Shown here: positions 1 through 64,000 of the stretch, piece after piece
Numbering within the stretch: position 1 is the first letter of the stretch
Layout: each line of letters begins with the position of its first letter
IMG/VR virus record: IMGVR_UViG_3300025892_000008
DNA: 64,000 nucleotides
Reading direction: 5' to 3' (one strand)
Source: a virus
Lineage: Duplodnaviria; Caudoviricetes
Program-made: the position numbers and the translations under genes
The notes under the pieces: generated by a model
What the model was told of the DNA's origin: nothing
The model's input: only the letters and a program-made list of their open reading frames with translations
Databases searched by the model: none

Positions 1-269
1 TTACCTGGACTCAAATGCGGTGCTTCTACACTAGCAATATTACCTGCTGCTGTAGCGCCTGCTGTTGCAGACTCTTTAAAGCCGTTTTCACCTGCTTCTT
101 TCTCTAACTCATACTTTCTACGCATAAGTTCTTTCGTCAACTTCTCGCTTTTACTTGTTTCGGGATCTAACTGAATATCCTGCAAAGCCTTACGTTTTGC
201 TTCGTAATCCTCTTTATCCTTAGTAATACTAGTTCTAGTATCTTCTGCAAATAATTCACTTAGTTTCAT
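1..269 (-). CDS. Partial ORF running off the window start; probable head/internal protein
   Basis: Hand translation, not in the ORF track: MKLSELFAEDTRTSITKDKEDYEAKRKALQ...FKESATAGATAAGNIASVEAPHLSPG; TAAATA 5 nt upstream of ATG. Confidence 0.8.
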   Translation of the reverse strand, partial: MKLSELFAEDTRTSITKDKEDYEAKRKALQDIQLDPETSKSEKLTKELMRRKYELEKEAGENGFKESATAGATAAGNIASVEAPHLSPG

Positions 270-303
270 AATATTATTTATCCTGTTTGTGGTCTCGTAA
301 AAC

Positions 304-1560
304 CTATTTCTTTTTACCTGACTTCATATTAGCACACCAGTGATACATTTTAGCCTTCTCACCGCTTGCGTTTTTAGCCTTCTTACGCAACGATGTTACA
401 CTACCATTGCAACTTGCACCTGATTTTTTTACTCTTCCGGGTCTACTTTTACCCTTCTTTTTACCGTCAGCAAAGTTTTCTTCTATATGTTCTCTTACTA
501 GATGTTGAAAATTTTCTTCTATTTCTGCTTTTAATTTTTTGGCAGTTCTTTCAAACTTATGATCTTTATGTTTGAACCCTATGCCTCCGGCACTTTCCCA
601 CGCTGCAATGTTAACACCATAATCGTCTATAAGGATATTAGGTGTGCCGTCGGGGTTAGTTGCATACTTCGCCTTATCCTTAGTTATGATGACTTCAGTT
701 GGTGGAAAGAAGTCTAGGTTCTTTTCAATCCACTCGCGTTTATGCGGTTCTGAGTTAGGGTCATTTGCCAGTGGAGAACTTAGAATCTTGTAGTCACCTT
801 TAACTTGTTTAATAATACCAAGTAGGTTTTTTGCATTTGCTGTTAGAGGAATGTTTAACCAAAATTCATCCTCATCTCTAATTTTTTTAAGTGCTGGTTC
901 AATTTCATCTTTACCTAGTTCGCGCCAGTCCTTGCCAACCAACTTCTTCCACTCGCCAAAGAAGTCTGCTAGGACACCGTCCATGTCTACATAAATTTCT
1001 GATTTAGGGTTAAGCCCTTGAAACATATCTTCATATGTTTTCTTTTTCTTTTTCTTGGGGAATAATTTCTTAACGTTCATATACTCGCCACCTACGGGAA
1101 CGTCTGCGGTAGCATTTTGTTTTGTTACAATACCAACACCTGCTGCTTCTTCACCGTGATACTCTTGCTTGTGTTGTTCGCTTTCATCTGGAACTTCGTC
1201 TGTAAATGTTACAAATTTCTCCGGAACAACTACTGCTTCCATACTATCTACTTTTGCTATTCTTGCAGCAAAGTATCTATGATGTCCGTCCAGTATAAGA
1301 TACTTGCCGTCTTTTGGTGTAACTATAATTGGTTTTATTTCTTCGCCTGCTTTGATTTTATCCGCAAACTTCTTCATATTGTCTGCAGATTTTTTACCCT
1401 TCATTTTATCTGCTGGCTCAAATGGTTCCAGTTTATCAAAGTCTATTTGTTGTGAAGATTTTGAATTCCAGTATTTGTCATCTAGTGTAGCACCCTGATA
1501 GGAAGGATCCGTGTATACGGTTATTTCTTTTTCTTCTATAAGGAACTGGTGCGCTCTCAT
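304..1560 (-). CDS. Fusion protein: ParB/Srx-like domain + HAD 5'(3')-nucleotidase-like domain + basic Cys-containing tail
   Basis: IIVTPKDGKYLILDGHHRY (ParB-like); IYVDMDGVLADF and ILIDD (HAD motifs I and IV); Lys-rich C-terminus. Confidence 0.7.
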   Translation of the reverse strand: MRAHQFLIEEKEITVYTDPSYQGATLDDKYWNSKSSQQIDFDKLEPFEPADKMKGKKSADNMKKFADKIKAGEEIKPIIVTPKDGKYLILDGHHRYFAARIAKVDSMEAVVVPEKFVTFTDEVPDESEQHKQEYHGEEAAGVGIVTKQNATADVPVGGEYMNVKKLFPKKKKKKTYEDMFQGLNPKSEIYVDMDGVLADFFGEWKKLVGKDWRELGKDEIEPALKKIRDEDEFWLNIPLTANAKNLLGIIKQVKGDYKILSSPLANDPNSEPHKREWIEKNLDFFPPTEVIITKDKAKYATNPDGTPNILIDDYGVNIAAWESAGGIGFKHKDHKFERTAKKLKAEIEENFQHLVREHIEENFADGKKKGKSRPGRVKKSGASCNGSVTSLRKKAKNASGEKAKMYHWCANMKSGKKK

Positions 1561-1757
1561 CCTAATGGGTTCTCGCCTGTAAGTTTAGGTCTAGCGAACC
1601 ACAACTTGAACCATTCAGGGGTACCTGGTTGTATGTCTAGTTTCGCTTGGTAGTATTGTTTCTCTGTGCCTGTTATAGATAGATTGGGTCCATCATACTG
1701 TTTCCAGCCGTGACGTTCATAGATGCCTGCAAGTCTTTTTAATTCTTCCAACTCCAT
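1557..1757 (-). CDS. Small hypothetical protein (ELKRLAGI motif)
   Basis: 66-aa ORF translationally coupled to both neighbours. Confidence 0.7.
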   Translation of the reverse strand: MELEELKRLAGIYERHGWKQYDGPNLSITGTEKQYYQAKLDIQPGTPEWFKLWFARPKLTGENPLG

Positions 1758-2980
1758 TACATTTTAACACAGTTGTCTACAGTTTTGCCGCCCTTCTTCT
1801 TAGTACCCATACGCTTGTAACCTTTCCAGCATACTTTGCCGTCAACGCCTTTTTGCTTTGCTTCATTAACACTTTCGTATTGCTGTCTAATGCTTTCTGG
1901 CATAGCAACAAATCTAGGCTTCTTACATTCTGAACATACTGCTTCATTTGCGCCGTTTACTGCACTATACAGATCTTCTGCAAACTCTGCTACTTTGTCA
2001 ACAGCATAATGTACATCTAAACTGTTTGCTAGGTCTATTGCTTTAAACACTGCGTCTGCTAGATCTTTATCAGATAAGTCAACACTTTCTTTAAATGCTT
2101 CATTTGTTCTTTGTAGTGCTTTTGCAACACCAGGATGATCAGCAAGTCCAGGAGCAATTTTATTAATTACTTCTACTGCGCCTGTCATATTACCTGCTTT
2201 ATATCTAGTATCATTTAAAACACCGTAAGCCATTTTAATTTGCTTATCTGTAAAGCCCATATTGTCTTGTGCTTCTTGTGTTGCTTCAGGCACTGCAATT
2301 TCGTTTTCTAAGTAGTGTTTTGCCTTGCTTAACATTTGTAAACTCTTAGTAACTTTACTCTGCCACCAGTGGGGGAAATCACTGTCTTCAGGTAAGTTCT
2401 CTAACATTTTAAAAAGTTCTCTAGCATAATTTGCTGCCTGGTATAGTTCTTTACGAATCATATGACGTTCATCATCTTGGTGTCCAATCGAAGTTTCTGT
2501 TTCAATTGAATCTTTCATTTCATCATCGTCATCATCGTCATCATCGTCATCATCTGGACTAGGCTCAGGATCTTTTATTTTTTGTAAACTTGTATCTTCT
2601 TGCTGACTAGCCCACTTCATTAACTTCTCAAGTTGTTCTTGACTGACCTTTGTTTTCTTTAGTAGTTCTTGAATTGAACTAGCACCACCTGGATCGCCAT
2701 AGCGTGTAAGTTCATCGCCAACACGACCAAGCACATTTGATAGTGCATCGTCCTTTGTAGTTGCCGCTTTATCCATCAGGATCCTTCCTAGTTTAGAAAG
2801 TTCGCCTCCTGCTGGATTTGTGTAAATTGATTCATCCATTTCTTTTCCCCTGTGTTTAGATTTACCTTGTTTCATTTCTTTTTTCTTATCTCGATGTGAT
2901 CCAGCCGCGCCACTTTTACGTAGTGCTTCCATGTCTTTCCAGTTAGGATCTCTCGTTTTGATCGTCTTCTGGTTCTTCAT
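1757..2980 (-). CDS. Modular acidic/basic hypothetical protein, probable head protein
   Basis: 407 aa; basic N-terminus, poly-Asp tract, C-terminal CWKGYKRMGTKKKGGKTVDNCVK module. Confidence 0.7.
   Translation of the reverse strand: MKNQKTIKTRDPNWKDMEALRKSGAAGSHRDKKKEMKQGKSKHRGKEMDESIYTNPAGGELSKLGRILMDKAATTKDDALSNVLGRVGDELTRYGDPGGASSIQELLKKTKVSQEQLEKLMKWASQQEDTSLQKIKDPEPSPDDDDDDDDDDDEMKDSIETETSIGHQDDERHMIRKELYQAANYARELFKMLENLPEDSDFPHWWQSKVTKSLQMLSKAKHYLENEIAVPEATQEAQDNMGFTDKQIKMAYGVLNDTRYKAGNMTGAVEVINKIAPGLADHPGVAKALQRTNEAFKESVDLSDKDLADAVFKAIDLANSLDVHYAVDKVAEFAEDLYSAVNGANEAVCSECKKPRFVAMPESIRQQYESVNEAKQKGVDGKVCWKGYKRMGTKKKGGKTVDNCVKM
2518..2554 (-). repeat. 9-nt tandem repeat encoding a poly-Asp tract
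   Basis: (tcatcatcg)n visible at about 2520-2554. Confidence 0.85.
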
Positions 2981-3578
2981 CTGATAATCCCATTCCTTGT
3001 CTTACAGCAGCGAATAATTCGTCCGCATGTTCTCCAGCACCTGTATGCTGTATAAACTTTTTAATATCGTTGTTTGCAGCATCTTCTCTTGCTTTTGTAC
3101 CGCTTATTCCTTCAACTCCGTCAGCGCCGTCTTCTCTTGCGCCAGCACTTACAAACTCAAGGGTTTCAAATTTGTATTTAATTTCTAAAGGACCTTTTTT
3201 GCCTTCAGTCTTGCCGTTGTAGGCTACTAAACTATCGTATAAATTTTTTCTGTCATCACCACCTACAAATGTTGCATGTGTATAGTTTTGGTCATTTAAA
3301 TATTCAGCAACTTTTGTAATTGTGTTTAGATTAGTATCTTCTATTACATTTTCTGCATAGTCGGAATGTATCTTTCTAATAAAGTCTATCTTAGTAGAAT
3401 AGTCTAAAGGATTCTTTTTAGAGTCTTGTGATTGTGTAGTAAAAATTTTCATATCACCACCTTGTGCAGACATCTTTTTAAAGACTTCTTTATGCCCAAG
3501 TGTAGGAGGATTAAACCTTCCAAAGCAGAAAGTTACATGTTTGTCTGTGTCTGCTTCAAATAGTTCTCTAATTTTCAT
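2943..3578 (-). CDS. Cytidylyltransferase-like (HxGH) nucleotidyltransferase
   Basis: FGRFNPPTLGH motif; start refined to MKIRELFE at 3578. Confidence 0.75.
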   Translation of the reverse strand: MKIRELFEADTDKHVTFCFGRFNPPTLGHKEVFKKMSAQGGDMKIFTTQSQDSKKNPLDYSTKIDFIRKIHSDYAENVIEDTNLNTITKVAEYLNDQNYTHATFVGGDDRKNLYDSLVAYNGKTEGKKGPLEIKYKFETLEFVSAGAREDGADGVEGISGTKAREDAANNDIKKFIQHTGAGEHADELFAAVRQGMGLSDEEPEDDQNERS

Positions 3579-3906
3579 AGTCGCCACGCTCTATAAATTT
3601 TTCTTGTTCACCACAAATACTTCTTGCCATGTTAATAAGTGTTTCTTTTGTAAATTTACTTCCATCATTATCATCAATACCATACTTTGTACAATACATT
3701 TCTTTACACTTTTGTATAGGTTTGATATAAATTTTATATGCATCAGGATGTCCTGCATATTTTTTATGCTTTTTAATTGCAGGGAACATTACATTAGATG
3801 TAACATCATTGTCATTATTCATGAAGAATTTTAAATCTTCTAACCAGTTAATATCCTGGTTTTCTTCTGGTGCACCTATAGGCGAAAATAATTCGTTTAG
3901 TCTCAT
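3568..3906 (-). CDS. Hypothetical protein with MRLNELF N-terminus
   Basis: 112-aa ORF in a coupled operon. Confidence 0.7.
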   Translation of the reverse strand: MRLNELFSPIGAPEENQDINWLEDLKFFMNNDNDVTSNVMFPAIKKHKKYAGHPDAYKIYIKPIQKCKEMYCTKYGIDDNDGSKFTKETLINMARSICGEQEKFIERGDYEN

Positions 3907-4998
3907 TTACCACTTCCTACATGACCAGTAACGTGCTTTTGTACGCGGTCCTGGATTATCACAGTTGTGTCTTGCTCTAAAAGATTTTCTACGCTTAGGA
4001 TTAGATTTCTTAATACGCATATTTGGATCACCAAAGTTTACTTTTTTAATGTTCTTAGTTTTTGGATCACGTACATATACTTTAAACTTCTTAACATCGC
4101 CTTGCATAGGCTTGCCAAGTTTTACTTTGCGTCCTTGGTATTCTGCTTCGTCTACAATATCTTCATGCCAAGGTAGGTATCCGTAATACTCATAGAACTC
4201 CTCACCTTCGAATGTTTGCTCATCTTCTTCGTTAGTATCCAAGCCAGAAAGTTCTTTAACTCGATTAAGTTCTTCGTTATTAGTTGATTCATCAGCGTCA
4301 CCTGACTGAACTTTATCAATAATTCTTGCATTCGTATCAATGTCATCATCGCCTGTAATTTTTTCAATTTCATCCAGAAACGCTTTTGTAATTGGCATTT
4401 CGTCAACGTGTCCTAGCGGATCATTTTCAAATTCTTCTTCGCCGTATTTTTCCCTCATTGCTTCAGCCTCATTTTCTTCAACAAAGTCTGTAGTAATGCC
4501 TGAGTTCAATGCCCACTGTATGTAACCGTCTGGTAATCTGTCTCCGTTACCGCCTCTGAACTTAGAGAATTTTTCAACCAAATCGGAAATCATTCCATAC
4601 ATTTCATTTGAAACTTCACTACTATTTTCACCTACGTTTTCACCTTGCGAGTATTTGTTATCACGTTCAGCGTATTGTTCTTCAGCATCTTCTTGAGCTG
4701 AACGTAGTATTTCTTCTGCGTCTACACCACCATAATTCATAATCATATCTGTATCATTTTGCACATCATATCCTAATTTACTACTTGGATTATTACCATA
4801 TGCGTGTACTTCAATTGATTTTGGATCTACTACTGGTTTGCCATCTACTATTTTAGCAGTATAATGGATGTCGGCTCCTTCTGGTTCACCATCATCTCCG
4901 GATACTTCGAAGTCTTCAATCTCACCTTTAAATTCTTCAGGATCAAATCCCTCTTGGGTTGACTCAAATAGTGTAAGTTTATTCAGTAGGTCTCGCAT
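3907..4998 (-). CDS. Acidic protein with basic C-terminal RKSFRARHNC...YWSC module
   Basis: 363 aa; Glu/Asp-rich body and Lys/Arg-rich tail. Confidence 0.75.
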   Translation of the reverse strand: MRDLLNKLTLFESTQEGFDPEEFKGEIEDFEVSGDDGEPEGADIHYTAKIVDGKPVVDPKSIEVHAYGNNPSSKLGYDVQNDTDMIMNYGGVDAEEILRSAQEDAEEQYAERDNKYSQGENVGENSSEVSNEMYGMISDLVEKFSKFRGGNGDRLPDGYIQWALNSGITTDFVEENEAEAMREKYGEEEFENDPLGHVDEMPITKAFLDEIEKITGDDDIDTNARIIDKVQSGDADESTNNEELNRVKELSGLDTNEEDEQTFEGEEFYEYYGYLPWHEDIVDEAEYQGRKVKLGKPMQGDVKKFKVYVRDPKTKNIKKVNFGDPNMRIKKSNPKRRKSFRARHNCDNPGPRTKARYWSCRKW

Positions 4999-5027
4999 AA
5001 TATAATTCCTTTATTAGATTTATACTA

Positions 5028-5033
5028 TATTTA
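5028..5033 (-). promoter_or_regulatory. TAAATA late-promoter-like motif
   Basis: Motif 30 nt upstream of the 4998 start; recurs in most intergenic gaps; matches the core of T4 late TATAAATA. Confidence 0.6.
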
Positions 5034-5049
5034 GCGTTAAATGTAAAGT

Positions 5050-5421
5050 TTAATAGTTATATCGGACTTCGCGGATTGTGCCGTTTTGAAGTTCATACTT
5101 GGCTCTAATCCATACAAACTTGCCAGTAAACGTACTTGAAACATCATAATCAACAGCATCAGTGTTGTTAGGTTGATTGTAATATGTGCTATCACCTGCA
5201 AACGTGTTAACTTCTACCCAGTCTGTATCGTCATCACTTGGATACTGCTCTAGTGTGCCTTGTATAGTAATGCTACCTAAAAACGCATTTACAACGGTAT
5301 ATAGCGTGTGTATACCGTCACCATTCTTATAATACCCACCGCCTATCTTCTTTTCACTATATTGTGCTGAAGATGCTGTTGAATCTATGTTCTGTAGTAA
5401 TATGTTAGTTCCGTTGATCAT
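5050..5421 (-). CDS. Hypothetical beta-rich protein, possibly structural
   Basis: 123 aa; TAAATA 4 nt upstream of ATG. Confidence 0.65.
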   Translation of the reverse strand: MINGTNILLQNIDSTASSAQYSEKKIGGGYYKNGDGIHTLYTVVNAFLGSITIQGTLEQYPSDDDTDWVEVNTFAGDSTYYNQPNNTDAVDYDVSSTFTGKFVWIRAKYELQNGTIREVRYNY

Positions 5422-5428
5422 ACTGTAT

Positions 5429-6106
5429 TTATCGGTTTAATATATATTTGAAAACCTTGCCTATTAAGTTAGGTGCTCGTAATTGTAACATTAATAATGT
5501 ATTATCATCCGCTACTTGGATGTATCTTCTATCGTAATTTTCACTTGTAACAACTAACCATCTATAAACACTTTCAGTAAATGTAACGTTAGGAACCTGT
5601 TTAGACAACCAGTCAGCCACACTTTTTCTTGAACTAGCATCTAGTTTATGCGGGTGTAAGTATACTCGGTATTGATATTTGTTATAAGGTAACTCATTAA
5701 CATAAATTTTCTTATTACTATTCAAGATAGTGTTTTCTGTACCTTGTTTAGGTTGGGCTCTATACTTTACATATTCTGTAAATTCTTTACCTAATTGATC
5801 ATATAGATTAAAATTATTAGTGTATAAGTCAATATAATTACCTTCTAATCTTTTACCAAAGGATTTACTATCAAATGCATTTAACATCAAGCAAAGTTTT
5901 ATCCAACTTTCGTGATTTTCAGTTACATCTTCCACAACATCTTTACGCCAAGGTTCTTGATCTTTAAATCCATTCTGACATATATCTAACAGTTGAGAAA
6001 AATTATACCAGCGTAATGCGCTTGCACCCGGCATTCTCAGAGTAATTTTATAAATGTATTTGTTATAAAATTTCTTTTTAGTTGTCTTGGCTGTCGGCAG
6101 TTTCAT
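5429..6106 (-). CDS. Hypothetical protein
   Basis: 225-aa ORF downstream of clpA. Confidence 0.65.
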   Translation of the reverse strand: MKLPTAKTTKKKFYNKYIYKITLRMPGASALRWYNFSQLLDICQNGFKDQEPWRKDVVEDVTENHESWIKLCLMLNAFDSKSFGKRLEGNYIDLYTNNFNLYDQLGKEFTEYVKYRAQPKQGTENTILNSNKKIYVNELPYNKYQYRVYLHPHKLDASSRKSVADWLSKQVPNVTFTESVYRWLVVTSENYDRRYIQVADDNTLLMLQLRAPNLIGKVFKYILNR

Positions 6107-8417
6107 TTTCAGGCTTCTTTGCTGCTGCTTTTGCTGCTTTACGTTCTGCTTTAGTTAAGATTTTAGGAGCAGGAGCAAATGCAAACACGGGTTTATCATT
6201 GTCAATTGTTACATTAACTATTCCGCCATCTACTAATTCACCAAATAAAACTTGCTTACTGAGTGGTGTTTTAATTTCTGCATCTATCAATCTACCTAAC
6301 GGCCTAGCACCCATTTTCTTACTATACCCTTTTCCTGCTAACCATGAAATAGTTTCTTCATTTAGTTTGATAGTAATGTTTTTATCTTTTACTTGACCAT
6401 TAAGTTCTTTAATAAATTTTAAAACAATTTCTTTTACAACAGATTTTGATAACTTGCCAAACTTAACAGTAGCATCTAGTCTATTTCTAAACTCTGGAGC
6501 AAAAAAGTTTTTAACTGCTTTTTCATCTTCATCAAATCTTTCTAGGTCATCAAATCCAATAGTATTATTTTCGTTATCAGCAGCACCTAAGTTACTAGTC
6601 ATAATGAGTATACTATTTCTACCATCTGCTTGTTTACCATTTGATCCTGTTACAAAACCATTATCCATAAACTGTAACAAAATATTAGACACATCTTGAT
6701 GTGCTTTTTCTATTTCGTCAAGTAGTAATATAGCATTAGGTGTTTCTTGTAATTTAGTAATCAACTGTCCTGCATTTTCATCAAAGCCTACATATCCTGG
6801 AGGCGCACCAATTAATCTTGCAACACTATGCTTCTCTTGATACTCACTCATATCGAATCGTATCAATGACATGCCCATCTTTTCTGCAAGTTGTTTTGCT
6901 GTTTCTGTTTTACCACAGCCTGTAGGACCTAAGAATAAAAAACTACCAATAGGCTTATCAGGGGACTTTAGTCCTGCTTGTGCAACAAAAATTTTATCAA
7001 GTAATTTATCTACTGCATCATCTTGACCAAAAATACTTTTCTTCATAGCCGGTTCAAGATTATGTAAATTTTTACTTTCTTTCTGTGCTACTGTTTCTAA
7101 AGGCATTTTAATCATTTTAGATAATTCATAAGTAACTTGTTCTACATCAACTACTTGTGTAATACCTTCTTCAACAGGATCATCGTTTAGTTTATAACGT
7201 GCAGAAGCACAGTCAATAATATCGATGGCTTTATCAGGAAGTTTTTTATCTGATATGTATTTTATAGATAATTTTACAGCCTGTTCAATTGCTTCAGATG
7301 TAATATTAACATTATGATGTTGCTCATAGTATTTTTTCAAACCTTTAAGTATTTTAATTGTTACTTCTGCTGTAGGCTCGTCAACTGTTACACGTTGGAA
7401 TCTACGCATTAATGCACGATCCTTTTCAAAGTACTTGCGATACTCTTCCCAAGTAGTTGAAGCAATAACTTTCATACCACCTTTACTTAATGCTGGCTTT
7501 AACATATTTGCTAAATCATTTGAACTTTGACTTGCTGTACCTGCGCCTGACATCATATGTGCTTCATCTATGAATAAGATAATTTTACCTTTTCTTTCTA
7601 GAGCACCTAAGACTGCTTTAATTCTTTCTTCAAAATCACCTCTGTATTTAGAGCCAGCAACTAATGATCCTATATCTAAATTATATACTGTATGATCTTG
7701 TATAAATTTAGGTACTTTCTTTTCGTGTATCTTACGTGCTAGTCCTTCTGCAATAGCAGTTTTACCAACACCTGGATCTCCTACCATTAATACATTTGAC
7801 TTAGTTCTACGTGCTAATACAAGTTCAATATCTTCTAACTCGGGATCTCTTCCAATTACAGGATCAATTGTTTTTTGTTTAGCCTTCAATGATAGGTTAT
7901 CACAAAATTGATTTATTATTTTATCTAATTGATCATTTGTAAGGGGTCCTGACCCGCTTTCGTTTTCAAAAAATTCATCTTCTTCAATATAATGTTTTTG
8001 AAAGTGCTGAACAAATTTTTCTTTTATAATCCCGCCTTTTGTTAAGAAGTAAAAAGCAAAACTATTTTTTTCGGATAGTACACTAACTATAACATCAGCA
8101 ATTTCCATTTGGTTTCTACCGCTGAATAATACTTGTGTAAAGCATCTATTCAGTACACGTTCTACACTGTTAGTTTTCCTAGGTAGTGTGTTATCATTAG
8201 ATTCGATATCTTTTAAATTGTTTTTCAAGTAATGATCAAGATTAGATTTTATATAATCAACATCAGCACCGTATTCCTTCAGACCTGCTGATGACTCTTT
8301 ATCGGCAACAATTGCAAAAATAAGATGTTCTAATGTAATTAATCTATGTTTGTAGGATTTGGTTATTTCTACAGAACTATCGAAAATCTTTTGTAATTGT
8401 TTACTTGGCTCAATCAT
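6078..8417 (-). CDS. clpA: ATP-dependent Clp protease ATPase subunit ClpA-like
   Basis: Clp N-domain; GDPGVGKT and GPTGCGKT Walker A; LFIDEAH and LLDEIEK Walker B; RFDMSEYQEKHSV; TIGF ClpP-docking loop. Confidence 0.92.
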   Translation of the reverse strand: MIEPSKQLQKIFDSSVEITKSYKHRLITLEHLIFAIVADKESSAGLKEYGADVDYIKSNLDHYLKNNLKDIESNDNTLPRKTNSVERVLNRCFTQVLFSGRNQMEIADVIVSVLSEKNSFAFYFLTKGGIIKEKFVQHFQKHYIEEDEFFENESGSGPLTNDQLDKIINQFCDNLSLKAKQKTIDPVIGRDPELEDIELVLARRTKSNVLMVGDPGVGKTAIAEGLARKIHEKKVPKFIQDHTVYNLDIGSLVAGSKYRGDFEERIKAVLGALERKGKIILFIDEAHMMSGAGTASQSSNDLANMLKPALSKGGMKVIASTTWEEYRKYFEKDRALMRRFQRVTVDEPTAEVTIKILKGLKKYYEQHHNVNITSEAIEQAVKLSIKYISDKKLPDKAIDIIDCASARYKLNDDPVEEGITQVVDVEQVTYELSKMIKMPLETVAQKESKNLHNLEPAMKKSIFGQDDAVDKLLDKIFVAQAGLKSPDKPIGSFLFLGPTGCGKTETAKQLAEKMGMSLIRFDMSEYQEKHSVARLIGAPPGYVGFDENAGQLITKLQETPNAILLLDEIEKAHQDVSNILLQFMDNGFVTGSNGKQADGRNSILIMTSNLGAADNENNTIGFDDLERFDEDEKAVKNFFAPEFRNRLDATVKFGKLSKSVVKEIVLKFIKELNGQVKDKNITIKLNEETISWLAGKGYSKKMGARPLGRLIDAEIKTPLSKQVLFGELVDGGIVNVTIDNDKPVFAFAPAPKILTKAERKAAKAAAKKPENETADSQDN

Positions 8418-8943
8418 TTTTTAATTTCTTCCTTAATTTGTTTAATTTCTTTAATGCTAATTGTAACTTCAACCGACTCACTCTGTCAACAAAACAAATG
8501 CCATTTAGGTGATCAAATTCATGTTGAAAGCATTTTGCAAGATAACCTTGTATCTTTGCTTCTTTGGTTTCTCCTTGTGCATTCTGCCATTGCCCAACTA
8601 TCCAAGAAGGTCTTGTAACTTTAATTAGTAATCCTGGATAACTTAAACAACCTTCTGTATCCATTACTGTTTCATTACTTGCTTCTAATATTGTAGGATT
8701 AAACAATGCAAAAGGCTTAGGAAAATTTGGTATATCTTTACTACCCATTACAAAAACTCTTTTTTTCAAATCTATTTGATTTGCAGCAAGTCCAATACCT
8801 TTATTGTTAAGCATGAAATTACACATATCCCATTCAAGTTTTTCAGGATCATACTTTTCGTTATCAAAATCCCATACTTCACTTTGTTGGTTAAGTGCTT
8901 CGTGCAGCCCTAACTTGTAATCTATGTCTAGTTTATATTCCAT
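8410..8943 (-). CDS. def: Peptide deformylase
   Basis: GIGLAANQ, EGCLS and HEFDH motifs. Confidence 0.95.
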   Translation of the reverse strand: MEYKLDIDYKLGLHEALNQQSEVWDFDNEKYDPEKLEWDMCNFMLNNKGIGLAANQIDLKKRVFVMGSKDIPNFPKPFALFNPTILEASNETVMDTEGCLSYPGLLIKVTRPSWIVGQWQNAQGETKEAKIQGYLAKCFQHEFDHLNGICFVDRVSRLKLQLALKKLNKLRKKLKND

Positions 8944-9772
8944 GTTTTATGTTTCTTAGTTTGTTTCTTTGTTCTTCATTATATTTAGGTATGTCTGCTT
9001 TTATTCTTATTTGTAAATTGCCTCTTATCTTAGTACTAATATTAGGCAAGCCCTCTCCTTTACAACTTAATAAAGTGTCTGGTTGTGTGCCAGCAGGTAT
9101 ATTAATTTCAATGCTTCTGTTGTCAATAGTAGCAACTTGAGCTTTTGCACCTAACATTAAATCCCATGCATCAACTTTAACTTCACATAGTATATTATCC
9201 CCGTAACGTTGAAAGCGGTGGTGATTGCGAATGCGTATTTGTACATGTAGGTCACCTGCAGGTACATTTGGAATATTTTGTTCACCCATTCCTCTATATC
9301 TAATTGTTTGACCGTGTTCAACACCTTTAGGTATATCAACAGTAACTACTTTAGTCCTTCCTGTTGGAAGTTGTATTTCCATCCCTATAGTTTTACCACG
9401 TAACACATCTTCTAATGTTACGTCTACAGCAACATTAATAGGACGGTTGACTGGTCTTCTTGCACCGCCTTGTCCAAAAAACGAACTGAATATATCATCC
9501 ATCCCGCCACTAAATGGTGAACCATTAAAGTTAAATTCAAAATTCTGAGAATTATATCTACGTTGGTTAGGATCAGTAGTTCCGAACTGATCATACATCT
9601 GTTTCTTTTGCGGGTCGTTAAGAGTTTGGTATGCTTCGTTTATTTCTTTAAACTTAGAATCGTCACCTCCTGTACGATCAGGATGGTGGGTCATTGACTG
9701 TTTTTTGTAAGCCTTTTTTATTTCTTGTTGGCTTGCATTTCTGCCAATGCCTAGTGTTGAATAATAGTCCAT
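8933..9772 (-). CDS. dnaJ: DnaJ/CbpA-like co-chaperone without zinc finger
   Basis: J-domain with HPD, G/F-rich linker, DnaJ C-terminal domain. Confidence 0.9.
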   Translation of the reverse strand: MDYYSTLGIGRNASQQEIKKAYKKQSMTHHPDRTGGDDSKFKEINEAYQTLNDPQKKQMYDQFGTTDPNQRRYNSQNFEFNFNGSPFSGGMDDIFSSFFGQGGARRPVNRPINVAVDVTLEDVLRGKTIGMEIQLPTGRTKVVTVDIPKGVEHGQTIRYRGMGEQNIPNVPAGDLHVQIRIRNHHRFQRYGDNILCEVKVDAWDLMLGAKAQVATIDNRSIEINIPAGTQPDTLLSCKGEGLPNISTKIRGNLQIRIKADIPKYNEEQRNKLRNIKHGI

Positions 9773-9840
9773 AATATTAAAGCATCCTCCTTAAGCAATG
9801 CTCTAGTATTTAATCTATTTTAGTTGGGTGCGGAAATTTT

Positions 9841-10140
9841 CTACTTATCTGATTTTTTAGATGTACCTGTGTACAATCCAAACCAAGCAGCACCAGCACC
9901 AACTACAATACTAATTAAACCTGATTGTTCCATAGTAGGAGTAGGTAAATTCATATACCAAATTACACACTTGTATAATAACACAATGTATACAGTTAAG
10001 AATAATCTTGGAAATATTCTCCAAGCATCAACTGCTTTGGCTAAATGAATTAATCCTTGATATGGATTTTGTGAACTATCAGTAGTTGTTGTATCTACTT
10101 CAAGATCAATTTGTACACTCTTTTTAATTGGATCGCTCAT
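9841..10140 (-). CDS. Small two-TM membrane protein, holin candidate
   Basis: Two hydrophobic segments; lies just downstream of the spanins. Confidence 0.5.
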   Translation of the reverse strand: MSDPIKKSVQIDLEVDTTTTDSSQNPYQGLIHLAKAVDAWRIFPRLFLTVYIVLLYKCVIWYMNLPTPTMEQSGLISIVVGAGAAWFGLYTGTSKKSDK

Positions 10141-10173
10141 TGTGTTTCTACCCTCTTTGTTTTATATACGTAT

Positions 10174-10557
10174 TTATTCAGTTGTGGCTTCTTTTTCGCC
10201 TTCATAATATTCACGATACTGTTCAAGTGTTAATCCTTGTTGTATCATATAAGCACGTATTTGTGCGAAGTTTTTAGATAATAATTCGTAATCTTCGTCA
10301 CTTAAACCAAACAGTACAGGGTCTTTGCCTTGCTCTTTCATTTTAGCAAATACTTCTGCTGCATTTTCTGAAGTGATTATGATCCAACGAACTTCCTCTA
10401 ATTTAGGAGTTTCAGGATTAGCAAGATTAAGAGGTGCTCTTTCTACTTCAGTTTTAAATACGTCTAACTTTGATACAGTGCTGCAACTAGTAAGGAACGT
10501 AGTTAGGATTAGCAAGACTAGGGCACTCAGAATTGATCTGTGATTTCTTAGTAGCAT
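10174..10557 (-). CDS. o-spanin-like lipoprotein (Rz1-like)
   Basis: Signal peptide with FLTSC lipobox; overlaps the end of the i-spanin gene. Confidence 0.7.
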   Translation of the reverse strand: MLLRNHRSILSALVLLILTTFLTSCSTVSKLDVFKTEVERAPLNLANPETPKLEEVRWIIITSENAAEVFAKMKEQGKDPVLFGLSDEDYELLSKNFAQIRAYMIQQGLTLEQYREYYEGEKEATTE

Positions 10558-10972
10558 TTTTCTCTTTCTCCGTTAGTGGTGCGCCCATAGCAATTTCTAC
10601 ACATCTCATTGCTTTTTTGGTTGCGCTGTTAACAACACGTTCAACTGATGTTGGACGTTCTTCGGCAAGTTTTCCTATATCACGGACCTCACCTTGTCCG
10701 TTTATCTTATTAAAACGTTTGTCAAGTGCTTTGAATTCTGTTTGCAATACTCTGTTCTTATCTTCAAGTTCTTTGTTAGCAGACAATATAGCAGTAAAAT
10801 CTTTTTTCTGTTGTTCAATTACAGACTGTTGTTCAGACACACTGTCTAATAGTTTAGCATTATTTGCTTCACTAGTTGCAAGATCAGACTTTAATGTTTT
10901 TACATACAAAAAGCCGCCGCCTGCACCTGCTAACATAATTACAATCATCGCTATTTTAATTGATCCAAACAT
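10487..10972 (-). CDS. i-spanin-like protein (Rz-like)
   Basis: N-terminal TM helix, long coiled coil, C-terminal Cys pair; downstream of the endolysin. Confidence 0.7.
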   Translation of the reverse strand: MFGSIKIAMIVIMLAGAGGGFLYVKTLKSDLATSEANNAKLLDSVSEQQSVIEQQKKDFTAILSANKELEDKNRVLQTEFKALDKRFNKINGQGEVRDIGKLAEERPTSVERVVNSATKKAMRCVEIAMGAPLTEKEKNATKKSQINSECPSLANPNYVPY

Positions 10973-11187
10973 TATGCTTCTACCAGTTTAATAAAGTCGC
11001 CAACAGTTTGAACGTTGGCTTCGTCTTCTTCTGAAATTGTTACACCTGTTGCTTTTTGAATAGCAACTGCTAACTCGATAATATCAAATTCATCAGCACC
11101 TAAATCGTCCATTAAATTTGCTTCTGGTACAACTTTAGATTCATCAATACCTAAGTGTTCTGCTACTGCTTTAATTACTTTTTTCAT
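10972..11187 (-). CDS. Acyl carrier protein homologue lacking the phosphopantetheine Ser
   Basis: Clear ACP pattern, but DLGADEFD in place of DLGADSLD (codons gat gaa ttt gat checked in the sequence). Confidence 0.85.
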   Translation of the reverse strand: MKKVIKAVAEHLGIDESKVVPEANLMDDLGADEFDIIELAVAIQKATGVTISEEDEANVQTVGDFIKLVEA

Positions 11188-11314
11188 CTACTTTTTCCTC
11201 TTGGTAACGTGGATATGTACAAACAATTATTTCTATTGGTTTGTTGTCTCCATCCATAAATGTTTCGATTAATCTGCCTTCGTGTGCTCTTCCACAATTT
11301 TGACAGGTAAGCAT
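11171..11314 (-). CDS. 47-aa Cys/His peptide, possible Zn binder
   Basis: Hand translation MLTCQNCGRAHEGRLIETFMDGDNKPIEIIVCTYPRYQEEKVDEKSN; TAATG coupling to the endolysin stop. Confidence 0.6.
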   Translation of the reverse strand: MLTCQNCGRAHEGRLIETFMDGDNKPIEIIVCTYPRYQEEKVDEKSN

Positions 11315-12180
11315 TAGTCTAACAGTTTTTCCAATGTTGCAGGACCAGCAATGCCATCAGCAACTAAGCCATTTGACATTTGCCATTGCTTCAATGCACG
11401 TTCAGTGCCAGGACCAAAGTCACCGTCAGCGCCAATACCTAATGCTTCTTGCATCATCTTAACACCTTCGCCTTTACATCCTTTACGTAGTACACCGATA
11501 TCATCAACATCAATGTGTCCTTCGTCTGTACCTAAATCGTCTGCATCCATACCTAATACTTTAAGTGCGTGTGCATAACGCTTTTGTCTATCTTCTAAAC
11601 CAATGTTACCGCCATTGATCTTTTTAGTCATTTTAACTACATTGTCTGTGTCAGCAATATTGTTAAGTTTAGTTGTGTCCCAGAACCAACAAGCACTTTC
11701 AATTGCACCTGCAGGAGTTGCAACATAATCTGATGCTTCCTCTGCTGTCTTACCAATACTTTCGCCAAACTTTGTATAGTTGTAACGACCAGTAAGTTGT
11801 TTTAATCCACGTCCACGGAATCTCCATCCGTCACCTTCGTTAACATTACCCATCTTGTATTTGCGATATGTGTCATTGTATACACGGTTAGCAATCATTT
11901 CTGGGTTACGAGCATACTCTGCTGCATCTGCTTTTGGAGCATTACCAAAGTAACGACCAAACACTGCACGTAATGCCTTTTCACTGTAGTTTAAATTTTC
12001 TTCTAATTTTTTAAAGCCTGCACTTTCGTGAGCGCACTGACTTAGGAAGTGTGCTACTCTACGTTCTGTTGTGATACCATACTTAGGTAATAGTTCACAT
12101 AGCGCATCATACCAGTTATCAGGATTATCAGAAATAATCTCTCCTAGGTGCGCTTTAGTAAATTCAAATTCAAAACTCAT
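11314..12180 (-). CDS. Endolysin: GH19 chitinase/lysozyme-like domain + C-terminal peptidoglycan-binding domain
   Basis: AHFLSQCAHES, FRGRGLKQLTGRYNY, and PG-binding ADGDFGPGTERALKQWQ...DGIAGP. Confidence 0.9.
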   Translation of the reverse strand: MSFEFEFTKAHLGEIISDNPDNWYDALCELLPKYGITTERRVAHFLSQCAHESAGFKKLEENLNYSEKALRAVFGRYFGNAPKADAAEYARNPEMIANRVYNDTYRKYKMGNVNEGDGWRFRGRGLKQLTGRYNYTKFGESIGKTAEEASDYVATPAGAIESACWFWDTTKLNNIADTDNVVKMTKKINGGNIGLEDRQKRYAHALKVLGMDADDLGTDEGHIDVDDIGVLRKGCKGEGVKMMQEALGIGADGDFGPGTERALKQWQMSNGLVADGIAGPATLEKLLD

Positions 12181-12923
12181 TTTGTATCCTTTAATTTTAG
12201 AACCATTGTTTTTGATTCATTAGTAAACAAAAATTTGTCGCCGTATTTTTGTATGTTATAGTCTCCCATAACTTTAGTTAACCAGAAAATTTCTGCTGTA
12301 GCATTATCATCTACTTGAATATCTTCCATACCTTCAATTAGTTTATCATCACCTTCTTGAACAAGTTCAAACTCAACTTTGATATCAAATGGTTTAATTA
12401 TTGTTATTTTGTTATTTTCTAAAACTAAATCATCCATTAGTGTCTTAGTAAAGAAACTTTTAACTTCGTCAGTTCTAAATTTAGTCATAACTTGTTCGTA
12501 CATTTTCTTACTTGACGGAATCTTTCTCAAATTTTCTGTAGTAACAGACATTTTATCTTTATTTTTATAATACTTATATTCCCAATCTAAAATATTTGTT
12601 AACTTGCTTATACCAAAAACCATTTCCATAATGTTTTCTGCTAGTTTGTTATTTCTTTCTACTTCAACAAAAATAGAATATTCTCCATCTTTGTTTTCTC
12701 CTGCACTAACATCTGCATCTAGTACAAAAGGATATCCTTTCTCAATAAACTCCATAAAGTCTTTTGCAGGATTTCTATCTTTTGCTTGGAAAGTTACAAC
12801 ACAAACATCTGGGTCTTCACCCATTTTTGATTTATGTGTATCTACTTCCATCATAGGATAAAACATATCCTCTAAATCGTGTTTTCTCAAACCTTCTTCT
12901 AAAACTTTATTATTGTGCTTCAT
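12177..12923 (-). CDS. Hypothetical protein
   Basis: Long ORF; probable start MKHNNKVLEEGLR. Confidence 0.65.
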   Translation of the reverse strand: MKHNNKVLEEGLRKHDLEDMFYPMMEVDTHKSKMGEDPDVCVVTFQAKDRNPAKDFMEFIEKGYPFVLDADVSAGENKDGEYSIFVEVERNNKLAENIMEMVFGISKLTNILDWEYKYYKNKDKMSVTTENLRKIPSSKKMYEQVMTKFRTDEVKSFFTKTLMDDLVLENNKITIIKPFDIKVEFELVQEGDDKLIEGMEDIQVDDNATAEIFWLTKVMGDYNIQKYGDKFLFTNESKTMVLKLKDTK

Positions 12924-13431
12924 CTGGTGTTCCTTGTGCAGTTTGGTCAACTGGTTCTGGATTTTGTGCTTGTACTGAATTTGATAAAATGTCTTGTACT
13001 TTATTCTTATCTAAATTACTATAACCCCTGTCAACATTTTTCATAAGTGTTTTAGGCATTTTAATTTTTACCAACCATACTTGATTGTAATCAACTTTAC
13101 CTTTTCTTGTGCCTGGACGTATATCATCTGGTGTTTTAATTCTTCTTACATTAGCCATAGCAGTTTCAGCATAAGAAACTTTACAACCATACTCCATTAA
13201 TCTCTTACCGCCTGCAGGCTCTGGCATCTTATCATTAGGCCACATAAATGTACACGTAATATAATACCTGTCTTCTTTAGGACCTTCTGCTAATTCACCA
13301 TCGATCCAGTTGTCGAATACGTAAAGGTCAAGTTCATCAACAACACGCTCAAAGTCCTTTAATAGGTTTAAACTGTTGTTAGAACCGTAAATTTGTTCTA
13401 TATTTGATATAATGTCTTTAATGCTGGCCAT
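12910..13431 (-). CDS. Hypothetical protein
   Basis: ATG at 13431 preceded by GGAG; TAAATA at 13447-13452. Confidence 0.65.
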   Translation of the reverse strand: MASIKDIISNIEQIYGSNNSLNLLKDFERVVDELDLYVFDNWIDGELAEGPKEDRYYITCTFMWPNDKMPEPAGGKRLMEYGCKVSYAETAMANVRRIKTPDDIRPGTRKGKVDYNQVWLVKIKMPKTLMKNVDRGYSNLDKNKVQDILSNSVQAQNPEPVDQTAQGTPDEAQ

Positions 13432-13590
13432 GTTAGTCTCCACAAGTATTTATCGTTTTCTAAATGTTATACTATTATTTTCTTTTTACGAACTTAAATA
13501 ATAGTATGTTCGATAACGGACTTTTGACAATCTATACATACCCACACTCTGTTGTTGAGCATATTTCACTAACGGAGGAAAACCCCTAAT

Positions 13591-14310
13591 ATGAAAAGAA
13601 AAAACAAAGCCCACGCGGCACATAACTCAGCGTACAACAACATAGTTAACATAAACTCGCATAAATCACAGCGAAAACAAGTAGTTCCTAAGAACTTAAA
13701 TCAAAAATTTTACCTACAAAAATTAGACAGCAAGGATAAGCATATAGTATTTGCTATAGGCCCTGCAGGCACGGGTAAAACAATGATTGCAGTCCAATGG
13801 GCAATTAATGAATTTCGCGATAAATTATGTGATAAAATTGTAATAACTAGACCTGCAGTTTCAGTAGACGAAAGTCACGGTTTTTTGCCTGGAGATCTAA
13901 ATGAAAAGATGGCACCGTGGACTCGACCTATTTTTGACGTTTTTTCAGAAAACTTTTGTCAAGCAGAAGTAGAAAGACAAATAAGAGAGGGAGTAGTTGA
14001 AATTGCTCCATTAGCATATATGAGAGGCAGAACATTTAAAAACTCCGTAATTATTGCGGATGAAATGCAAAACGCAACACCTAGTCAGATGAAGATGCTG
14101 TTAACTAGGTTAGGGGAAGGATCCAAGATGATTGTAACCGGAGACTTACATCAGGCAGACAGGCCTAGTAACAACGGTTTATTAGAGTTCCTTGAGTTGT
14201 ATAACAACTTTAGTAATCATCAATATCTTGATATCTGTGAATTTACAAGAGCAGATGTAGAAAGACACGAAGCAGTAAAAGAAATTTTAAGTATATACGG
14301 CGACAACTAA
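13591..14310 (+). CDS. phoH: PhoH-family ATPase
   Basis: GPAGTGKT, EIAPLAYMRGRTF, DEMQN, TGD..Q.D; GGAGG RBS. Confidence 0.95.
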   Translation: MKRKNKAHAAHNSAYNNIVNINSHKSQRKQVVPKNLNQKFYLQKLDSKDKHIVFAIGPAGTGKTMIAVQWAINEFRDKLCDKIVITRPAVSVDESHGFLPGDLNEKMAPWTRPIFDVFSENFCQAEVERQIREGVVEIAPLAYMRGRTFKNSVIIADEMQNATPSQMKMLLTRLGEGSKMIVTGDLHQADRPSNNGLLEFLELYNNFSNHQYLDICEFTRADVERHEAVKEILSIYGDN

Positions 14311-14340
14311 GAGTTAACTTTTCTTGTAAGACTGGTAGAT

Positions 14341-14691
14341 CTAATCTATCAGTTTTGCAGGAATTGCCTTAAACAATTTTGTCTTGTTTTCTTTGTAGTT
14401 CTCTTTTGCGAAGTCTACATAGTTTTCCATAGGCGGCTGTTCATCTGCGATGTTAGGCCAGTTACCGTCTGTGCTAAAATAAAGATTGTGCTTGTACCAC
14501 GGATCATTTTCATCGTCTGTTTGATAAATTGCTTCTTCAGGACATTCAGGAATACATACACCGCAATCAATACACTCTTCCGGATTAATCACAAGCATGT
14601 TTTCACCCTCGTAGAAACAATCTACAGGGCAAACACTTACACAAGTTGTGTGCTTACAATTTATACATTTATCATCTACTAAGTGTGCCAT
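14341..14691 (-). CDS. fdxA: Dicluster ferredoxin (FdxA-type)
   Basis: [18 protein letters not shown] and [12 protein letters not shown]. Confidence 0.9.
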
Positions 14692-14692
14692 A

Positions 14693-14938
14693 TTATATTA
14701 ACCAGTTCCATATTGCTCGTAACCCTAATAACAAGTACATTCCTTCCATTAATGCTCTAGGAATATCTTTATCTTTAATACCAAAGTAAATCCACATTGT
14801 ACAACTTACACAGGCAACTGCCCAGCCTATCCATTGTGTTTCTGTATTAGCATTTGAAAGAATAAAAGCAGCAATAATTGCTAGTATAAAGCCTATCCAT
14901 CTAGGCCCATCGATGTTGTGATAGTATCTAATTTTCAT
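14693..14938 (-). CDS. Small membrane protein
   Basis: 81 aa with about three hydrophobic helices. Confidence 0.6.
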
Positions 14939-15849
14939 AATCTTCCTAACTTAATTAATACTGCTGCTAGATTAATTTCCGGATCAGCAACTAATGTATG
15001 ATCTACTAATCCTTGTTTAATTACTAGTACCGCAGTGTCTTGTTTTGCTTCATCACCAAAGATTGAAATGTTATCATATAGCCAACGATATACTTCTTCC
15101 ATTTCTTCAGCACGTAGTTTGCCACAAAGTAATTGTCTTGCTTCACTAATCTTGCCAGCCTTAAATAGTTCAACCATATCAAACTTCCAGTCTGCTTCAC
15201 CTTCATCACCTTTACTAGGAGCATGCAGTTTAGCATCTGTAACGTTTTGTTGCACCATGTTAATACATTTACGTAAGTCTGGATACGTAGCCTTTACATA
15301 AAGATCTAATGTTTCTAAATCAATATCAACTTGTTCTTCAACTAGTATTGTTGCAACACGAGCAGTAAACTCTGTTTGATCAATACGCTCCATATGATAG
15401 CCTTGACACCTACTGTGAATAGCAGGAATAATTCTATTAGGATAATTGCAAGTTAAAATAAATCTTGATGTCATATGATACTCTTCCATAACACCACGCA
15501 ATGCTGCCTGTGCGTTCGGCGACAAGTAATCAGCCTCATCTAATAATACAACCTTAAATGGACCAAATGGAATCATTTGCACAAAGTTTGTAATCTTATT
15601 TCTTACTTCATCTACACTGTTTGTTCTACTAGCATTAATTTCTAGTACATCAAACTCTTCAATTCCAAGTTCATTTATAAGAATCTTTGCCATAGTAGTT
15701 TTACCGATACCGGCTGCACCACTAAACAATAAATGAGGAATACTTTTTTCTTTTACCCAAAGTTTTGCTTGTTTGCGTTGATGTTCATCTCTAAAAACAT
15801 AACCATCTAAATTCTTAGGACGATATTTTTCTACCCATAGTTCTTTCAT
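14935..15849 (-). CDS. Clamp loader subunit (RFC small / T4 gp44-like)
   Basis: WVEKYRP, GAAGIGKT, NAS, DEAD, AQAALR, SRC motifs. Confidence 0.92.
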   Translation of the reverse strand: MKELWVEKYRPKNLDGYVFRDEHQRKQAKLWVKEKSIPHLLFSGAAGIGKTTMAKILINELGIEEFDVLEINASRTNSVDEVRNKITNFVQMIPFGPFKVVLLDEADYLSPNAQAALRGVMEEYHMTSRFILTCNYPNRIIPAIHSRCQGYHMERIDQTEFTARVATILVEEQVDIDLETLDLYVKATYPDLRKCINMVQQNVTDAKLHAPSKGDEGEADWKFDMVELFKAGKISEARQLLCGKLRAEEMEEVYRWLYDNISIFGDEAKQDTAVLVIKQGLVDHTLVADPEINLAAVLIKLGRL

Positions 15850-16253
15850 TTTGCCTCACTTATACGTTTTCTTAATCCACTTGTACTAAATGAATGTTGT
15901 CTACTATTATAGTGTATTTTTATACCTTTGTCAACACATATTTGTTTGCCTGTAAAATCTTTGGTTTTATATTCTTCACCAATAAAACGGACATTAATAT
16001 TATATGTTAACAAGATATCAACAAGATCCTGTTCAGTAGCATAGGGAATAATTTCATCTATGTACTTACAGCCCTCTAGTTGTACGTATCTTTCAAACAC
16101 ACTTTGTATTGGTTGATTTTTTTCTGGTCTATCTATAGTAGGATCAGTTTGTAGTCCAACTATCATAAAGTCGCAATTGGCTCGTGCTTCTTTTAACATA
16201 GCAACGTGTCCACTGTGGAATAGGTCAAACGATGATGCTGTAAATCCTATCAT
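15846..16253 (-). CDS. Glycerol-3-phosphate cytidylyltransferase-like (TagD family)
   Basis: FDLFHSGH and C-terminal RQHSFSTS. Confidence 0.8.
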   Translation of the reverse strand: MIGFTASSFDLFHSGHVAMLKEARANCDFMIVGLQTDPTIDRPEKNQPIQSVFERYVQLEGCKYIDEIIPYATEQDLVDILLTYNINVRFIGEEYKTKDFTGKQICVDKGIKIHYNSRQHSFSTSGLRKRISEAK

Positions 16254-16432
16254 GCGCCTGTTCCTCCTGGTGGCACTAGGTCAGGTGTAATACAATGTAG
16301 TGCTACGTATCCTGGATACAGATTGTTTGCTGTAGCAATACCTTGCTCACAGTTTGCGAACTCGCCTACCTTAACAATGTCCCACGGCTGATACGCCATA
16401 GTCATCCAAATATATACTACAAATATTTTCAT
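16250..16432 (-). CDS. Small hypothetical protein
   Basis: 60 aa, coupled to neighbours by ATGA overlaps. Confidence 0.55.
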   Translation of the reverse strand: MKIFVVYIWMTMAYQPWDIVKVGEFANCEQGIATANNLYPGYVALHCITPDLVPPGGTGA

Positions 16433-16755
16433 ACTGTCCTGCCTCCGTCAAATACGCACACAAAATATAGTTCTTCGTTGCCTGCGTGTACACGATGAAA
16501 GACACCATCTTCAATTAGCACAGTGTCGCCTGCTTCTACATTGTGAGTAACACTATCAAGTTCCATTGTACCAGTACCTTCTAAAAACATATACACTTCT
16601 TCTTGTCCTGCGTGTTTATGTCCTGATGTACTTTTGTTTGGATTAAGCCTAGTACTACTTACAACTAGATTCTTCAACAAGGTATTATCCTTAACGATAT
16701 AACGATCGTCGGACTTTACAACTATACCTTCTATGTTAGAGTGTTTAAACTTCAC
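16429..16755 (-). CDS. Cupin-domain protein
   Basis: GHKHAGQEEVY and FHRV cupin motifs. Confidence 0.85.
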   Translation of the reverse strand: MKFKHSNIEGIVVKSDDRYIVKDNTLLKNLVVSSTRLNPNKSTSGHKHAGQEEVYMFLEGTGTMELDSVTHNVEAGDTVLIEDGVFHRVHAGNEELYFVCVFDGGRTV

Positions 16756-16758
16756 AAT

Positions 16759-17172
16759 CTAAAGATCACCTTCTTTTCTGTTTTCAGAATAATGTACATC
16801 AAACTCACCGCCTGGATATCTTGCTTTAAGTTTGTTTACATTTTCTTCTATGACTTCATTAGGATCCAACCCAAGAGCCCGGCAACTACTAATCCAATAC
16901 CACATAATATCGCCAAGTTCTCGTTTGCAATGAAATACAGTTTCATCGTCCAAAGGTTTACCTTGGAAGATACATTTTTTAACAATTTCACTAAACTCTC
17001 CTCCTTCTGATGCAATACCAATTGCACCTGTTAATAATAAAGATGTTTTTACATTAGGATTATTTGCTTCAATATCCTTTGCTCTATAGAACATCTCTGA
17101 TAGTTGATCACTTTCTTTACTTGTTACTTCTTGTACAAAGTCTTTGTACTTGTTTAAATCTACTTGTGTCAA
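16759..17172 (-). CDS. MazG-like nucleotide pyrophosphohydrolase
   Basis: EGGEFSEIVKK, ELGDIMWY, NVNKLKARY. Confidence 0.88.
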   Translation of the reverse strand: MTQVDLNKYKDFVQEVTSKESDQLSEMFYRAKDIEANNPNVKTSLLLTGAIGIASEGGEFSEIVKKCIFQGKPLDDETVFHCKRELGDIMWYWISSCRALGLDPNEVIEENVNKLKARYPGGEFDVHYSENRKEGDL

Positions 17173-17197
17173 GATTCTCTCCTCTATTCTAATTTAT

Positions 17198-17226
17198 ATT
17201 ATATACTATCTGTTTACTCTTGTCAA
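17198..17226 (-). promoter_or_regulatory. Consensus sigma70 promoter
   Basis: TTGACA (17226-17221), 17 nt, TATAAT (17203-17198), upstream of the mazG-clamp loader operon. Confidence 0.85.
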
Positions 17227-17276
17227 GAGTTATACTAAATATTTTTATAACATTCGTTATCAAAAAGGAGAACCCC

Positions 17277-17465
17277 ATGATTACAAATCTTAATGTAAAC
17301 CTAGAAGTAGGCCAAGAAATACTTGTTGGAAAGAACAACGACAAGGCAAAGATTACTAAAATTGAATTTCATCCAAAATCAGGGGAAGTGTCTATAAACA
17401 CCACTAAGGGGCCTAGGAAGGCTTTGACTTTTAGATTGTGTCCGGAAAAAGTATATAGTTGTTAA
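17277..17465 (+). CDS. Small hypothetical protein (62 aa)
   Basis: AAGGAG RBS before ATG 17277; TAAATA at 17236-17241. Confidence 0.65.
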   Translation: MITNLNVNLEVGQEILVGKNNDKAKITKIEFHPKSGEVSINTTKGPRKALTFRLCPEKVYSC

Positions 17466-17858
17466 TTATTCGGCGCCAAACATACCGGCGTCAAATGTTG
17501 CTTTAGATCCGTCTGAATACTCTTGACCGAAGTACGCAAGGTCCTTGGGCTCTTCATCTTGCCATGCAAGTATTGAGTCCAACTCAATTTTTTGAATCTC
17601 TACTTCTTCGCCGTGTTCGTCTGTAACTTTAAGTTTACGTGTCCAACGACCGTGTGCGATTAAAATCCAATCGCCTACATCATACGGATCTTTATTTTCG
17701 TGTCCTTTAGAATATACTTGTGCCCAACGAGGTTTTACACCATGTGCCTTAGCGTCATCGGATCCAATAATGATTCCGCCTGCTGTCGTTGTTTCACCAA
17801 AGTGCATTTTATGCACTAATACATCACTACGGATAGCAGTAATTTTACCTTTGATCAT
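17466..17858 (-). CDS. groES: GroES-like co-chaperonin
   Basis: TTTAGGIII mobile loop; V.VGDW.L; longer than host GroES. Confidence 0.8.
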   Translation of the reverse strand: MIKGKITAIRSDVLVHKMHFGETTTAGGIIIGSDDAKAHGVKPRWAQVYSKGHENKDPYDVGDWILIAHGRWTRKLKVTDEHGEEVEIQKIELDSILAWQDEEPKDLAYFGQEYSDGSKATFDAGMFGAE

Positions 17859-17872
17859 GTGCTATAGCCTTT

Positions 17873-18100
17873 CTATGATTTTTTAGATCTATCTACAACT
17901 TCTTCTTGAATTGCTCTAGGGTTTTTATCATAGTAATCTTTTAGAATTGCTTCTCTTGTTCTTACTACTTTTCCGCCCTTACCAATTTCATCACCGCGAG
18001 CATTTACTTTCATATTACCAACTGCTGGTAATGTTTCATTTTTAAGATTAAGTTTTTCCATATCAATCTCTTTGCCGCGCATACTTTTAATTGTTGCCAT
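17873..18100 (-). CDS. Hypothetical protein
   Basis: 75 aa with GGAG RBS. Confidence 0.65.
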   Translation of the reverse strand: MATIKSMRGKEIDMEKLNLKNETLPAVGNMKVNARGDEIGKGGKVVRTREAILKDYYDKNPRAIQEEVVDRSKKS

Positions 18101-18110
18101 TTTAGTCTCC

Positions 18111-18566
18111 TTATTTAAAGAATTCGTTTAGTGGTATATTGTATTTAATCGGATCAATCTTATGGACCCCTAATATGTGAAGAACAAGACTTGAAACACT
18201 TGATCCTCTACCTACACCCCATACGATATCATTTTTTCTTAGTGTGTCTATTATATATTTTACCTGTTTTAGTAACATCGTAAGATTTCTATCTTCGAAT
18301 TCTTTCAGTTCAATCTTAGCTCTTTCTATATATTCGTCTGTTTTACACTGCATAATAACGAATTTTTCAATATCCATATCTTTATAACTGTCTGGCATAA
18401 ACCAATTATTTGTATTTAATTTAGATTTTGGCTTTGGATAGTCTAGGAATTCTGTTTCTATTCTTTCTAGATACAGACTAGCATCATCAATAACACAGTG
18501 TTCCAGTATTTCTGGCCCGTGTTTTTTAATACCTTGTATTACTTCTTTTATATTATTAGTCGACAT
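18111..18566 (-). CDS. dnaE: Stand-alone fragment of DNA polymerase III alpha (family C)
   Basis: GVGRGSSVSSLVLHILGVHKIDPIKYNIPLNEFF matches the DnaE GRGS...DP...ERF block; ORF ends before PDxDxD. Confidence 0.75.
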   Translation of the reverse strand: MSTNNIKEVIQGIKKHGPEILEHCVIDDASLYLERIETEFLDYPKPKSKLNTNNWFMPDSYKDMDIEKFVIMQCKTDEYIERAKIELKEFEDRNLTMLLKQVKYIIDTLRKNDIVWGVGRGSSVSSLVLHILGVHKIDPIKYNIPLNEFFK

Positions 18567-18792
18567 TTATAAGTTGATCCAAATCCTTATCTTCATCATT
18601 TGTTTTTACAGGTTGCATTGCTCTTCTGCGTAATTCATCTCTATATATTGTAACAAATGTTTGGAGTTGTGTCAACAGTTGTCCGTTGCCTAAACGTGCG
18701 GCTTGGGTATATTTTTTGCCCAATTCGGATATTTTCTGTGTTAATTCAGTTTCAGTAAGTTGTTTTGGGTCTTCTTGGAATGGGTGAAACAT
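18556..18792 (-). CDS. Hypothetical helical protein
   Basis: 78 aa, coupled to neighbours. Confidence 0.65.
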   Translation of the reverse strand: MFHPFQEDPKQLTETELTQKISELGKKYTQAARLGNGQLLTQLQTFVTIYRDELRRRAMQPVKTNDEDKDLDQLINVD

Positions 18793-19403
18793 TATGCAAA
18801 TGCGCCGATATATCTCATGTATATTACCGCAGTGCTGTGTCTAAATACTTCAACGATAATTGGATCAGTTGCTGAAGTTAATGTAAGTACTGGCGATCCG
18901 CTTGCATACCCTGGGAAATCTTTGCTTTTAATAATTGTACCACCTGAAGTTAAAAAGTTAACAGTTCTTGATGAACCATCACTATATAGTTCAAGTGTTA
19001 CTTTGCCCATACCGATCGGAGTGGCTTCTCCTGTATATACAGGATCTCCTGGAAAATTTAAGAAGTCTATGGAAATATTGCCACCTACTCTATAAATTTG
19101 GTAGTCGCCATTTTTGTAATCAATAGTAGTAGGTGAAGCATCAACTGCTCCTCCGTCAAATTTACCAATTCTATTATTAATTAAAACAGCATTTGAGATA
19201 TTGTTTAATTCAAAATCGTTTGCTTCATCCTTATACGCAGCATTTGTAAGGACATCTGTAAGTTCATCTTTAGCATTTCTAAGACTTGTTTTAATTGTGT
19301 CTGAATTATCTCTAAAAACTTGTGTATCATTATCCTGCCCAGCAACTGGGAAGTTTTCATTTATACTTAGATAGTTTATTAAACTGTTGTTCGATCTTGC
19401 CAC
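18792..19403 (-). CDS. Probable virion structural protein
   Basis: NFPVAGQDNDTQVFRDN motif; GTG start with GGAG; TAAATA at 19431-19436. Confidence 0.6.
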   Translation of the reverse strand: MARSNNSLINYLSINENFPVAGQDNDTQVFRDNSDTIKTSLRNAKDELTDVLTNAAYKDEANDFELNNISNAVLINNRIGKFDGGAVDASPTTIDYKNGDYQIYRVGGNISIDFLNFPGDPVYTGEATPIGMGKVTLELYSDGSSRTVNFLTSGGTIIKSKDFPGYASGSPVLTLTSATDPIIVEVFRHSTAVIYMRYIGAFA

Positions 19404-19448
19404 GTTATTATCTCCGTTGTATTCAGTATGTATTTATCATATTACAAA

Positions 19449-21983
19449 CTAGCTCGGAATATTTTTCTGAGCAAAGGGTTTATCTTCAGTAGATTTATGT
19501 GCTAAATTAGCATGATTTGTAATTTTATCTTGCGGAAACTGTATATAAGTATCCTGTATTTCTCCGTTTAGTATATCAATAATGTATCTATCAGCAGTAA
19601 AATCTATGGTTTTAAAGTCAAATGCACTTGATTTAATTCTACTTATTACTGTATCTGCTCTGTTAGGTTTAGTATAACAAATAACAAGTGCTTTTGTGAA
19701 ACCAAGTTCATACGTACTTGTTTGCTGTATACTTCTCATCCATAAAGGTAAAAATTCTCTATCTCTTTCTCCTATAGCAGATAATCTTTTTCTCATATTT
19801 TTGACTGAATTAGGAAATACTCGTTGCAAATCTGCATCACTCGCATATGGAATATCACTATCTATAGTAATATTGTCATAACTTACAAGAACTTTGCTAT
19901 TGCTGTTATTTGGTAAATTAATTTCATCTGATATACTTTTACCATTTTTTTCGTAATCATCAACTAGATCAACATATACTACTTCATATAGTACTTTTTG
20001 TGTAATTGGGTCTTTGGCTTGGGCTTTCTTTATTGCTCCAAACGTAAATCTTTTATTATAATGGTTTCTACTTAATGCTTGTACTACTGTTGTAGCAGCA
20101 GTGCTTTCTATACCTGCAAAAATTAAACTTTTAATTTCAGTCTGGACACCAAAATTAGTATCACCGTATCTATATATATCGTTAGAAGGAAAAATAGTTG
20201 CGTCAGTTATAAAGTTAAACCATGAAAGTCTTTTATTTTTATTTTGAAACGCTTTAACAAAAATATTAGCAAAAGACTTTTGACTGTCTGCAACAACCTT
20301 TACTGTAAATTTTCTTGTATCTTTTGCCAACCCAGATGAATCAGATGCTTGTACACTAAATGTATATAATTTATCATATGTGGTACCGATACCATCAAAG
20401 GTAGTATTGTACGTAATAGTTCCTGTTGAATCAACTGCACTACTATCTCTATCAAAAAATCTAGTCAACCCTTCTTGATCACTATCTGAAAACTGTGTTA
20501 CTTTGCCTGTAATGTTTCCATTGGATAAGAAAACTAATCCTGGAGGTAACTCACCTGATGTAATACTATAACTAACTCTTCCACCATACAAAAGACTTGT
20601 TGCTTCTACTGCTAATTTACTAGGCTGATTGGGTTTAATAATTCCTAAGTCTGTACCTGTAATCCATTCGATAGAACTTTCTATTTCACCTATTAAATCT
20701 ACAGTGAAAGTTTTATCTGATGTTCCTACACCTAATTCCCAATAAGAACTATTTGCTTCATCTGGTAATTGGTTAATGTTAGATTCTTTACATACATAAA
20801 CAAAACCGTTATATCTAACTGCTTCGTTTGCTTCATAGAATCTTATCGAACTCCAGTCACCTACAAGCGTGTAATCTTGTTGTGCTATACTTGCAGGAAA
20901 ATTAACTGCTTTCATAGTAAATTGATAAGTTGTAGTTACAGCAGCCTGGTATGGAACTTTGCCTGCTAGTTCACCTGTAGTTGTATCTATAGTAAGTCCT
21001 GGCGGCAATGTACTAGGAGTTCCATCAGGATTATTGTCTACTATAAAATAACTGATTACTCCAGACAGTGTTGGTGGATCGTATACATCAAGGAATAATG
21101 TTATGTAATTATTTGCTCTATATCTACCAAGATATGAATCTGTAATCCATAACGGAACTCTATCACTTGTTGTATCTGCTTGAAATAGATTAGTATCAAC
21201 TTGTACTAATGTATTATCTGCTTTTAAAAATTCTTCTGATACTACATATATTTTAAATATTCTGTTTACAGCATTCAATCCATCTGTAATTGCAATACCG
21301 AATGTATAAATCCTACTTAATTTTTTAGGAACAATTCCTTGCTCACCGTAGTCGTAATATTGATTATCATAAAAGAATGAATCAAAACCTAAACTATTAT
21401 TCTTTGCAATGTCTAGAGGTGCTGTATCGAATGAAGCAGTATCGTATGCTCCAGTAATTGATGTAGCATAGTCTATTGCAGGTATTGGCTGTGTAAAGCC
21501 ACTTATACGTCCTGTCTTAGAAATTTTTAATCCATAAGGTAATATTCCGCTATTAGGTACCAAATAATATTCTAAGTTCTCACCTGCTACAGCATCATTA
21601 TCCGTTGCTTCTAATTGGAAGTCTACCTGGGCATCATCCATAATAAAATAAGCCTGACCAGGTCCTACGTTTAAAAATCCTTCTTTGGTAATCCATTCAG
21701 GAATATCTGCACCAGTTACGCTTATTTTAAATGTTCTATCTTTTTCTTTATCGTTATCGTCTGCACGAATAACAAATCTGTATTCTGTAAATTTTGTTAC
21801 TTCAGCAGGTGACCCTTTTATAACATTTCCTGATATTATCATACCACGAGGAAGTTCACCTGCGATTACAGAATATTGAATTGGATTGCTAGTATCTGTT
21901 GTTGCTTCTATAGAGACTGAGGTAATAATTCTTTCTTCAAGTGTTCCTAGGTCTCCTGCTGGCGTTGTCCATGTCACTGCCAT
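19449..21983 (-). CDS. Baseplate-associated protein with Ig/cadherin-like repeats
   Basis: Repeated YS(V/I)..GELP.G(L/M)......G.I.G modules; 844 aa. Confidence 0.65.
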   Translation of the reverse strand: MAVTWTTPAGDLGTLEERIITSVSIEATTDTSNPIQYSVIAGELPRGMIISGNVIKGSPAEVTKFTEYRFVIRADDNDKEKDRTFKISVTGADIPEWITKEGFLNVGPGQAYFIMDDAQVDFQLEATDNDAVAGENLEYYLVPNSGILPYGLKISKTGRISGFTQPIPAIDYATSITGAYDTASFDTAPLDIAKNNSLGFDSFFYDNQYYDYGEQGIVPKKLSRIYTFGIAITDGLNAVNRIFKIYVVSEEFLKADNTLVQVDTNLFQADTTSDRVPLWITDSYLGRYRANNYITLFLDVYDPPTLSGVISYFIVDNNPDGTPSTLPPGLTIDTTTGELAGKVPYQAAVTTTYQFTMKAVNFPASIAQQDYTLVGDWSSIRFYEANEAVRYNGFVYVCKESNINQLPDEANSSYWELGVGTSDKTFTVDLIGEIESSIEWITGTDLGIIKPNQPSKLAVEATSLLYGGRVSYSITSGELPPGLVFLSNGNITGKVTQFSDSDQEGLTRFFDRDSSAVDSTGTITYNTTFDGIGTTYDKLYTFSVQASDSSGLAKDTRKFTVKVVADSQKSFANIFVKAFQNKNKRLSWFNFITDATIFPSNDIYRYGDTNFGVQTEIKSLIFAGIESTAATTVVQALSRNHYNKRFTFGAIKKAQAKDPITQKVLYEVVYVDLVDDYEKNGKSISDEINLPNNSNSKVLVSYDNITIDSDIPYASDADLQRVFPNSVKNMRKRLSAIGERDREFLPLWMRSIQQTSTYELGFTKALVICYTKPNRADTVISRIKSSAFDFKTIDFTADRYIIDILNGEIQDTYIQFPQDKITNHANLAHKSTEDKPFAQKNIPS

Positions 21984-21997
21984 TTGTGGTTATCCTC

Positions 21998-22573
21998 CTA
22001 GGTTAGATCGCCACAGTCGAGGTCGATATCTGATGTAAATGTTAGTGTTCCAAAATCTATATTTGCTGTCTGCATTGCTAACTGTATTGCGTTTTGATAT
22101 ACTCCATTGATTGAACCAAAATCATAAGTTTGCAAATATTCAGTTACAGGAATTACTGTTTTAAAATTGACAGAACTTCCAGACGTCGTTACTTCTATAT
22201 CTTTTAAACCGGTTTCTGAACCTGGTGCTGCTATTCCTTGTAGTGTGATTTGTTCGTGAGTTGACGCTAACATGCTACCGCTATCAGTGTCAAATCTTAT
22301 AAACGCATCTTCCTGTGTAGTGTTAACAGTAAGAAAATCTGCAGATTCTTCAATTAATATTTTAGTTCCACTTACAAGAGATTTAAATTGTAAATCGTTA
22401 TTTAATTTCTGTTTAAATACACCTGCACCTAACCCACTGTTTGACGCTGTTATAGTAAGCCCTGTATTAAGTTCAGAAAAGTTAGCATTTACCTTTAGAA
22501 ACGCTGTTCTTAGATCATCACCTAATCCGTCGTTTACTAAATTTCCTACATTAATTGTTTGTATTGTTGCCAT
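21998..22573 (-). CDS. Structural protein with T4 gp9/gp10-like N-terminal motif
   Basis: INVGNLVNDGLGDDLRTAFLKVNANF. Confidence 0.65.
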   Translation of the reverse strand: MATIQTINVGNLVNDGLGDDLRTAFLKVNANFSELNTGLTITASNSGLGAGVFKQKLNNDLQFKSLVSGTKILIEESADFLTVNTTQEDAFIRFDTDSGSMLASTHEQITLQGIAAPGSETGLKDIEVTTSGSSVNFKTVIPVTEYLQTYDFGSINGVYQNAIQLAMQTANIDFGTLTFTSDIDLDCGDLT

Positions 22574-22594
22574 TTTTCTTTCCTATATGTATAT

Positions 22595-22849
22595 TTAGTG
22601 GAGATCCGCCCACCCTGCTGTGCTATCATTATTAGCATCTGCAGCATAACCTTGAAACTTTCCTGATGTTGTATTATAAACCATCATACCAAAAACTGGT
22701 GTAAGAGCATCTATCTCAGTCTGTGTAAGTTGCGGTGGACCAATATATACTTCATCAAAGTTTTGATTGATTTTGTTAAAGGCAGTACGTAGATTATCGC
22801 CTGTTCTATCGTTTGCACTAGAGCCAATGTTTACTGTAAGTTTTGCCAT
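22595..22849 (-). CDS. Mini structural protein with gp9/gp10-like N-terminal motif
   Basis: VNIGSSANDRTGDNLRTAFNKINQNF. Confidence 0.65.
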   Translation of the reverse strand: MAKLTVNIGSSANDRTGDNLRTAFNKINQNFDEVYIGPPQLTQTEIDALTPVFGMMVYNTTSGKFQGYAADANNDSTAGWADLH

Positions 22850-22859
22850 TTATCCGCTC

Positions 22860-25154
22860 CTATACCCAACCGCCGATTGCAATTTTGCCCCAGCCCGTAC
22901 TCTTGCGGACATAGACATAACTGTCATCAACTCTAATTTCACCTATAGGTGCTACTTCTGTTTCTGAAGCCGGAGCCGCTGCACCTGGTGCAATAGTTCC
23001 TAACACTGTTCCTGATTCATTAATAACTACAGATGAGTCATCACTAAACACACTTCCGATAAGTTCACCTACGTGTGTTCCTCTAAGAACTCCATCTACA
23101 CCATCAACTAATTGTGTACTATTATCTGCAAATACTGAACCTGTTATATCACCTGTAAAGTTAAATTCAGGATTCGCTGTATGTGTTATCTCTCCTGACG
23201 AAGCATCGTACATCAACATAGTTGTACCAACTGCACTTCTAATTGGTTTAACTACAAATGTATCTGCTCCAGCCTCAGTTAAAATATTGCCAGTTGCGTT
23301 AATTACAATTGAGTTTGCTGCTTGGTTTGAATAGCCTGCTTGATAACCAATTGCTATTGCACTTGCACCTTGAGTTGTATAACCGGCGCTGTTTCCAAGT
23401 GCTGTTGCTTGAGTGCCTTGAGTAAAACTTCCTGCGCCGTACCCAACTGCCACTGCGTTGTCACCTTGATTGTCATAACCTGCTGTTTTACCAAGTGCTA
23501 CTGCTGAATCGCCTTGATTGTCATAACCTGCTGCGGTGCCAAGTGCTACTGCTGAATCGCTTTGATATCTGCTACCTGCCCGCTTACCAATTGCTACTGA
23601 TTCTGCGCCTTGAACTACTTCGCCTGCTTCAGATCCAACTGCTACTGCATCATCACCTTGCGTACTTTTACCTGCTTCTTTACCAATTGCTATTGCTTCT
23701 ATGCCTTGAGTAGTTCGACCTGCACTACTACCAAGTGCAACTGACCCAGCGGCTTGTGCGTTATTACCTGCTTGATTACCTATTGCTACTGAACTATTTT
23801 CTTGATCTGTTTGACCTGCTAGATATCCAAGTGCAATAGTTGGATTAGTTGTTCTTAAATTATATGTTTCTACTGGGCCAATGATCTTAGCATCTACAGC
23901 ATCTACTAGCACTGTTGAATCATCAGCAAACACACTACCTGTAATATCTGATTGTCCACTAAACGCAATGTTTAATGTTTGTGTTCCACTGTTTCCAGTA
24001 AGAACAATACCGTTTCCTTCTTCTACAACTAATGTACCTGCTATACTAGGAGCAGCCAAGAATGTTCCTTTTACATCTACAGTTCTATATGCATTACCAG
24101 CCGGAGAAGCATTTGTAATTGTTACAATACCAGTTGCTGCATCAGTAAATACCGTTAAAGCAGCACTACCAGGTTGTATTTCTAGTACACCTGCGTTTGT
24201 TATTTTTACATTATCTCCAGTGCTATTATCAATATTAATACCAGCGCCTGCTGCTCTACCACTAGGTAATGCTGTTGTGCTTTGTATACTTCGAACACCA
24301 GTGTTAGTTACTGTAACATTTCCTGTTGCAGAGCTAATACCTAAACCTAGTCCTGCTGTTAATTGTGTAACACCTGTGTTTGTAATTGTAATACTTTCAG
24401 CAGCACTATCCACTGCCATTGAAATTGCAGTTCCACTTATTAAATTTAATGTATCAACAAAGTCATCTGCTACTACTTGGTTTCCACTATCAACTTGTAC
24501 ACTTTTGAAAAATGTTTGATCTGGATTAATTATTAATGAACCGTTTACAGTTGAACCTAACGGTAAATCAATTATACCTCCAGGCTTACCTTTTATTTGT
24601 GCTGAACCTAACCAAACACCATTAAATGCATTTGCATCATTGTCAGAATGTTCACCTGTATATAAAGACTTCCACGGTTTAGTAACACTACCTAAGTTAA
24701 ATGTTGCAACACTATTAGGTGAAACATTCGTATTTAAATTTTCGAAATCCAAAGAATTGTATTCTGAAAATGCTTGGAAAATTCCACCACCTGAAGCATA
24801 TGCATCATATGTTGTGCCGTTTACTGATGTAGTTAAATTTTCGTCAGTATATAAATGAAAGGAAAATAAATCTATTAATTTTGCAAAAAAGTTTTGATTA
24901 TCTAATTGACTTATACCAGTGCTTGTTATGAATAATTTTTGACCATCGACTAACTCATGTTTGCTTGTAGCAACAACTCTAACAGGATTACTTTCTGAAG
25001 TTCCTGATTCAACATGGGCTATATCCTGATCACCTCCTCTCGAAAGTGTTGCGCCTATGATAGTAAAGTTTTCATTTACTTTTTCAAATGCTTCTTTTAC
25101 TCTGCTCCACACAATTGGTGGATTACCTGGATTAATATTACTATTGTATGCCAT
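22860..25154 (-). CDS. Tail fibre/adhesin with YadA-head-like repeats
   Basis: About ten 16-aa Q-x-x-x-(S/A)-(V/I)-A-(I/L/V)-G-x-x-A-G repeats; two GSVF(A/S)D.S blocks near the C-terminus. Confidence 0.7.
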   Translation of the reverse strand: MAYNSNINPGNPPIVWSRVKEAFEKVNENFTIIGATLSRGGDQDIAHVESGTSESNPVRVVATSKHELVDGQKLFITSTGISQLDNQNFFAKLIDLFSFHLYTDENLTTSVNGTTYDAYASGGGIFQAFSEYNSLDFENLNTNVSPNSVATFNLGSVTKPWKSLYTGEHSDNDANAFNGVWLGSAQIKGKPGGIIDLPLGSTVNGSLIINPDQTFFKSVQVDSGNQVVADDFVDTLNLISGTAISMAVDSAAESITITNTGVTQLTAGLGLGISSATGNVTVTNTGVRSIQSTTALPSGRAAGAGINIDNSTGDNVKITNAGVLEIQPGSAALTVFTDAATGIVTITNASPAGNAYRTVDVKGTFLAAPSIAGTLVVEEGNGIVLTGNSGTQTLNIAFSGQSDITGSVFADDSTVLVDAVDAKIIGPVETYNLRTTNPTIALGYLAGQTDQENSSVAIGNQAGNNAQAAGSVALGSSAGRTTQGIEAIAIGKEAGKSTQGDDAVAVGSEAGEVVQGAESVAIGKRAGSRYQSDSAVALGTAAGYDNQGDSAVALGKTAGYDNQGDNAVAVGYGAGSFTQGTQATALGNSAGYTTQGASAIAIGYQAGYSNQAANSIVINATGNILTEAGADTFVVKPIRSAVGTTMLMYDASSGEITHTANPEFNFTGDITGSVFADNSTQLVDGVDGVLRGTHVGELIGSVFSDDSSVVINESGTVLGTIAPGAAAPASETEVAPIGEIRVDDSYVYVRKSTGWGKIAIGGWV
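23320..23830 (-). repeat. 48-nt period coding tandem repeat
   Basis: ccttgattgtcataacctgctg at 23464 and 23512; ccaagtgctactgctgaatcgc also repeated; boundaries approximate. Confidence 0.8.
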
Positions 25155-28100
25155 TATGATCTACCCACCGCTATTTCAATTGTTCCTATATGATCACTAT
25201 CGTAATCCTCAATTGCTTTACCAACAATTGTTCCTACTTTAGGATCTTCACTTACTGTTGCTACACCATGTATTCCTGCTGTAACTAATATATCACCTTT
25301 CTTAATTTTTCCTACAACTTTGCAAGGTACTCTACCAACAAGTGCTACTAGGTTTTTATGTCCTGGGCATGCTGTATACATAACATATGCTGCTGTATTT
25401 GATACAACACCTGCTATTCTCTTATCTGTGCCTGTGTTCGAAGTTGTAACTTCCTTGTCACCACCAAATACTAACACTGTTCCGACTTCGTATTCCTTGT
25501 CACCTTCGTAGTATTCTGCAACGTCTGCTGAGTATGTTGCTTCAAGTCTAGATTCATTAGGTGAACTTCCTGTAAGACTCCATCTACCTGTAATTGTACC
25601 AGCAGTAGTATTGCCGCCTGTTGTTAAACTGCTTACTTGAATGCTTGATGCAATAATAGGAGCATTTGCTAAACCATTTTGAGTTCTAAATGTGTGGTTA
25701 TCATTATCATAAAAGTTTGATTTGTCTGATGCAAGTGTGCCGTCTTGTAAGAAAATTCCGCCGCCACCTCCGCCGCCAGTGCCGCCAAACGTATGCAATC
25801 TAATAAATCCACCTGACCCAGATGTTCCAGAATCAACTGCTTCAAAGCCGTCAATGTTATACTGTGCTACGTCAATTATTCTACCACCGAAGTCACCGTT
25901 ACTATCTCTAATTATAAGTTTGCCTGCTTCGACTGTACTACTATCACCTGCTGCATAGTCAATAATACCGTAATCACTATCAGAAGTTCCTGAACTTGCA
26001 TTTGTTCTAGCAAGTAAACCTACACTACCAAACTGTGATTTCTTAACAGAACCACCTGCATCTACAATTGTTGTAAATGGAATATCTGCAACGTCACCAG
26101 GTGTTAGTGCATCATTACCTAACACACTCTGTGCAGCAACTTGTGCTAGTGCTGACTTAGGTGTACCGTTGTCTTTTAGTTGTACCCAACCGTCAGTTAC
26201 AGTAAATTCTGTACTACTGAAACTTGCTAAACCACTGCGTGCTTGTTTGACTGCTGCTGTTCCTGTTGGTGCATTTACATCAGTACCTGCTAATTGCATT
26301 AATAATTTACTTTGAGCAATGTCAGCAGTTGCATTAACGTCTGCATCTAAAATTACATTAGGATTAAGTTGCGCATCAATTGAGTTTGCTGTTGAATCAA
26401 TATCTAAACTTATATCACCTACAACTGTAACGTTTACAGCATCTCTATCATTACCTGTAAACACAAGTAATTGGTTTGCTGCTAAATCTGTAAATGTAAA
26501 GTTTTGTAGGTTATCAAAAGTAAAACTTCTCAAGTTCATTGCATCTTGAGGGTTAACTGGATTGGCAATATTTACAATTTTGTTTTGATTAAGATCCATG
26601 TTGGCTTTCATAGCCTGTTGACCACTTAGGTCCATAAATCCACCAGTAACACTAGGTATTAAATTAGCATCAATAACCTTAGCACCACTGTGCGAGATAC
26701 CTAATCTTCTTTCAATGTAAAGTCTTGCAGCATTCTCTGTAGGAACAGTATCAACTGCGTTATCTGAGAATGAACTATCTGTTGAGAATTCCGAAACTGG
26801 AACACCTCGTTTGAATCCAATACCGTCCAAGTTACTCAAAGCAATCGCTGCTGAGAATGTCACACGTCCTGTTCCTTGGTCAACTTTAAAGAAAGGTCCT
26901 ACGTTAAAGTTACCAAACTGGTCAGTGGTTACATAGAACACACGTCCCACAGTACGTTCTTGTGTTTCATTATCTGCGTTTAATGCATTAACTGCTGGAC
27001 CATAAATTTCGTTTGGATAGTTTGTATCTGCATACGAACCACTACCAATTTCAAGTAAGTCATGTCCAGTTACACGAGTTAATGAAATTCTAATAGTTAA
27101 GTTACCATAACTGTTTAAACTCCTAGTTGGAACTGCACTTCGTATTGTGTAAGATCCTTCAAATTCTATTATACTATCTTCTAGTGGTCTATTAAGAGTT
27201 ATTCTAGCATAGTTATCGTTAAGATCGTCTTCTGATTCATACTGGCTAACAATATATTCTTCACCTTTGAATACAAATCTTGAATTAGCAACCCGCGCTC
27301 GCTCTTGAGGAGCAACCGGAACAACACTAATCGTTGAATCACCTGCTCTACCTAATACTTTTGCAAAAGTCTGTGTTCCACTTTGTGTACCTGAAGTATC
27401 AACTTCTACTGAACTTGCAAGTGCAGGTGGTGTAGTTGTTACAGTAAATTGTACAGAACTAGCACCTAAACTATCTTTATTGTTATTGGATACAAAATAG
27501 TGTAGACTTTCGTTTAAACCAGTTGGTAATGATCCTGTTGTTTTTAATCTAATTACATCACCAACTGCAAATCCATGCGGTGATGCAGTTGTGAATACTG
27601 CTGGTGCTGCAACACTAATACTAGTAAGCCCTGTAAATGCTCCAGGAACCACAGGATTTGCACCAGTTGTGCCAACACTTTCACTAGGTTGATATACAGT
27701 TAAATCAATGTAATCATAGTTTTCTCTAAGCGTAGTCTTTGTAATACCATCTGCTATTGCAGTTATATCTCCAGAACCAGCACCTGTTACTTCTAGTGCA
27801 GCACTAGTTTTACTTGTACCAATTTCAAAAGTTGTAGATGTTAAATTTGTTTCTAGTACAAAATATGTAATACCAGCAGTAATTCCTGTTGGTAATGTTC
27901 CAGTCGAAGCAAATGTTAGTCTATAGTCTGCTAACTGTTTGTGAGCAATAACATTTACTAAACTTAATCCTGATCCATTAGTTAAGCCTCCAAGTAATGT
28001 ACCGCCTAATGACGTAGTAAGTTGTATTGTATTATAAGTAGGAACATCAAATACATAATAAGTTGTTGATGCTGTTAATCCGTTTGCTGTAGTCTTAGGA

Positions 28101-31100
28101 ACAAATGTATCACCACGTCTTAATCCGTGGTTTCTATCTGTAGTAAGCGTATTATTACTTGCAATATCAGTTACAGTAATAGTAAATGTTAGTACTGTAG
28201 GGTTTGCTACAGTAAATTCTACATCAAAAGCACCTCTACCTGCTGTGCTATCATTAAAATCTTCAAATTGTAATACACGATAAACATCGGTTGGCGATTC
28301 AGCAAAACGTAAACCTGTTGATGGTCTTGTAGCAACGTCAGCAAGTTCACCTGTTAAAACAATTTGAGAATTACTTCTAAGTGACAACTTCGTTCCATCT
28401 GAAATAGCAGCAAACAATCCATCAAAGTTTCCTGTTGTATCACTTGTTAAATTAAGTTTTGCAACACCTGTTGGTAAGTCTGTAGTTGAAACTGATGTAA
28501 CAGGATATCTAAAAATTAAATTACCATGGTCGACTTCAAGTTCTGAATTGTTAAGAGGAGTATAATCATAATTGTTAACATATACAACTAACCCACCCGT
28601 TACGTTTTGGAAAGAAGCACTTGGGAAATAACAATCAACTCTCTGTGCAACATCATAATACAATGTTGTAGGAGTTGGAACTTCAAGTGGGTCTGAACCA
28701 TCTGCAACCAATGCATAGATACCATGTGCAGAAGAACCACCAATACTTCTAATCTGCGCACCATTAAGTGACATGTAAGAAGCATAACAGTAATATGTAA
28801 ACATAGATACTGCTTCTGTTAAACCACCGTTAGTAGCCAACAAGCCGTAACCCATATCTGAAATCTGTGTAAAGTCATTCGATAACATTGATCTGTTACC
28901 AGGCATCAATATTTCATATTTTCTCTGATAACTGTGTGTTCCGCTGCCTGCACTAGTTGTTGCAATTTGGACACTGCCTAAAAATTGAGAAGTTATTCTA
29001 AATGTGTTACCTGTTAGTCCTGTTTCAGAAACATAATATTCTTTGCCGGCTACTATTCCTGTTGGCAATGTTCCTGTTGTACTAAAGACAATTGTAGCGC
29101 CTGCTTGTAACCCGTGATCTGTTTTAGTAAACACAGCAGGATCTGCTTGTGTAATACTTGTTAATGTTTGTGCACCGGGTGTTAAACTAAAAGGTGTAGT
29201 TTCATCAAGTACAAGTGTTGCAGTACTTCCGCTCGCACCATATACATAATCTCTAACATAGTTTACTTTGAAAATATCATCGCCAACAATAAATGATGCT
29301 GGTAGTTCTGGGAATCTATCTAGTCCTGCTACATTAATACGTGTTGTGCTTGTGCTACTAGCGTGTAAAAATTGTAAGTTACCAGCAAACCCGTCAACAA
29401 ACATACCGCCTGCAAATGTTTGTGCGTTAATAGATTTACTAAATGAAGCACATTCCTGTGCATAAGGTGACTTAGCAAGTATCTGTCCTGTTGGATCAAG
29501 TGTCATAGCAAAACCGCCATGTCCTTGCATTGTCATCGCTCTAAGTATTACAGCATCGTTACATAAGAATACGTCAAGTTTATCATTATCTTTAGGATAG
29601 TTTACACTTCCTGATCCATCAATTACATCTTCTAGTGCATCAAATAACTCTTCTAGTACACCTTCTGTACCAGTTTCTTTAACAAATGCTGCATCAGTAA
29701 TTTGAAGGAACCCTGTATTATAAACTGTTGTAATAGGATCATTAGCAATAATTTTATCTAGTATAGTTTCTAAATATGTAAGTGATGCAAGTGTTTCAGA
29801 AAGTTGAGTTGTAATTGCAAGTCTTCCACTTGCATTTTGATAATATTTTAAACCTGCTGATATAGTTCTATTGTATTCACCATACTTCAAATCAAATATC
29901 ATTGCATCTAGTATCAGTCCAACATCTCGTTTACATAATGCTTCACTATAAGTGAATGAAGATGTATAAGGTGCTATGTTATTTGTGATTTGATAGTTAA
30001 TCCAAGCAGCAATTTCTTCTTGCAAAAATGTTCTATTTAATTTTATAAGTGCTGCTGATGCTTTGTAGCCGCCGCCGTTGTTTATTCTAGGATATACAGG
30101 TTGTGTAGTATCTTCTAGGTAATGGTATCCATATAAATCGCTTGCAGTTGTAAGTCCATCAATGGTTGTATCTCTTCTAAATCTTTGGAAAGCCCAAGGA
30201 GAACTAGAAGTTCCTGCTCTTGGCTTTATGATACAACGTCTAAATTCATTACCTACAATAGCAACGTTCTGCGGAACTTTAATAGGATAGTTTTCCTCGT
30301 ACACTCCGCTTTCAAGTAAGATAGTAATTTGTGTTTGGTTACTAATATCACCATATGATAGTTCTTCACCAATTTGGAAATTACCAAACTTAATATCAAC
30401 ATCAAATATTTCATTTCCACTACTATCTAATGCACCTTCATGTGCAAGTATCTGTGCTTGTGCACCAGATGTTAAACCTTTAATAAACAAGCCTTCTCTA
30501 ATATCTCTTGTTCTAAATGCAACTTCAGTGTCTGTTAAAACATCACCAGTATAATCAGTGCGCTGTCCTTCAGTCTTTAAAAGGAATCTAGGCAAATCAG
30601 CCGCAACAGTTGGAATGCTAGTAAATCCGCTTCCACTATCAGTAACTTCGATAGCAGTAATAACACCACCAACTACGGTTGCTTCACCAAACGCACCTAC
30701 GCCGCCTCCGCCAGTAATACGTACTGAAACTAAACTGTGTCCTGATCCACCATTACTAATTGTAACGTTGTTTACTTTGTAAGTAACATTAAATGTTGCA
30801 CCCGAACCAAATGCACTATCTGAAGTAGTTGTAACTCCAGTAGAACCTGGCAATGCAGTATAGTTACCTGAACTAAGTTGTTTAAATGTTACAACACCGC
30901 CTGGTGAAGATGCAGTTGTTAAAACTTCATATTTTGCAGCGCCACCTGTTCCGCCAGCAAGAGTAATAATGTCTCCTGCTTGGTAGTTTGTTCCTACAGC
31001 ATTTAATGTAATAGTATCAACACTTAGTCTTGGTGATCCAACAAACCCTGTACCTGATGTAGGTGATGTACCAATAGTTGCTAGTTCAACTGATTTTGTT

Positions 31101-31909
31101 CCGTTAGCATAAGTTAATTTCTTTTCGTATGGACCAATATCGTCGTTAGATTCAAGTAAAATTTCTTCTGCTTTTTTACATGCTGCTTCAAGTGTTCTGT
31201 AGGCATAAGCAAGTGCTCTACCTTGTAAGGCATCTGAAACTCCTGTTCTAACATCAGAACCTGATGTTGCAACATATAAGTTTACACTCGATCCAAAAGA
31301 TGATCCGTCAACATATGATTTAGTCGCAGCAATTAATCCATCGTATCTAGCATCGTCATCCGGTTCAGGAGAACGTGAAAGAATCAACGGCCCACTCATA
31401 GTTCCAAAAGAAATATTTGTTGCGCCTGTAGCAGGATCTATTGCGTCAACACCAGCCTTTGAAATCTTTGAATCAACGTAGCCTTTGTTTGCTGCTTCAT
31501 CATCTGAAACAGGAGTAGCCATATCTTTAATACGGTATGTGTTACCACCTGAAGCAACAGATAAGTTACCACCAAGTTGTGGTGACGTATCACCTGATAT
31601 TTCAGAAAACTCTGTGCTTACAATAATTTGGTTACTATTACTAGTAGTATCAACTGCTACACCAGTTCCGCCTGTAATCTGTTTAAATTGTAGTCCGTCT
31701 GTAGTATTATTAACAGAAACAACTGCTGCTTCTTGCCCAACGAAATTGGATGGTGTATCATCAAGTCCTAAGAAAGTTAATTTTTCTCCTAAACCTAATG
31801 AACTGTATAATTCTCTAAAGTTATCGTTTACTTTACTAAACGAATCGCGGATACTATCGCCAGTTCCGTCGTTACCTACTACACCGGTATCTATTACTTT
31901 TCTTGCCAT
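25154..31909 (-). CDS. Giant (2251 aa) virion fibre/baseplate protein with C-terminal autocleaving-chaperone-like domain
   Basis: gp9/gp10-like N-terminus; repeated HG(L/F)..G.....TTG.LPTG...Y(Y/F)V modules; C-terminal ADVAEYY..D..YE.GTVL..GG..EVT. Confidence 0.7.
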   Translation of the reverse strand: MARKVIDTGVVGNDGTGDSIRDSFSKVNDNFRELYSSLGLGEKLTFLGLDDTPSNFVGQEAAVVSVNNTTDGLQFKQITGGTGVAVDTTSNSNQIIVSTEFSEISGDTSPQLGGNLSVASGGNTYRIKDMATPVSDDEAANKGYVDSKISKAGVDAIDPATGATNISFGTMSGPLILSRSPEPDDDARYDGLIAATKSYVDGSSFGSSVNLYVATSGSDVRTGVSDALQGRALAYAYRTLEAACKKAEEILLESNDDIGPYEKKLTYANGTKSVELATIGTSPTSGTGFVGSPRLSVDTITLNAVGTNYQAGDIITLAGGTGGAAKYEVLTTASSPGGVVTFKQLSSGNYTALPGSTGVTTTSDSAFGSGATFNVTYKVNNVTISNGGSGHSLVSVRITGGGGVGAFGEATVVGGVITAIEVTDSGSGFTSIPTVAADLPRFLLKTEGQRTDYTGDVLTDTEVAFRTRDIREGLFIKGLTSGAQAQILAHEGALDSSGNEIFDVDIKFGNFQIGEELSYGDISNQTQITILLESGVYEENYPIKVPQNVAIVGNEFRRCIIKPRAGTSSSPWAFQRFRRDTTIDGLTTASDLYGYHYLEDTTQPVYPRINNGGGYKASAALIKLNRTFLQEEIAAWINYQITNNIAPYTSSFTYSEALCKRDVGLILDAMIFDLKYGEYNRTISAGLKYYQNASGRLAITTQLSETLASLTYLETILDKIIANDPITTVYNTGFLQITDAAFVKETGTEGVLEELFDALEDVIDGSGSVNYPKDNDKLDVFLCNDAVILRAMTMQGHGGFAMTLDPTGQILAKSPYAQECASFSKSINAQTFAGGMFVDGFAGNLQFLHASSTSTTRINVAGLDRFPELPASFIVGDDIFKVNYVRDYVYGASGSTATLVLDETTPFSLTPGAQTLTSITQADPAVFTKTDHGLQAGATIVFSTTGTLPTGIVAGKEYYVSETGLTGNTFRITSQFLGSVQIATTSAGSGTHSYQRKYEILMPGNRSMLSNDFTQISDMGYGLLATNGGLTEAVSMFTYYCYASYMSLNGAQIRSIGGSSAHGIYALVADGSDPLEVPTPTTLYYDVAQRVDCYFPSASFQNVTGGLVVYVNNYDYTPLNNSELEVDHGNLIFRYPVTSVSTTDLPTGVAKLNLTSDTTGNFDGLFAAISDGTKLSLRSNSQIVLTGELADVATRPSTGLRFAESPTDVYRVLQFEDFNDSTAGRGAFDVEFTVANPTVLTFTITVTDIASNNTLTTDRNHGLRRGDTFVPKTTANGLTASTTYYVFDVPTYNTIQLTTSLGGTLLGGLTNGSGLSLVNVIAHKQLADYRLTFASTGTLPTGITAGITYFVLETNLTSTTFEIGTSKTSAALEVTGAGSGDITAIADGITKTTLRENYDYIDLTVYQPSESVGTTGANPVVPGAFTGLTSISVAAPAVFTTASPHGFAVGDVIRLKTTGSLPTGLNESLHYFVSNNNKDSLGASSVQFTVTTTPPALASSVEVDTSGTQSGTQTFAKVLGRAGDSTISVVPVAPQERARVANSRFVFKGEEYIVSQYESEDDLNDNYARITLNRPLEDSIIEFEGSYTIRSAVPTRSLNSYGNLTIRISLTRVTGHDLLEIGSGSYADTNYPNEIYGPAVNALNADNETQERTVGRVFYVTTDQFGNFNVGPFFKVDQGTGRVTFSAAIALSNLDGIGFKRGVPVSEFSTDSSFSDNAVDTVPTENAARLYIERRLGISHSGAKVIDANLIPSVTGGFMDLSGQQAMKANMDLNQNKIVNIANPVNPQDAMNLRSFTFDNLQNFTFTDLAANQLLVFTGNDRDAVNVTVVGDISLDIDSTANSIDAQLNPNVILDADVNATADIAQSKLLMQLAGTDVNAPTGTAAVKQARSGLASFSSTEFTVTDGWVQLKDNGTPKSALAQVAAQSVLGNDALTPGDVADIPFTTIVDAGGSVKKSQFGSVGLLARTNASSGTSDSDYGIIDYAAGDSSTVEAGKLIIRDSNGDFGGRIIDVAQYNIDGFEAVDSGTSGSGGFIRLHTFGGTGGGGGGGIFLQDGTLASDKSNFYDNDNHTFRTQNGLANAPIIASSIQVSSLTTGGNTTAGTITGRWSLTGSSPNESRLEATYSADVAEYYEGDKEYEVGTVLVFGGDKEVTTSNTGTDKRIAGVVSNTAAYVMYTACPGHKNLVALVGRVPCKVVGKIKKGDILVTAGIHGVATVSEDPKVGTIVGKAIEDYDSDHIGTIEIAVGRS

Positions 31910-31989
31910 CTTATCCCCTAGAAGTCCTTTGTTTCAATAATATTTATCAATTTATTCTGTAAGCCTAATGTAAAATAGTAAATATAACT

Positions 31990-32277
31990 ATGTTTATAGG
32001 CACCAAAAAAGTTATAACAGAACACAAAAGGAAGAGCAAGTTAGGTAGAGAACACGTTTATAACCGTATTAAAACTATCGTTGAACTCCGATGTGATAAC
32101 TGTGACAGTGTATTTACCAGGGATTTAAAAAAGATAAGCAAAGCCCGGCTAAGCAATAATTACTTTCACGTTTGTGGAGATTGTGATGCCAAGCGTTTTG
32201 CACAACGCAAAGGCGTAGAGCAAAAACAAATGTGGGATATGCCTGCTGATGCAAACATTGTAATTGGGAATAACTAA
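31990..32277 (+). CDS. Zinc-ribbon protein
   Basis: CDNC and CGDC; TAAATA (31979-31984) 5 nt before ATG. Confidence 0.7.
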   Translation: MFIGTKKVITEHKRKSKLGREHVYNRIKTIVELRCDNCDSVFTRDLKKISKARLSNNYFHVCGDCDAKRFAQRKGVEQKQMWDMPADANIVIGNN

Positions 32278-32600
32278 AACCCTACGCTTTCGCCGCAGCC
32301 ACAACTTGATGTTGAGTTAGGATTTTTAATTGTGAGATGGGAACCGAACACTTCTTCAACATAATCTATTTCAGTACCTATAAGATATAGTAAACTTGAA
32401 CTATCAATAGCAAATTCACCACTTGGAAGTTTTATAATTTCGTCATCTAATTCTTTAGAATCACTCATCTGCCAATCGTATGAAAATCCGGCACAGCCAC
32501 CGCCCTTCATTTGAAGTCGGACAATAGGCTTGCCGGTCTTTTCAATTAAGCCTTCCATATGCTTAATTGCAGAATCTGTGATGTTAACTGCGTCTGGCAT
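32274..32600 (-). CDS. iscA: A-type Fe-S carrier (IscA/HesB family)
   Basis: GGGCAGFSY and NPN..SSCGCGESV. Confidence 0.92.
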   Translation of the reverse strand: MPDAVNITDSAIKHMEGLIEKTGKPIVRLQMKGGGCAGFSYDWQMSDSKELDDEIIKLPSGEFAIDSSSLLYLIGTEIDYVEEVFGSHLTIKNPNSTSSCGCGESVGF

Positions 32601-32604
32601 CTAA

Positions 32605-32778
32605 CTATTCACTTTTCCAAATAGTCCAAGCACCATATGCAATAGCAGCATATGCTAATAAGCCGGCTAAAGGTTTTGCAATTAATACTATAATACCAAA
32701 TGCAATTAAGACTGCTCCATCCCAAGATGTTCTTTCTTGAAATGATTTGCTTACCCAACTTTTAAATGTATCTAACAT
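32605..32778 (-). CDS. 57-aa membrane protein
   Basis: Hand translation MLDTFKSWVSKSFQERTSWDGAVLIAFGIIVLIAKPLAGLLAYAAIAYGAWTIWKSE; fills the gap; GGA RBS. Confidence 0.7.
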   Translation of the reverse strand: MLDTFKSWVSKSFQERTSWDGAVLIAFGIIVLIAKPLAGLLAYAAIAYGAWTIWKSE

Positions 32779-32795
32779 GTTATTGTTTCCTTATT

Positions 32796-33017
32796 TTATT
32801 TTTTAGGTTTAACTATTTTCCATAGTTGATCAACTAGTTTAGTTTTAGTTAATCTACGGTCTAACTCAACATCATAAGCACGACCTAGTTCTTCTAGTTG
32901 TACTTTTGACATCTTTGTTAGTTCCGATTTCTTTCCGATTACTTGCTTTTTTAACACTAGAACTTCTTCTTTAGTGTCTACAGCAGGTACGAAAATCTTT
33001 TTAAGCCACTTTAGCAT
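32796..33017 (-). CDS. Basic hypothetical protein
   Basis: 73 aa with GGAG RBS. Confidence 0.65.
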   Translation of the reverse strand: MLKWLKKIFVPAVDTKEEVLVLKKQVIGKKSELTKMSKVQLEELGRAYDVELDRRLTKTKLVDQLWKIVKPKK

Positions 33018-33020
33018 AAA

Positions 33021-33578
33021 TTATTCTCCTTGTATTCTATCGTTCACGATTGGCCAGTTTATGATACGCCAAATGTTCTCAAGATATTTGTCTTTAGTTG
33101 AGTCGAGCAAATAAGAGTGTTCCCACATATCAACAAGAAAAGCAATCTGTGTTCCTTTCTTGAAATCTTGATTAGCAATTAATCCTAACTTGCCTTTGAC
33201 ATCCATATAACACCATCCACTGCCCTGAAGGCTCTTGGCTTTTTCTATGAATTCATTTTTAAATTTTTCGTAAGATCCAAACTTAGTGTTAATAAGTTCT
33301 TCAGATGCTCCTAAGGGCTTATTCCCTGAACTTGGTGATTGTAACATAGGCCAAAACAAATTATGTAAATGAGCACCACCAAAGTTAAAAGTGTCATCAC
33401 CTTCTTTGTTGTTGTATCGATCTACATATCCTTTAGACAACTTAGCATAGTGTAAATCTATACTTTCTTTGCTCATCACAGGTTCTAATGCATCACGCGA
33501 ATACGGTAATGGATTTAAAACCAATGTAGGACGTTGCTTTTCAGCCTCTATTATGATATCTTTAAGTTCTTTTAGCAT
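33021..33578 (-). CDS. sod: Fe/Mn superoxide dismutase
   Basis: LPY...ALEP, LHY, HLHNLFW, DMWEHSY metal ligands; N-terminal extension MLKELKDIIIEAE. Confidence 0.88.
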   Translation of the reverse strand: MLKELKDIIIEAEKQRPTLVLNPLPYSRDALEPVMSKESIDLHYAKLSKGYVDRYNNKEGDDTFNFGGAHLHNLFWPMLQSPSSGNKPLGASEELINTKFGSYEKFKNEFIEKAKSLQGSGWCYMDVKGKLGLIANQDFKKGTQIAFLVDMWEHSYLLDSTKDKYLENIWRIINWPIVNDRIQGE

Positions 33579-33592
33579 CTAACATATTTATG

Positions 33593-34633
33593 CTAGACTT
33601 CCTCGAAGAGAACAGAATGCTGGTGTAATGCAATACTTGCCAAATTCTTAGCCTTGCTTTCTACCATAATGTCTGCAGAGTCGTTAAACTGTAGAGCCCA
33701 GTCATTAACAGCATGATTCCACATCATATCGCTATGAGCTCGTAGTTTTTGTTTCTTAAAGCCTTGTTCAAGTAGTTCGTTCATGTTAGGTAATACGTTA
33801 GGATCATGTCCTACAAGTAAGTCTTCACGTGAAACACTGTAATGAATAACAGGACGTACACCACGCCAACTGTCAACTATGCGTAGAAATCTATCGTCGG
33901 TTGGTTGAATGTATTCACCACTAGCGACCCAGTGATGGTGTATGTCAAGAACGAGGGCAAGGTCGTTTGCAAGTTCGAGGCTTGCATCAATACCCCACGA
34001 CATTTCGTCGTTCTCGATCGTAATAATATTTCGCGCCTCTTGAGATAATCTTGGGAGAGCTCGTTGGATACCGGCTGGACCTTGCCTACCGGATATGTGT
34101 ACATTGCACTTCGCATCTTGGAAGGACTTGCCGTATCCCATCCAGCGGAAGACATCGGTGTGATATTCAAATTCTTCTATGCTCCTTTCTACAATATTAG
34201 GATTATCTGACGCAAGTACAGTGAACTGACCAGGATGCATAGACACCCTAACATCAAGTTCACGAGCTTTTGCGCCGACGTTAGCGAAGTTGGTCTCGCA
34301 ATATTTTCGTACATCAGGCTTGCGCCAGAAGTAAGACCAATCAGACTGAGTATAAACAGGCAGGACGTCACTTCCCAACCTAACCATTCGTAATTCATTT
34401 GGTAGTCCTCCTACATAACAAATAAGATTCATATACGATTGTATGTTATGGACCATAATATCCCACAATCGTTCTTCTGCAACTTCTTTAGTCTGTCTGT
34501 TTAGCCACGCAACAGTTGTTGAACGTGTATTAAAGGGACGCTGTATCTCCTCAAGAAGTTTTTTCTTCTGAGTTTGATCAGTGTACATGTATTTGCAGGC
34601 AAAGCCTATGCGTTTATATTGAGAATTCGTCAC
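33593..34633 (-). CDS. uvsE: UV-damage endonuclease (UVDE)
   Basis: RIGFAC, RLGSD, SMHPGQF, TIENDE, DIHHH, HYS, HSD, MVESK.K. Confidence 0.92.
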   Translation of the reverse strand: MTNSQYKRIGFACKYMYTDQTQKKKLLEEIQRPFNTRSTTVAWLNRQTKEVAEERLWDIMVHNIQSYMNLICYVGGLPNELRMVRLGSDVLPVYTQSDWSYFWRKPDVRKYCETNFANVGAKARELDVRVSMHPGQFTVLASDNPNIVERSIEEFEYHTDVFRWMGYGKSFQDAKCNVHISGRQGPAGIQRALPRLSQEARNIITIENDEMSWGIDASLELANDLALVLDIHHHWVASGEYIQPTDDRFLRIVDSWRGVRPVIHYSVSREDLLVGHDPNVLPNMNELLEQGFKKQKLRAHSDMMWNHAVNDWALQFNDSADIMVESKAKNLASIALHQHSVLFEEV

Positions 34634-35339
34634 GTAATATTTTCCAAGTTTCTTTATAATCTTTTACATTATAGCAGAAACCTAAGTCGTTGTCAATGAT
34701 TTCTTTTTTCAAAGGATAATCATTTCCTTCAGGATGCATATCGTCACCGAAGAAATGCAAAATATCATTTGGATTAAAATCTTTTAGTATTTGGCCTTTA
34801 TCACAGCCTTTTGGAAATATATCAATACCTGTTTCACCACCTACTTTGGCATCTATATCTGGGAATAAAGTACAAAATGCTTTTGCTATTGTGTTTCTTT
34901 CATTTATTTTTTCATCATGACCAACATATAACTTACGCTCTCCTAGTGTAGCATTTCTACCTACAACGCTAAAGTTACACATGCCTGGACGATGTTCAAA
35001 GTGTAATCCTGTTCTTAGTACAAATTCACTTTCTTTCATACACTGCGTTAGGAATTTTTCTGCTAGTTCTGGAAGTTTCCAAGAACTTGTGTGAATATTT
35101 TTCTTGCCTTGATAGACATCACATCCACTGCAATTATATACACGTTCAGCCATACCATACAGCGTGTCGCCTACTTGTTCAACTGTTTTATCTCTATCAC
35201 TACCTGTAACAAAGTAAACGTAATTAGTTTTACAAAAATGTAAAAAGAACTTTGCAAACTCTTTGTCTATTTGTTTCCTACTAGGGGTAAGTGTCCCGTC
35301 AACATCAAATATAAATCTATTACTCACTGTCATACCCAA
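34614..35339 (-). CDS. HAD hydrolase of the eukaryote-type phosphomannomutase family
   Basis: FDVDGTLT, VTGSD, GGETGIDIFPKGCDK, FFGD...GND. Confidence 0.8.
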   Translation of the reverse strand: MGMTVSNRFIFDVDGTLTPSRKQIDKEFAKFFLHFCKTNYVYFVTGSDRDKTVEQVGDTLYGMAERVYNCSGCDVYQGKKNIHTSSWKLPELAEKFLTQCMKESEFVLRTGLHFEHRPGMCNFSVVGRNATLGERKLYVGHDEKINERNTIAKAFCTLFPDIDAKVGGETGIDIFPKGCDKGQILKDFNPNDILHFFGDDMHPEGNDYPLKKEIIDNDLGFCYNVKDYKETWKILRDEFSI

Positions 35340-36148
35340 TTCTCCACAACAAATTTATCTTGTACAATACCAGGGTTTGGATCCCCATGAAATACTGCTA
35401 TACAGCATTCTAGTGGTATTTCTACATCATCTTTCTGTTCTACAAATTGTCTAACTCCATTTATCACTTGTAACTCATTTCTATTTCTAATTTCCCATTT
35501 GTAACTTTGTATCCAATGCTCTGGCCAAAACCTAATAATAGGTTTAGCACACTTCCACGTCCAATCTTGGTCACCATGTAACCTCATTGCAACTTGTGGG
35601 TTTTGTTTAAATTTTGTATAGATATACGCTTGGCTTCCATGAATCCAACTCATAACACTACTGTTTAGGTATTTCCAATCTCTATGAAATTTTCTGTTAA
35701 AGTCTCTTATTCCCATAAAGACATTGCCTTGTAAGTTTAGCAGTTTATCTATGTTATCACAAATTACAACATCTAGATCCATATATAATATTCTACCGGA
35801 CACTGGTAAATCAGCATCAAACATATGTACTTTGTGCCACCATCCTTTTGCATATCCTTCATTTGGTCGGACAATAAGTGAAACTCCTTTTATAGGAGTA
35901 GGATCATCTGTAAGGCAATACAATTTATAAGGAACAGTAGTATGTCTATCAATCATATTTCTTAGTTTTTCTACATAAGAAATAGAATACTTGTTACCAA
36001 AGCGTACACATAGTATATTAGAAATTGAAGGCTGTAAGTCTCCTCCTGTTCTTTTAAGATCTCGCGATTGTTCTTTTTCAAATTTTCTACGTAATTTATA
36101 TGCTTTACGCTGTTCTTTTGTGTATTGTGATTTGTCTAGTTTTGCCAT
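35330..36148 (-). CDS. GT-A fold glycosyltransferase with basic N-terminal extension
   Basis: GWWHK, LYMDLDVVI (DxD), NSSVM, GDQDW, VFHG.PNP. Confidence 0.75.
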   Translation of the reverse strand: MAKLDKSQYTKEQRKAYKLRRKFEKEQSRDLKRTGGDLQPSISNILCVRFGNKYSISYVEKLRNMIDRHTTVPYKLYCLTDDPTPIKGVSLIVRPNEGYAKGWWHKVHMFDADLPVSGRILYMDLDVVICDNIDKLLNLQGNVFMGIRDFNRKFHRDWKYLNSSVMSWIHGSQAYIYTKFKQNPQVAMRLHGDQDWTWKCAKPIIRFWPEHWIQSYKWEIRNRNELQVINGVRQFVEQKDDVEIPLECCIAVFHGDPNPGIVQDKFVVENWV

Positions 36149-36807
36149 CTATCAATATCCTCTGGAGTGTTTATTTCTACTCCATTAAAATCAGCATGTA
36201 GGCATCCTATATCCCAACCTGCTTTAAGCCAGCGTAATTGCTCTAACTTCTCAACTTGTTCTTCTTGTTCAACATCGTATGAACTATAAAATTCTAATAC
36301 ACTACGACTATATCCGTATATACCTAAATGCCAGTCACCATAACCTGTAATACCTCTACCGAACCATAATGCCTTATCGCCTGTTCGGATCATCTTAACA
36401 CTGTTAGGATCGTCTTGCATTTCTTTGGGCATGTCTGTCCACAATGTAGTTATTTGATAATGCTGTAAATGCCAAACACATTTCTCAATCATGTCAACTG
36501 TTACGTCGGGCATATCACCTTGCACATTTATGAATTGATCATACTGTGCAAAGAAGTCGTTTTTAATAGCACCAGCACATCGTTCTGTACCGTTTGCATA
36601 ATCAATTTGTTCTATCCAACACTTATCAGGACCAAACAAATTAAAAATACGCATATCGTCAGTAAGCACATATGTTGGTATATTAGACGCTGTACAAGCG
36701 TCATACACTCGCTTTATCATAGGAACACCATTAAGCATAGCAAGTGGTTTACCAGGGAAGCGTGTACTAGCGTATCTAGCCGGTATAAGAATAGCGGTGG
36801 ATTTCAT
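36136..36807 (-). CDS. kdsB: CMP-Kdo synthetase
   Basis: IPARYASTRFPGKPL, GTER, INVQGD.P, HLGIYGY, EKLEQLR. Confidence 0.92.
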   Translation of the reverse strand: MKSTAILIPARYASTRFPGKPLAMLNGVPMIKRVYDACTASNIPTYVLTDDMRIFNLFGPDKCWIEQIDYANGTERCAGAIKNDFFAQYDQFINVQGDMPDVTVDMIEKCVWHLQHYQITTLWTDMPKEMQDDPNSVKMIRTGDKALWFGRGITGYGDWHLGIYGYSRSVLEFYSSYDVEQEEQVEKLEQLRWLKAGWDIGCLHADFNGVEINTPEDIDRWQN

Positions 36808-37564
36808 CTACTACCTTTTTAAAGTCTTTTAAATGTAATGCGTTTGGACCATCACTAGGTGCATTATCTGGATCATGATGAACTTCTAAAAAGAAGTTTG
36901 TTATACCCATTGCAGATGCAGCACGAGCCAAGCCAGGCACATACTCACGATTACCGCCACTGCTAGTGCCCATACCTCCGGGTTTTTGAACCGAGTGCGT
37001 AATGTCATAAACAATGGGAACGTTATAATTAGACAGCATAAACTGAAGGCCAGTGAAATCAGTGACCAAAGTATTATATCCAAAACTTGTTCCCCTTTCT
37101 GTAATCCAAACTTCTTTAGCACCTTCCGTTTTAGATAAAATGTTTTCAATGTCCCAAGGTGCAAGGAACTGTCCTTTTTTAATGTTTACAATCTTGTTTG
37201 TTTTACAGGCTGCACGTACTAAGTCAGTTTGTCTACACAAGAATGCAGGTATCTGTAACACATCGATTATATCATCATAGTACGCACCAATTTTTAGAAT
37301 CTCATTGATGTTATGTACATCTGTAATAATTTTTAGACTAGGTATAATCTGCTTAAGACTTTTAAAGTCTTGCATAGTGTCCGCTAATCCCCGGCCTCTA
37401 ATGCCGTGAATACTCGACCTATTCGCCTTATCGTAACTTGCTTTAAAAATGTATTCGATACCGTGTTTATCACAAACACGTTTACATTCTTTTGCAATAG
37501 CGAGACTTTGTTCTTTTGTTTCGTGTTGACAAGGTCCTGCAATTATTCTAATATTATGCTTCAT
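36776..37564 (-). CDS. kdsA: Kdo-8-phosphate synthase
   Basis: IAGPC, KASYDKANRSS, QIPAFLCRQTDL, KKGQFL, ERG.SFGY, D.THSVQ.PGG, EVH..P..A.SD; start refined to 37564. Confidence 0.93.
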   Translation of the reverse strand: MKHNIRIIAGPCQHETKEQSLAIAKECKRVCDKHGIEYIFKASYDKANRSSIHGIRGRGLADTMQDFKSLKQIIPSLKIITDVHNINEILKIGAYYDDIIDVLQIPAFLCRQTDLVRAACKTNKIVNIKKGQFLAPWDIENILSKTEGAKEVWITERGTSFGYNTLVTDFTGLQFMLSNYNVPIVYDITHSVQKPGGMGTSSGGNREYVPGLARAASAMGITNFFLEVHHDPDNAPSDGPNALHLKDFKKVVDEIHRYSYTG

Positions 37565-38003
37565 AGATTGCACTATTTGCTCCGTGTTCTGCACACTCTA
37601 CTCTTACGCAGTAGCAACGGTTGTCACTCATTTCACGTACTAGTTTGTCTGCAAAGTTAAAAGCGTGTTCTGCAAATTTTTCTGCACCAACACCATCCAT
37701 TACAACAATTTCTGCTAGGTCAAGTTCTTGTAGTTCCATAAACTTGTCCATGTGTGGATCGTTTTTATCAATTGCTGTTTTGTGATCAAAGTGATCTTCT
37801 AGCCATTTCTTCAAAGGCTTTAGTCCACCAAAGTCAACTGCCCAGTTTTTGTTGTCTAATTCATTACAACCAAATGTAAATGTAAATGCTAAACTATAAC
37901 CGTGTAGCAAATGACAGTGTGAATGATCTGCGTTAGGCTGTCTGAATACTGCCGAAAGACCAATGTTGTGTCCGTAATGTTTTGTACTTAAATGTTTTCC
38001 CAT
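37554..38003 (-). CDS. queD: 6-carboxy-tetrahydropterin synthase / PTPS family
   Basis: HCHLLHGY, DFG.LK, FDH, VECAEH..NSA. Confidence 0.85.
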   Translation of the reverse strand: MGKHLSTKHYGHNIGLSAVFRQPNADHSHCHLLHGYSLAFTFTFGCNELDNKNWAVDFGGLKPLKKWLEDHFDHKTAIDKNDPHMDKFMELQELDLAEIVVMDGVGAEKFAEHAFNFADKLVREMSDNRCYCVRVECAEHGANSAIYEA

Positions 38004-38082
38004 AATGTTCTCCTACTATAATGTTTTATGGGCGGCAGAATTAGAAGGGATGACGCCAAGTCCTTTGTTAAACATACTAGTA

Positions 38083-38111
38083 ATTATACGTTCTATTTAG
38101 GCAAGAGTCAA
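38083..38111 (-). promoter_or_regulatory. sigma70 promoter with an embedded TAAATA late motif
   Basis: TTGACT (38111-38106), 17 nt, TATAAT (38088-38083); TAAATA at 38099-38094. Confidence 0.75.
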
Positions 38112-38704
38112 GAACTTGAATGTAAAAACTTTACCGAAACGTTATTTCGATTCCACGTTTTTGGTAATTCCCAACTAGGATCGTTGTAAATTACAAACTG
38201 CTTGTCAGGAAAATATTCAAAAACTTTTGCAATTTGATATTGCCAAAATGAATAATCAATAGGTTTTGATTTTTTAGAAGAATAATTGTTTGTACCTTTG
38301 TAGATATTATTGACTGTATTAGATTGACTAGGATATAGGTCAAACCCTAATAAAACAATTTCTTGTACTGGTAAATTTGCAGCCACAAGAACTGCATAAG
38401 GACCACTACCCCAATGTATAGGAGTATCTGCTTTTGTTTTACCTTTGTATGGTAGTTGAGGTACAAGATTTACTCTTGGATCTTCTTTTGAATAAAAATT
38501 AATATAGTCCTGCCTAACATAAATTTTTGTATTTTTTGTGTTATCACTATCCAAAGATTCATCAACCATCCTTCTGTCGCAACATACAAGATGATCAACA
38601 TGTGTATCTCTGTGTAGAGCATTGCAACCGACTATTAGTCGTTCACCAAAACTCGAGAGATCTATTCCTTGTCTACTTTCGCCATTTCCTATTACTAGTG
38701 CCAT
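38108..38704 (-). CDS. Sialyltransferase-like (GT42/Maf-type) glycosyltransferase candidate
   Basis: VIGNGESR, GCNA, and GSGPYAVLVA...EIVLLGFDLY resemble CstII/Maf motifs. Confidence 0.55.
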   Translation of the reverse strand: MALVIGNGESRQGIDLSSFGERLIVGCNALHRDTHVDHLVCCDRRMVDESLDSDNTKNTKIYVRQDYINFYSKEDPRVNLVPQLPYKGKTKADTPIHWGSGPYAVLVAANLPVQEIVLLGFDLYPSQSNTVNNIYKGTNNYSSKKSKPIDYSFWQYQIAKVFEYFPDKQFVIYNDPSWELPKTWNRNNVSVKFLHSSS

Positions 38705-38725
38705 GGCAGTTATTTAAATGGGTGT

Positions 38726-39559
38726 TTAGGTGATAGGTCCGAATGTGGTCCATAGACCAGGACCGCCTGCTTTAACACATACCCAACCTATAAATCTTCC
38801 TGATGTTGGATTGGTGTTCCACACAATGTCACCTTGATTGAATTGTCCGCCTGTTGGAGCAGCATTTCCTGATAAATGCTTCTTATTGTCAAACTTAATA
38901 GCACCTCTTACGTGTAAGTCTACATCGCTATCTGGATTATTAACTCCAATAGCAAGTTTACCTTTGACTGAAACCTTTACTGGTGATGCATTTGGATTAC
39001 CTAATTCAATATCACCGCCTGCTTTAATTGCTACTCTGGTAGTACTATCTGTTTTTAATTCTAAATCGTGACTAGCAAATGTACCAACAAAACCTTTTAC
39101 AAAGTCTTCTGTACCAACCATTACTTCAATGCCGTCTTCTGCAACACTTAAAGCAGCATTTGGTTCTTCTGTTCCAATACCTAGTCTATCACTGTTAGCA
39201 TCAAATATCAAATAGTTATTGATAGACATTCCGCCATCAACGATAAGTCCTTTTAGTTTTCCAACTTCTTTTAAATTACTTTTTGTAACATTATTACCTA
39301 ATGTATCGTTACTTAGAACAACTTGATCGTCAATCTTTACATGTTTACCTTTAGCAATATTAATGTTTTCTGATGAGAATAAGTTATCATCTTGAAAGAC
39401 AAATTGTTTTGTGTAGTCTTTGCCAGTCCATAGCAATCCTTTTCCTGCTATCGGATCTTTAAATTTAATATGCTGCACACTATCTAGATTAGGTTCGTCC
39501 TGTGCTAGATCAGCCAGCGCCGCCGCTAATGCATCTAGTTTTTCTTGTTCAGTTGCCAT
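38726..39559 (-). CDS. Probable virion structural protein (fibre-like)
   Basis: RLGIGTEEPNAALSV and LAIGVNNPDSDVDLHVRG fibre-type repeats; TATAAATA at 39608-39615. Confidence 0.6.
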   Translation of the reverse strand: MATEQEKLDALAAALADLAQDEPNLDSVQHIKFKDPIAGKGLLWTGKDYTKQFVFQDDNLFSSENINIAKGKHVKIDDQVVLSNDTLGNNVTKSNLKEVGKLKGLIVDGGMSINNYLIFDANSDRLGIGTEEPNAALSVAEDGIEVMVGTEDFVKGFVGTFASHDLELKTDSTTRVAIKAGGDIELGNPNASPVKVSVKGKLAIGVNNPDSDVDLHVRGAIKFDNKKHLSGNAAPTGGQFNQGDIVWNTNPTSGRFIGWVCVKAGGPGLWTTFGPIT

Positions 39560-39631
39560 TATTGTTGTCCTGTTTTACCATAGGTATTCGTGTTGTTGCT
39601 CATACTGTATTTATATAAAACAATAACAATG

Positions 39632-40921
39632 CTAATAAACGGCTATTAATAATGTTTCGGGATTAAGTCTACCATTCATCTTAATAGGAGTAGTAGTGAT
39701 TTTTTCCATCCAATTCTCAAATTTCTTACGAGTATTCAAGTCCTTAACTTCTTTTAGTTGTTCTAGAGGCTTTCTAAGCGTGTAAGAAACGCTGGTTTTG
39801 TCATTAAATCTTTGTAAAGTCTGTCCTTTGAGATGCAATCCGCTACCATCTCTCCCAGTGCCTAACGGATCTTCTACAGATGTGTAATATATACCTAGTT
39901 TACGTGTTTTTGAATTAAACACAACCAAGCAGTTTGCACCTATAAATTTGTGTGGTTGAACACTACTGATAGCATATTTGTCATCTGAAATTTTGTATTT
40001 CAGTTTTTCTACTACTTTTTCAGGTGATTTAGCATGAACTTTGCGAGGCTTTCTATTTGCTTTAGACTCAGCAATAATAGCATCACATGCACCTTGCACT
40101 GCTAGATAAAACTGATACATCTTCTTAATCTCTGATTTACTAAAAATACTGTATCCTTCTTTTAATTGGGTAGCATAGTCTTTTTCTTGTTCAGTCATGT
40201 TTTTTGTGCTAGGAGGATTTAGTATTTCTTCATATTCTTTGATTAAAGGCTCGTAAAAGCTCTTTATCATTCTAGCATGCGGCTGCTTACAGTCTAGTCG
40301 ACGTAGTTTTGTTGCCGGTTTAATCGCCTTAAAATCACTTATCTTACCTTCAATAAAGTCATCATGTGCCTCTTCTATAAACTCTGACATAAGATTTGCT
40401 GCCTGTCTAAGCCTTTCTTGTATACTAGGCACGTATTTTACTTTACCTACATTTTCTTTCTTTTCTTGTTCTTCTTTTTGCTTTTCAATCTTTTCTTCGT
40501 CCTGAGCTTCCCCTAAAGCAACAGCAATTCTACTTCTAATAAATTCTGTGACAGGTTTAAGTTCTCCACTAGTACCTGGTAGACTGTCCCAATAATCTGC
40601 TGCTGGTTTGTAAATGTCGGGCATGCCTTTATTAAGCATTCTACATGTAATAGCAGCAGTACCGCTTATTGTATAATCATTTACAGTTTTTGCTTTTTTT
40701 ATTTCGTCTTTTGTGTAATCATTGGCTCCCATCCATTTCCAAACATCACCCATTAGATCGGAAGTCTTGTAATTATTGTAATACCATTGATGTGAGCCTT
40801 GGCGCTTGCGGTGAAACTCTTCCCCTGTAAGTTTGTCGTAATCATCCCATGACGGCTCTTGAAGTTTTGCCGCATTTCTAAAACGTTGCGCCGCTTTTGC
40901 TATTTTCTTTCTTCCAGCCAT
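39632..40921 (-). CDS. Hypothetical protein, early-expressed
   Basis: 429 aa; GGAG RBS; sigma70 promoter upstream. Confidence 0.7.
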   Translation of the reverse strand: MAGRKKIAKAAQRFRNAAKLQEPSWDDYDKLTGEEFHRKRQGSHQWYYNNYKTSDLMGDVWKWMGANDYTKDEIKKAKTVNDYTISGTAAITCRMLNKGMPDIYKPAADYWDSLPGTSGELKPVTEFIRSRIAVALGEAQDEEKIEKQKEEQEKKENVGKVKYVPSIQERLRQAANLMSEFIEEAHDDFIEGKISDFKAIKPATKLRRLDCKQPHARMIKSFYEPLIKEYEEILNPPSTKNMTEQEKDYATQLKEGYSIFSKSEIKKMYQFYLAVQGACDAIIAESKANRKPRKVHAKSPEKVVEKLKYKISDDKYAISSVQPHKFIGANCLVVFNSKTRKLGIYYTSVEDPLGTGRDGSGLHLKGQTLQRFNDKTSVSYTLRKPLEQLKEVKDLNTRKKFENWMEKITTTPIKMNGRLNPETLLIAVY

Positions 40922-40950
40922 GTCCTGTTTGCTCCTTCAACAAAAAATAA

Positions 40951-40979
40951 AGTATATGATGATATATATCATTTGTCAA
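40951..40979 (-). promoter_or_regulatory. sigma70 promoter with palindromic spacer
   Basis: TTGACA, 17 nt, TATACT; ATGATATATATCAT palindrome at 40959-40972. Confidence 0.75.
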
Positions 40980-41014
40980 GAAAAAAGTTACGAAAAAGAA
41001 TTAATATGATTAAT

Positions 41015-41671
41015 TTAGACTAAATCATGTGCTAACGGAAATATATCTGCTATAACTTTTGCACAAGCATGTGCAATGTCCATATGCTCTTTTTGTGTTC
41101 CGTTTGCACCACGTAGTTCAATGTAATGGATCCAACTACGTAAACTACCATTCATATATAATGTAGTTTTTGTAATACCTTCAGGCAGTACTTTTCGTGC
41201 TTGTTCTTTAGCAATACCTTTTTTAATTGCCCAATCATATTCTTTCTTGGCCCAATGCGCAACACGCATTTGTGCATGTAGCCAATCAAGTTGTAGTTTT
41301 TCATCGGCAACATCAATACTATTTTGTCTGTTCTTTAGATCTTGTAATCGTGCTTCACTGTATTCGAACATATCGCCTTGGTCTTCAGGATTAGCATAAC
41401 GCTGACTAAACTCTTGGAAGGCAAAACTTCTATGTCTTACAATTTGGTGTGCAATATCACGTGTAGTTTGAATTTCTAAACAAGCACTTACCATTTCTAA
41501 AGGTGACCAATGTGCGTGTTTGATTAGATATTTAATTAGTTTTTCACTAGTTTCCATATTCATCTGATTACTAGGATTGCTTACTCTAGCACAATAAGCA
41601 ATTAGCTCTTGGCAGTCTTCAAGTCCTAGTTCATCAGGTGCTTTACTATATGAAATTAATTTAACTTGCAT
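41015..41671 (-). CDS. thyX: Flavin-dependent thymidylate synthase
   Basis: HWSPLE, RHRSFAFQEFSQRY, EQAR.VLP, QKEH. Confidence 0.95.
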   Translation of the reverse strand: MQVKLISYSKAPDELGLEDCQELIAYCARVSNPSNQMNMETSEKLIKYLIKHAHWSPLEMVSACLEIQTTRDIAHQIVRHRSFAFQEFSQRYANPEDQGDMFEYSEARLQDLKNRQNSIDVADEKLQLDWLHAQMRVAHWAKKEYDWAIKKGIAKEQARKVLPEGITKTTLYMNGSLRSWIHYIELRGANGTQKEHMDIAHACAKVIADIFPLAHDLV

Positions 41672-41672
41672 G

Positions 41673-42026
41673 TTATTGGTCCTCTTCTATCTCGCAAAGT
41701 TTTTCTAAATGTTTATAATGTTCGTATGCTTTTTGTAATGCTTCGAACTTTTCTAGTTTCTCAGGGTCTGGTACTAAAATGTTTAACCTATTCTCAATTG
41801 CTTCTAATCGTTTGCGCATTGCACCTCCGACTTCATGATCCATGCTAGTATCCCCGAAGGTTATAGTTGGCTTATTGTATGACCATTCTGATCCTGTATC
41901 GTTTGTATCTGATATGCTTATGCTGTAGGCAATATCTTCTGATGGAAGAATGCCACCGACGGTGCTGCCTGCACCGCCAGTGTATGTAGTATCAGACGAA
42001 AGAGTAAAATCTAAATCGTCGTCCAT
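41673..42026 (-). CDS. Hypothetical protein
   Basis: 117 aa; acidic N-half, coiled-coil C-half. Confidence 0.65.
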   Translation of the reverse strand: MDDDLDFTLSSDTTYTGGAGSTVGGILPSEDIAYSISISDTNDTGSEWSYNKPTITFGDTSMDHEVGGAMRKRLEAIENRLNILVPDPEKLEKFEALQKAYEHYKHLEKLCEIEEDQ

Positions 42027-42028
42027 TA

Positions 42029-42223
42029 CTAACTCCCTTGCTTTTCTGCTTTACGGGCATTTTTAGTGTCAGTAATTTCTTTACGTCTTTCTTTGATTGC
42101 TTTTGTTAGTACCTGTAATGCTTTTCTAGCTCTTGTACCTGCTGCTCCATTACCTGCTTCGAATTTCTCATCTTCAGCAAGGAAATCTTCCATTGCTGTT
42201 TTGATTGCTTCTGTTTGTGACAT
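42029..42223 (-). CDS. Histone H1-like (Hc1-type) small DNA-binding protein
   Basis: GNGAAGTRARKALQ.L.K.IKE.RKEI pattern. Confidence 0.7.
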   Translation of the reverse strand: MSQTEAIKTAMEDFLAEDEKFEAGNGAAGTRARKALQVLTKAIKERRKEITDTKNARKAEKQGS

Positions 42224-42267
42224 TTTCTGTTCTCCATTATTAATGTCATGTATTTAAACATAACACA

Positions 42268-42296
42268 ATTATATAAGTCTTTAATAGGACTGTCAA
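42268..42296 (-). promoter_or_regulatory. Consensus sigma70 promoter
   Basis: TTGACA (42296-42291), 17 nt, TATAAT (42273-42268); upstream of the Hc1-thyX operon. Confidence 0.85.
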
Positions 42297-42323
42297 CCAC
42301 AAAGGTGGTTAAATACGTATATA

Positions 42324-43385
42324 ATGACTCAGCAAATTTCCAAAGTAACCACAGTACATCTTGAACTCACGGACAAGTGCCAGGCTCAATGCCCTATGTG
42401 TGCTAGGAATTATCATGGTGGTCCAACAAGACCCTTTATCAAGAATGGCGATATGAGCATTGATGATTTTAAAAAATGGTTTCCGAAATCATTCCTTGGA
42501 CAATTACAAAATTTTTATAGTTGTGGCAACTACGGTGATCCGGCATTTGCACGTGATTGTTTGGAAATCTATTCCTATGTAAGAGAATGCAATCCTAATA
42601 CTAGATTGGCACTACACACAAATGGCGGAATGCGCAACCCGGAATGGTGGGCTAAATTAGCCAAGGTGATAGGAACAGTATCATATAGCACGGTTGTGTT
42701 TGCTGTAGACGGATTCAAAGGCAAACATGAACTTTATAGAAGAAACACGAACTTTGATAAAGTTATAGAAAATATGAAAGCGTATATAGATGCTGGAGGC
42801 GAAGCAAGAGTTGATAGTTTAGTATTCAAACATAATGAGGATGAAACCGAAGAACTAAAAAGTTATCTTCTTGCCCTCGGAGTGAAGGAAGTTAATTTTA
42901 TAAGCACTACTAGATTTTACGAAATGAAAAAATTTGAAGTGCTTGATCAAAATTTAAATACTGAATATTACCTGGAACCAGCACAAAAGAAAGAATTTAT
43001 AAAACACCCAAACGCAGAGCTTGTTAAATTACTTGATGAGAATTACAGAAAGGATGTGTTTAGATCAGCAAAAATATCACCTAGGTGTGTAAACGAAGAC
43101 GCAATATATGTTGACCCGTACGGAAACATAAATCCGTGCTGTTATATTGGTAGCGACTATCTGGAAGAACCTATTGAGGAAACACTGCCGATTCACACTC
43201 TTAGAAATCAGAGCGTGTTGAATACAAGGGCAGTATTAGATGATATCGGACATTACACATGTCAGTCAGGCATACTAGGATCAGATGGATATCTTTTTAC
43301 AGGGTTGGACAAGTATTGGCATGGTGAAGACAAATGCATGACCTGTGTTAAGGCATGTTCAAATGCAATAGTGGAGCGCAAATGA
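42324..43385 (+). CDS. Radical SAM protein with C-terminal SPASM/twitch-like Cys cluster
   Basis: CQAQCPMC, GNYGDP, YVDPYGNINPCC. Confidence 0.88.
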   Translation: MTQQISKVTTVHLELTDKCQAQCPMCARNYHGGPTRPFIKNGDMSIDDFKKWFPKSFLGQLQNFYSCGNYGDPAFARDCLEIYSYVRECNPNTRLALHTNGGMRNPEWWAKLAKVIGTVSYSTVVFAVDGFKGKHELYRRNTNFDKVIENMKAYIDAGGEARVDSLVFKHNEDETEELKSYLLALGVKEVNFISTTRFYEMKKFEVLDQNLNTEYYLEPAQKKEFIKHPNAELVKLLDENYRKDVFRSAKISPRCVNEDAIYVDPYGNINPCCYIGSDYLEEPIEETLPIHTLRNQSVLNTRAVLDDIGHYTCQSGILGSDGYLFTGLDKYWHGEDKCMTCVKACSNAIVERK

Positions 43386-44368
43386 GTTTTACTCTAATAC
43401 CCTTTGACAATATAGTTAAGTTTGGTCAGTCCACTATGATTGAACGTCCTTTGTTTAATGTTAGTTGGATACTGGGTAGATTTTGTAATTACAAGTGTTC
43501 CTATTGTTGGCCATATGCCAATACCGATACACCTGATCATCAAGACTTTGAAGTATACACAAACGCAATTGATGAAATAAAACGCCAAGCGAGAGAAAAC
43601 GGATTTACTGAATTTCATTTTAGTTTTAGTGGTGGAGAACCAACAGCATATAAAAAGTTTGGTGATCTAGTTGAGTACTATGCTAACGACAATGAGGCTA
43701 AGTATCAAAGCATACACCTTACAACGAATTTAAGTCCGGGTGAAAAATGGTGGGCAAGATTTATAAACAACACCAGCCACTTGACACGTCGTAGTATCAC
43801 TGCAAGTTATCATGCAGAGTTTGCAAATGAACAAGACTTTGGAGATAGATGTTTACAACTCATAGAAGGAGGAGTATTTGTTACAATTAATCAAGTTATG
43901 GTTCCTGAATACTTTGAAGAATATTATGAACGTTGCAGTAGATTCGCAGACAAAGGAATTAACGTCACTCTTAAACCGCAGTCCGATCCTACCGCGTCTA
44001 GAATAGTAGACGGTTATACTGATGAACAAATTGACAAGTTACAAACAGGCTTTCCACAGAATTGGAATGGCGAGCAAATTATGCAAATGTATCTAGAAGA
44101 TGCTAAAGGTAATGATTACGGATTGGATCAAGCAGAAAGAATGAATGCATTTAACTTTAATAAGTTTAAAGATTGGACATGCGCAGCAGGCTATCAAAGT
44201 TGCGTTATAAGAGGGGTGGAAGTTAAAAGAGCATATAGTTGTGCGGAAGAGCCTTTAGGCACGCTTACAGAGGGTTTTACGCTGTTTAAAGCACCATCTA
44301 AATGCATTACTAGCACTTGTGTAAGCAGTGCAGACAGTAAAATACCAAAATGGAAAGAACATGAATAA
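43382..44368 (+). CDS. Radical SAM protein
   Basis: CNYKCSYC, SGGEPT, C-terminal Cys cluster. Confidence 0.88.
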   Translation: MSFTLIPFDNIVKFGQSTMIERPLFNVSWILGRFCNYKCSYCWPYANTDTPDHQDFEVYTNAIDEIKRQARENGFTEFHFSFSGGEPTAYKKFGDLVEYYANDNEAKYQSIHLTTNLSPGEKWWARFINNTSHLTRRSITASYHAEFANEQDFGDRCLQLIEGGVFVTINQVMVPEYFEEYYERCSRFADKGINVTLKPQSDPTASRIVDGYTDEQIDKLQTGFPQNWNGEQIMQMYLEDAKGNDYGLDQAERMNAFNFNKFKDWTCAAGYQSCVIRGVEVKRAYSCAEEPLGTLTEGFTLFKAPSKCITSTCVSSADSKIPKWKEHE

Positions 44369-45098
44369 GTTTGGAATATTAGGATATGGATATGTTGGCA
44401 AGGCAACGCACAAAGGTCTGCTAAAGGATGCCAAGGCAATTGTGTATGATACAATGTTTGATGTTGACAAGAGCATTATATACGCTGCCGACACGGTGTT
44501 TATCTGTATTCCTACTAATACGGAGCAGGACATTGACATCATAATTGATGAAATAACTTACCTACAACTAAAAAACCCCAAGGTATCTATTATCATTAGA
44601 AGCACACTACCACTAGGGTCTTGCGAAAGGATACAGAAAGCAGTTGGACCTATAATATACATTCCAGAATTCCTAAGAGAAAGATACTGGGACACAGACT
44701 GCTTAAAGCGACCTCTGGTTGTGGGACACGATAAGTTAAAACTCCCCACTTGGTTATTGGATGAAGAAATACACGAGTGTACTACAAAGGAAGCAGAACT
44801 TGTGAAAATGTTTTCTAACAATTTTGCAGTAATGAGAATAGCCTTTGCAAACGTGTTCTATGATCTCTCAGAAAGTGTGGGTGCAGATTACGATAACGTA
44901 TTAAGTATGTGGAAACAGGTTCAGCAGAATCAGTCATACATGGAAGTTCCGGGACATGACGGAACGAGAGGCTTTGGCGGCAAGTGCTTGCCTAAGGACC
45001 TAGACTTTCTAATCGAAACACTAGAAAAGCATAACATTAAACAGGAATGGTTTAAACACATAAGGGAACTGAATAAGTCATGGACAAAAAAGTCTTAG
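44361..45098 (+). CDS. UDP-glucose/GDP-mannose dehydrogenase-like
   Basis: GYGYVG, FICIPT, IRSTLP.G, PEFLRE, K..SN, GFGGKCLPKD. Confidence 0.88.
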   Translation: MNKFGILGYGYVGKATHKGLLKDAKAIVYDTMFDVDKSIIYAADTVFICIPTNTEQDIDIIIDEITYLQLKNPKVSIIIRSTLPLGSCERIQKAVGPIIYIPEFLRERYWDTDCLKRPLVVGHDKLKLPTWLLDEEIHECTTKEAELVKMFSNNFAVMRIAFANVFYDLSESVGADYDNVLSMWKQVQQNQSYMEVPGHDGTRGFGGKCLPKDLDFLIETLEKHNIKQEWFKHIRELNKSWTKKS

Positions 45099-45955
45099 TA
45101 ACAGGTGCCGCAGGATTGATAGGCAGGGAGTTGTGCAAACAACTCAAGGACAAGTTCTATGTGATTGGTGTTGACAACAATTTTAGATACGAAAATTATA
45201 AGCCCGACTGCAACGAATTTATCAGCGAAAGCATATCGTCTTATCTAAGCAACACTAATAACGATTTTGATTATGTGTTTCACATGGGGAACATTAATGG
45301 TACTAAGTATTTTTACGAAATACCCAACAGACTTGCAGAAAACAACGTAATTTGTGATTTTGCTGTTTTCGATTTTGTAAAAGAAAATCCTGATTGTAAA
45401 TTAATATATGCGAGCAGCAGCGAAGTGGTAGCAGGCTCGGAAGAATTTCCAACACCTGAACTAACAGACATTACCATAAAGGATATACACAATCCAAGAT
45501 GGAGTTACCGATTGCCAAAGATACTAGGCGAAAACTTTTTGATGAATAGTGATCTAAATTTTCTTATAATAAGATTCTTTAACGCATTTGGTGCTGATAC
45601 AGGCAGTGGACATTTTGTAAGAGATATACTGGACAAGATTGAGAGTGGAGATCATACCTTGATAGGAGCAGATGAAACACGTTCATTCTGTCGTGTGGAA
45701 GATTCTGTTGATGCAATAGTAAACATTTTTAAACTGGCAGGGCAACAGGTAGTTAACATTGGAAGCGATGAAGAAATAACGGTATTAGAAGCAGCAAATA
45801 TAATTGCAGCACATAAGAACAAAAGTATCGAATGGAACTGTGTTGCTGGTAAGCAAGGTAGCGTTAAGAGACGAAAGCCTGATCTTACTCTTTTAAGAAA
45901 ATACTATCCTAAATTTAATCCTACAAAGTTTGCTGACGCAATACAAGATTTATAG
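45080..45955 (+). CDS. NAD-dependent epimerase/dehydratase
   Basis: TGAAGLIG, YASSSEV, Y...K, RFFNAFG. Confidence 0.85.
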   Translation: MDKKVLVTGAAGLIGRELCKQLKDKFYVIGVDNNFRYENYKPDCNEFISESISSYLSNTNNDFDYVFHMGNINGTKYFYEIPNRLAENNVICDFAVFDFVKENPDCKLIYASSSEVVAGSEEFPTPELTDITIKDIHNPRWSYRLPKILGENFLMNSDLNFLIIRFFNAFGADTGSGHFVRDILDKIESGDHTLIGADETRSFCRVEDSVDAIVNIFKLAGQQVVNIGSDEEITVLEAANIIAAHKNKSIEWNCVAGKQGSVKRRKPDLTLLRKYYPKFNPTKFADAIQDL

Positions 45956-46810
45956 TTGTAGTATTTTAATTTTTTTAATTTTTGATTTTTCAGGAAGTGT
46001 AATTTTATTTTCCCATTTACACAAACGACATTGCTCTTGAGGTTCTAATCTTGTCTTTATCCAAGTTTCAAATTCTTCTGCACTACACCCAAGATCTTGT
46101 TTTGCAATGTCAGCAAACGGATCTTCTATTTGAAATTTTCTTGATAACTGAGGAAGTATTGCCTGTTGATGACAGCGATAAAATCTACCATCTACTAGAT
46201 ACATACATTGTATAGCAGGACACTTAGAATGTTGATCATCTTTATCTCTAAGTTTATCCCAACTTAATTTATTACCTTTCTTCACAACAGCAGGGTTTTC
46301 GTAAAACTGCCATGCTTCTGTAATTTCACCTCTTTCAATTCCGTCAACAACAAGTTTATAATGCCACTCACCATCTTCGTGTCTAGTATCTTGGAATCGC
46401 TCGCAGGACACATCTGTCCACCTTTTGTTGACCCATGACATAACTGTGTCGAGGTCTTCTTTAGAATGAGCTGATATTTCTATTTTCCAATCACGCTCTA
46501 TCCATTCAGGATACAATTCGTCAAATTTGTCTAAATCTCTTCCATTAGTGACTACCCACTTTTTAGCATTAGGCCACATGCTTTCCAAGTATGCCATCCA
46601 TTCTCCTAGTGCAGGATTAGATGTAGGTTCTCCGCCTATAATAAAAACTTCTTCGAAGTCAACTTTATTCTGTAGGCCTTTTAATTTTTCCTTAGATGTA
46701 TCTGGCTTAAAATGATTGCCCCAATTAAGATGATTAAACGTACAACAACTGTCACACGCCAAGGTACAGGTGTGAGTAATATAAACACTTAATTCAGGAA
46801 GAAGCAACAT
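45950..46810 (-). CDS. Radical SAM protein
   Basis: CTLACDSC, IGGEPT; start refined to ATG 46810, 5 nt after TATAAATA. Confidence 0.85.
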   Translation of the reverse strand: MLLLPELSVYITHTCTLACDSCCTFNHLNWGNHFKPDTSKEKLKGLQNKVDFEEVFIIGGEPTSNPALGEWMAYLESMWPNAKKWVVTNGRDLDKFDELYPEWIERDWKIEISAHSKEDLDTVMSWVNKRWTDVSCERFQDTRHEDGEWHYKLVVDGIERGEITEAWQFYENPAVVKKGNKLSWDKLRDKDDQHSKCPAIQCMYLVDGRFYRCHQQAILPQLSRKFQIEDPFADIAKQDLGCSAEEFETWIKTRLEPQEQCRLCKWENKITLPEKSKIKKIKILQL

Positions 46811-46837
46811 ACTTCTATTTATAGCATATATATACAT

Positions 46838-47440
46838 ATGAAAGTAGAACTTGAAGATGTAGCATTTTGGATGGATGCAATTCGCAATAGCGATGATAGA
46901 TACCGCACGCTGGAAAGTTTTTGGAAAGGCCAAATCAACAGTAAAGTTTGGTTAGTAGAAGCATTAGAAGAACTAAACATTAATAGTCCTCAAACAATTG
47001 CTATACATGGAGGCTGGAATGGTTTATTGGCAAGTTTACTTTTCAACAGCAACTTAAATATACAACATATTACAAGTGTAGACATTGATCCTAAATGTAA
47101 AGAAACAGCAATAACAGTAAACAAGCGTCAGGAAATGCAAGGACGTTTCACAGCAGAAACAGCAGACATGTGTACTTACACAGAATTTGCAGATATTGTA
47201 ATCAATACAAGTTGTGAACATATTACGCAGGAGCAGTACAACGAATGGCTTGAACGACAACAAAACTCGCTTATTGTATTACAAAGCAATAACTATTTTG
47301 AATTACAAGAGCATGTTAGATGTGCTAACGATTTAAATGAATTTATAAGTCAAAGTAATATAAAACCGTTTTTTAAAGGAACACTTGAAACACCTAAATA
47401 TACAAGATATATGATAATAGGGAAAAAACAAATTGGCTGA
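46838..47440 (+). CDS. Class I SAM-dependent methyltransferase-like
   Basis: IHGGWNG..A, SVDIDP, ADM, VINTSCEH. Confidence 0.7.
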   Translation: MKVELEDVAFWMDAIRNSDDRYRTLESFWKGQINSKVWLVEALEELNINSPQTIAIHGGWNGLLASLLFNSNLNIQHITSVDIDPKCKETAITVNKRQEMQGRFTAETADMCTYTEFADIVINTSCEHITQEQYNEWLERQQNSLIVLQSNNYFELQEHVRCANDLNEFISQSNIKPFFKGTLETPKYTRYMIIGKKQIG

Positions 47441-48815
47441 ACTAGACAAATATAAAAAAGCAATAGCAGATGCTGCTGGTACAGAAACATTTTGTGTCTT
47501 ACCATGGATACATTTCGCTACAAGGCCCAACGGTGATATGCGTCTGTGCTGTTCAGCAAACGCCAGCGGCGCAGGTGAGGACCATGAAGTAGGTTTGGTA
47601 AAAATGGAAAACGGCAAGCCTGCAAACTTTGGTAGGGAAACACCGATGGAAGCATGGAATAACGATTACATGAAAAGTGTAAGGACGACTATGCTTGATG
47701 GCAAAATACCTGCAAGTTGTAGAAAATGCTTTGAGGAAGAGTCTAAAGGAGTTGCAAGTAAACGTGTTTGGGAAAGTTATACTTGGATGGAAGATGGTGT
47801 TGATATACCTGAACTTATAAGACAAACAAAAGAAGATGGCACAGTTCCTGAAAATTTAAAATATCTAGACTTACGTTTAGGACATACATGTAATATTAAA
47901 TGTGTCATGTGTTCACCACACGATAGTAGCAAGTGGGTTGCCGATCATAAAAAATTAATTCCAGTTTTACAAGATCCTGAAGTTAAAAGACAAATGCAAT
48001 GGGATAGAAAAGAGTTCAATAACAAATGGCATGAGAAAGATACATTCTGGGAAGAAATGAATGCACAGATCCCTAACTTAAAACAGGTATACTTTGCAGG
48101 TGGCGAGCCGTTAATGATTAGAGAACACAAAAAATTTATTGAAGAAATTATTAGACAAGGATATCAAGACAAAATACTGTTACGTTATAACAGTAACGGA
48201 TTGCTAGTTGATGAAGATTTAATAGAATTATGGAGCAAGTTTAAGAAGGTCAAGTTTGCAGTGAGCATGGATGCTAGTCATGGACGTGATGAATATATAC
48301 GTTATCCTACAAACTTTGAAACTGTAGAAAAAACTTTGCATATGCTTGATAACACACCTGACAACATACAAACAAGTTTAGCAACAGCAATACAGATATT
48401 CAACATAAAACACTTGCCTGATTTTATGAAGTGGAAACTTGAAAGCGGATTTAAAAAACTAAATGCAGGAACAGTTCCAGGCGGCATACAAATGGGCGGT
48501 GGCCTAGTTAATATGCACCTGTTGTATATTCCAACATTCCTTAGTATACAAATACTACCTGAAGAAGATAAGCAAGAAGTTAAAGAACGCTTCATGGACT
48601 TTAAAGATTGGCTATGGAATAACTATAGACAAGATGACGAATATTGGAAACATAATCCATATGGGTGGAAACGTTGGGAAGCAGTTCTTAATCACATGAA
48701 TGCACAAGACAACAGTCACCTATTACCAGGCTTTAAAGAATATACAAACAAACTTGATGCTATACGTGGACTGTCAGCAGCCAAAGTATTTCCAGAGTTA
48801 GCACACTTACTGTGA
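47433..48815 (+). CDS. Twitch-domain radical SAM protein
   Basis: N-terminal FCVLPW...NGD.RLCC; CNIKCVMC; AGGEP; TTG start. Confidence 0.88.
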   Translation: MAELDKYKKAIADAAGTETFCVLPWIHFATRPNGDMRLCCSANASGAGEDHEVGLVKMENGKPANFGRETPMEAWNNDYMKSVRTTMLDGKIPASCRKCFEEESKGVASKRVWESYTWMEDGVDIPELIRQTKEDGTVPENLKYLDLRLGHTCNIKCVMCSPHDSSKWVADHKKLIPVLQDPEVKRQMQWDRKEFNNKWHEKDTFWEEMNAQIPNLKQVYFAGGEPLMIREHKKFIEEIIRQGYQDKILLRYNSNGLLVDEDLIELWSKFKKVKFAVSMDASHGRDEYIRYPTNFETVEKTLHMLDNTPDNIQTSLATAIQIFNIKHLPDFMKWKLESGFKKLNAGTVPGGIQMGGGLVNMHLLYIPTFLSIQILPEEDKQEVKERFMDFKDWLWNNYRQDDEYWKHNPYGWKRWEAVLNHMNAQDNSHLLPGFKEYTNKLDAIRGLSAAKVFPELAHLL

Positions 48816-49777
48816 TTAAACAAGTAATAAATTCGCAAAATCCTAAAACACTTCGTATTGAATATATGATTGGCAATACTTGTAATCACAAGTGTTGGTA
48901 TTGTTTTAAAGGCTCAAATGAAGGTGAGTTTAGATGGACTGACAATTTTGATGCTACTACTAAAAACTTTTTCCATCTATTAGATCATTATAAAAAATAC
49001 GGCAAAGAAAGATTTGAAATACACATTGTAGGCGGTGAACCTACACTATGGCCTGAATTAGGTAAGTTTACAAAACTTCTTAAAGAAAATTATAATTCTT
49101 GGATTAGTATTAGTACTAATGGTTCTCGTACATCAAGGTGGTGGGAACAGTACGGAAAATATTTTGATGATGTAATGATTAGTGTACATCATGAATATGC
49201 TGATATAGAACATTTAAAGAAAATATCTGATATAGTTTATAAGCAAGGACCTGTTGTAAATGCAATGGTATTAATGGATCCGTTTGCTTGGGATAAGTGT
49301 ATAGATATAGTAAAGCAATTACGTACAAGTGAATATAGATGGTTTATAAATGCAATGGAAATTATGCACACAACTATTGATTATACAACTGAACAATTAA
49401 AATATATAAGCAAACCAATAAAGAGATATCCTAATCCTTTATGGATATTAAAAAAATTAAAAAACTTAAAACGTAATCCTAAAGTTGTGTTGGATAACGG
49501 CAAAACAAAAACTGTAAATAGAAATTGGATCGGATTAAACAAGCAAACTAATTTCAAAGGTTGGTTATGTAACATTGGTGTAGATAATCTTTATATTGAT
49601 AAAGACGGTAGAGTTACAGGTGCGTGTAGAACAGTACTATTTGAAAATTATAACATTAATGATGTAGATTTTATAGAAAAATTTAATCCAGTAATCAAAC
49701 CTAAGATATGTGATATGGATTTTTGCGGATGTCAACCTGAACAGTTGTTAGATAAGGTTAAAGTAGTTCCTTTGTAA
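48812..49777 (+). CDS. Radical SAM protein
   Basis: CNHKCWYC, VGGEPT, C-terminal C..G...C...C..DFC.C. Confidence 0.88.
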   Translation: MIKQVINSQNPKTLRIEYMIGNTCNHKCWYCFKGSNEGEFRWTDNFDATTKNFFHLLDHYKKYGKERFEIHIVGGEPTLWPELGKFTKLLKENYNSWISISTNGSRTSRWWEQYGKYFDDVMISVHHEYADIEHLKKISDIVYKQGPVVNAMVLMDPFAWDKCIDIVKQLRTSEYRWFINAMEIMHTTIDYTTEQLKYISKPIKRYPNPLWILKKLKNLKRNPKVVLDNGKTKTVNRNWIGLNKQTNFKGWLCNIGVDNLYIDKDGRVTGACRTVLFENYNINDVDFIEKFNPVIKPKICDMDFCGCQPEQLLDKVKVVPL

Positions 49778-50663
49778 GAGGGATGTCAGCGGCACAAGTA
49801 CACCACTTACGAGTACAAGTTATCCAATCTTCCGGTTGTTCAAAACTACCGTCATAAATGTTACCTATACTTCCGCCAACTCTACAAGTAGCACGATGAA
49901 CTTCACCGTCCCAATTAATCATTAGGCTTTCTATACCTGCACTACACTTCCAACCTTCAAATTGATTTAGATGTTGTTTAATAACATCGTTGGCATGCAT
50001 TTCTTCTTTATCGTCAATGATGACATTAGGCTTTGCTGTTGATGTTTGATTAAGTATCCATTCTAAATCTTTGCCTTCATATTTTAAATCATTAAACACG
50101 TCATGGTCACCTTCTGTCCATCGTATTCGTCTTACAACATAAGGAATACTGTGTCCGTCAAACATTGTAGCACACTCTTTTACTCTATCCATAAATTTAT
50201 GATGTGCCATTAAGTTAACTTGAAATGGCTTTTTTGTATATGCACCTTCATTTATCTGAGAAAACATTAACACAGTTTCTGCACATCTTCTCCAATGTTC
50301 ATTATCTTCTACATGCAAACTAAACACAATATGATTTACATTAAGGTCACTGTAGTACTGTGCTGTCCGTGTTCCGTTAGTAGTTACATTGATCCAATCA
50401 ACACGCTGACTTGCATGATCAACTAGTTCTGTAAACTGTGGGTGTACACACGGTTCACCGCCTGTAAAACTTACACGAATTGATTTATCAATTTCAGCAA
50501 GTGCATCAACTGCATCTATTAATACTTTAATATGTGTGTGTGGGCTAGTGTTATCGTGTATTTCTGCTGGACAATAACTACAATCAAAGTTACAACGTTT
50601 GCCAAGGTTCCATTCAACATGTATACTATTTTGATGTGGCCATTTGCTTATTACTTTATACAT
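49758..50663 (-). CDS. Radical SAM protein
   Basis: CNFDCSYC, TGGEPC, C-terminal Cys cluster. Confidence 0.88.
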   Translation of the reverse strand: MYKVISKWPHQNSIHVEWNLGKRCNFDCSYCPAEIHDNTSPHTHIKVLIDAVDALAEIDKSIRVSFTGGEPCVHPQFTELVDHASQRVDWINVTTNGTRTAQYYSDLNVNHIVFSLHVEDNEHWRRCAETVLMFSQINEGAYTKKPFQVNLMAHHKFMDRVKECATMFDGHSIPYVVRRIRWTEGDHDVFNDLKYEGKDLEWILNQTSTAKPNVIIDDKEEMHANDVIKQHLNQFEGWKCSAGIESLMINWDGEVHRATCRVGGSIGNIYDGSFEQPEDWITCTRKWCTCAADIPLTKELL

Positions 50664-51924
50664 AAGGAGCAAACTCAGGGTTGGCTGTGAGAAAGTCTTG
50701 CCCCCTAGTTTTATCTAGATTATGGTTGAATGCTATACAGTCTTGCCAATGTGTGTCGTGCATACATTTAGCCTGTAAAAAATTAATGTTGTCTTGTATT
50801 TGTTGTAGAGTAACTTTTTTAAGCAATTCATTTTCTTTTATAGCATCATAATTTAAAACTTTGGTTTTCATTGCTTCTAAGTCTTTTATTACTTTTTCTT
50901 TTAGTTCTGGCGGCACTACTTGAGCTGACAAAGACATAGGATAGTTTACTCTGTGTGAGTAAAATACAATACCCATATCGTTTAAGAAATAATCAATAAC
51001 ATCACAAATCTGCATAATGTTATTTGCTTGAACTGTGAAAGCACCTACTACTCTACTTACATTAGGAAAACTTTTAAAAATTTTTACATTTTCTTCTACT
51101 TCACTAAACTTACCATTGCCTCTAATATATTCATATGTGTCATGCAAACCATCTATGCTTACATTTACTGCAACACTTTTAAACTTAGGCCAGTAGTCAT
51201 GAATAGTACGTCCACCTTTAATACCTAATGTTGTGCCGTTAGTAGCATACTTAATTTCTATATTTTCTCCATACTCTGCTAGTCTATCTAAAATTTTATA
51301 GTGGTATGGATCCATCAATGGTTCTCCACCTGCAAATTCTACACGTCTAAAGAAAGGCAATAGTTTTTCAAAACTACTCCACCAGTTGTCTGAGTTATCA
51401 AACGGACCTATATACTTTCCAGGTGTATCGACTAGTTTTTCAACTGTAGGAATAAGATAGTTGTTTTCTTTTTTATAAAATTCAGTAACTTGATTCCAAT
51501 CTTTCCATTGTGTGCTATCTAACGGATTGCACATACGACACTTTAAATTACAAAGATTGTTAAGTTTTATTTCCATAGTAGGAAGTTCAAATGGCATTGT
51601 GTAATCTTCGTTCAAAGCATCTAAAGCATCAGGGTATAAGTTTACCCTTGCTTCAGGTATTACTCCTGCTATATGACGCTGTCGTAAGCTCTCTACACCC
51701 TGATCTTCAAGATCAAAGCACGGCTTACAAACATCTGGTCGCTCGTCATTCATTACCTGGCGCCTGACTTCTTTCATCTTGTCGCCATTCCACACTTCTT
51801 CTACTGTTTCATTTTGTATCCAACCAATTGGTTGACTACGACAGCATACTTTGATAGCACCGTCTTCTCTTGTTGCCAAGCCTGTAAAGGGGTGCATACA
51901 AAATGTTTTACTTTTGCATGGCAT
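50656..51924 (-). CDS. Twitch-domain radical SAM protein
   Basis: FCMHPF...DGAIKVCC; CNLKCRMC; AGGEP. Confidence 0.88.
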   Translation of the reverse strand: MPCKSKTFCMHPFTGLATREDGAIKVCCRSQPIGWIQNETVEEVWNGDKMKEVRRQVMNDERPDVCKPCFDLEDQGVESLRQRHIAGVIPEARVNLYPDALDALNEDYTMPFELPTMEIKLNNLCNLKCRMCNPLDSTQWKDWNQVTEFYKKENNYLIPTVEKLVDTPGKYIGPFDNSDNWWSSFEKLLPFFRRVEFAGGEPLMDPYHYKILDRLAEYGENIEIKYATNGTTLGIKGGRTIHDYWPKFKSVAVNVSIDGLHDTYEYIRGNGKFSEVEENVKIFKSFPNVSRVVGAFTVQANNIMQICDVIDYFLNDMGIVFYSHRVNYPMSLSAQVVPPELKEKVIKDLEAMKTKVLNYDAIKENELLKKVTLQQIQDNINFLQAKCMHDTHWQDCIAFNHNLDKTRGQDFLTANPEFAPYV

Positions 51925-52594
51925 TCATTACTCCCCATTGTCTTTCTTGACACCAGAAACATTTACCGCAGGTTGGAACTACCTGTCCTGGTGTGTACGT
52001 TGTATAATCCAATCCTTCAAATTCTCCCTCACAACTCCTTGTGATATCAAATAGGCTTTCTATTCCGTGTTGGTGATATTGCCCCACTATCCAATCCTTT
52101 GCTGTCTGTGCAAATGGATGGAACACATCTATGCCCATGTGCTTCATGTGTGTGGGCAGAACGCCCTCATCTCTTTCCGGCAATGCACCCTCAAAGCTCA
52201 CATCAGGATTTTTAGTAACTGCTGAATACCAAGCATCCAACTTGTAATTATGTATTATAAACTCATTGTGTGATCTGAGTATGATTCTATTGCCCGATTT
52301 AGTCTTGCCGTATTCGTCAGTGATGTATGTAGTATTCGGCTCTTCCATTTCCGGCGGTATGAATCCCTCGTGCCTCACAAACTTGTTTTTTGGAAAGTTG
52401 TCAACTAGCCAATGGTATACGTCCAGACTATTCTGTCTCTGCCACGGACGATTCTTCCAGCATCTTACCTGTGTGACAACGTGTATTTCAGCATCGGTCT
52501 GCGTGCAGATTAGATAGGCTAATAGGGCACTATCTGCACCACCACTTAGGCTTATGCCAATCCTTTTCCATTTTGAATTTATACAAAGGTCCAT
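51908..52594 (-). CDS. QueC-like PP-loop adenylating enzyme
   Basis: SLSGGADS; TRSC...CGKCFWC.ER zinc motif; start refined to 52594. Confidence 0.7.
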   Translation of the reverse strand: MDLCINSKWKRIGISLSGGADSALLAYLICTQTDAEIHVVTQVRCWKNRPWQRQNSLDVYHWLVDNFPKNKFVRHEGFIPPEMEEPNTTYITDEYGKTKSGNRIILRSHNEFIIHNYKLDAWYSAVTKNPDVSFEGALPERDEGVLPTHMKHMGIDVFHPFAQTAKDWIVGQYHQHGIESLFDITRSCEGEFEGLDYTTYTPGQVVPTCGKCFWCQERQWGVMNAMQK

Positions 52595-52599
52595 GTAGA

Positions 52600-52615
52600 T
52601 ATTTACCAGTAAATA
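52600..52615. promoter_or_regulatory. Back-to-back TAAATA motifs
   Basis: TATTTA (52600-52605), 4 nt, TAAATA (52610-52615); further TAAATA at 52638-52643. Confidence 0.65.
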
Positions 52616-52648
52616 TGTGCAGTTAATTATTTCATGGTAAATATTAGT

Positions 52649-53302
52649 ATGCTTGAAAAAACGCAATATTTTGCTGACATAGAAAAACACTCCTTTGATG
52701 GGTTCAGTGATAAGACAATTCTGAATCAACCCACGGGAGATTTTTTCTACGACCCTTGGATCATCAAGGACGAATACAAGGGAACCATGTGGGAAGAAAT
52801 ACTATCCACTCTGCCCGAACAGCATGGCGAAGCAAGGATTATAGTGATGGAGCCAGGAACCACCTACATGGCACATTCCGACATAGATGATAGATGGCAC
52901 CTTAATCTACAGGGCAAAGAGAGTTATCTCATAGACTTGGATAACCTTGACATGCATGCACTTAGCCGCGACGGATGTTGGTATATCATGGATGCTGGCA
53001 AGAAACACGTTGCATCGAACTTTGGACCCGTGGATAGAATACAATTAGTAGTTAGGCAGTTGCTGAACCCAACAACGGAAAAGAATCTAGTGGAAGTTAG
53101 TATTAAGCCATCGGCGGAAAAATTTGATTATCGCTTTCAGTTTGACAAGCATGTGAGTCCATGGCTCAATCGTATTAACAAGCAGGGACTAATGAAGGAC
53201 TTTGCTCCTGACGGGAGCAGTGTTAGTTTTAAGATTGTAGAGTCAGCACTAGAAGATTTAAAGTTAACTAGCGACTTCGAAATCACTACTTCTAGAGTGT
53301 AA
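52649..53302 (+). CDS. AspH/cupin-like 2OG-Fe(II) oxygenase
   Basis: ARI....PG..Y.AHSD; KHVASN.G...RIQLVV; start refined by TAAATA-N5-ATG. Confidence 0.7.
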   Translation: MLEKTQYFADIEKHSFDGFSDKTILNQPTGDFFYDPWIIKDEYKGTMWEEILSTLPEQHGEARIIVMEPGTTYMAHSDIDDRWHLNLQGKESYLIDLDNLDMHALSRDGCWYIMDAGKKHVASNFGPVDRIQLVVRQLLNPTTEKNLVEVSIKPSAEKFDYRFQFDKHVSPWLNRINKQGLMKDFAPDGSSVSFKIVESALEDLKLTSDFEITTSRV

Positions 53303-53911
53303 TACAAGCAACACCACATCTTCTCCTGTGTTGTTATACATCTTGTGTTTGAATTGTGCATTAAAACAAAAAGCATCATAATCCATTAGATCAAAACTCT
53401 CATTGTCGACGTGTATAATGCAGCCCTTGCTATCAGGTTTGCTCAACGGAATGATTATGTTTGTCCTTCCAGTTTCGGATTTTTCAGGACTGGTTGTTTG
53501 ATCATAGTGTTCGAATATGAACGTGTTCGCACTGCAATGATGGAATGCACCATATGTCAGGGGAAGTTTCGTTATATGATTTATAATGCTAGAATACTTT
53601 TCCTTAATGCTGCCATCTATATCTTCATTAAGTGATTGATCGTAAAACTTTAAGAAATACCAGTCAAACTCTTTGTCGTAGTCTTTAATAGGATTGACTT
53701 CGGTTTCGCCGTTTTCGTAATAGGTAATTTTATCATCCTTACCGTGAACGTGATAGCAGATATCCGATTTATCGTTTTTTATTTTGACTCTTTGGACAAC
53801 GTCTTTACCTATATCAACTTCTTTTAAAAAGTTTTTTACGATATCTTTTAGATCCAGTATTTCTCTTTTGTAGGTATAATCCTCAAAGGATCGTGTCTTG
53901 TTTACCATCAT
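53264..53911 (-). CDS. AspH/cupin-like 2OG-Fe(II) oxygenase
   Basis: EHYD...FNAQFKHKMYN....V.LVL. Confidence 0.65.
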   Translation of the reverse strand: MMVNKTRSFEDYTYKREILDLKDIVKNFLKEVDIGKDVVQRVKIKNDKSDICYHVHGKDDKITYYENGETEVNPIKDYDKEFDWYFLKFYDQSLNEDIDGSIKEKYSSIINHITKLPLTYGAFHHCSANTFIFEHYDQTTSPEKSETGRTNIIIPLSKPDSKGCIIHVDNESFDLMDYDAFCFNAQFKHKMYNNTGEDVVLLVLHSRSSDFEVAS

Positions 53912-53919
53912 GCTCATAT

Positions 53920-54264
53920 TTATGATCCTTCTACCTTAACAAAAATATATTGATCATCTTCCTCAATTATTGTTCCTGATCTTCCTGCTTCGTTAAAAAT
54001 ATCTTTGCCTATTTCTTCAAAATATTCATAAGCATTTCTGTGGAAATAATTTAGAGTGCAGGTATCAGACACTCTTAAAAAATACCAAGCAAAGTCCTTA
54101 CAAGCATACGATTTATGACACACAAACAATTTTCCACCTTCATTATGCCATAATAGTCTGTCTTGAACTTTAATGATAAACGCAGTGTCAGGAGGACTGT
54201 TTACATCATTTGCCCTTGTCATTACGTCTTGCCTGAATTCTTTAATAGTAGCACTTTTTAGCAT
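53920..54264 (-). CDS. Hypothetical protein
   Basis: Start refined to 54264 (TAAATA-N5-ATG). Confidence 0.6.
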   Translation of the reverse strand: MLKSATIKEFRQDVMTRANDVNSPPDTAFIIKVQDRLLWHNEGGKLFVCHKSYACKDFAWYFLRVSDTCTLNYFHRNAYEYFEEIGKDIFNEAGRSGTIIEEDDQYIFVKVEGS

Positions 54265-54287
54265 AAGTATATTTATTATATGGAGTA

Positions 54288-55205
54288 TTGGCAGTGAAAA
54301 TATTAATGACAGGATCATCGGGATTCATAGGTTCTCATCTATCTGAAAGGCTAAAGAATCACGAAGTGCATCACTTGAAAAGTGATTTGCTAGATCATCA
54401 ATCAGTTGCTGGTGAAGTATTATCAGTAAAACCTGATATTATTGTTCATCTTGCTGCACGTACAGAAGTAGAACAAAGTTTTTACGAGCAGATTACATTT
54501 AGTGAAATTAATTATGTTGGAACAGTTAACTTAATTGAAACAGCAGCCAAGGTAAAAAATTTAAGAAACTTTGTATTTGCAAGTACAATGGAAGTATACG
54601 GTTGGCAACCTATTTCAGATGAAATTGAAGAACACGGTACACCAAAGCAATCTATAGCATTTGATGAGTACACTGTTCCTAATCCTAATGCTCCGTATGC
54701 AGTTGCAAAGTATGGTTGTGAAAAGTATTTAGAATATGCACATCGCTGTTATAACTTTCCTTTTACAGCTCTAAGGCAAACAAACTGCTATGGTAGAAAA
54801 GACAATCAGTTTTTTGTAACTGAACAAATTATTAATCAAATGTTAACTAATCCAGATGAGTGCAACTTAGGTTATGCTGAGCCTTATCGTAATTTTATTT
54901 TTGTTGACGATATGCTAGATGCCTGGGAAACAGTAATTAACAATCCTGACAAATGTAATGACGGAAGTATCTTTACAATTGGTCCAGATAATCCTATCAA
55001 GATTAGAGACTATGCAGAACTAATTGCTAAAAAGTTAGACTGGAAAGGAACTATTAATTGGGATACAAAACTATTTCGTGCAGGAGAGATTTACTGGCTT
55101 AACTCCAACAATACACTAATTAAGAAAAAACTAGGGTGGGAACCAAAAGTTACACTAGACGATGGACTTGATAAAACTATCAAGATATGGAAGGCTAAAG
55201 TATGA
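54288..55205 (+). CDS. NDP-sugar 4,6-dehydratase/epimerase
   Basis: TGSSGFIG, HLAA, ASTMEVYG, PYAVAK, RQTNCYG. Confidence 0.88.
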   Translation: MAVKILMTGSSGFIGSHLSERLKNHEVHHLKSDLLDHQSVAGEVLSVKPDIIVHLAARTEVEQSFYEQITFSEINYVGTVNLIETAAKVKNLRNFVFASTMEVYGWQPISDEIEEHGTPKQSIAFDEYTVPNPNAPYAVAKYGCEKYLEYAHRCYNFPFTALRQTNCYGRKDNQFFVTEQIINQMLTNPDECNLGYAEPYRNFIFVDDMLDAWETVINNPDKCNDGSIFTIGPDNPIKIRDYAELIAKKLDWKGTINWDTKLFRAGEIYWLNSNNTLIKKKLGWEPKVTLDDGLDKTIKIWKAKV

Positions 55206-55879
55206 AGTGGAATTCATATTTAAAACTTGACAGCATAGGTAGTCCTTGTATGGCACAGCAAACCTACGAGCCATTAGTAAGTGAGGATGGTAAGACATTT
55301 TGCAAAAACTATTCATTTCCGAACGAATACCAATATAGAGATATCAAGGACCGCCCTCTATACACAAAGGAAGTTGTTGATTGGTTTTTCCAAAATGAAC
55401 TAGCATTCATAGAATATTTCAAGAGTAAGCCTTACGCTCCTGAAATTAAGGACATCGATTATGCCAATCAAAAAATATATCTAAAGTGGTATAGTGAAAG
55501 TTGCAACCAAGTAATGTATAGCGGCCGCGATTGGCCACAAGCACAATGGCGCAAACAGATTAGAGACATAATTATCGATCAGTATGATGAGGGTGTTTAT
55601 AAGTTAACTATGTATCCACACTGCCACTACATTGATGATAATGATAACATGCGGGCAATTGATTGGTATGGATGTGTTCCGGTTGACGAGCCATTCATTG
55701 AAGAAAAATACATGCAGGGAATTATACACGAGACCGCACAATTTAGATTAGACGAAACCGGCAAACCTATTGAAGATAAACTAAACTTAGAAATAATGTT
55801 CCAACGCAGCCTAAGCACACATGTATTATGGGGAGATCAAGACATGAGTTATATCTACAAGGAATTATTTAATGCCTAA
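55202..55879 (+). CDS. Kinase-fold-like protein (paralogue 1)
   Basis: FCK..., WF..E..F, APEI..ID, YKL.MYP..., AIDWYG pattern; similar to 60147-60839. Confidence 0.5.
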   Translation: MKWNSYLKLDSIGSPCMAQQTYEPLVSEDGKTFCKNYSFPNEYQYRDIKDRPLYTKEVVDWFFQNELAFIEYFKSKPYAPEIKDIDYANQKIYLKWYSESCNQVMYSGRDWPQAQWRKQIRDIIIDQYDEGVYKLTMYPHCHYIDDNDNMRAIDWYGCVPVDEPFIEEKYMQGIIHETAQFRLDETGKPIEDKLNLEIMFQRSLSTHVLWGDQDMSYIYKELFNA

Positions 55880-56444
55880 ATATTTTGGAACTACAAATAA
55901 TATTATAGACTGGGATTCTATTGTAGACGTCTGTAAAAAATGTACAACAGGAGATGTTAATACTCCGGTTGCTGTAATTGATAGAAGCGAAACAGAAGCC
56001 GAAGGCACACTGTTAGAAAGTTATAGAGATATAATGAATACTTGGCTTGAAGCAGGTTATAAACTAGAAGAAATAAAATGGGTTGACTATTATCCTGGAG
56101 AACATTTTGATATTGATATACAAAACAAATTTGCAAAAATAGTAGATGCACAACCTTTAAGAGTGTTTGTAAGTGATGTTGCTCCAGGAAACAATGTACC
56201 TTACCATTGGGACGTAGAAGATAAAGAAGAAGAATGGTTAGCACAAGGTGAACTTAAACGTTGGGTATGTTTTATAGACAAACCGCGTTGGGGTAATGTA
56301 TTAGTATTAGAAGAACAAGCATATCATAATATAGCTCAAGGCGAAATATGGGAATGGGATAATTATCGTAGTCACCATGCAGGAACTAGTATGGGCGTAC
56401 ATCACCAGTACTTGTTTCATTTTTTAGGAAGGCCAAACAAATGA
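55872..56444 (+). CDS. 2OG-Fe(II)/cupin oxygenase
   Basis: PG..VPYHWD; GEIWEW.NYRSHHAG. Confidence 0.7.
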   Translation: MPKYFGTTNNIIDWDSIVDVCKKCTTGDVNTPVAVIDRSETEAEGTLLESYRDIMNTWLEAGYKLEEIKWVDYYPGEHFDIDIQNKFAKIVDAQPLRVFVSDVAPGNNVPYHWDVEDKEEEWLAQGELKRWVCFIDKPRWGNVLVLEEQAYHNIAQGEIWEWDNYRSHHAGTSMGVHHQYLFHFLGRPNK

Positions 56445-56968
56445 AAAATTTAGGAGTATGTGATACTATTGACTGGGATAGTGTAATAGAACAATGTGCA
56501 AGTGTTGATCCAGAGTTTGTAGGGCCAAGCCACAAACGTGGAGATACTATTCCTGGACTAGATCCTATATTAGATATGTGGGTGGAAGCAGGATATAAAA
56601 CTGTACATGAAGGCGGCACAGCAGGATGGGATATGTTTATTCCGGGAAAGCAGTTTGATGAAAGTGTAGTTGATGAATGGAATACATACTATGGATTAGA
56701 ATGTAATAATGTTTGGATCAGTAGAGTATGGCCTGGACGATTTGCTCCTATACACTGGGACGTACATGATGACGAAGTTAATTTACCTGACTGTCCAAGA
56801 TATCATTGTCACATAGGAAAACCACAATGGGGACATATTTTTATTGCAGATGAAGAATTATTTTATAACCAGCCACAGGGCACAACTTGGCAATGGACTG
56901 ATAGAAAGATATGGCATGCAGGAACAAACTGTGGAACACAACCTAAATATATATGGAATGCATGGTAA
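56441..56968 (+). CDS. 2OG-Fe(II)/cupin oxygenase, tandem paralogue
   Basis: PG.FAPIHWD; G..WQW....WHAG.N.G..PK. Confidence 0.7.
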   Translation: MKNLGVCDTIDWDSVIEQCASVDPEFVGPSHKRGDTIPGLDPILDMWVEAGYKTVHEGGTAGWDMFIPGKQFDESVVDEWNTYYGLECNNVWISRVWPGRFAPIHWDVHDDEVNLPDCPRYHCHIGKPQWGHIFIADEELFYNQPQGTTWQWTDRKIWHAGTNCGTQPKYIWNAW

Positions 56969-57999
56969 TGGAAACAGGAATAGTTACTTGGTTTAATGAC
57001 GCAAAAGGTTTTGGATTTGTAAAAACTGATAGGGGCGATGACATCATCTGCGAAAAATGGCATATGATAACCGAACCAAGAACACTAAAAGAAAGACAGA
57101 AAGTTTCCTTTAACAGATTCCCTTACAAGGGCAAGGAACATGCAGGCGAAATATCAGTACTAGAAGATGATGCAGTTCCAGCACCAGTATTAAATATGTC
57201 ACAGGGCAGAGTATACTGCGAGGAACCACTGATAGTAGTATTTGATAATGCTGTTCCGGAAGATGTGTGTGATGAAATAATGTCTAAGCACATTGCTGAT
57301 GGAATGAATCCAGATAGCGGCAAGCAGAGTCGACAGGAAAGTTATACACAAGTTACTGAAGAAGTAGAACAGCGTGGCATTAGTTTAGGAATGGATCCAC
57401 ATCACTATAACATCATTGCAAACGCAATTGTGGAGAATTGTGGATTTCCACACTCGCATATTGAAGCAATTGATATCTATAATTATGATAAAGGTAGATA
57501 CTTGGATCTGCATCACGACTATCCTTACTTTCCGGACAAGATTAACTATTACTCTCATGGAAGAAATGATAGGGTAGGCACAGGAATACTATACCTTAAT
57601 GATGATTATGAGGGCGGCAGCACATACTTTCCAAAACTGGATATTGATGTGAAGCCAAAGAAAGGTAGCATGCTATACTTCAAGCAGTGCTATAATGAAG
57701 CCGTTAACTGGAGTACCATACACGAAAGCAAGGTAATTACTAACGGAACGAAATGGATAGCCAGTTGCTTTTTTAGTGAAAGAGAAAGGATTGGCTTTAC
57801 AGACAGGGAGAATTTTGTGCCGGAGAAAAATCCAACATTTGATGAACCATTCTATGTTAAGAAGTTTATGGCTATACAGAGAGATAACGTTCGCCTATAT
57901 CGCAAACTCAAGAATCTAGAAGAAAGCGAATTAAAAAAAGCAATTGAGGAAACACTAGGCAAGGACTTTTTTGATAAACTAGACGATCTACTAAAATGA
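56968..57999 (+). CDS. Cold-shock domain fused to prolyl-4-hydroxylase-like 2OG-Fe(II) dioxygenase
   Basis: GIVTWFNDAKGFGFV (CSD RNP1); HHD...GILYLND.YEGG.T.FP...P.KG..LYF...IHES..I..G.KW. Confidence 0.8.
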   Translation: METGIVTWFNDAKGFGFVKTDRGDDIICEKWHMITEPRTLKERQKVSFNRFPYKGKEHAGEISVLEDDAVPAPVLNMSQGRVYCEEPLIVVFDNAVPEDVCDEIMSKHIADGMNPDSGKQSRQESYTQVTEEVEQRGISLGMDPHHYNIIANAIVENCGFPHSHIEAIDIYNYDKGRYLDLHHDYPYFPDKINYYSHGRNDRVGTGILYLNDDYEGGSTYFPKLDIDVKPKKGSMLYFKQCYNEAVNWSTIHESKVITNGTKWIASCFFSERERIGFTDRENFVPEKNPTFDEPFYVKKFMAIQRDNVRLYRKLKNLEESELKKAIEETLGKDFFDKLDDLLK

Positions 58000-58445
58000 A
58001 ATTTTATATATTAGGCAGCAACAGAGGATTAGGATTACATCTACGCAACGAGTTTGATTGTGTTAGTTTTGATCGGCCTTATAATCTTGCCAAGGACATA
58101 GACACCATAGTTGAAAAGATTGAATCAGACAGTGTTGTCATACTAAACGCACACGCAGAAGGTAAGCAGATAAAATATGTGGAAGCACTAAAGGATAGAT
58201 GTAGGTTAGTTGTGTGCGGAAGCATAGCATCACAGAAGAAAGATTTTAGCATGCCAATATACAGCCAACAGAAACAGAAGTTAGAAGAGTATGTATTGGA
58301 ACAATCCCTACACAGCAAAATGCCAATGCTGTATCTTAGGTTGACTAGCAGTAGTTATAGGAACTATAATTTAATTACTAACACTATTAGATTCTGGTTA
58401 GACAATCCAGACTTTACATTTGCAGGATATAACATAAATGATTAA
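57996..58445 (+). CDS. Truncated/degenerate SDR oxidoreductase
   Basis: ILGSNRGLG, ILNA, Y...K. Confidence 0.55.
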   Translation: MKFYILGSNRGLGLHLRNEFDCVSFDRPYNLAKDIDTIVEKIESDSVVILNAHAEGKQIKYVEALKDRCRLVVCGSIASQKKDFSMPIYSQQKQKLEEYVLEQSLHSKMPMLYLRLTSSSYRNYNLITNTIRFWLDNPDFTFAGYNIND

Positions 58446-59016
58446 TCAGTATAAAGAATTTACATCATGGGTAGATGTTGACAAGTGGAATGGCATTTGT
58501 AGTGAGATCTATAATGCAAAGATTCTCAACGAATCTAGTAACAGAATGACCAAAGAAAAATGGATTCTTGCTGCGTTAAAATTAAGCAATCACAAGGATA
58601 ATATTGACTGGGTTGATTGTTATGATTATGATGTGGTATTCCAAGAATGGAATTTAGGAAAAGTTGAAATTAAGACCGGTAATCATCCCATGTTTAGCAA
58701 GGTGCAGTGCAAACCAAAAGACATTGTTAAACTTAAATTAAAAAATATTTACGAAAGTTCCTATGATAGAGAAACGTTGGATAAGGACTTTGATCACTTG
58801 ATGATTGTTAATCTTGCACCTGTGTTCTGTGTAGCGTTCTGTGATTATGCGACTGCAAATAAACATTTGGTTCAGTTAAAAGACGGATTTCTAACAAAGA
58901 TACCTATGGATGAACTAACAATAGTGTATAAAGAATCTAATAAATTTACACAGAGTAAGATCAATTTTGATCCAAAAAGTGTTATAATAGGACAGTTGGA
59001 AGAAGCAGGTTACTAG
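58438..59016 (+). CDS. Hypothetical protein, possible PD-(D/E)xK fold
   Basis: YDV......KVEIKT; weak. Confidence 0.45.
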   Translation: MINQYKEFTSWVDVDKWNGICSEIYNAKILNESSNRMTKEKWILAALKLSNHKDNIDWVDCYDYDVVFQEWNLGKVEIKTGNHPMFSKVQCKPKDIVKLKLKNIYESSYDRETLDKDFDHLMIVNLAPVFCVAFCDYATANKHLVQLKDGFLTKIPMDELTIVYKESNKFTQSKINFDPKSVIIGQLEEAGY

Positions 59017-59017
59017 C

Positions 59018-59620
59018 ATGAGTGAAAACAAAATTATTATAACAGGACATACTAAAGGTATTGGTAAAGCAATATTTGATAAATTTACAGAAGTAAGTTG
59101 CCACAAAATTATAGGTATGAGTCGTAGCAATGGCTACGACATAGAAAAAGACTTTGATAAAATAGTTGAAGAGGCAACTGGTGCAGACTTTTTTGTTAAT
59201 AATGCATATAGAGACGGACAGCAGTTAAAACTGTTTCACGCACTAAAAGACAAAGTGAACATGATGGTTGTTATGGGCAGTGTAAGTAGACACTATCCTG
59301 AACTTATTCCTACAGACTATGTACATGATAAACAAGCACTTGCAGAAGCATGCAGGCTAGAAAGTATTAATCCAAACGGCATTCCTATACTGCACCTAGA
59401 TCTTAGTTTTATAGAAGGCACTGAAATACAAGGCGACGATACTACAGCGTTCTTAAGCGATTACAACACACCATTAAATGATATTGTTGATACAATTATG
59501 TTTTGGGCGCAGAAACCTACTATAAGGCAAATTGAATTTAGGTGGAAACTAACTGAACACGTTAGAAAAGAATTAGAACGTATTAATCCTAACTTAGACC
59601 CATCTAGGGTACAATTCTAA
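59018..59620 (+). CDS. SDR-family oxidoreductase
   Basis: ITGHTKGIG, SRSNGYDI, FVNNA, Y...K. Confidence 0.75.
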   Translation: MSENKIIITGHTKGIGKAIFDKFTEVSCHKIIGMSRSNGYDIEKDFDKIVEEATGADFFVNNAYRDGQQLKLFHALKDKVNMMVVMGSVSRHYPELIPTDYVHDKQALAEACRLESINPNGIPILHLDLSFIEGTEIQGDDTTAFLSDYNTPLNDIVDTIMFWAQKPTIRQIEFRWKLTEHVRKELERINPNLDPSRVQF

Positions 59621-60154
59621 ATTAGCATAAAATTTATCAGGGTGTATCTCCCATACAGTTTGATCTGTATGCCTATAATGCACTTCTTTAATTTTACTTA
59701 CTACACCTACCTTAGCAAGTGTAGGAAAATATATTGAGTGTACTAGTCTTTGGCTTCCTTCTTTACTTTTGTTTGAAGTTGCATACACTCTGCCTTTACC
59801 TTTTGTCCACTCTAAACATGCAGGAAGTAAAAACTGATCAGTAAGATTTTGATGTTCAGCACAAAGTCTATGTGCTTTTACTAATCCGTTGTGCGGTCTT
59901 GCATCACCAAACGTACATACCCTTGTAAGTATTCTATAAGAGTTAGGACCCATAACATCATCAAATGAATGTGCGGCAACACTTCCTATAGCAGTATCGT
60001 TTTCGTATAGTATCCATACATTCCATTCACGCTCATTACGAAAACAGTCAATCATTACTTTCTGACTAGCGTTGTTTACAAAACCTCTGCCTTCAGCCTT
60101 AGCATAAAACTCAGACAAGTCTAAGTTTTCATTCCATTCAACTAACTTATGCAT
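59594..60154 (-). CDS. GNAT-like acyltransferase candidate
   Basis: WILY....IG.VAAH...YRI..R.C pattern; weak. Confidence 0.4.
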   Translation of the reverse strand: MHKLVEWNENLDLSEFYAKAEGRGFVNNASQKVMIDCFRNEREWNVWILYENDTAIGSVAAHSFDDVMGPNSYRILTRVCTFGDARPHNGLVKAHRLCAEHQNLTDQFLLPACLEWTKGKGRVYATSNKSKEGSQRLVHSIYFPTLAKVGVVSKIKEVHYRHTDQTVWEIHPDKFYANLELYPRWV

Positions 60155-60839
60155 AGATTGCTTTTGCCTTTTCCATAACTTCATCAGGGAAGTTTGTTTT
60201 AAAACTATCAAATGCTAGTAATTGTATTTGAACATGGTCTGTAGGAGTATTAACATCGATACCTGCCTCTGTCATTTTAGGCAACAAGTCTGCTTGTCTA
60301 TCTTCACTGATGTGACTCATTACACTTTTTAAACTTATTGGTAAATCTGTGTCTTTATAGCAGAAAAAATAGTTAATACTTTTTAGTGTTCCGTCTACAA
60401 CAAAATAACTGCTAGGGTGCATACTGTATTTGTACAACCCCAGGTCCTTGTGTGCTTGAATAATATCAAGCATTTGCTCTTCCCAATTATCAACAACACT
60501 GTAATCTTTACCTTGACAGCCTGCAAGTTCCCACATGTCAGGTCCGTCAATTTTTAAAAACAACTTTCTGTTAACAAAGTCAATGTCTTGTATTTCTGGC
60601 ACATGCTGTGGGTACTTCATTTCCATTTGTTGTATAAAGTTAATCTCACGTAACCATTTCGATTCCATTAGTTCAGAATCCACTACTTGATTATGCCCGC
60701 CATGATATTGTTCATCATTATAGTACCATTGGCAAAATGTCTTTTTATCCTTACTAATCAAACTAGTATATATTAGATTATTTCGGCATTGACCTTTACC
60801 AGGAACTGTGTTATAATAGTATTCAAAGTTGTTACTCAT
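60147..60839 (-). CDS. Kinase-fold-like protein (paralogue 2)
   Basis: Shares LIS.D.KTFC, E..F, PEI.DID, YK..M.P blocks with 55202-55879. Confidence 0.5.
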   Translation of the reverse strand: MSNNFEYYYNTVPGKGQCRNNLIYTSLISKDKKTFCQWYYNDEQYHGGHNQVVDSELMESKWLREINFIQQMEMKYPQHVPEIQDIDFVNRKLFLKIDGPDMWELAGCQGKDYSVVDNWEEQMLDIIQAHKDLGLYKYSMHPSSYFVVDGTLKSINYFFCYKDTDLPISLKSVMSHISEDRQADLLPKMTEAGIDVNTPTDHVQIQLLAFDSFKTNFPDEVMEKAKAIYA

Positions 60840-60844
60840 AGCAC

Positions 60845-60860
60845 TATTTAACGGTAAATA
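60845..60860. promoter_or_regulatory. Symmetric bidirectional TAAATA element
   Basis: CAT, 5 nt, TATTTA, 4 nt, TAAATA, 5 nt, ATG in a 26-nt gap. Confidence 0.75.
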
Positions 60861-60865
60861 TCTAC

Positions 60866-61681
60866 ATGATTAGAGGAATTGGCGGAAAGCCTTACATTAA
60901 CTTAGATTCACACCTAGACATTTCGTCTTTCAAAGATCTGCATCCTGAGATTGCTAGAGGTTTTGCATTAGCAAGAGATTATGCAAAAGAAGGTACTTGG
61001 ATGGCCCCTGGCTTTGAATGGAAGGATAGCAGTTATATTCTTAATTGGAAACCAATTTACAAAGCATGGAACGAGTATCAAGCATTAGATGATAATGATC
61101 CTATTAAAATTGAAGGTAACAAAATATTACCTACAGACTTTAGCGATTACAAACAGCGTAATATATTCACACGCTATTTAAAAGCAACAATGGGTGCTAA
61201 TGATCCATACATTTACTACTTCCTTTGGAATGAAGGTGACTGGAATGAACGTAACGCTGAAAGACAAAAGACAGAAGAAGCAAGTTATTTTCCAGGTGTA
61301 GTTGAGTGGGTAGAAAATTTACAAACACAAGGTATTATTGATCGGATAGGTAGAGTTATTTTCTTTCACTGCGATCATAATGGCAGAGCATTTGAACATA
61401 GAGACCTAGATGCAGATAACGGAGTACATGATGATAAGCAATATAGTCCGCACAATAATGAATTCATACATATACGCTATCGCACAAAGAGAGGATTTTA
61501 TATTTGGGATCCAGAGAGCGAGAACAAACATTACTTAAACTGTAACGCTGCTTTTTGGAATGACCAAGACTGGCACGGTGGCGAAAACAGTGTAGAAGTT
61601 GAATACGGTTTACGCATTGACTGCAAATTTACAAACGACTTTAGAAAGAGGCTAGGGATTGATCATCTCAAAACATATTAG
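60866..61681 (+). CDS. 2OG-Fe(II)/cupin-like oxygenase
   Basis: GRVIFF...EHRD; FWNDQDWHGG; GLRID. Confidence 0.6.
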   Translation: MIRGIGGKPYINLDSHLDISSFKDLHPEIARGFALARDYAKEGTWMAPGFEWKDSSYILNWKPIYKAWNEYQALDDNDPIKIEGNKILPTDFSDYKQRNIFTRYLKATMGANDPYIYYFLWNEGDWNERNAERQKTEEASYFPGVVEWVENLQTQGIIDRIGRVIFFHCDHNGRAFEHRDLDADNGVHDDKQYSPHNNEFIHIRYRTKRGFYIWDPESENKHYLNCNAAFWNDQDWHGGENSVEVEYGLRIDCKFTNDFRKRLGIDHLKTY

Positions 61682-61685
61682 AAAC

Positions 61686-62186
61686 ATGGAGTGGATAGGT
61701 AACTTTAATAAGGACCTGAGTAAAGACCTTAACGACCTTGTGATGATTACAGAAGGACAAGCTCGTCCTGGTGACTGGAAACCTGTAAACGAAGTTGAAA
61801 AAGCACTTTGGGAAAAAGGAAAATCCGCACTAGATTTTAGTAAGACAATGTGGTATGTATACGAACAACAAGACCTACAAGTAGATTTAAAATTTCCTTG
61901 GACAGAAGGTAAATGCCATTGGTGGATTACTAAACTGCTACCTGGGCAAATGATGCCTATGCATACGGATCCACATACTCACGATGACCAAAACTGTAAA
62001 CGTTACTGGGTACCTTTACAAGATTATGTTCCTGGGCACGTTTTTATATACAATAATGTAATGGTATCAGATTACAAAAGAGGTGATGTGTTTCAATACT
62101 CACATTCGCAAGACGAACACGGTGCTGCTAACCTTTCTTTTGTTCCAAGAATAGTATTGCAAGTGACTGAATATCCATGCCATTAA
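61686..62186 (+). CDS. 2OG-Fe(II)/cupin oxygenase
   Basis: PGQMMPMHTD; GDVF.Y....EHGAAN....RIVLQ. Confidence 0.72.
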   Translation: MEWIGNFNKDLSKDLNDLVMITEGQARPGDWKPVNEVEKALWEKGKSALDFSKTMWYVYEQQDLQVDLKFPWTEGKCHWWITKLLPGQMMPMHTDPHTHDDQNCKRYWVPLQDYVPGHVFIYNNVMVSDYKRGDVFQYSHSQDEHGAANLSFVPRIVLQVTEYPCH

Positions 62187-62809
62187 CAATAGGATTTTAT
62201 GGTGATAGTTTCTGCTGCGAAACATCTAACCCACACAGCATTGCAAAAGGTTATGATACCTATATTGAAAAACTAAAAACACACCACGATGCAAAAATTA
62301 CCAACCTAGGGTATGGCGGAAGCTCAGTGTGGGACGTTATATTAAAACAGTTTGATGAAAGTGATGTACCTGATATTTGTATTTTTTGCTGGACAGACTA
62401 TAATAGGTTGTATGATACTAAACTTAGAAACATTACAAAAGGCAGCATTGAAAACAAACAATGGAAGGATTATTCTTTTAAAGATTTATTCTTTCATAAA
62501 AAAATTAATGCAGCAGCAGAATATTTTAAATATTTACACGACTACGAAAAAGCAGGAGTTGAACAAAAAGCAGCACTGCAATACTTTGACCTAAATGTAT
62601 TAAGCAAAGTAAAAAGTAAAATAATCCATATGTGGAGTTTTAAAAAAACATATAATTGGAAGCATGGAGTTGAAATAGAAACTCCTTTATATAATTTTGT
62701 TAATAAAGATGCAAACGGATTTGAAACATGGGCAGCGAACCATATAGGCGGCGATAAAAATAATCAAGATATTTTTGAGTTAATTAATGCCCAGCATCGG
62801 CTTTCATAG
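62177..62809 (+). CDS. SGNH/GDSL hydrolase-like protein
   Basis: FYGDSF, NLGYGGSS, C-terminal NH. Confidence 0.6.
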   Translation: MPLTIGFYGDSFCCETSNPHSIAKGYDTYIEKLKTHHDAKITNLGYGGSSVWDVILKQFDESDVPDICIFCWTDYNRLYDTKLRNITKGSIENKQWKDYSFKDLFFHKKINAAAEYFKYLHDYEKAGVEQKAALQYFDLNVLSKVKSKIIHMWSFKKTYNWKHGVEIETPLYNFVNKDANGFETWAANHIGGDKNNQDIFELINAQHRLS

Positions 62810-63878
62810 TAAAGTTAATTTTCACATCAGAAACCGCATCAAGTTTATTAAGTAATTTGTTTTGTGCTGTTAGCCTTTGTTCTAAACTATACTTTGCTGC
62901 TGTACCTTCATAACAGAATATGTTAGATAAGTTGACTAATGTTTTTAGGTTAACCTCTAAGTAGTTTATAAGGTTCTGTTCTTCAAGTAAATTAGTATAC
63001 ACAAACAAATAATCTATGCCGTCCTTACGTGGGCATGTTTCTTTCCAGTGGTCTAGTGCTTTTTTATTATAGTCATAAAATACTACACGCCCTTTATCTA
63101 TTAAGTCTAAGTACAATGTCCCACTAGCAGGTAGCACAACTTGTTCATACTTTTCTGTAATACCAGTTGTCCATTCTGTGTTGTCAGTATGTACGAATTC
63201 TTCCTCGCAGTATTTTAATTTGTGATCAATGTGTTCTTTCTGTTTTAAAAAGTCCTCTGTGCTTTCAGGATAGTAATGTCGTTTGTTATTACGAATACTA
63301 TCGTCAAATACAACAACAGGCAAGTTCCATTCAAATGCTACTTTTAACAGATTCCAACCATGACATCTATTAGCATACGTAACTTGTTTGTATCCTTTTG
63401 CTACAGTTATAGGTGTATAGTCGTCGTGTATGTTGTTTATGCTGCGTTTAGGTTCTAGTTGGGTATGTACTATGTCTTTTTCTAAAGCGCCTACTGTAGG
63501 GCGTTTAAATGCGTTATAGGTATCCATATTAATTACATAACATTGATGATGCAGTTCATAATAAGCATCGTGCATAGTACGATCTAATACATGTCCTGCT
63601 AGAAAAAAATCTTGTTCTACTAGTTTATCTAGTGCTTCAAAGAATGCAAAGCCGTTAATAAATTCTGTGCCAGGACTCATTACTACTGCATGTTTATAAC
63701 CTTTTAGATTTTGTAATAGTTGATCTTCGTCTTTACCTATGTTTACTGTGTAGCCTTTAGTACGCAAATTGGATATTGTAAAGTCAACAATATTTCTAAT
63801 AGTCTGTTTAATGCTATCGTTTTCATATGTATCTATATCATCTACGATACAAAATGCTAGTTTCTTATTCAAGTCCAT
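62784..63878 (-). CDS. Hypothetical protein
   Basis: 364-aa ORF; TAAATA 6 nt upstream of ATG. Confidence 0.65.
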   Translation of the reverse strand: MDLNKKLAFCIVDDIDTYENDSIKQTIRNIVDFTISNLRTKGYTVNIGKDEDQLLQNLKGYKHAVVMSPGTEFINGFAFFEALDKLVEQDFFLAGHVLDRTMHDAYYELHHQCYVINMDTYNAFKRPTVGALEKDIVHTQLEPKRSINNIHDDYTPITVAKGYKQVTYANRCHGWNLLKVAFEWNLPVVVFDDSIRNNKRHYYPESTEDFLKQKEHIDHKLKYCEEEFVHTDNTEWTTGITEKYEQVVLPASGTLYLDLIDKGRVVFYDYNKKALDHWKETCPRKDGIDYLFVYTNLLEEQNLINYLEVNLKTLVNLSNIFCYEGTAAKYSLEQRLTAQNKLLNKLDAVSDVKINFTMKADAGH

Positions 63879-63884
63879 GGCAAA

Positions 63885-63901
63885 TATTTATGGCATAAAT
63901 A
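63885..63901. promoter_or_regulatory. Bidirectional TAAATA element
   Basis: TATTTA (63885-63890), 5 nt, TAAATA (63896-63901), between divergent ATGs at 63878 and 63907. Confidence 0.72.
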
Positions 63902-63906
63902 TTGGT

Positions 63907-64000
63907 ATGAACATAGAATTGATAGATTTAAAGCAATATAAAGACTTTTCAAAGTTAACACCTTTTATTGAAAGTTTCAAAGATTTTGACATAAATGCAG
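63907..64000 (+). CDS. Partial ORF at the window end
   Basis: MNIELIDLKQYKDFSKLTPFIESFKDFDINA..., open to the end. Confidence 0.6.
   Translation, partial: MNIELIDLKQYKDFSKLTPFIESFKDFDINA

What the first reader, a model, noticed from the sequence alone, without database searches (positions are those of the whole stretch)
10972..11187. Acyl carrier protein mimic with the essential Ser replaced by Glu, embedded in the lysis cassette
Seen: an otherwise typical ACP reads DLGADEFD at the DSL site, and lies between the endolysin and the i-spanin with overlapping start/stop codons. Known: ACP needs phosphopantetheine on this Ser, it feeds fatty acid, phospholipid and lipid A synthesis (PlsB/PlsX, LpxA/LpxD) and binds SpoT and MukB, and excess apo-ACP is toxic in E. 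coli. Inference: a non-loadable decoy that blocks envelope lipid synthesis to help lysis, or occupies ACP-dependent host or defence proteins. The intact reading frame argues against decay.
Basis: partly seen in the sequence, partly recalled or inferred. Interest (0 to 1): 0.8.

Follow-up and report, generated by a model that had tools for sequence, protein, structure and literature searches.

The report
Serine-less acyl carrier protein beside phage spanins
A widespread group of large marine phages keeps, usually next to its cell-bursting genes, a copy of the bacterial fatty-acid carrier protein that has lost the one serine needed to carry anything, so it must work by binding other proteins; which ones is still unknown.

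Summary
ORF 10972-11187 (minus strand, 71 aa) is a confident acyl carrier protein (ACP) fold. Its phosphopantetheine serine is replaced by Glu33 (codon GAA, 11089-11091).

This is neither an error nor a private mutation. All 59 metagenomic homologues (43-100% identity) lack the serine. The main clade uses all four Glu/Asp codons, two closer forms have Gly or Pro, and dN/dS is about 0.2.

The gene sits in an overlapping string: endolysin, a 47-aa Cys/His mini-protein, ACP-like, i-spanin, o-spanin. Adjacency to the spanins holds in three of four marine subclades. It recurs in cultured RaK2-like jumbo phages, whose ACP keeps the serine. One subclade has the gene elsewhere.

The first half of the recognition helix (Asp, Asp, Glu) is kept. 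The second half, with a Glu invariant in the nearest ordinary ACPs and a core Phe, is remodelled.

Best reading: a selected, non-carrier ACP mimic that acts by binding, most likely on a subset of host ACP clients. A block of envelope lipid synthesis is plausible but untested. Similar Glu/Asp-for-Ser ACP paralogues also occur in bacteria. Other readers of this scan noted the same stretch.

The parts
10972..11187 (-). Serine-less ACP-like protein, 71 aa
   Evidence: PF00550 40.3 bits. PDB ACPs to E 3.3e-15. AF2 pLDDT 95.6, four helices. Foldseek TM 0.9 to ACPs. dN/dS 0.15-0.25.
11089..11091 (-). Codon GAA = Glu33, at the position of the phosphopantetheine serine (E. coli Ser36), first residue of helix II
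   Evidence: Sequence. Alignments. Relatives use GAA, GAG, GAC and GAT. The 24 nearest Ser-bearing ACPs all have Ser here.
11171..11314 (-). 47-aa mini-protein with invariant Cys4, Cys7, His11 and Cys32 (possible zinc knuckle); overlaps the endolysin stop by 1 base and the ACP-like start by 17 bases
   Evidence: Conserved directly upstream of the ACP-like gene in all 12 IMG/VR loci. No Pfam, PHROG, NCBIfam or PADLOC match. Absent from the two more distant subclades.
11314..12180 (-). Endolysin, GH19 catalytic domain plus PG_binding_1
   Evidence: PHROG 181 E 2.4e-71; PF00182 and PF01471. In many relatives a GH108-like muramidase fills this slot.
10487..10972 (-). i-spanin (N-terminal membrane helix, coiled-coil periplasmic part)
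   Evidence: PHROG 739 Rz-like spanin E 3.9e-12. Best cultured match is Pelagibacter phage HTVC008M, 51%.
10174..10557 (-). o-spanin lipoprotein (lipobox LTSC), overlapping the i-spanin 3' end
   Evidence: PHROG 812 E 4.1e-8. Translation.
9841..10140 (-). 99-aa protein with two predicted membrane helices and a basic C-terminus; candidate holin (inferred)
   Evidence: PHROG 10198, unknown function. 97% identical to relatives at dS 0.93, dN/dS 0.03.
12177..13443 (-). Two virion structural protein genes heading the same-strand gene string. The TAAATA motif at 13447-13452 lies just upstream, outside this span.
   Evidence: PHROG 13138 and 12928 'virion structural protein'. Homologues in RaK2-like and PA5oct-like jumbo phages. 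Motif read. Promoter function not tested.

Best explanation
This is a functional, non-carrier descendant of housekeeping ACP. It keeps the four-helix fold and the acidic first half of the recognition helix (the equivalents of E. coli Asp35, Asp38 and Glu41). It has lost the serine that receives phosphopantetheine, so it cannot carry acyl chains. It has also remodelled the second half of that helix and swapped core aromatic residues. It is made together with the endolysin and the spanins, probably late and in quantity.

The most likely mechanism is binding. It would dock through the retained acidic patch onto a subset of the proteins that normally bind host ACP, occupying them without delivering a substrate.

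Shown: fold, loss of serine, conservation, selection, gene linkage. Inferred: cytoplasmic location, late expression, binding to host ACP clients, any effect on lipid synthesis.
For: Fold and origin. Pfam, PDB and Foldseek matches are all to fatty-acid-synthesis ACPs. The best NCBIfam models are housekeeping AcpP.

No acceptor serine anywhere in the lineage. All 59 homologues lack it. Glu/Asp are encoded by all four codons. Two closer forms, at 63% and 59% identity, carry Gly (P0069) or Pro (P0109, a 64-aa form that diverges from the family after about residue 50).

Purifying selection. dN/dS is 0.15-0.25 at dS 0.55-1.2. The protein stays 82% identical where DnaJ, PDF and a structural protein fall to 34-42%.

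Retained docking residues. D28, L29, A31, D32, F34, D35 and E38 are invariant.

No second ACP domain in the 64-kb window, and no ACP-using enzyme among the immediate neighbours.

Co-expression. Start and stop codons overlap along the gene string.

Background from my own knowledge, not tested here: overproduced unmodified ACP is toxic in E. coli and inhibits glycerol-3-phosphate acyltransferase (Keating, Carey and Cronan 1995).

Precedent for an essential serine-less ACP acting by binding: Plasmodium mitochondrial ACP (PMC8547962).
Against: No binding partner was identified. The host is unknown, and the i-spanin match to a Pelagibacter phage is only a hint.

The mimicry is imperfect. A Glu invariant in 24 of 24 of the nearest Ser-bearing ACPs is Gln, Asp or Ser here, the next acidic residues are Lys or Ala, and the core Phe is Thr. 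In E. coli, the E47A/E48A change already blocks recognition by AcpS (abstract of bioRxiv 2025.01.28.635281).

Some partners need the prosthetic group itself: E. coli IscS does not bind S36T ACP (PMC13343975).

Late expression is inferred from position only. A decoy would have to compete with a very abundant host protein.

The recurrent placement beside spanins could instead point to a phage-internal partner.
Confidence: 0.45

Rival explanations
1. It is an accessory of the phage's own lysis machinery. In this reading the ACP fold has been co-opted as a small acidic cytoplasmic factor that regulates or chaperones the spanins or the candidate holin. This is comparable in logic to T4 RIII, a small cytoplasmic protein that acts on the holin (from my own knowledge).
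For: The gene is adjacent to the spanin pair in the window, in all 12 close loci, in the 43-50%-identical subclade where endolysin and mini-protein are absent from the site, and in the Gly-variant contig, where it follows the o-spanin. An ACP gene also sits directly upstream of a one-helix membrane protein plus o-spanin lipoprotein in RaK2-like jumbo phages. Their spanins show no BLAST similarity to these, and their ACPs form a separate clade. The authors of PMC7760394 remarked on that adjacency. Flavobacterium jumbophages carry duplicated ACPs in an island with lipoproteins (PMC13573597).
Against: The i-spanin has only about four cytoplasmic residues, the o-spanin is exported, and the ACP-like protein has no signal peptide, so the mature proteins are in different compartments. 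A 76%-identical subclade has the gene away from the spanins. Homologous spanins in Pelagibacter phage HTVC008M and in Vibrio phage phiKT1024 have no ACP beside them, and HTVC008M has no PP-binding domain anywhere. Conserved gene order among related phages is weak evidence of a physical link.
Confidence: 0.2
2. It is a virion-associated or otherwise structural late protein, packaged or co-purifying with particles, whose role is exerted at the next infection rather than at lysis.
For: The gene string begins with two virion structural protein genes. In Eneladusvirus phages the ACP was detected by mass spectrometry of purified virions (PMC7760394).
Against: That evidence comes from a distant, serine-bearing ACP. 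In phage CBB the genes at the spanin positions next to its ACP are annotated 'structural protein', which may mean membrane debris in the preparations. Nothing here tests packaging.
Confidence: 0.1
3. It modulates iron-sulfur cluster supply. It would bind the host cysteine desulfurase as ACP does in E. coli and, through ISD11, in mitochondria. That would uncouple Fe-S assembly from fatty-acid status to feed the phage's many radical SAM enzymes.
For: The window encodes seven radical SAM proteins, an A-type Fe-S carrier and a superoxide dismutase. Relatives carry an IscU-like scaffold gene (identified by reading the ORF translation) between the o-spanin and the 99-aa membrane protein. E. coli ACP binds IscS through Asp35 and Asp38, both retained here (PMC13343975). 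Plasmodium serine-less ACP binds Isd11-Nfs1 (PMC8547962).
Against: E. coli IscS binding is lost in S36T ACP and is modelled to need the phosphopantetheine arm. No desulfurase was seen among the strong Pfam hits of the window, and LYR proteins were not specifically sought. The gene is not next to the Fe-S genes in the window.
Confidence: 0.07
4. It is a decaying or neutral remnant of an acquired acpP gene, or still a carrier through a non-canonical attachment site.
For: The defining residue is lost. Scores fall below the NCBIfam AcpP cut-offs.
Against: The frame is intact in dozens of lineages, dN/dS is about 0.2, 19 columns are invariant across 43-100% identity, and the model is confident. The other serines (17, 52) are not conserved.
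Confidence: 0.04

Closest known systems
Housekeeping bacterial acyl carrier protein AcpP (PF00550; TIGR00517 / PRK00982)
   Same: Same length, same four-helix fold (TM 0.9, rmsd 1 A). About 40-50% identity to bacterial AcpPs. Same DLGAD..D..EL start of helix II and the same TVGD motif in helix IV.
   Different: No acceptor serine (Glu). Leu-to-Phe next to it. The Glu invariant in the nearest AcpPs and the core Phe in the second half of helix II are lost. Below every NCBIfam AcpP cut-off. Encoded by a phage among lysis genes, with no fab or pls genes among its immediate neighbours.
Plasmodium falciparum mitochondrial ACP (Ser replaced by Phe; Falekun et al. 2021, PMC8547962)
   Same: An ACP that has lost the phosphopantetheine site yet is retained and essential, acting purely by protein binding.
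   Different: Eukaryotic organelle protein. Its partner is the LYR protein Isd11 with Nfs1. Its replacement residue is hydrophobic. No LYR protein or desulfurase is known in this phage.
ACP of RaK2-like jumbo phages (Eneladusvirus, Mimasvirus: pEa_SNUABM_12, Serratia BF, GAP32, CBB, XbC2)
   Same: A phage ACP placed directly upstream of a two-component spanin pair. These phages share at least one virion protein family with the window phage.
   Different: The serine is retained (LDSLD). They have an extra N-terminal region of about 55 residues. They form a separate, well-supported clade (99/88) and are only about 32% identical. Their spanins are not detectably homologous. Function unknown; detected in virion preparations.
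Other annotated phage ACPs (Vibrio 1.187.O, Brevundimonas Bajun, Burkholderia BCSR5, Erythrobacter R6L)
   Same: PP-binding domain proteins encoded by phages.
   Different: All keep the serine and lie among hypothetical genes, not next to spanins.
Bacterial Glu/Asp-for-Ser ACP paralogues found here (Oscillospiraceae plsX-acp-rnc locus; a 1-Mb proteobacterial MAG next to fabD; Verrucomicrobia; a cyanobacterium)
   Same: Same DLGAD[ED]FD signature. They group weakly with the marine phage forms in the tree (83/83).
   Different: Chromosomal, at lipid-synthesis loci or fused to larger proteins. The search pattern required the motif, so how common they are is not measured. I found no description of them in the papers searched.

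Membership tests
Acyl carrier protein (PP-binding, PF00550) | Four-helix bundle carrier fold | tested here: met
   AF2 pLDDT 95.6 with helices 2-12, 33-47, 53-57, 62-70. Foldseek TM 0.81-0.95 (mostly about 0.9) to solved ACPs.
Acyl carrier protein (PP-binding, PF00550) | Profile match above the curated threshold | tested here: met
   40.3 bits against a cut-off of 20.8.
Acyl carrier protein (PP-binding, PF00550) | Conserved serine of the DSL motif that receives 4'-phosphopantetheine | tested here: not met
   Glu33 in the window. Glu, Asp, Gly or Pro in every relative. Ser in 24 of 24 of the nearest Ser-bearing ACPs.
Acyl carrier protein (PP-binding, PF00550) | Actual phosphopantetheinylation and acyl loading | not testable with these tools
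   Needs mass spectrometry or an AcpS/Sfp assay.
Housekeeping AcpP (TIGR00517, PRK00982 models) | Score above the NCBIfam equivalog or subfamily cut-off | tested here: not met
   Best scores are 66.7 against 71, and 54.7 against 70.45 for TIGR00517.
Housekeeping AcpP (TIGR00517, PRK00982 models) | Fully conserved acidic recognition helix II (E. coli D35, D38, E41, E47, E48) and core F50 | tested here: not met
   The first three are kept. The E47 equivalent is Gln, Asp or Ser. E48 and E49 equivalents are Lys or Ala. The F50 equivalent is Thr.
Housekeeping AcpP (TIGR00517, PRK00982 models) | Genomic association with fab or pls genes or other ACP-using enzymes | tested here: not met
   Neighbours are endolysin, spanins, DnaJ, PDF and virion proteins. 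No ACP-dependent enzyme appears among the 25 strongest Pfam families of 60 window proteins, but 35 weaker families were not listed and three quarters of the genome was not available.
Two-component spanin lysis cassette (as an integral member) | Neighbouring genes are a true i-spanin and o-spanin pair | tested here: met
   PHROG 739 and 812, an N-terminal membrane helix, a lipobox, and overlapping genes.
Two-component spanin lysis cassette (as an integral member) | The ACP-like gene always travels with the spanins | tested here: inconclusive
   True in three of four marine subclades and in RaK2-like phages. False in the P0041 subclade. Homologous spanins occur without an adjacent ACP, and HTVC008M has no PP-binding domain at all.
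Serine-less ACP acting as an Fe-S assembly subunit (Plasmodium mACP type) | Loss of the serine with retention under selection | tested here: met
Serine-less ACP acting as an Fe-S assembly subunit (Plasmodium mACP type) | Binding to an LYR protein and cysteine desulfurase complex | not testable with these tools
   No partner identified. Host unknown.

The most novel reading that the evidence does not exclude
Phage and bacterial 'DEF-type' pseudo-ACPs form an undescribed class of ACP mimics. They would regulate membrane and envelope lipid synthesis by occupying ACP-client enzymes such as PlsX/PlsB or LpxA/LpxD. In large marine phages the mimic would be co-expressed with the spanins to shut down membrane synthesis or repair at the moment of lysis.
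Probability: 0.2. Interest if true: 0.8.

Novelty: new variant of a known kind. Interest (0 to 1): 0.6.

Why it matters
ACP is one of the most connected proteins in bacteria, with clients in fatty acid, phospholipid, lipid A, biotin and lipoate synthesis, plus SpoT, MukB and IscS. A virus-encoded copy that cannot be loaded, yet has been kept under selection across an abundant oceanic jumbo-phage lineage, would be a natural probe for which ACP contacts do not need the acyl arm. It could also be a new host-takeover or lysis-support tactic.

The recurrence of an ACP gene beside unrelated spanins in cultured RaK2-like phages makes the question testable at the bench with existing phage-host pairs. 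The bacterial Glu/Asp-for-Ser paralogues at plsX and fabD loci suggest the phenomenon is wider than phages.

Tried and rejected
1. Complex prediction of the ACP-like protein with the 47-aa Cys/His neighbour gave no support (score 0.00, controls not run). This is neither for nor against binding.

2. No close cultured phage was found by DNA search. No whole genome is held for the window. The 267-kb scaffold carrying a 99%-identical gene could not be searched whole, so a phosphopantetheinyl transferase or a second, serine-bearing ACP elsewhere in the genome is not excluded.

3. The apparent loss of the spanins in that scaffold is only an assembly gap of Ns.

4. PADLOC gave no defence-system match for the ACP-like protein, the mini-protein or the 99-aa membrane protein.

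5. Sigma-70-type promoter scans were at chance level. Terminator-like sites exceeded the shuffles (8 against a mean of 2.4) but none was followed up. TATAAATA is not enriched. The TAAATA at 13447-13452 sits too close to the ribosome-binding site to be called a promoter with confidence.

6. The phosphate-mimic idea (Glu or Asp standing in for the phosphodiester) was considered and down-weighted. Two closer forms have Gly or Pro, and all four residue types are typical of helix N-termini.

7. Orthology of the marine and RaK2-like ACPs cannot be decided because the tree backbone is unresolved with 81 columns.

8. Literature searches for a described serine-less phage ACP found none.

Full report
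THE FEATURE

The minus-strand ORF 10972..11187 encodes 71 residues. It matches Pfam PP-binding above threshold (40.3 bits against 20.8) and the PHROG family annotated as phage acyl carrier protein. It also matches solved ACPs of fatty acid synthesis (Aquifex 2ehs at E 3.3e-15, then Thermotoga, Brucella, Helicobacter and E. coli). In every printed alignment the ACP motif DLGADSLD is matched by DLGADEFD in the query. The Glu codon is GAA at 11089-11091.

An AlphaFold2 model built on 26 relatives has pLDDT 95.6 and the canonical four helices, and residue 33 opens helix II.

NOT AN ERROR, NOT A PRIVATE MUTATION, NOT DECAY

A word-indexed search of 5.8 billion proteins returned 59 homologues from JGI, ENA, Logan and Tara marine assemblies. 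Some are seen on more than 150 contigs, on contigs of up to 272 kb. None has serine at the site. They carry Glu or Asp, including a second group at 43-50% identity. That search is biased towards shared words, so I also ran an unindexed phmmer search of 1.84 billion representatives. It added two closer forms: P0069 (63% identity) with Gly at the site, and P0109 (59%, a 64-aa form that diverges after about residue 50) with Pro.

In the main clade the site is encoded by GAA, GAG, GAC and GAT, so it has changed repeatedly without leaving the acidic class. Pairwise dN/dS is 0.15-0.25 at dS 0.55-1.2. Nineteen columns are invariant across 43-100% identity. Between the window and the L006-type relatives the protein stays 82% identical, while DnaJ, peptide deformylase and a virion protein fall to 34-42%. 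The gene is clearly under selection.

HOW TYPICAL THE REST OF THE PROTEIN IS

The best NCBIfam models are the housekeeping AcpP models, but all score below their cut-offs. I compared it column by column with the 24 nearest serine-bearing ACPs.

- The first half of the recognition helix is retained: the equivalents of E. coli Asp35, Asp38, Glu41 and Leu42.
- The neighbour of the lost serine is always Phe where the ACPs have Leu or Ile.
- The Glu that is invariant in those ACPs (E. coli Glu47) is Gln, Asp or Ser.
- The next two acidic positions are Lys, Asn or Ala.
- The core Phe (E. coli Phe50) is Thr.
- Phe appears at the position of E. coli Ala68.

My reading, which is inference, is that the acyl pocket has been refilled and that only part of the ACP docking surface is preserved. 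The residues seen at the former serine (Glu, Asp, Gly, Pro) are all favoured at helix N-termini. Structural capping therefore explains them at least as well as mimicry of the phosphodiester.

GENE CONTEXT

On the minus strand the order is:

- two virion structural proteins (12910..13443, 12177..12950)
- a GH19 plus PG_binding_1 endolysin (11314..12180)
- a 47-aa protein with invariant Cys, Cys, His, Cys (11171..11314)
- the ACP-like gene
- the i-spanin (10487..10972)
- the o-spanin (10174..10557)
- a 99-aa protein with two predicted membrane helices (9841..10140)
- DnaJ, peptide deformylase and ClpA

Stops and starts overlap from the endolysin through the o-spanin.

LINKAGE ACROSS RELATIVES

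All 12 IMG/VR loci keep the order mini-protein, ACP-like, i-spanin, o-spanin. This holds even where the endolysin has been replaced by a GH108-like muramidase.

The 43-50% subclade has no mini-protein and no endolysin at the site. It still has ACP-like, i-spanin and o-spanin in an overlapping row. The Gly-variant contig has the ACP-like gene immediately after the o-spanin. A 76%-identical subclade, however, has the gene between homologues of window genes at 17.5-18.1 kb: a mini-DnaE, a basic protein, the ACP-like gene, a GroES-like protein and MazG. The spanin link is therefore frequent but not obligatory.

A PARALLEL IN CULTURED PHAGES

A paper on Erwinia jumbo phages notes an ACP gene near the spanin-like gene, and reports the ACP in virion mass spectrometry (PMC7760394). 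I checked the records. In pEa_SNUABM_12, GAP32, XbC2 and CBB, a 134-138-aa ACP lies directly upstream of a one-helix membrane protein and an o-spanin lipoprotein. These ACPs keep the serine (LDSLD) and have an N-terminal extension of about 55 residues. They form their own clade (99/88) apart from the marine forms, although the tree backbone is unresolved. Their spanins show no BLAST similarity to the window's.

The window phage shares a virion protein family with RaK2-like, PA5oct-like and Vibrio 2.275.O jumbo phages, so distant common ancestry of the phages is likely. ACP is patchy within that group, though: Vibrio 2.275.O has none, and RaK2 and 121Q did not appear. Whether ancient or convergent, ACP next to spanins in two lineages is the best hint that the placement means something.

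Other phage ACPs (two Vibrio phages, Bajun, BCSR5, R6L) keep the serine and are not near spanins. The window's spanins have homologues in Pelagibacter phage HTVC008M (51%) and in Vibrio phage phiKT1024 and related Vibrio phages (30-33%), with no ACP beside the two loci I inspected. HTVC008M has no PP-binding domain anywhere.

MECHANISM

What is shown: a folded, selected, serine-less ACP co-located and translationally coupled with lysis genes. Everything beyond that is inference.

I favour a binding role on host ACP clients (confidence 0.45). The protein is a close derivative of housekeeping AcpP and keeps the acidic residues most partners use. It has no cognate enzyme nearby, and there is only one ACP domain in the window. 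Unloadable ACP is known to be harmful to E. coli (my own knowledge). The remodelled half of helix II argues for a narrowed or shifted target set rather than a general decoy.

The rivals are as follows:

- An accessory of the phage's own lysis proteins (0.2). This is favoured by the spanin linkage and disfavoured by compartment logic and by the subclade where the gene sits elsewhere.
- A virion-associated protein (0.1).
- A modulator of Fe-S assembly (0.07). It is attractive because the window carries seven radical SAM genes, an A-type carrier and a superoxide dismutase, relatives carry an IscU-like gene beside the cassette, and E. coli ACP binds IscS through Asp35 and Asp38. That binding is lost in S36T ACP, however (PMC13343975).
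- Decay or a non-canonical carrier (0.04).

A complex prediction with the 47-aa neighbour gave no verdict and is not used as evidence.

WIDER OCCURRENCE

A pattern scan of one genome per prokaryotic species recovered chromosomal ACP paralogues with the same Glu/Asp-Phe signature.

- In four Oscillospiraceae or Clostridia MAGs the gene lies before RNase III, and between plsX and rnc in the two with upstream sequence. In the one genome searched, a serine-bearing ACP sits elsewhere beside sugar-modification genes.
- In a 1-Mb proteobacterial MAG it sits next to fabD and is the only PP-binding hit.
- In Verrucomicrobia it forms the C-terminus of a 345-aa protein.
- In a cyanobacterium it lies inside a 229-aa protein.

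The unindexed search also showed tandem ACP proteins with one Ser and one Glu domain. The scan required the motif, so frequency is unknown. I found no paper describing these forms.

NOVELTY AND VERDICT

Phage ACPs are annotated but unexplained, and a serine-less functional ACP is known from Plasmodium (PMC8547962). A conserved serine-less ACP clade in abundant marine jumbo phages, mostly tied to the spanins, appears to be undescribed in the literature I could search. I class it as a new variant of a known kind, with interest 0.6.

Other first-stage readers of this scan flagged the same stretch in overlapping windows.

Noticed in passing
window 9841-10140 (-): A 99-aa protein with two predicted membrane helices and a basic C-terminus (PHROG 10198, unknown function). 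It is 97% identical to relatives in which DnaJ is about 45% identical. dN/dS is 0.03 at dS 0.93. It is a candidate holin under unusually strong constraint.
   Followed up: partly
window 11171-11314 (-): A 47-aa ORF with invariant Cys4, Cys7, His11, Cys32 and a DGD motif. It is always immediately upstream of the ACP-like gene in the close clade and has no family match in any library. It may be a zinc knuckle.
   Followed up: partly
L031 3980-4213; L030, L032, L034; L036 about 4001-4198; L027 3185-4222; L033 3596-4285: Bacterial chromosomal ACP paralogues with Glu or Asp in place of the serine. They occur before rnc in four Oscillospiraceae/Clostridia MAGs (between plsX and rnc in L031 and L032), next to fabD as the only PP-binding hit in a 1-Mb proteobacterial MAG, and fused into larger proteins in Verrucomicrobia and a cyanobacterium.
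   Followed up: partly
L016 5099-6252 (Erwinia phage pEa_SNUABM_12); L022, L023, L024: RaK2-like jumbo phages place a serine-bearing ACP of about 134-138 aa, with an N-terminal extension, directly upstream of a one-helix membrane protein and an o-spanin lipoprotein. The membrane protein is probably the i-spanin that the published annotation reported as missing.
   Followed up: partly
window 11314-12180 versus L006 4367-4894: The endolysin slot is swapped between relatives. It holds GH19 plus PG_binding_1 in the window and L003, and a 175-aa GH108-like 'holin-associated muramidase' in most other loci. The flanking genes stay in place.
   Followed up: partly
L006 6226-6645 (-): Relatives carry an IscU-type Fe-S scaffold gene, identified by reading the ORF translation, on the opposite strand between the o-spanin and the 99-aa membrane protein. 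The window has an A-type carrier and a superoxide dismutase at 32.3-33.6 kb and seven radical SAM genes.
   Followed up: no
L013 9192-12446: The 43-50% subclade encodes a 1084-aa protein with CarboxypepD_reg and outer-membrane beta-barrel domains (TonB-dependent-receptor-like) just downstream of its spanins. This is an unusual gene for a phage.
   Followed up: no
window 10487-10972; L025 3001-3534: The i-spanin's best cultured match (51%) is in Pelagibacter phage HTVC008M, where the homologous region is annotated as two short ORFs. This is a hint, no more, that the host may be SAR11-like.
   Followed up: no
window, several genes: The window encodes a DAHP_synth_1-family (KdsA-type) synthase, cytidylyltransferases, GDP-mannose dehydratase-like enzymes and a phosphomannomutase. 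These are sugar-nucleotide, and possibly Kdo-type, biosynthesis genes in a phage.
   Followed up: no

Follow-up and report, generated by a model that had tools for sequence, protein, structure and literature searches.

What a phage might make with a dense block of radical SAM (rSAM) enzymes, 2OG oxygenases and sugar enzymes, and where the product might be placed, is the question raised by the right-hand part of the 64,000-nucleotide stretch analysed here (the window), which is carried by an abundant marine T4-like jumbo (giant) phage. The evidence supports a genuine accessory island of tailoring enzymes that looks expressed. Its first unit begins at 42324 and, as the first-pass annotation had proposed, the island continues past the window: the records L177 and L179 are 99.99% identical to positions 52784-64000 and add about 10.4 kb, which holds three more rSAM genes, four AspH-like genes and one aminotransferase-like gene. 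With its right end at about 74.4 kb on a contig of the same phage, the island measures about 32 kb and not just 22 kb. As read from L177 and L179, a 215-aa AspH-like gene (63907-64000, +) has only its start in the window. The right border of the island is a receptor-binding-like gene with an Mtd_N domain, and the whole is set among genes for fibres or receptor binding and for sugar nucleotides.

The seven rSAM genes reported earlier (42324+, 43355+, 45950-, 47433+, 48812+, 49758-, 50656-) all score above the Pfam cut-off for PF04055 (30.7-54.1 bits against 29.5 bits). The CxxxCxxC motif is found in 7/7, as are further Cys motifs, which had been noted in most. Two of the genes, 47433-48815 (+, 394 bits) and 50656-51924 (-, 328 bits), encode an N-terminal SPASM/twitch domain and match NF033640 well beyond its cut-off of 170 bits. 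The former is conserved best of all island genes; 261 relatives were found in IMG/VR, 80 of which were kept for locus comparison (85-94% identity), and its N-terminal domain resembles the twitch domain of BtrN (E = 3e-6). The latter is present at 80/80 loci with a median identity of 82%. The twitch domains point to small-molecule substrates, BtrN being a dehydrogenase of a sugar-type substrate. All specific NCBIfam equivalogs scored far below their cut-offs and assigned no substrate to any of the rSAM proteins.

The other rSAM genes differ in how widely they are shared. Those at 43355-44368 (+, 51.1 bits) and 49758-50663 (-, 53.4 bits, with a C-terminal twitch/SPASM-like motif) occur at 76/80 and 77/80 phage loci, respectively, and the rSAM gene at 45950-46810 (-, 30.7 bits) is a rare cassette seen at 5/80. 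The 42324-43385 protein (+, 47.2 bits) ends in a Cys-rich SPASM/twitch-like tail. The slot of 48812-49777 (+, 54.1 bits, with a C-terminal Cys motif) is retained among relatives, where the gene that occupies it is just 39% or so identical. The methyltransferase named by the first-pass annotation is borne out by a class I SAM-dependent fold (46838-47440, +; structure neighbours at TM 0.7-0.8) and is found at 79/80 loci. Genes 43355, 46838, 47433, 49758 and 50656 form a conserved core amid variable cassettes, with 43355 and 49758 as its twitch/SPASM-like rSAM members beside the two N-terminal-twitch ones, and the island is a mosaic. An island of tailoring genes was correctly proposed; a single pathway does not fit the approximately 11 short units, in which cassettes come and go around the core.

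The core is often accompanied by a PP-loop ATPase. In the window, this is an ATP pyrophosphatase whose C terminus carries a 4-Cys motif (51908-52594, -; phrog_1550, E = 4e-7), a member of virus-rich families according to its Atlas neighbours, with SGGADS and C188/C209/C212/C215 invariant. These motifs justify the earlier label of a QueC-like enzyme in part, but the match to Pfam QueC is below the cut-off (E = 0.004) and covers only the C-terminal part. Among PDB matches to the family profile (E up to 1) there is no QueC; Asn synthetase, ThiI and NAD synthetase are found instead.

Sugar enzymes are present both inside the island and next to it. A truncated NDP-sugar dehydrogenase-like protein (44361-45098, +; PF00984, 68 bits) retains the Rossmann and central domains and a GGKCLPKD motif with the GGKC catalytic Cys. 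It had been called a UDP-sugar dehydrogenase, which suits the central domain and the catalytic Cys, but the C-terminal nucleotide-sugar domain is missing and the TIGR03026 score of 98 bits is under the NCBIfam cut-off of 190. The two epimerase/dehydratases are solid by Pfam: an NAD-dependent enzyme at 45080-45955 (+; PF01370, 91.8 bits) and an NDP-sugar epimerase/4,6-dehydratase, gene 54288, at 54294-55205 (+; PF16363, 140 bits; PF01370, 136 bits). The dehydrogenase and the first epimerase are variable cassettes that sit mid-core in some relatives (16/80 and 11/80 phage loci, respectively). To the left of the island and in the same orientation as the fibre genes lies a sugar operon (34614-37594, -) that encodes a phosphomannomutase (PMM; 34614-35339, -; PDB phmmer E = 5e-29), a glycosyltransferase (35330-36148, -; phrog_1962, E = 1e-23), the CMP-Kdo synthetase KdsB (36136-36807, -; PDB phmmer E = 2e-26) and the Kdo-8-P synthase KdsA (36776-37594, -; PDB phmmer E = 2e-77). 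Within the island, the sole transferase candidate is a weak one (Z about 10, 9% identity). The AF2 model of this protein (62784-63878, -; pLDDT 83) has two domains, predicted to be a GT-A-like nucleotide-sugar transferase fold followed by a class I methyltransferase-like fold. The model aligns with the PBCV-1 capsid glycosyltransferase (VIA Z 10.5) and the LH3 GT domain (Z 10.2), residues 214-364 align with EgtD and NodS (Z about 9-9.6), and Foldseek returns GlyE (E = 3e-4).

Seven HxD..H oxygenases had also been proposed, and seven oxygenase-like candidates are supported with uneven profile strength. The AspH-family 2OG oxygenase at 53264-53917 (-) exceeds the PF05118 cut-off of 22.6 bits with 31.2 bits, and its L177 record is of the same family; the AspH-like cupin at 52634-53302 (+), a candidate 2OG oxygenase, is just below at 20.5 bits. 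Three members of a small cupin family, the tandem paralogues at 55872-56444 and 56441-56968 (both +) and a third at 61686-62186 (+), share an invariant PG..HxD..R..G..H pattern and have weak profile matches to Cpz10 and AspH. A cold-shock domain is fused to a 2OG-Fe(II) oxygenase at 56953-57999 (+; PF00313, 37 bits; PF13640, 2OG-FeII_Oxy_3, 41.6 bits). The 60866-61681 protein (+) is modelled by AF2 as the double-stranded beta-helix of 2OG oxygenases (pLDDT 72) with invariant H178/D180/H237, and Foldseek matches it to ALKBH5, vCPH, T7H and AspH with a probability of 0.95-1.0. The fusion and these ALKBH5/Tet-like fold matches give a hint of nucleic acid or protein substrates for some cassettes.

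Several smaller genes accompany the oxygenases. The two proteins described as kinase-like are paralogues: 55202-55879 (+) has a possible protein-kinase/Bud32-like fold by profile comparison with the PDB (E = 5e-4), and 60147-60839 (-) is a likewise weak candidate by the same route. The suggestion keeps this PDB match but finds no counterpart in Pfam, where 55202 has no matches; the catalytic HRD motif is not conserved in 55202, and its 2670 relatives are without annotation. The two supposed SDRs are recognisable by motifs, GSNRGLG and YSQQK in the short protein at 57996-58445 (+) and TGHTKGIG and YVHDK in 59018-59620 (+), but not by above-threshold profiles, as the former has no profile match and the latter a sub-threshold one (adh_short, E = 0.002). 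The gene for a 192-aa protein of unknown function (58438-59016, +) is missing from relatives whose flanking DNA is 91% identical. Searches of Pfam and PHROG found no match for the putative GNAT, a 196-aa protein at 59594-60184 (-), or for the putative SGNH protein, which has an N-terminal GDS motif, at 62177-62809 (+). A further 114-aa protein of unknown function is encoded at 53920-54264 (-), its start 5 nt past a TAAATA box.

TAAATA occurs 62 times in the window, 24 of these in sense and within 60 nt upstream of one of the 82 called genes, a placement that exceeds that of every hexamer of the same composition. It heads 9/11 island transcription units, in agreement with the earlier statement that most begin with it. 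One box (42310-42315, +) precedes the ATG that opens the first unit (42324-45955) by 8 nt. A 39-nt divergent junction (52595-52633) carries two boxes back to back, with spacers to the ATG of 5 nt on the minus side and 18 nt on the plus side, and 5 nt also separate box and ATG at 60147 and 60866. The full T4 box TATAAATA is present in 2 copies against 9.2 expected; the start of 45950 was refined to an ATG 5 nt past TATAAATA, at 46816-46823. In the relative G001, TAAATA is found at 19/44 unit starts versus 8/97 internal genes. Since the unit of the major capsid gene (Gp23) in this relative also starts with TAAATA, as do units of giant structural genes, a late-type promoter is plausible from the motif. 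The description of the island as late-promoter-driven is upheld for the box, but TAAATA is missing from the head of the longest unit (54294-59620), where a GGAG ribosome site stands before the first gene, 54294. In RNA-labelled sequencing runs, the region is present as long, even contigs that are probably DNA.

The core is not confined to phages. Families 46838, 47433, 42324 and 43355 are found side by side in multi-rSAM arrays on bacterial chromosomes, mostly those of Bdellovibrionota, the predatory Bdellovibrio-type bacteria, with identities of up to 42% for 46838 and 48-52% for 43355. Homologues of 42324 were found by tblastn at 26/77 bacterial loci, the bacterial cassette versions being 35-38% identical, and homologues of the phage sugar genes at just 2-3 of the 77. 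Because the core recurs in bacterial chromosomes, the virion is just one possible target among several; the fibre and sugar gene setting agrees with the proposed virion modification, but the system is not phage-specific.

These observations (gene identities, mosaic conservation, bacterial arrays, a promoter-like motif, and flanking sugar and fibre genes) are best accommodated, at somewhat short of even confidence, by late-expressed tailoring of sugars or glycans for a surface. The phage would make activated sugars, with Kdo and mannose routes adjoining the island and a uronic-acid or 4-keto sugar route within it. Radical chemistry could then rebuild the sugars, for example by C-H oxidation, epimerisation, deoxygenation or C-methylation, to be followed by hydroxylation, methylation and perhaps amidation or phosphorylation. 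Late in infection, the tailored product would be transferred onto a surface acceptor, with the virion (fibres or capsid) slightly favoured over the envelope of the infected cell. Which class of substrate is used, in what order the steps run, when they take place and on what acceptor are inferred in this scheme.

Were the envelope the target, tailored sugars including Kdo would be added to the LPS or capsule of the infected cell, blocking superinfection or sustaining envelope synthesis. KdsA and KdsB make Kdo, the inner-core sugar of LPS, and the AspH family includes the lipid-A hydroxylase LpxO. The bacterial arrays are chromosomal and sometimes adjoin GT2, polysaccharide deacetylase, MltA and YkuD genes, and an LPS role was preferred for the comparable pelagimyophage cluster (PMC7029224). 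However, a late-type box common to structural operons fits products of assembly better than early exclusion, and no flippase, ligase or lipid-carrier genes were seen in the island; this reading is unlikely. The rSAM core might instead make a free small molecule (a lipid, a cofactor or an antibiotic-like metabolite, for instance), with the sugar cassettes as unrelated neighbours in a flexible island, which is rather unlikely. The mosaic structure, which speaks against one pathway, would suit such a product, as would weak similarities to the lipid rSAM enzymes Tes and GDGT-MAS and the bacterial arrays next to a PKS, a fatty-acid desaturase or ACP/ketosynthase/AMP-ligase sets. The favoured sugar reading is itself weakened by two sampled Bdellovibrionia contexts, where rSAM genes, unknowns, a desaturase for fatty acids and one AspH-like gene occur and no sugar genes do, and by a Paenibacillus context of the ACP/ketosynthase type; a lipid or other small-molecule substrate is possible for this reason. 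Against a free product, the phage island lacks a transporter, carrier protein or synthase scaffold, and sugar genes are inserted within the core itself in some relatives.

Modification of virion protein side chains or of a RiPP-like peptide by SPASM/twitch rSAM enzymes and AspH-type hydroxylases appears quite improbable. The nearest sequence matches of the rSAM cores are peptide maturases (TvgB, 8vpo, E = 2e-11, followed by CteB and SkfB), AspH hydroxylates Asp/Asn in proteins, and the mix of kinase-like, methyltransferase and oxygenase genes resembles RiPP tailoring sets. Yet the maturase similarity is limited to the shared core, and the auxiliary domains are N-terminal, twitch-type and matched to BtrN. 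No RRE, leader peptidase or exporter families were found in the island, nor, as noted earlier, was a precursor-peptide gene: the gaps total less than 450 nt, and their sole candidate ORF encodes a Lys/Ala-rich 64-aa protein. The least probable reading is DNA or nucleotide hypermodification, with 51908 acting as QueC and some rSAM and oxygenase genes modifying bases further. The PP-loop and 4-Cys motifs, weak QueE, viperin and MoaA similarities among the rSAM genes and the cold-shock-domain oxygenase lend it some weight. It is opposed by the failure of the PP-loop family to find QueC in the PDB, by PP-loop homologues in 2-3 copies inside bacterial rSAM arrays, and by the position of the island among fibre rather than replication genes. 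The first-pass annotation had argued against base precursors, and indeed no dNMP hydroxymethylase, base transferase, DNA kinase or other recognisable DNA-base enzyme was found in the island, while thyX is present.

Sugar genes do accompany N-twitch rSAM genes elsewhere. In KVP40, one unit comprises a GT4 gene, a small ORF and an N-twitch rSAM gene; the neighbours in Poseidonocella are FdtA, a hexose 2,3-dehydratase and an EryCIII-like GT, those in Bdellovibrio CG22 are GH1 and GT2 genes, and those in the MED685 MAG are an epimerase, a nucleotidyltransferase and a GFO/IDH-rSAM fusion. Contrary to the initial suggestion, the island is also not wholly undescribed, because published work already covers marine T4-like phages rich in rSAM genes as well as host recognition clusters: one T4-like genome encodes 12 rSAM genes (PMC5332604), and LPS genes, rSAM cassettes and AspH occur in pelagimyophage clusters (PMC7029224). 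In a T4-like marine jumbo phage, the island is the counterpart of the "host recognition cluster" that is linked to the fibre genes of pelagimyophages and cyanomyophages.

All seven radical SAM (rSAM) genes listed by the first-pass annotation in the island that begins at 42310 are borne out. These genes, named here like the others by their left-hand window coordinates (42324, 43355, 45950, 47433, 48812, 49758 and 50656), each encode a CxxxCxxC motif and score above the PF04055 threshold (30.7–54.1 bits; cut-off 29.5). The products of 47433 and 50656 belong to NF033640, the family of rSAM proteins with an N-terminal twitch domain (394 and 328 bits, respectively; cut-off 170), and are matched over the full length of the model (positions 1–2 to 397 of 398). 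Five cysteines (C9, C27, C28, C66 and C69) are invariant in the alignment of the N-twitch enzymes, and the N-terminal Cys-rich domain of 47433 and 50656 finds its match in the twitch domain of BtrN. To our knowledge, NF033640 has no characterised member and no known reaction; membership gives an architecture and not a reaction. Literature searches found no functional study of the twitch family in phages or of the Bdellovibrio rSAM clusters. In the PDB, the N-twitch core is closest in sequence to TvgB, a peptide cyclopropyl synthase; this was judged to be a generic similarity of the core. The five other rSAM proteins score 27–44 bits against NF033640 or not at all, and therefore lie outside the family. 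They present C-terminal CxxG...DG...C-type motifs and could be assigned to no specific family, with every NCBIfam equivalog model far under its cut-off.

The window (36% G+C, 98% coding) also encodes a ClpA-like ATPase, a clamp loader, an endolysin, a 2251-aa fibre protein, further fibre-like proteins and ThyX. A near-identity DNA search of deposited phages with both halves of the window returned no match, and an exact 42-mer from its end is absent from IMG/VR. The best protein matches are to jumbo phages at approximately 40–44% identity. A relative is represented in IMG/VR by a 159.6-kb contig that carries a T4-type Gp23 capsid gene (E = 8e-84) and is 44% complete according to CheckV, giving a genome of roughly 350–360 kb. 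From this capsid gene and the completeness of the contig, the lineage is a T4-like jumbo phage. It is common in marine samples: relatives of rSAM gene 47433 are encoded by 261 IMG/VR fragments, and 73 blocks of the assembly collection contain the exact product of 62784–63878.

From the 261 fragments, 80 related phage loci (85–94% identical) were kept for conservation counts. Five genes, rSAM genes 43355, 47433, 49758 and 50656 and the methyltransferase gene 46838, are nearly always present, with a median identity of 62–88%. The slots of rSAM genes 42324 and 48812 are also kept, with occupants that are only about 38% identical. Other members come and go: the PP-loop gene 51908 is found in 41 of the 80 loci, the cupin gene 52634 in 34, and the sugar genes 44361, 45080 and 54294 together with rSAM gene 45950 in only 5–16 each. 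This pattern of core and cassettes describes a modular island and not one fixed pathway. The single pathway that was first proposed is thus not upheld, as gene content is mosaic among the related loci. Strains that are 91% identical in the flanking DNA lack the 192-aa gene at 58438–59016 (+) and carry an insert of about 560 nt that is missing from the window at 56438–56447. Loose contig ends in public runs at 45964, 48449, 53633 and 62998 suggest that variants with different cassette junctions co-exist.

A pattern-based scan of prokaryotes, with one genome per species, identified 269 relatives of the N-twitch enzymes. The best 80 of these 269 are mostly from Bdellovibrionota; several lie on megabase chromosomes, often with two loci per genome. 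Arrays that include the partner families of the phage are likewise mostly from Bdellovibrionota, with a few from other bacteria. In many of the bacterial loci, the partners are a 46838-like methyltransferase (28–42% identity), a 47433-like rSAM protein as cassette copies (43–48%), and 42324-like and 43355-like rSAM proteins (35–38% and 46–52%, respectively); some loci have two or three PP-loop paralogues. As these families are shared, the phage core corresponds to a bacterial-type cassette. Judged by sequence similarity, a class I methyltransferase, an N-twitch rSAM protein, two more rSAM proteins and often a PP-loop ATPase are common to abundant marine T4-like jumbo phages and to chromosomal arrays of the predatory Bdellovibrionota. 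Among the bacterial loci L091–L167, some (e.g., L095, L121, L154 and L160) have up to seven or eight N-twitch paralogues in 20 kb, and these are unannotated.

The gene neighborhoods that were sampled around the bacterial and cultured-phage relatives are varied. In Poseidonocella, the context is one of deoxysugar enzymes, an EryCIII-type glycosyltransferase and a PKS; in one Bdellovibrio, it consists of GH1, GT2 and envelope genes. A gammaproteobacterial MAG presents an epimerase, a nucleotidyltransferase, a GFO/IDH-rSAM fusion, and 2OG and TauD oxygenases, while Paenibacillus presents ACP, ketosynthase and AMP-ligase genes with a GT2. Two Bdellovibrionia contexts contain only rSAM genes, unknowns, a fatty-acid desaturase gene and an AspH-like gene. 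In the cultured Vibrio phage KVP40, genes 0272–0274 form one unit composed of a GT4 glycosyltransferase, a small ORF and an N-twitch rSAM protein. In the cultured Vibrio phage K566, three annotated rSAM genes are clustered (genes 0303–0307), and the record contains four tblastn matches to 50656.

The seven oxygenases that were proposed from HxD..H motifs hold as candidate catalysts, to differing degrees. Two of them, 53264 and 56953, are above the Pfam threshold and may be classed as putative AspH-type / 2OG-Fe(II) oxygenases, with the HxD/E...H triad expected on a double-stranded beta-helix; the AspH-like product of 52634 falls slightly below the cut-off. The products of 55872, 56441 and 61686 form a single family with an invariant PG..HxD..R..G..H pattern and only weak matches, to AspH and the small hydroxylase Cpz10. 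A Pfam search of the HxD..H cupin family, member by member, gave essentially nothing. A structure search with the predicted model of 60866 indicates a double-stranded beta-helix oxygenase fold. The gene at 56953–57999 (+) joins a cold-shock domain, which binds nucleic acids, to a 2OG oxygenase of the prolyl-hydroxylase type, and this suggests an enzyme directed at RNA, DNA or the ribosome within an otherwise sugar-looking unit. This fusion serves as a warning that the cassettes need not all have one substrate.

Among the remaining enzymes, the two epimerase/dehydratases are solid Pfam assignments and the product of 46838 has the class I methyltransferase fold; a profile of the 46838 family searched against the PDB identified nothing specific. 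Other assignments survive in part. The product of 44361–45098 (+), initially called a UDP-sugar dehydrogenase, retains the catalytic Cys but lacks the C-terminal nucleotide-sugar-binding domain, and at 245 aa does not have the three domains of UDP-glucose/GDP-mannose dehydrogenases. The central domain scores 68 bits with a GGKC motif, the N-terminal domain scores 24 bits (cut-off 27), and TIGR03026 gives 98 bits (cut-off 190). The gene is kept at approximately 72% identity in 16 related loci despite the missing domain, and its product may be a minimal or repurposed NDP-sugar dehydrogenase. The QueC-like protein 51908 is a PP-loop ATPase in which SGGADS and a four-Cys motif of the QueC type (C188/C209/C212/C215) are invariant in the family alignment, but the similarity to QueC does not extend over its whole length (Pfam QueC 17 bits over the C-terminal part only; cut-off 22). 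No NCBIfam model matched 51908, and a profile of the PP-loop family searched against the PDB retrieved other PP-loop enzymes, with no QueC at E up to 1 and nothing specific.

The pair described as kinase-like, 55202 and 60147 (Bud32/Kdo-kinase type), is a weak case: a PDB profile match to kinases exists at E = 5e-4, but the HRD motif is not kept, the aligned segment reading YKL or YKLxxYP, and no Pfam kinase family matched either protein at E up to 1. A kinase of this fold would be expected to show a catalytic loop HRD..N together with a DFG-type Asp for metal binding. Both calls of short-chain dehydrogenases (SDRs) have the expected motifs and 59018 matches adh_short, albeit with a score below the threshold. 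The GNAT and SGNH proteins of the first-pass annotation stay as candidates. The predicted model of 62784 appears to combine a GT-A-like domain with a methyltransferase-like domain. Structurally, 62784 is most similar to the PBCV-1 capsid glycosyltransferase (Z = 10.5, 9% identity), a generic likeness at the level of the fold only.

The island was expected to continue past the window, and it does so in an ENA scaffold that is 99.99% identical to 52784–64000. The continuation contains three rSAM genes, one with an N-terminal SPASM-type domain, four further AspH-like genes, an aminotransferase-like gene and five unknowns, and a relative at 91% nucleotide identity has the same island content past the window. 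The right end lies at a window-equivalent position of about 74,400, at a convergent gene for an Mtd_N-domain protein that, from its sequence, looks like a receptor-binding protein. This brings the island to about 32 kb, with 10 genes for rSAM proteins and approximately 11 for oxygenase-like ones. To the right of the island (L179:12672–19025), the Mtd_N-domain receptor-binding-like protein is accompanied by two 2OG-FeII_Oxy_5 proteins, an RNA polymerase Rpb6/omega-like protein and an HSP70/DnaK-like protein.

Fibre and tail-spike PHROG families lie left of the island, opposite the Mtd_N-domain protein on the right. Directly left of the island, among fibre-like genes and co-oriented with them, is a sugar operon at 34614–37594 (-) that encodes a phosphomannomutase, a glycosyltransferase, KdsB and KdsA, from which it follows that the phage itself makes CMP-Kdo and mannose-1-P. 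A QueD-like T-fold gene at 37554–38003 heads this operon. A gene at 42029–42223 (-), with a GGAG site and TAAATA 27 nt upstream, encodes a 64-aa Lys/Ala-rich protein with a composition like that of histone H1-like DNA-binding proteins. Two flanking proteins of 429 aa each were considered as paralogues and this was rejected.

In T4-type phages, the late promoter TATAAATA lies about 6 nt upstream of the transcription start, serves structural genes and is used with gp55/gp33. This full box was discarded as the promoter here since it is not enriched (2 copies in the window, 9.2 expected). The 6-mer core TAAATA, in contrast, is found 62 times, with 24 copies in the sense orientation no more than 60 nt upstream of one of the 82 called genes. 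Within 30 nt there are 14 copies, and no hexamer of the same composition exceeds 10. The observation that most transcription units of the island are headed by TAAATA was confirmed for 9 of 11, and the short divergent junctions (26–39 nt) present back-to-back boxes, one for each strand. The spacer from TAAATA to ATG is exactly 5 nt in nine cases in the window, 6 nt in three and 4 nt in two. Examples with a short spacer are found at 46810–46823, 52594–52605, 54264–54275 and 60839–60850 on the minus strand and at 31979–31992, 60855–60868 and 63896–63909 on the plus strand. With 5-nt spacers and the T4 geometry, in which the message starts about 6 nt after the box, the 5' ends of transcripts would fall on the AUG or beside it, and we infer that the TAAATA-N5-ATG units may give leaderless late mRNAs. 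Other boxes form a second class and are followed by leaders of 18–35 nt with GGAG-type ribosome sites; the giant fibre gene belongs here.

In the relative G001, TAAATA is present at 19 of 44 unit starts and at 8 of 97 internal genes, and it heads the units of the capsid gene and of the giant structural genes. The capsid gene has no box in its own upstream 90 nt; the box lies three genes further up, where the unit of the capsid gene begins. Given its place at structural units in G001, a late-type promoter is a reasonable, if unproven, reading of TAAATA. The description of the island as late-promoter-driven is plausible for the boxed units; the longest one (54294–59620) has no box. Four public runs labelled as RNA contain the region as contigs of 5–9 kb and give neither start sites nor timing. 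Since these contigs are long, even in depth and cross divergent junctions, they are probably DNA.

Tailoring of a sugar or glycan destined for a surface structure, with expression alongside the late genes, is the reading that is preferred here, tentatively and at somewhat less than an even chance; of the two possible targets under this reading, the virion ranks slightly ahead of the host envelope. It draws on the twitch-type auxiliary domains and their repeated adjacency to sugar and glycosyltransferase genes, on the subset of relatives that has sugar genes inside the core cassette, and on the adjoining Kdo and mannose genes in a fibre-gene setting. A more specific proposal, doubtful as a whole, is that the cassette would be an undescribed rSAM pathway to a heavily rebuilt sugar of a new kind, or to a glycolipid head group, that is installed late on the fibres or capsid by way of near-leaderless transcripts. 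Remodelling of the host envelope, the reading favoured for the clusters of pelagimyophages (PMC7029224), is considered unlikely for this island. It is improbable that the product is a free small molecule or lipid. Direct modification of proteins or peptides, including biosynthesis of the RiPP type, ranks next below: a search of the gaps of the island gave no free small ORF that could serve as a precursor, as the first-pass annotation had also reported, and no RRE, peptidase or exporter family is found in the island or its continuation. Modification of DNA or nucleotides is the least probable of these readings. The PP-loop protein 51908 resembles QueC by its motifs and not beyond them, and its homologues recur in multiple copies in the bacterial arrays. 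Moreover, Pfam and PHROGs searches of 42324–64000 and the continuation identified no dNMP hydroxymethylase, base transferase (DpdA/TGT, aGPT-Pplase) or DNA base kinase.

For a surface-ocean virus, ten rSAM proteins and about as many oxygenases in one island are an extreme outlay on chemistry that is oxygen-sensitive and costly in iron. With a core defined, and the same families found together in bacterial chromosomes, a vague published remark on many rSAM genes becomes a testable unit. Small versions occur in the cultured Vibrio phages KVP40 and K566, and therefore genetics, virion glycoproteomics and enzyme assays are feasible. Should the product be on virions, it would be the first virion glycan built by radical SAM enzymes; should the host envelope be altered, there would be a bearing on superinfection and grazing at sea.

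Several known systems provide comparisons. The rSAM enzymes of antibiotic pathways of the BtrN/DesII type have twitch-type auxiliary clusters and act on sugar-type small molecules. The island shares the twitch-type domains and, as in the Poseidonocella locus, adjoining NDP-sugar enzymes; however, its twitch is N-terminal and theirs C-terminal, and sequence similarity is confined to that domain and the core. Viruses that make their own activated sugars for virion glycosylation include chlorovirus PBCV-1 (A64R), mimivirus (fibril sugars), CroV (Kdo region) and glycosylating mycobacteriophages. The GT-A fold protein of the island resembles the PBCV-1 capsid glycosyltransferase and Kdo genes are present as in CroV. 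We know of no rSAM array in any of these; in the present system, glycosylated virion proteins are a prediction.

The claim that the island is undescribed requires narrowing, since both an rSAM-rich T4-like genome and host recognition clusters have been published (PMC5332604, PMC7029224). Four points appear to be new, with no paper found on them in literature searches: the N-terminal twitch family assignment, the conserved core cassette, the Bdellovibrionota arrays and the TAAATA-N5-ATG architecture. The marine T4-like viral genome TARA_ERS488813_N000010 has 12 rSAM genes (Nishimura et al. 2017, PMC5332604), a similarly unusual number that was discussed along with Fe-S supply genes; that study counts rSAM genes only and does not extend to families, cassette structure, bacterial counterparts or a promoter. 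In pelagimyophages and cyanomyophages, host recognition clusters linked to the fibre genes include LPS and AspH genes as well as rSAM cassettes (Zaragoza-Solas et al. 2020, PMC7029224). In the pelagimyophage type, the cluster has its place between VrlC and the neck protein gp14. The present island fits their description as a large variable island of a T4-like marine phage that lies among tail-fibre genes and contains LPS-type sugar genes, glycosyltransferases, rSAM cassettes and AspH-like genes. It differs from them in its jumbo phage genome, a far higher rSAM load (10 genes) and a definable, conserved rSAM core.
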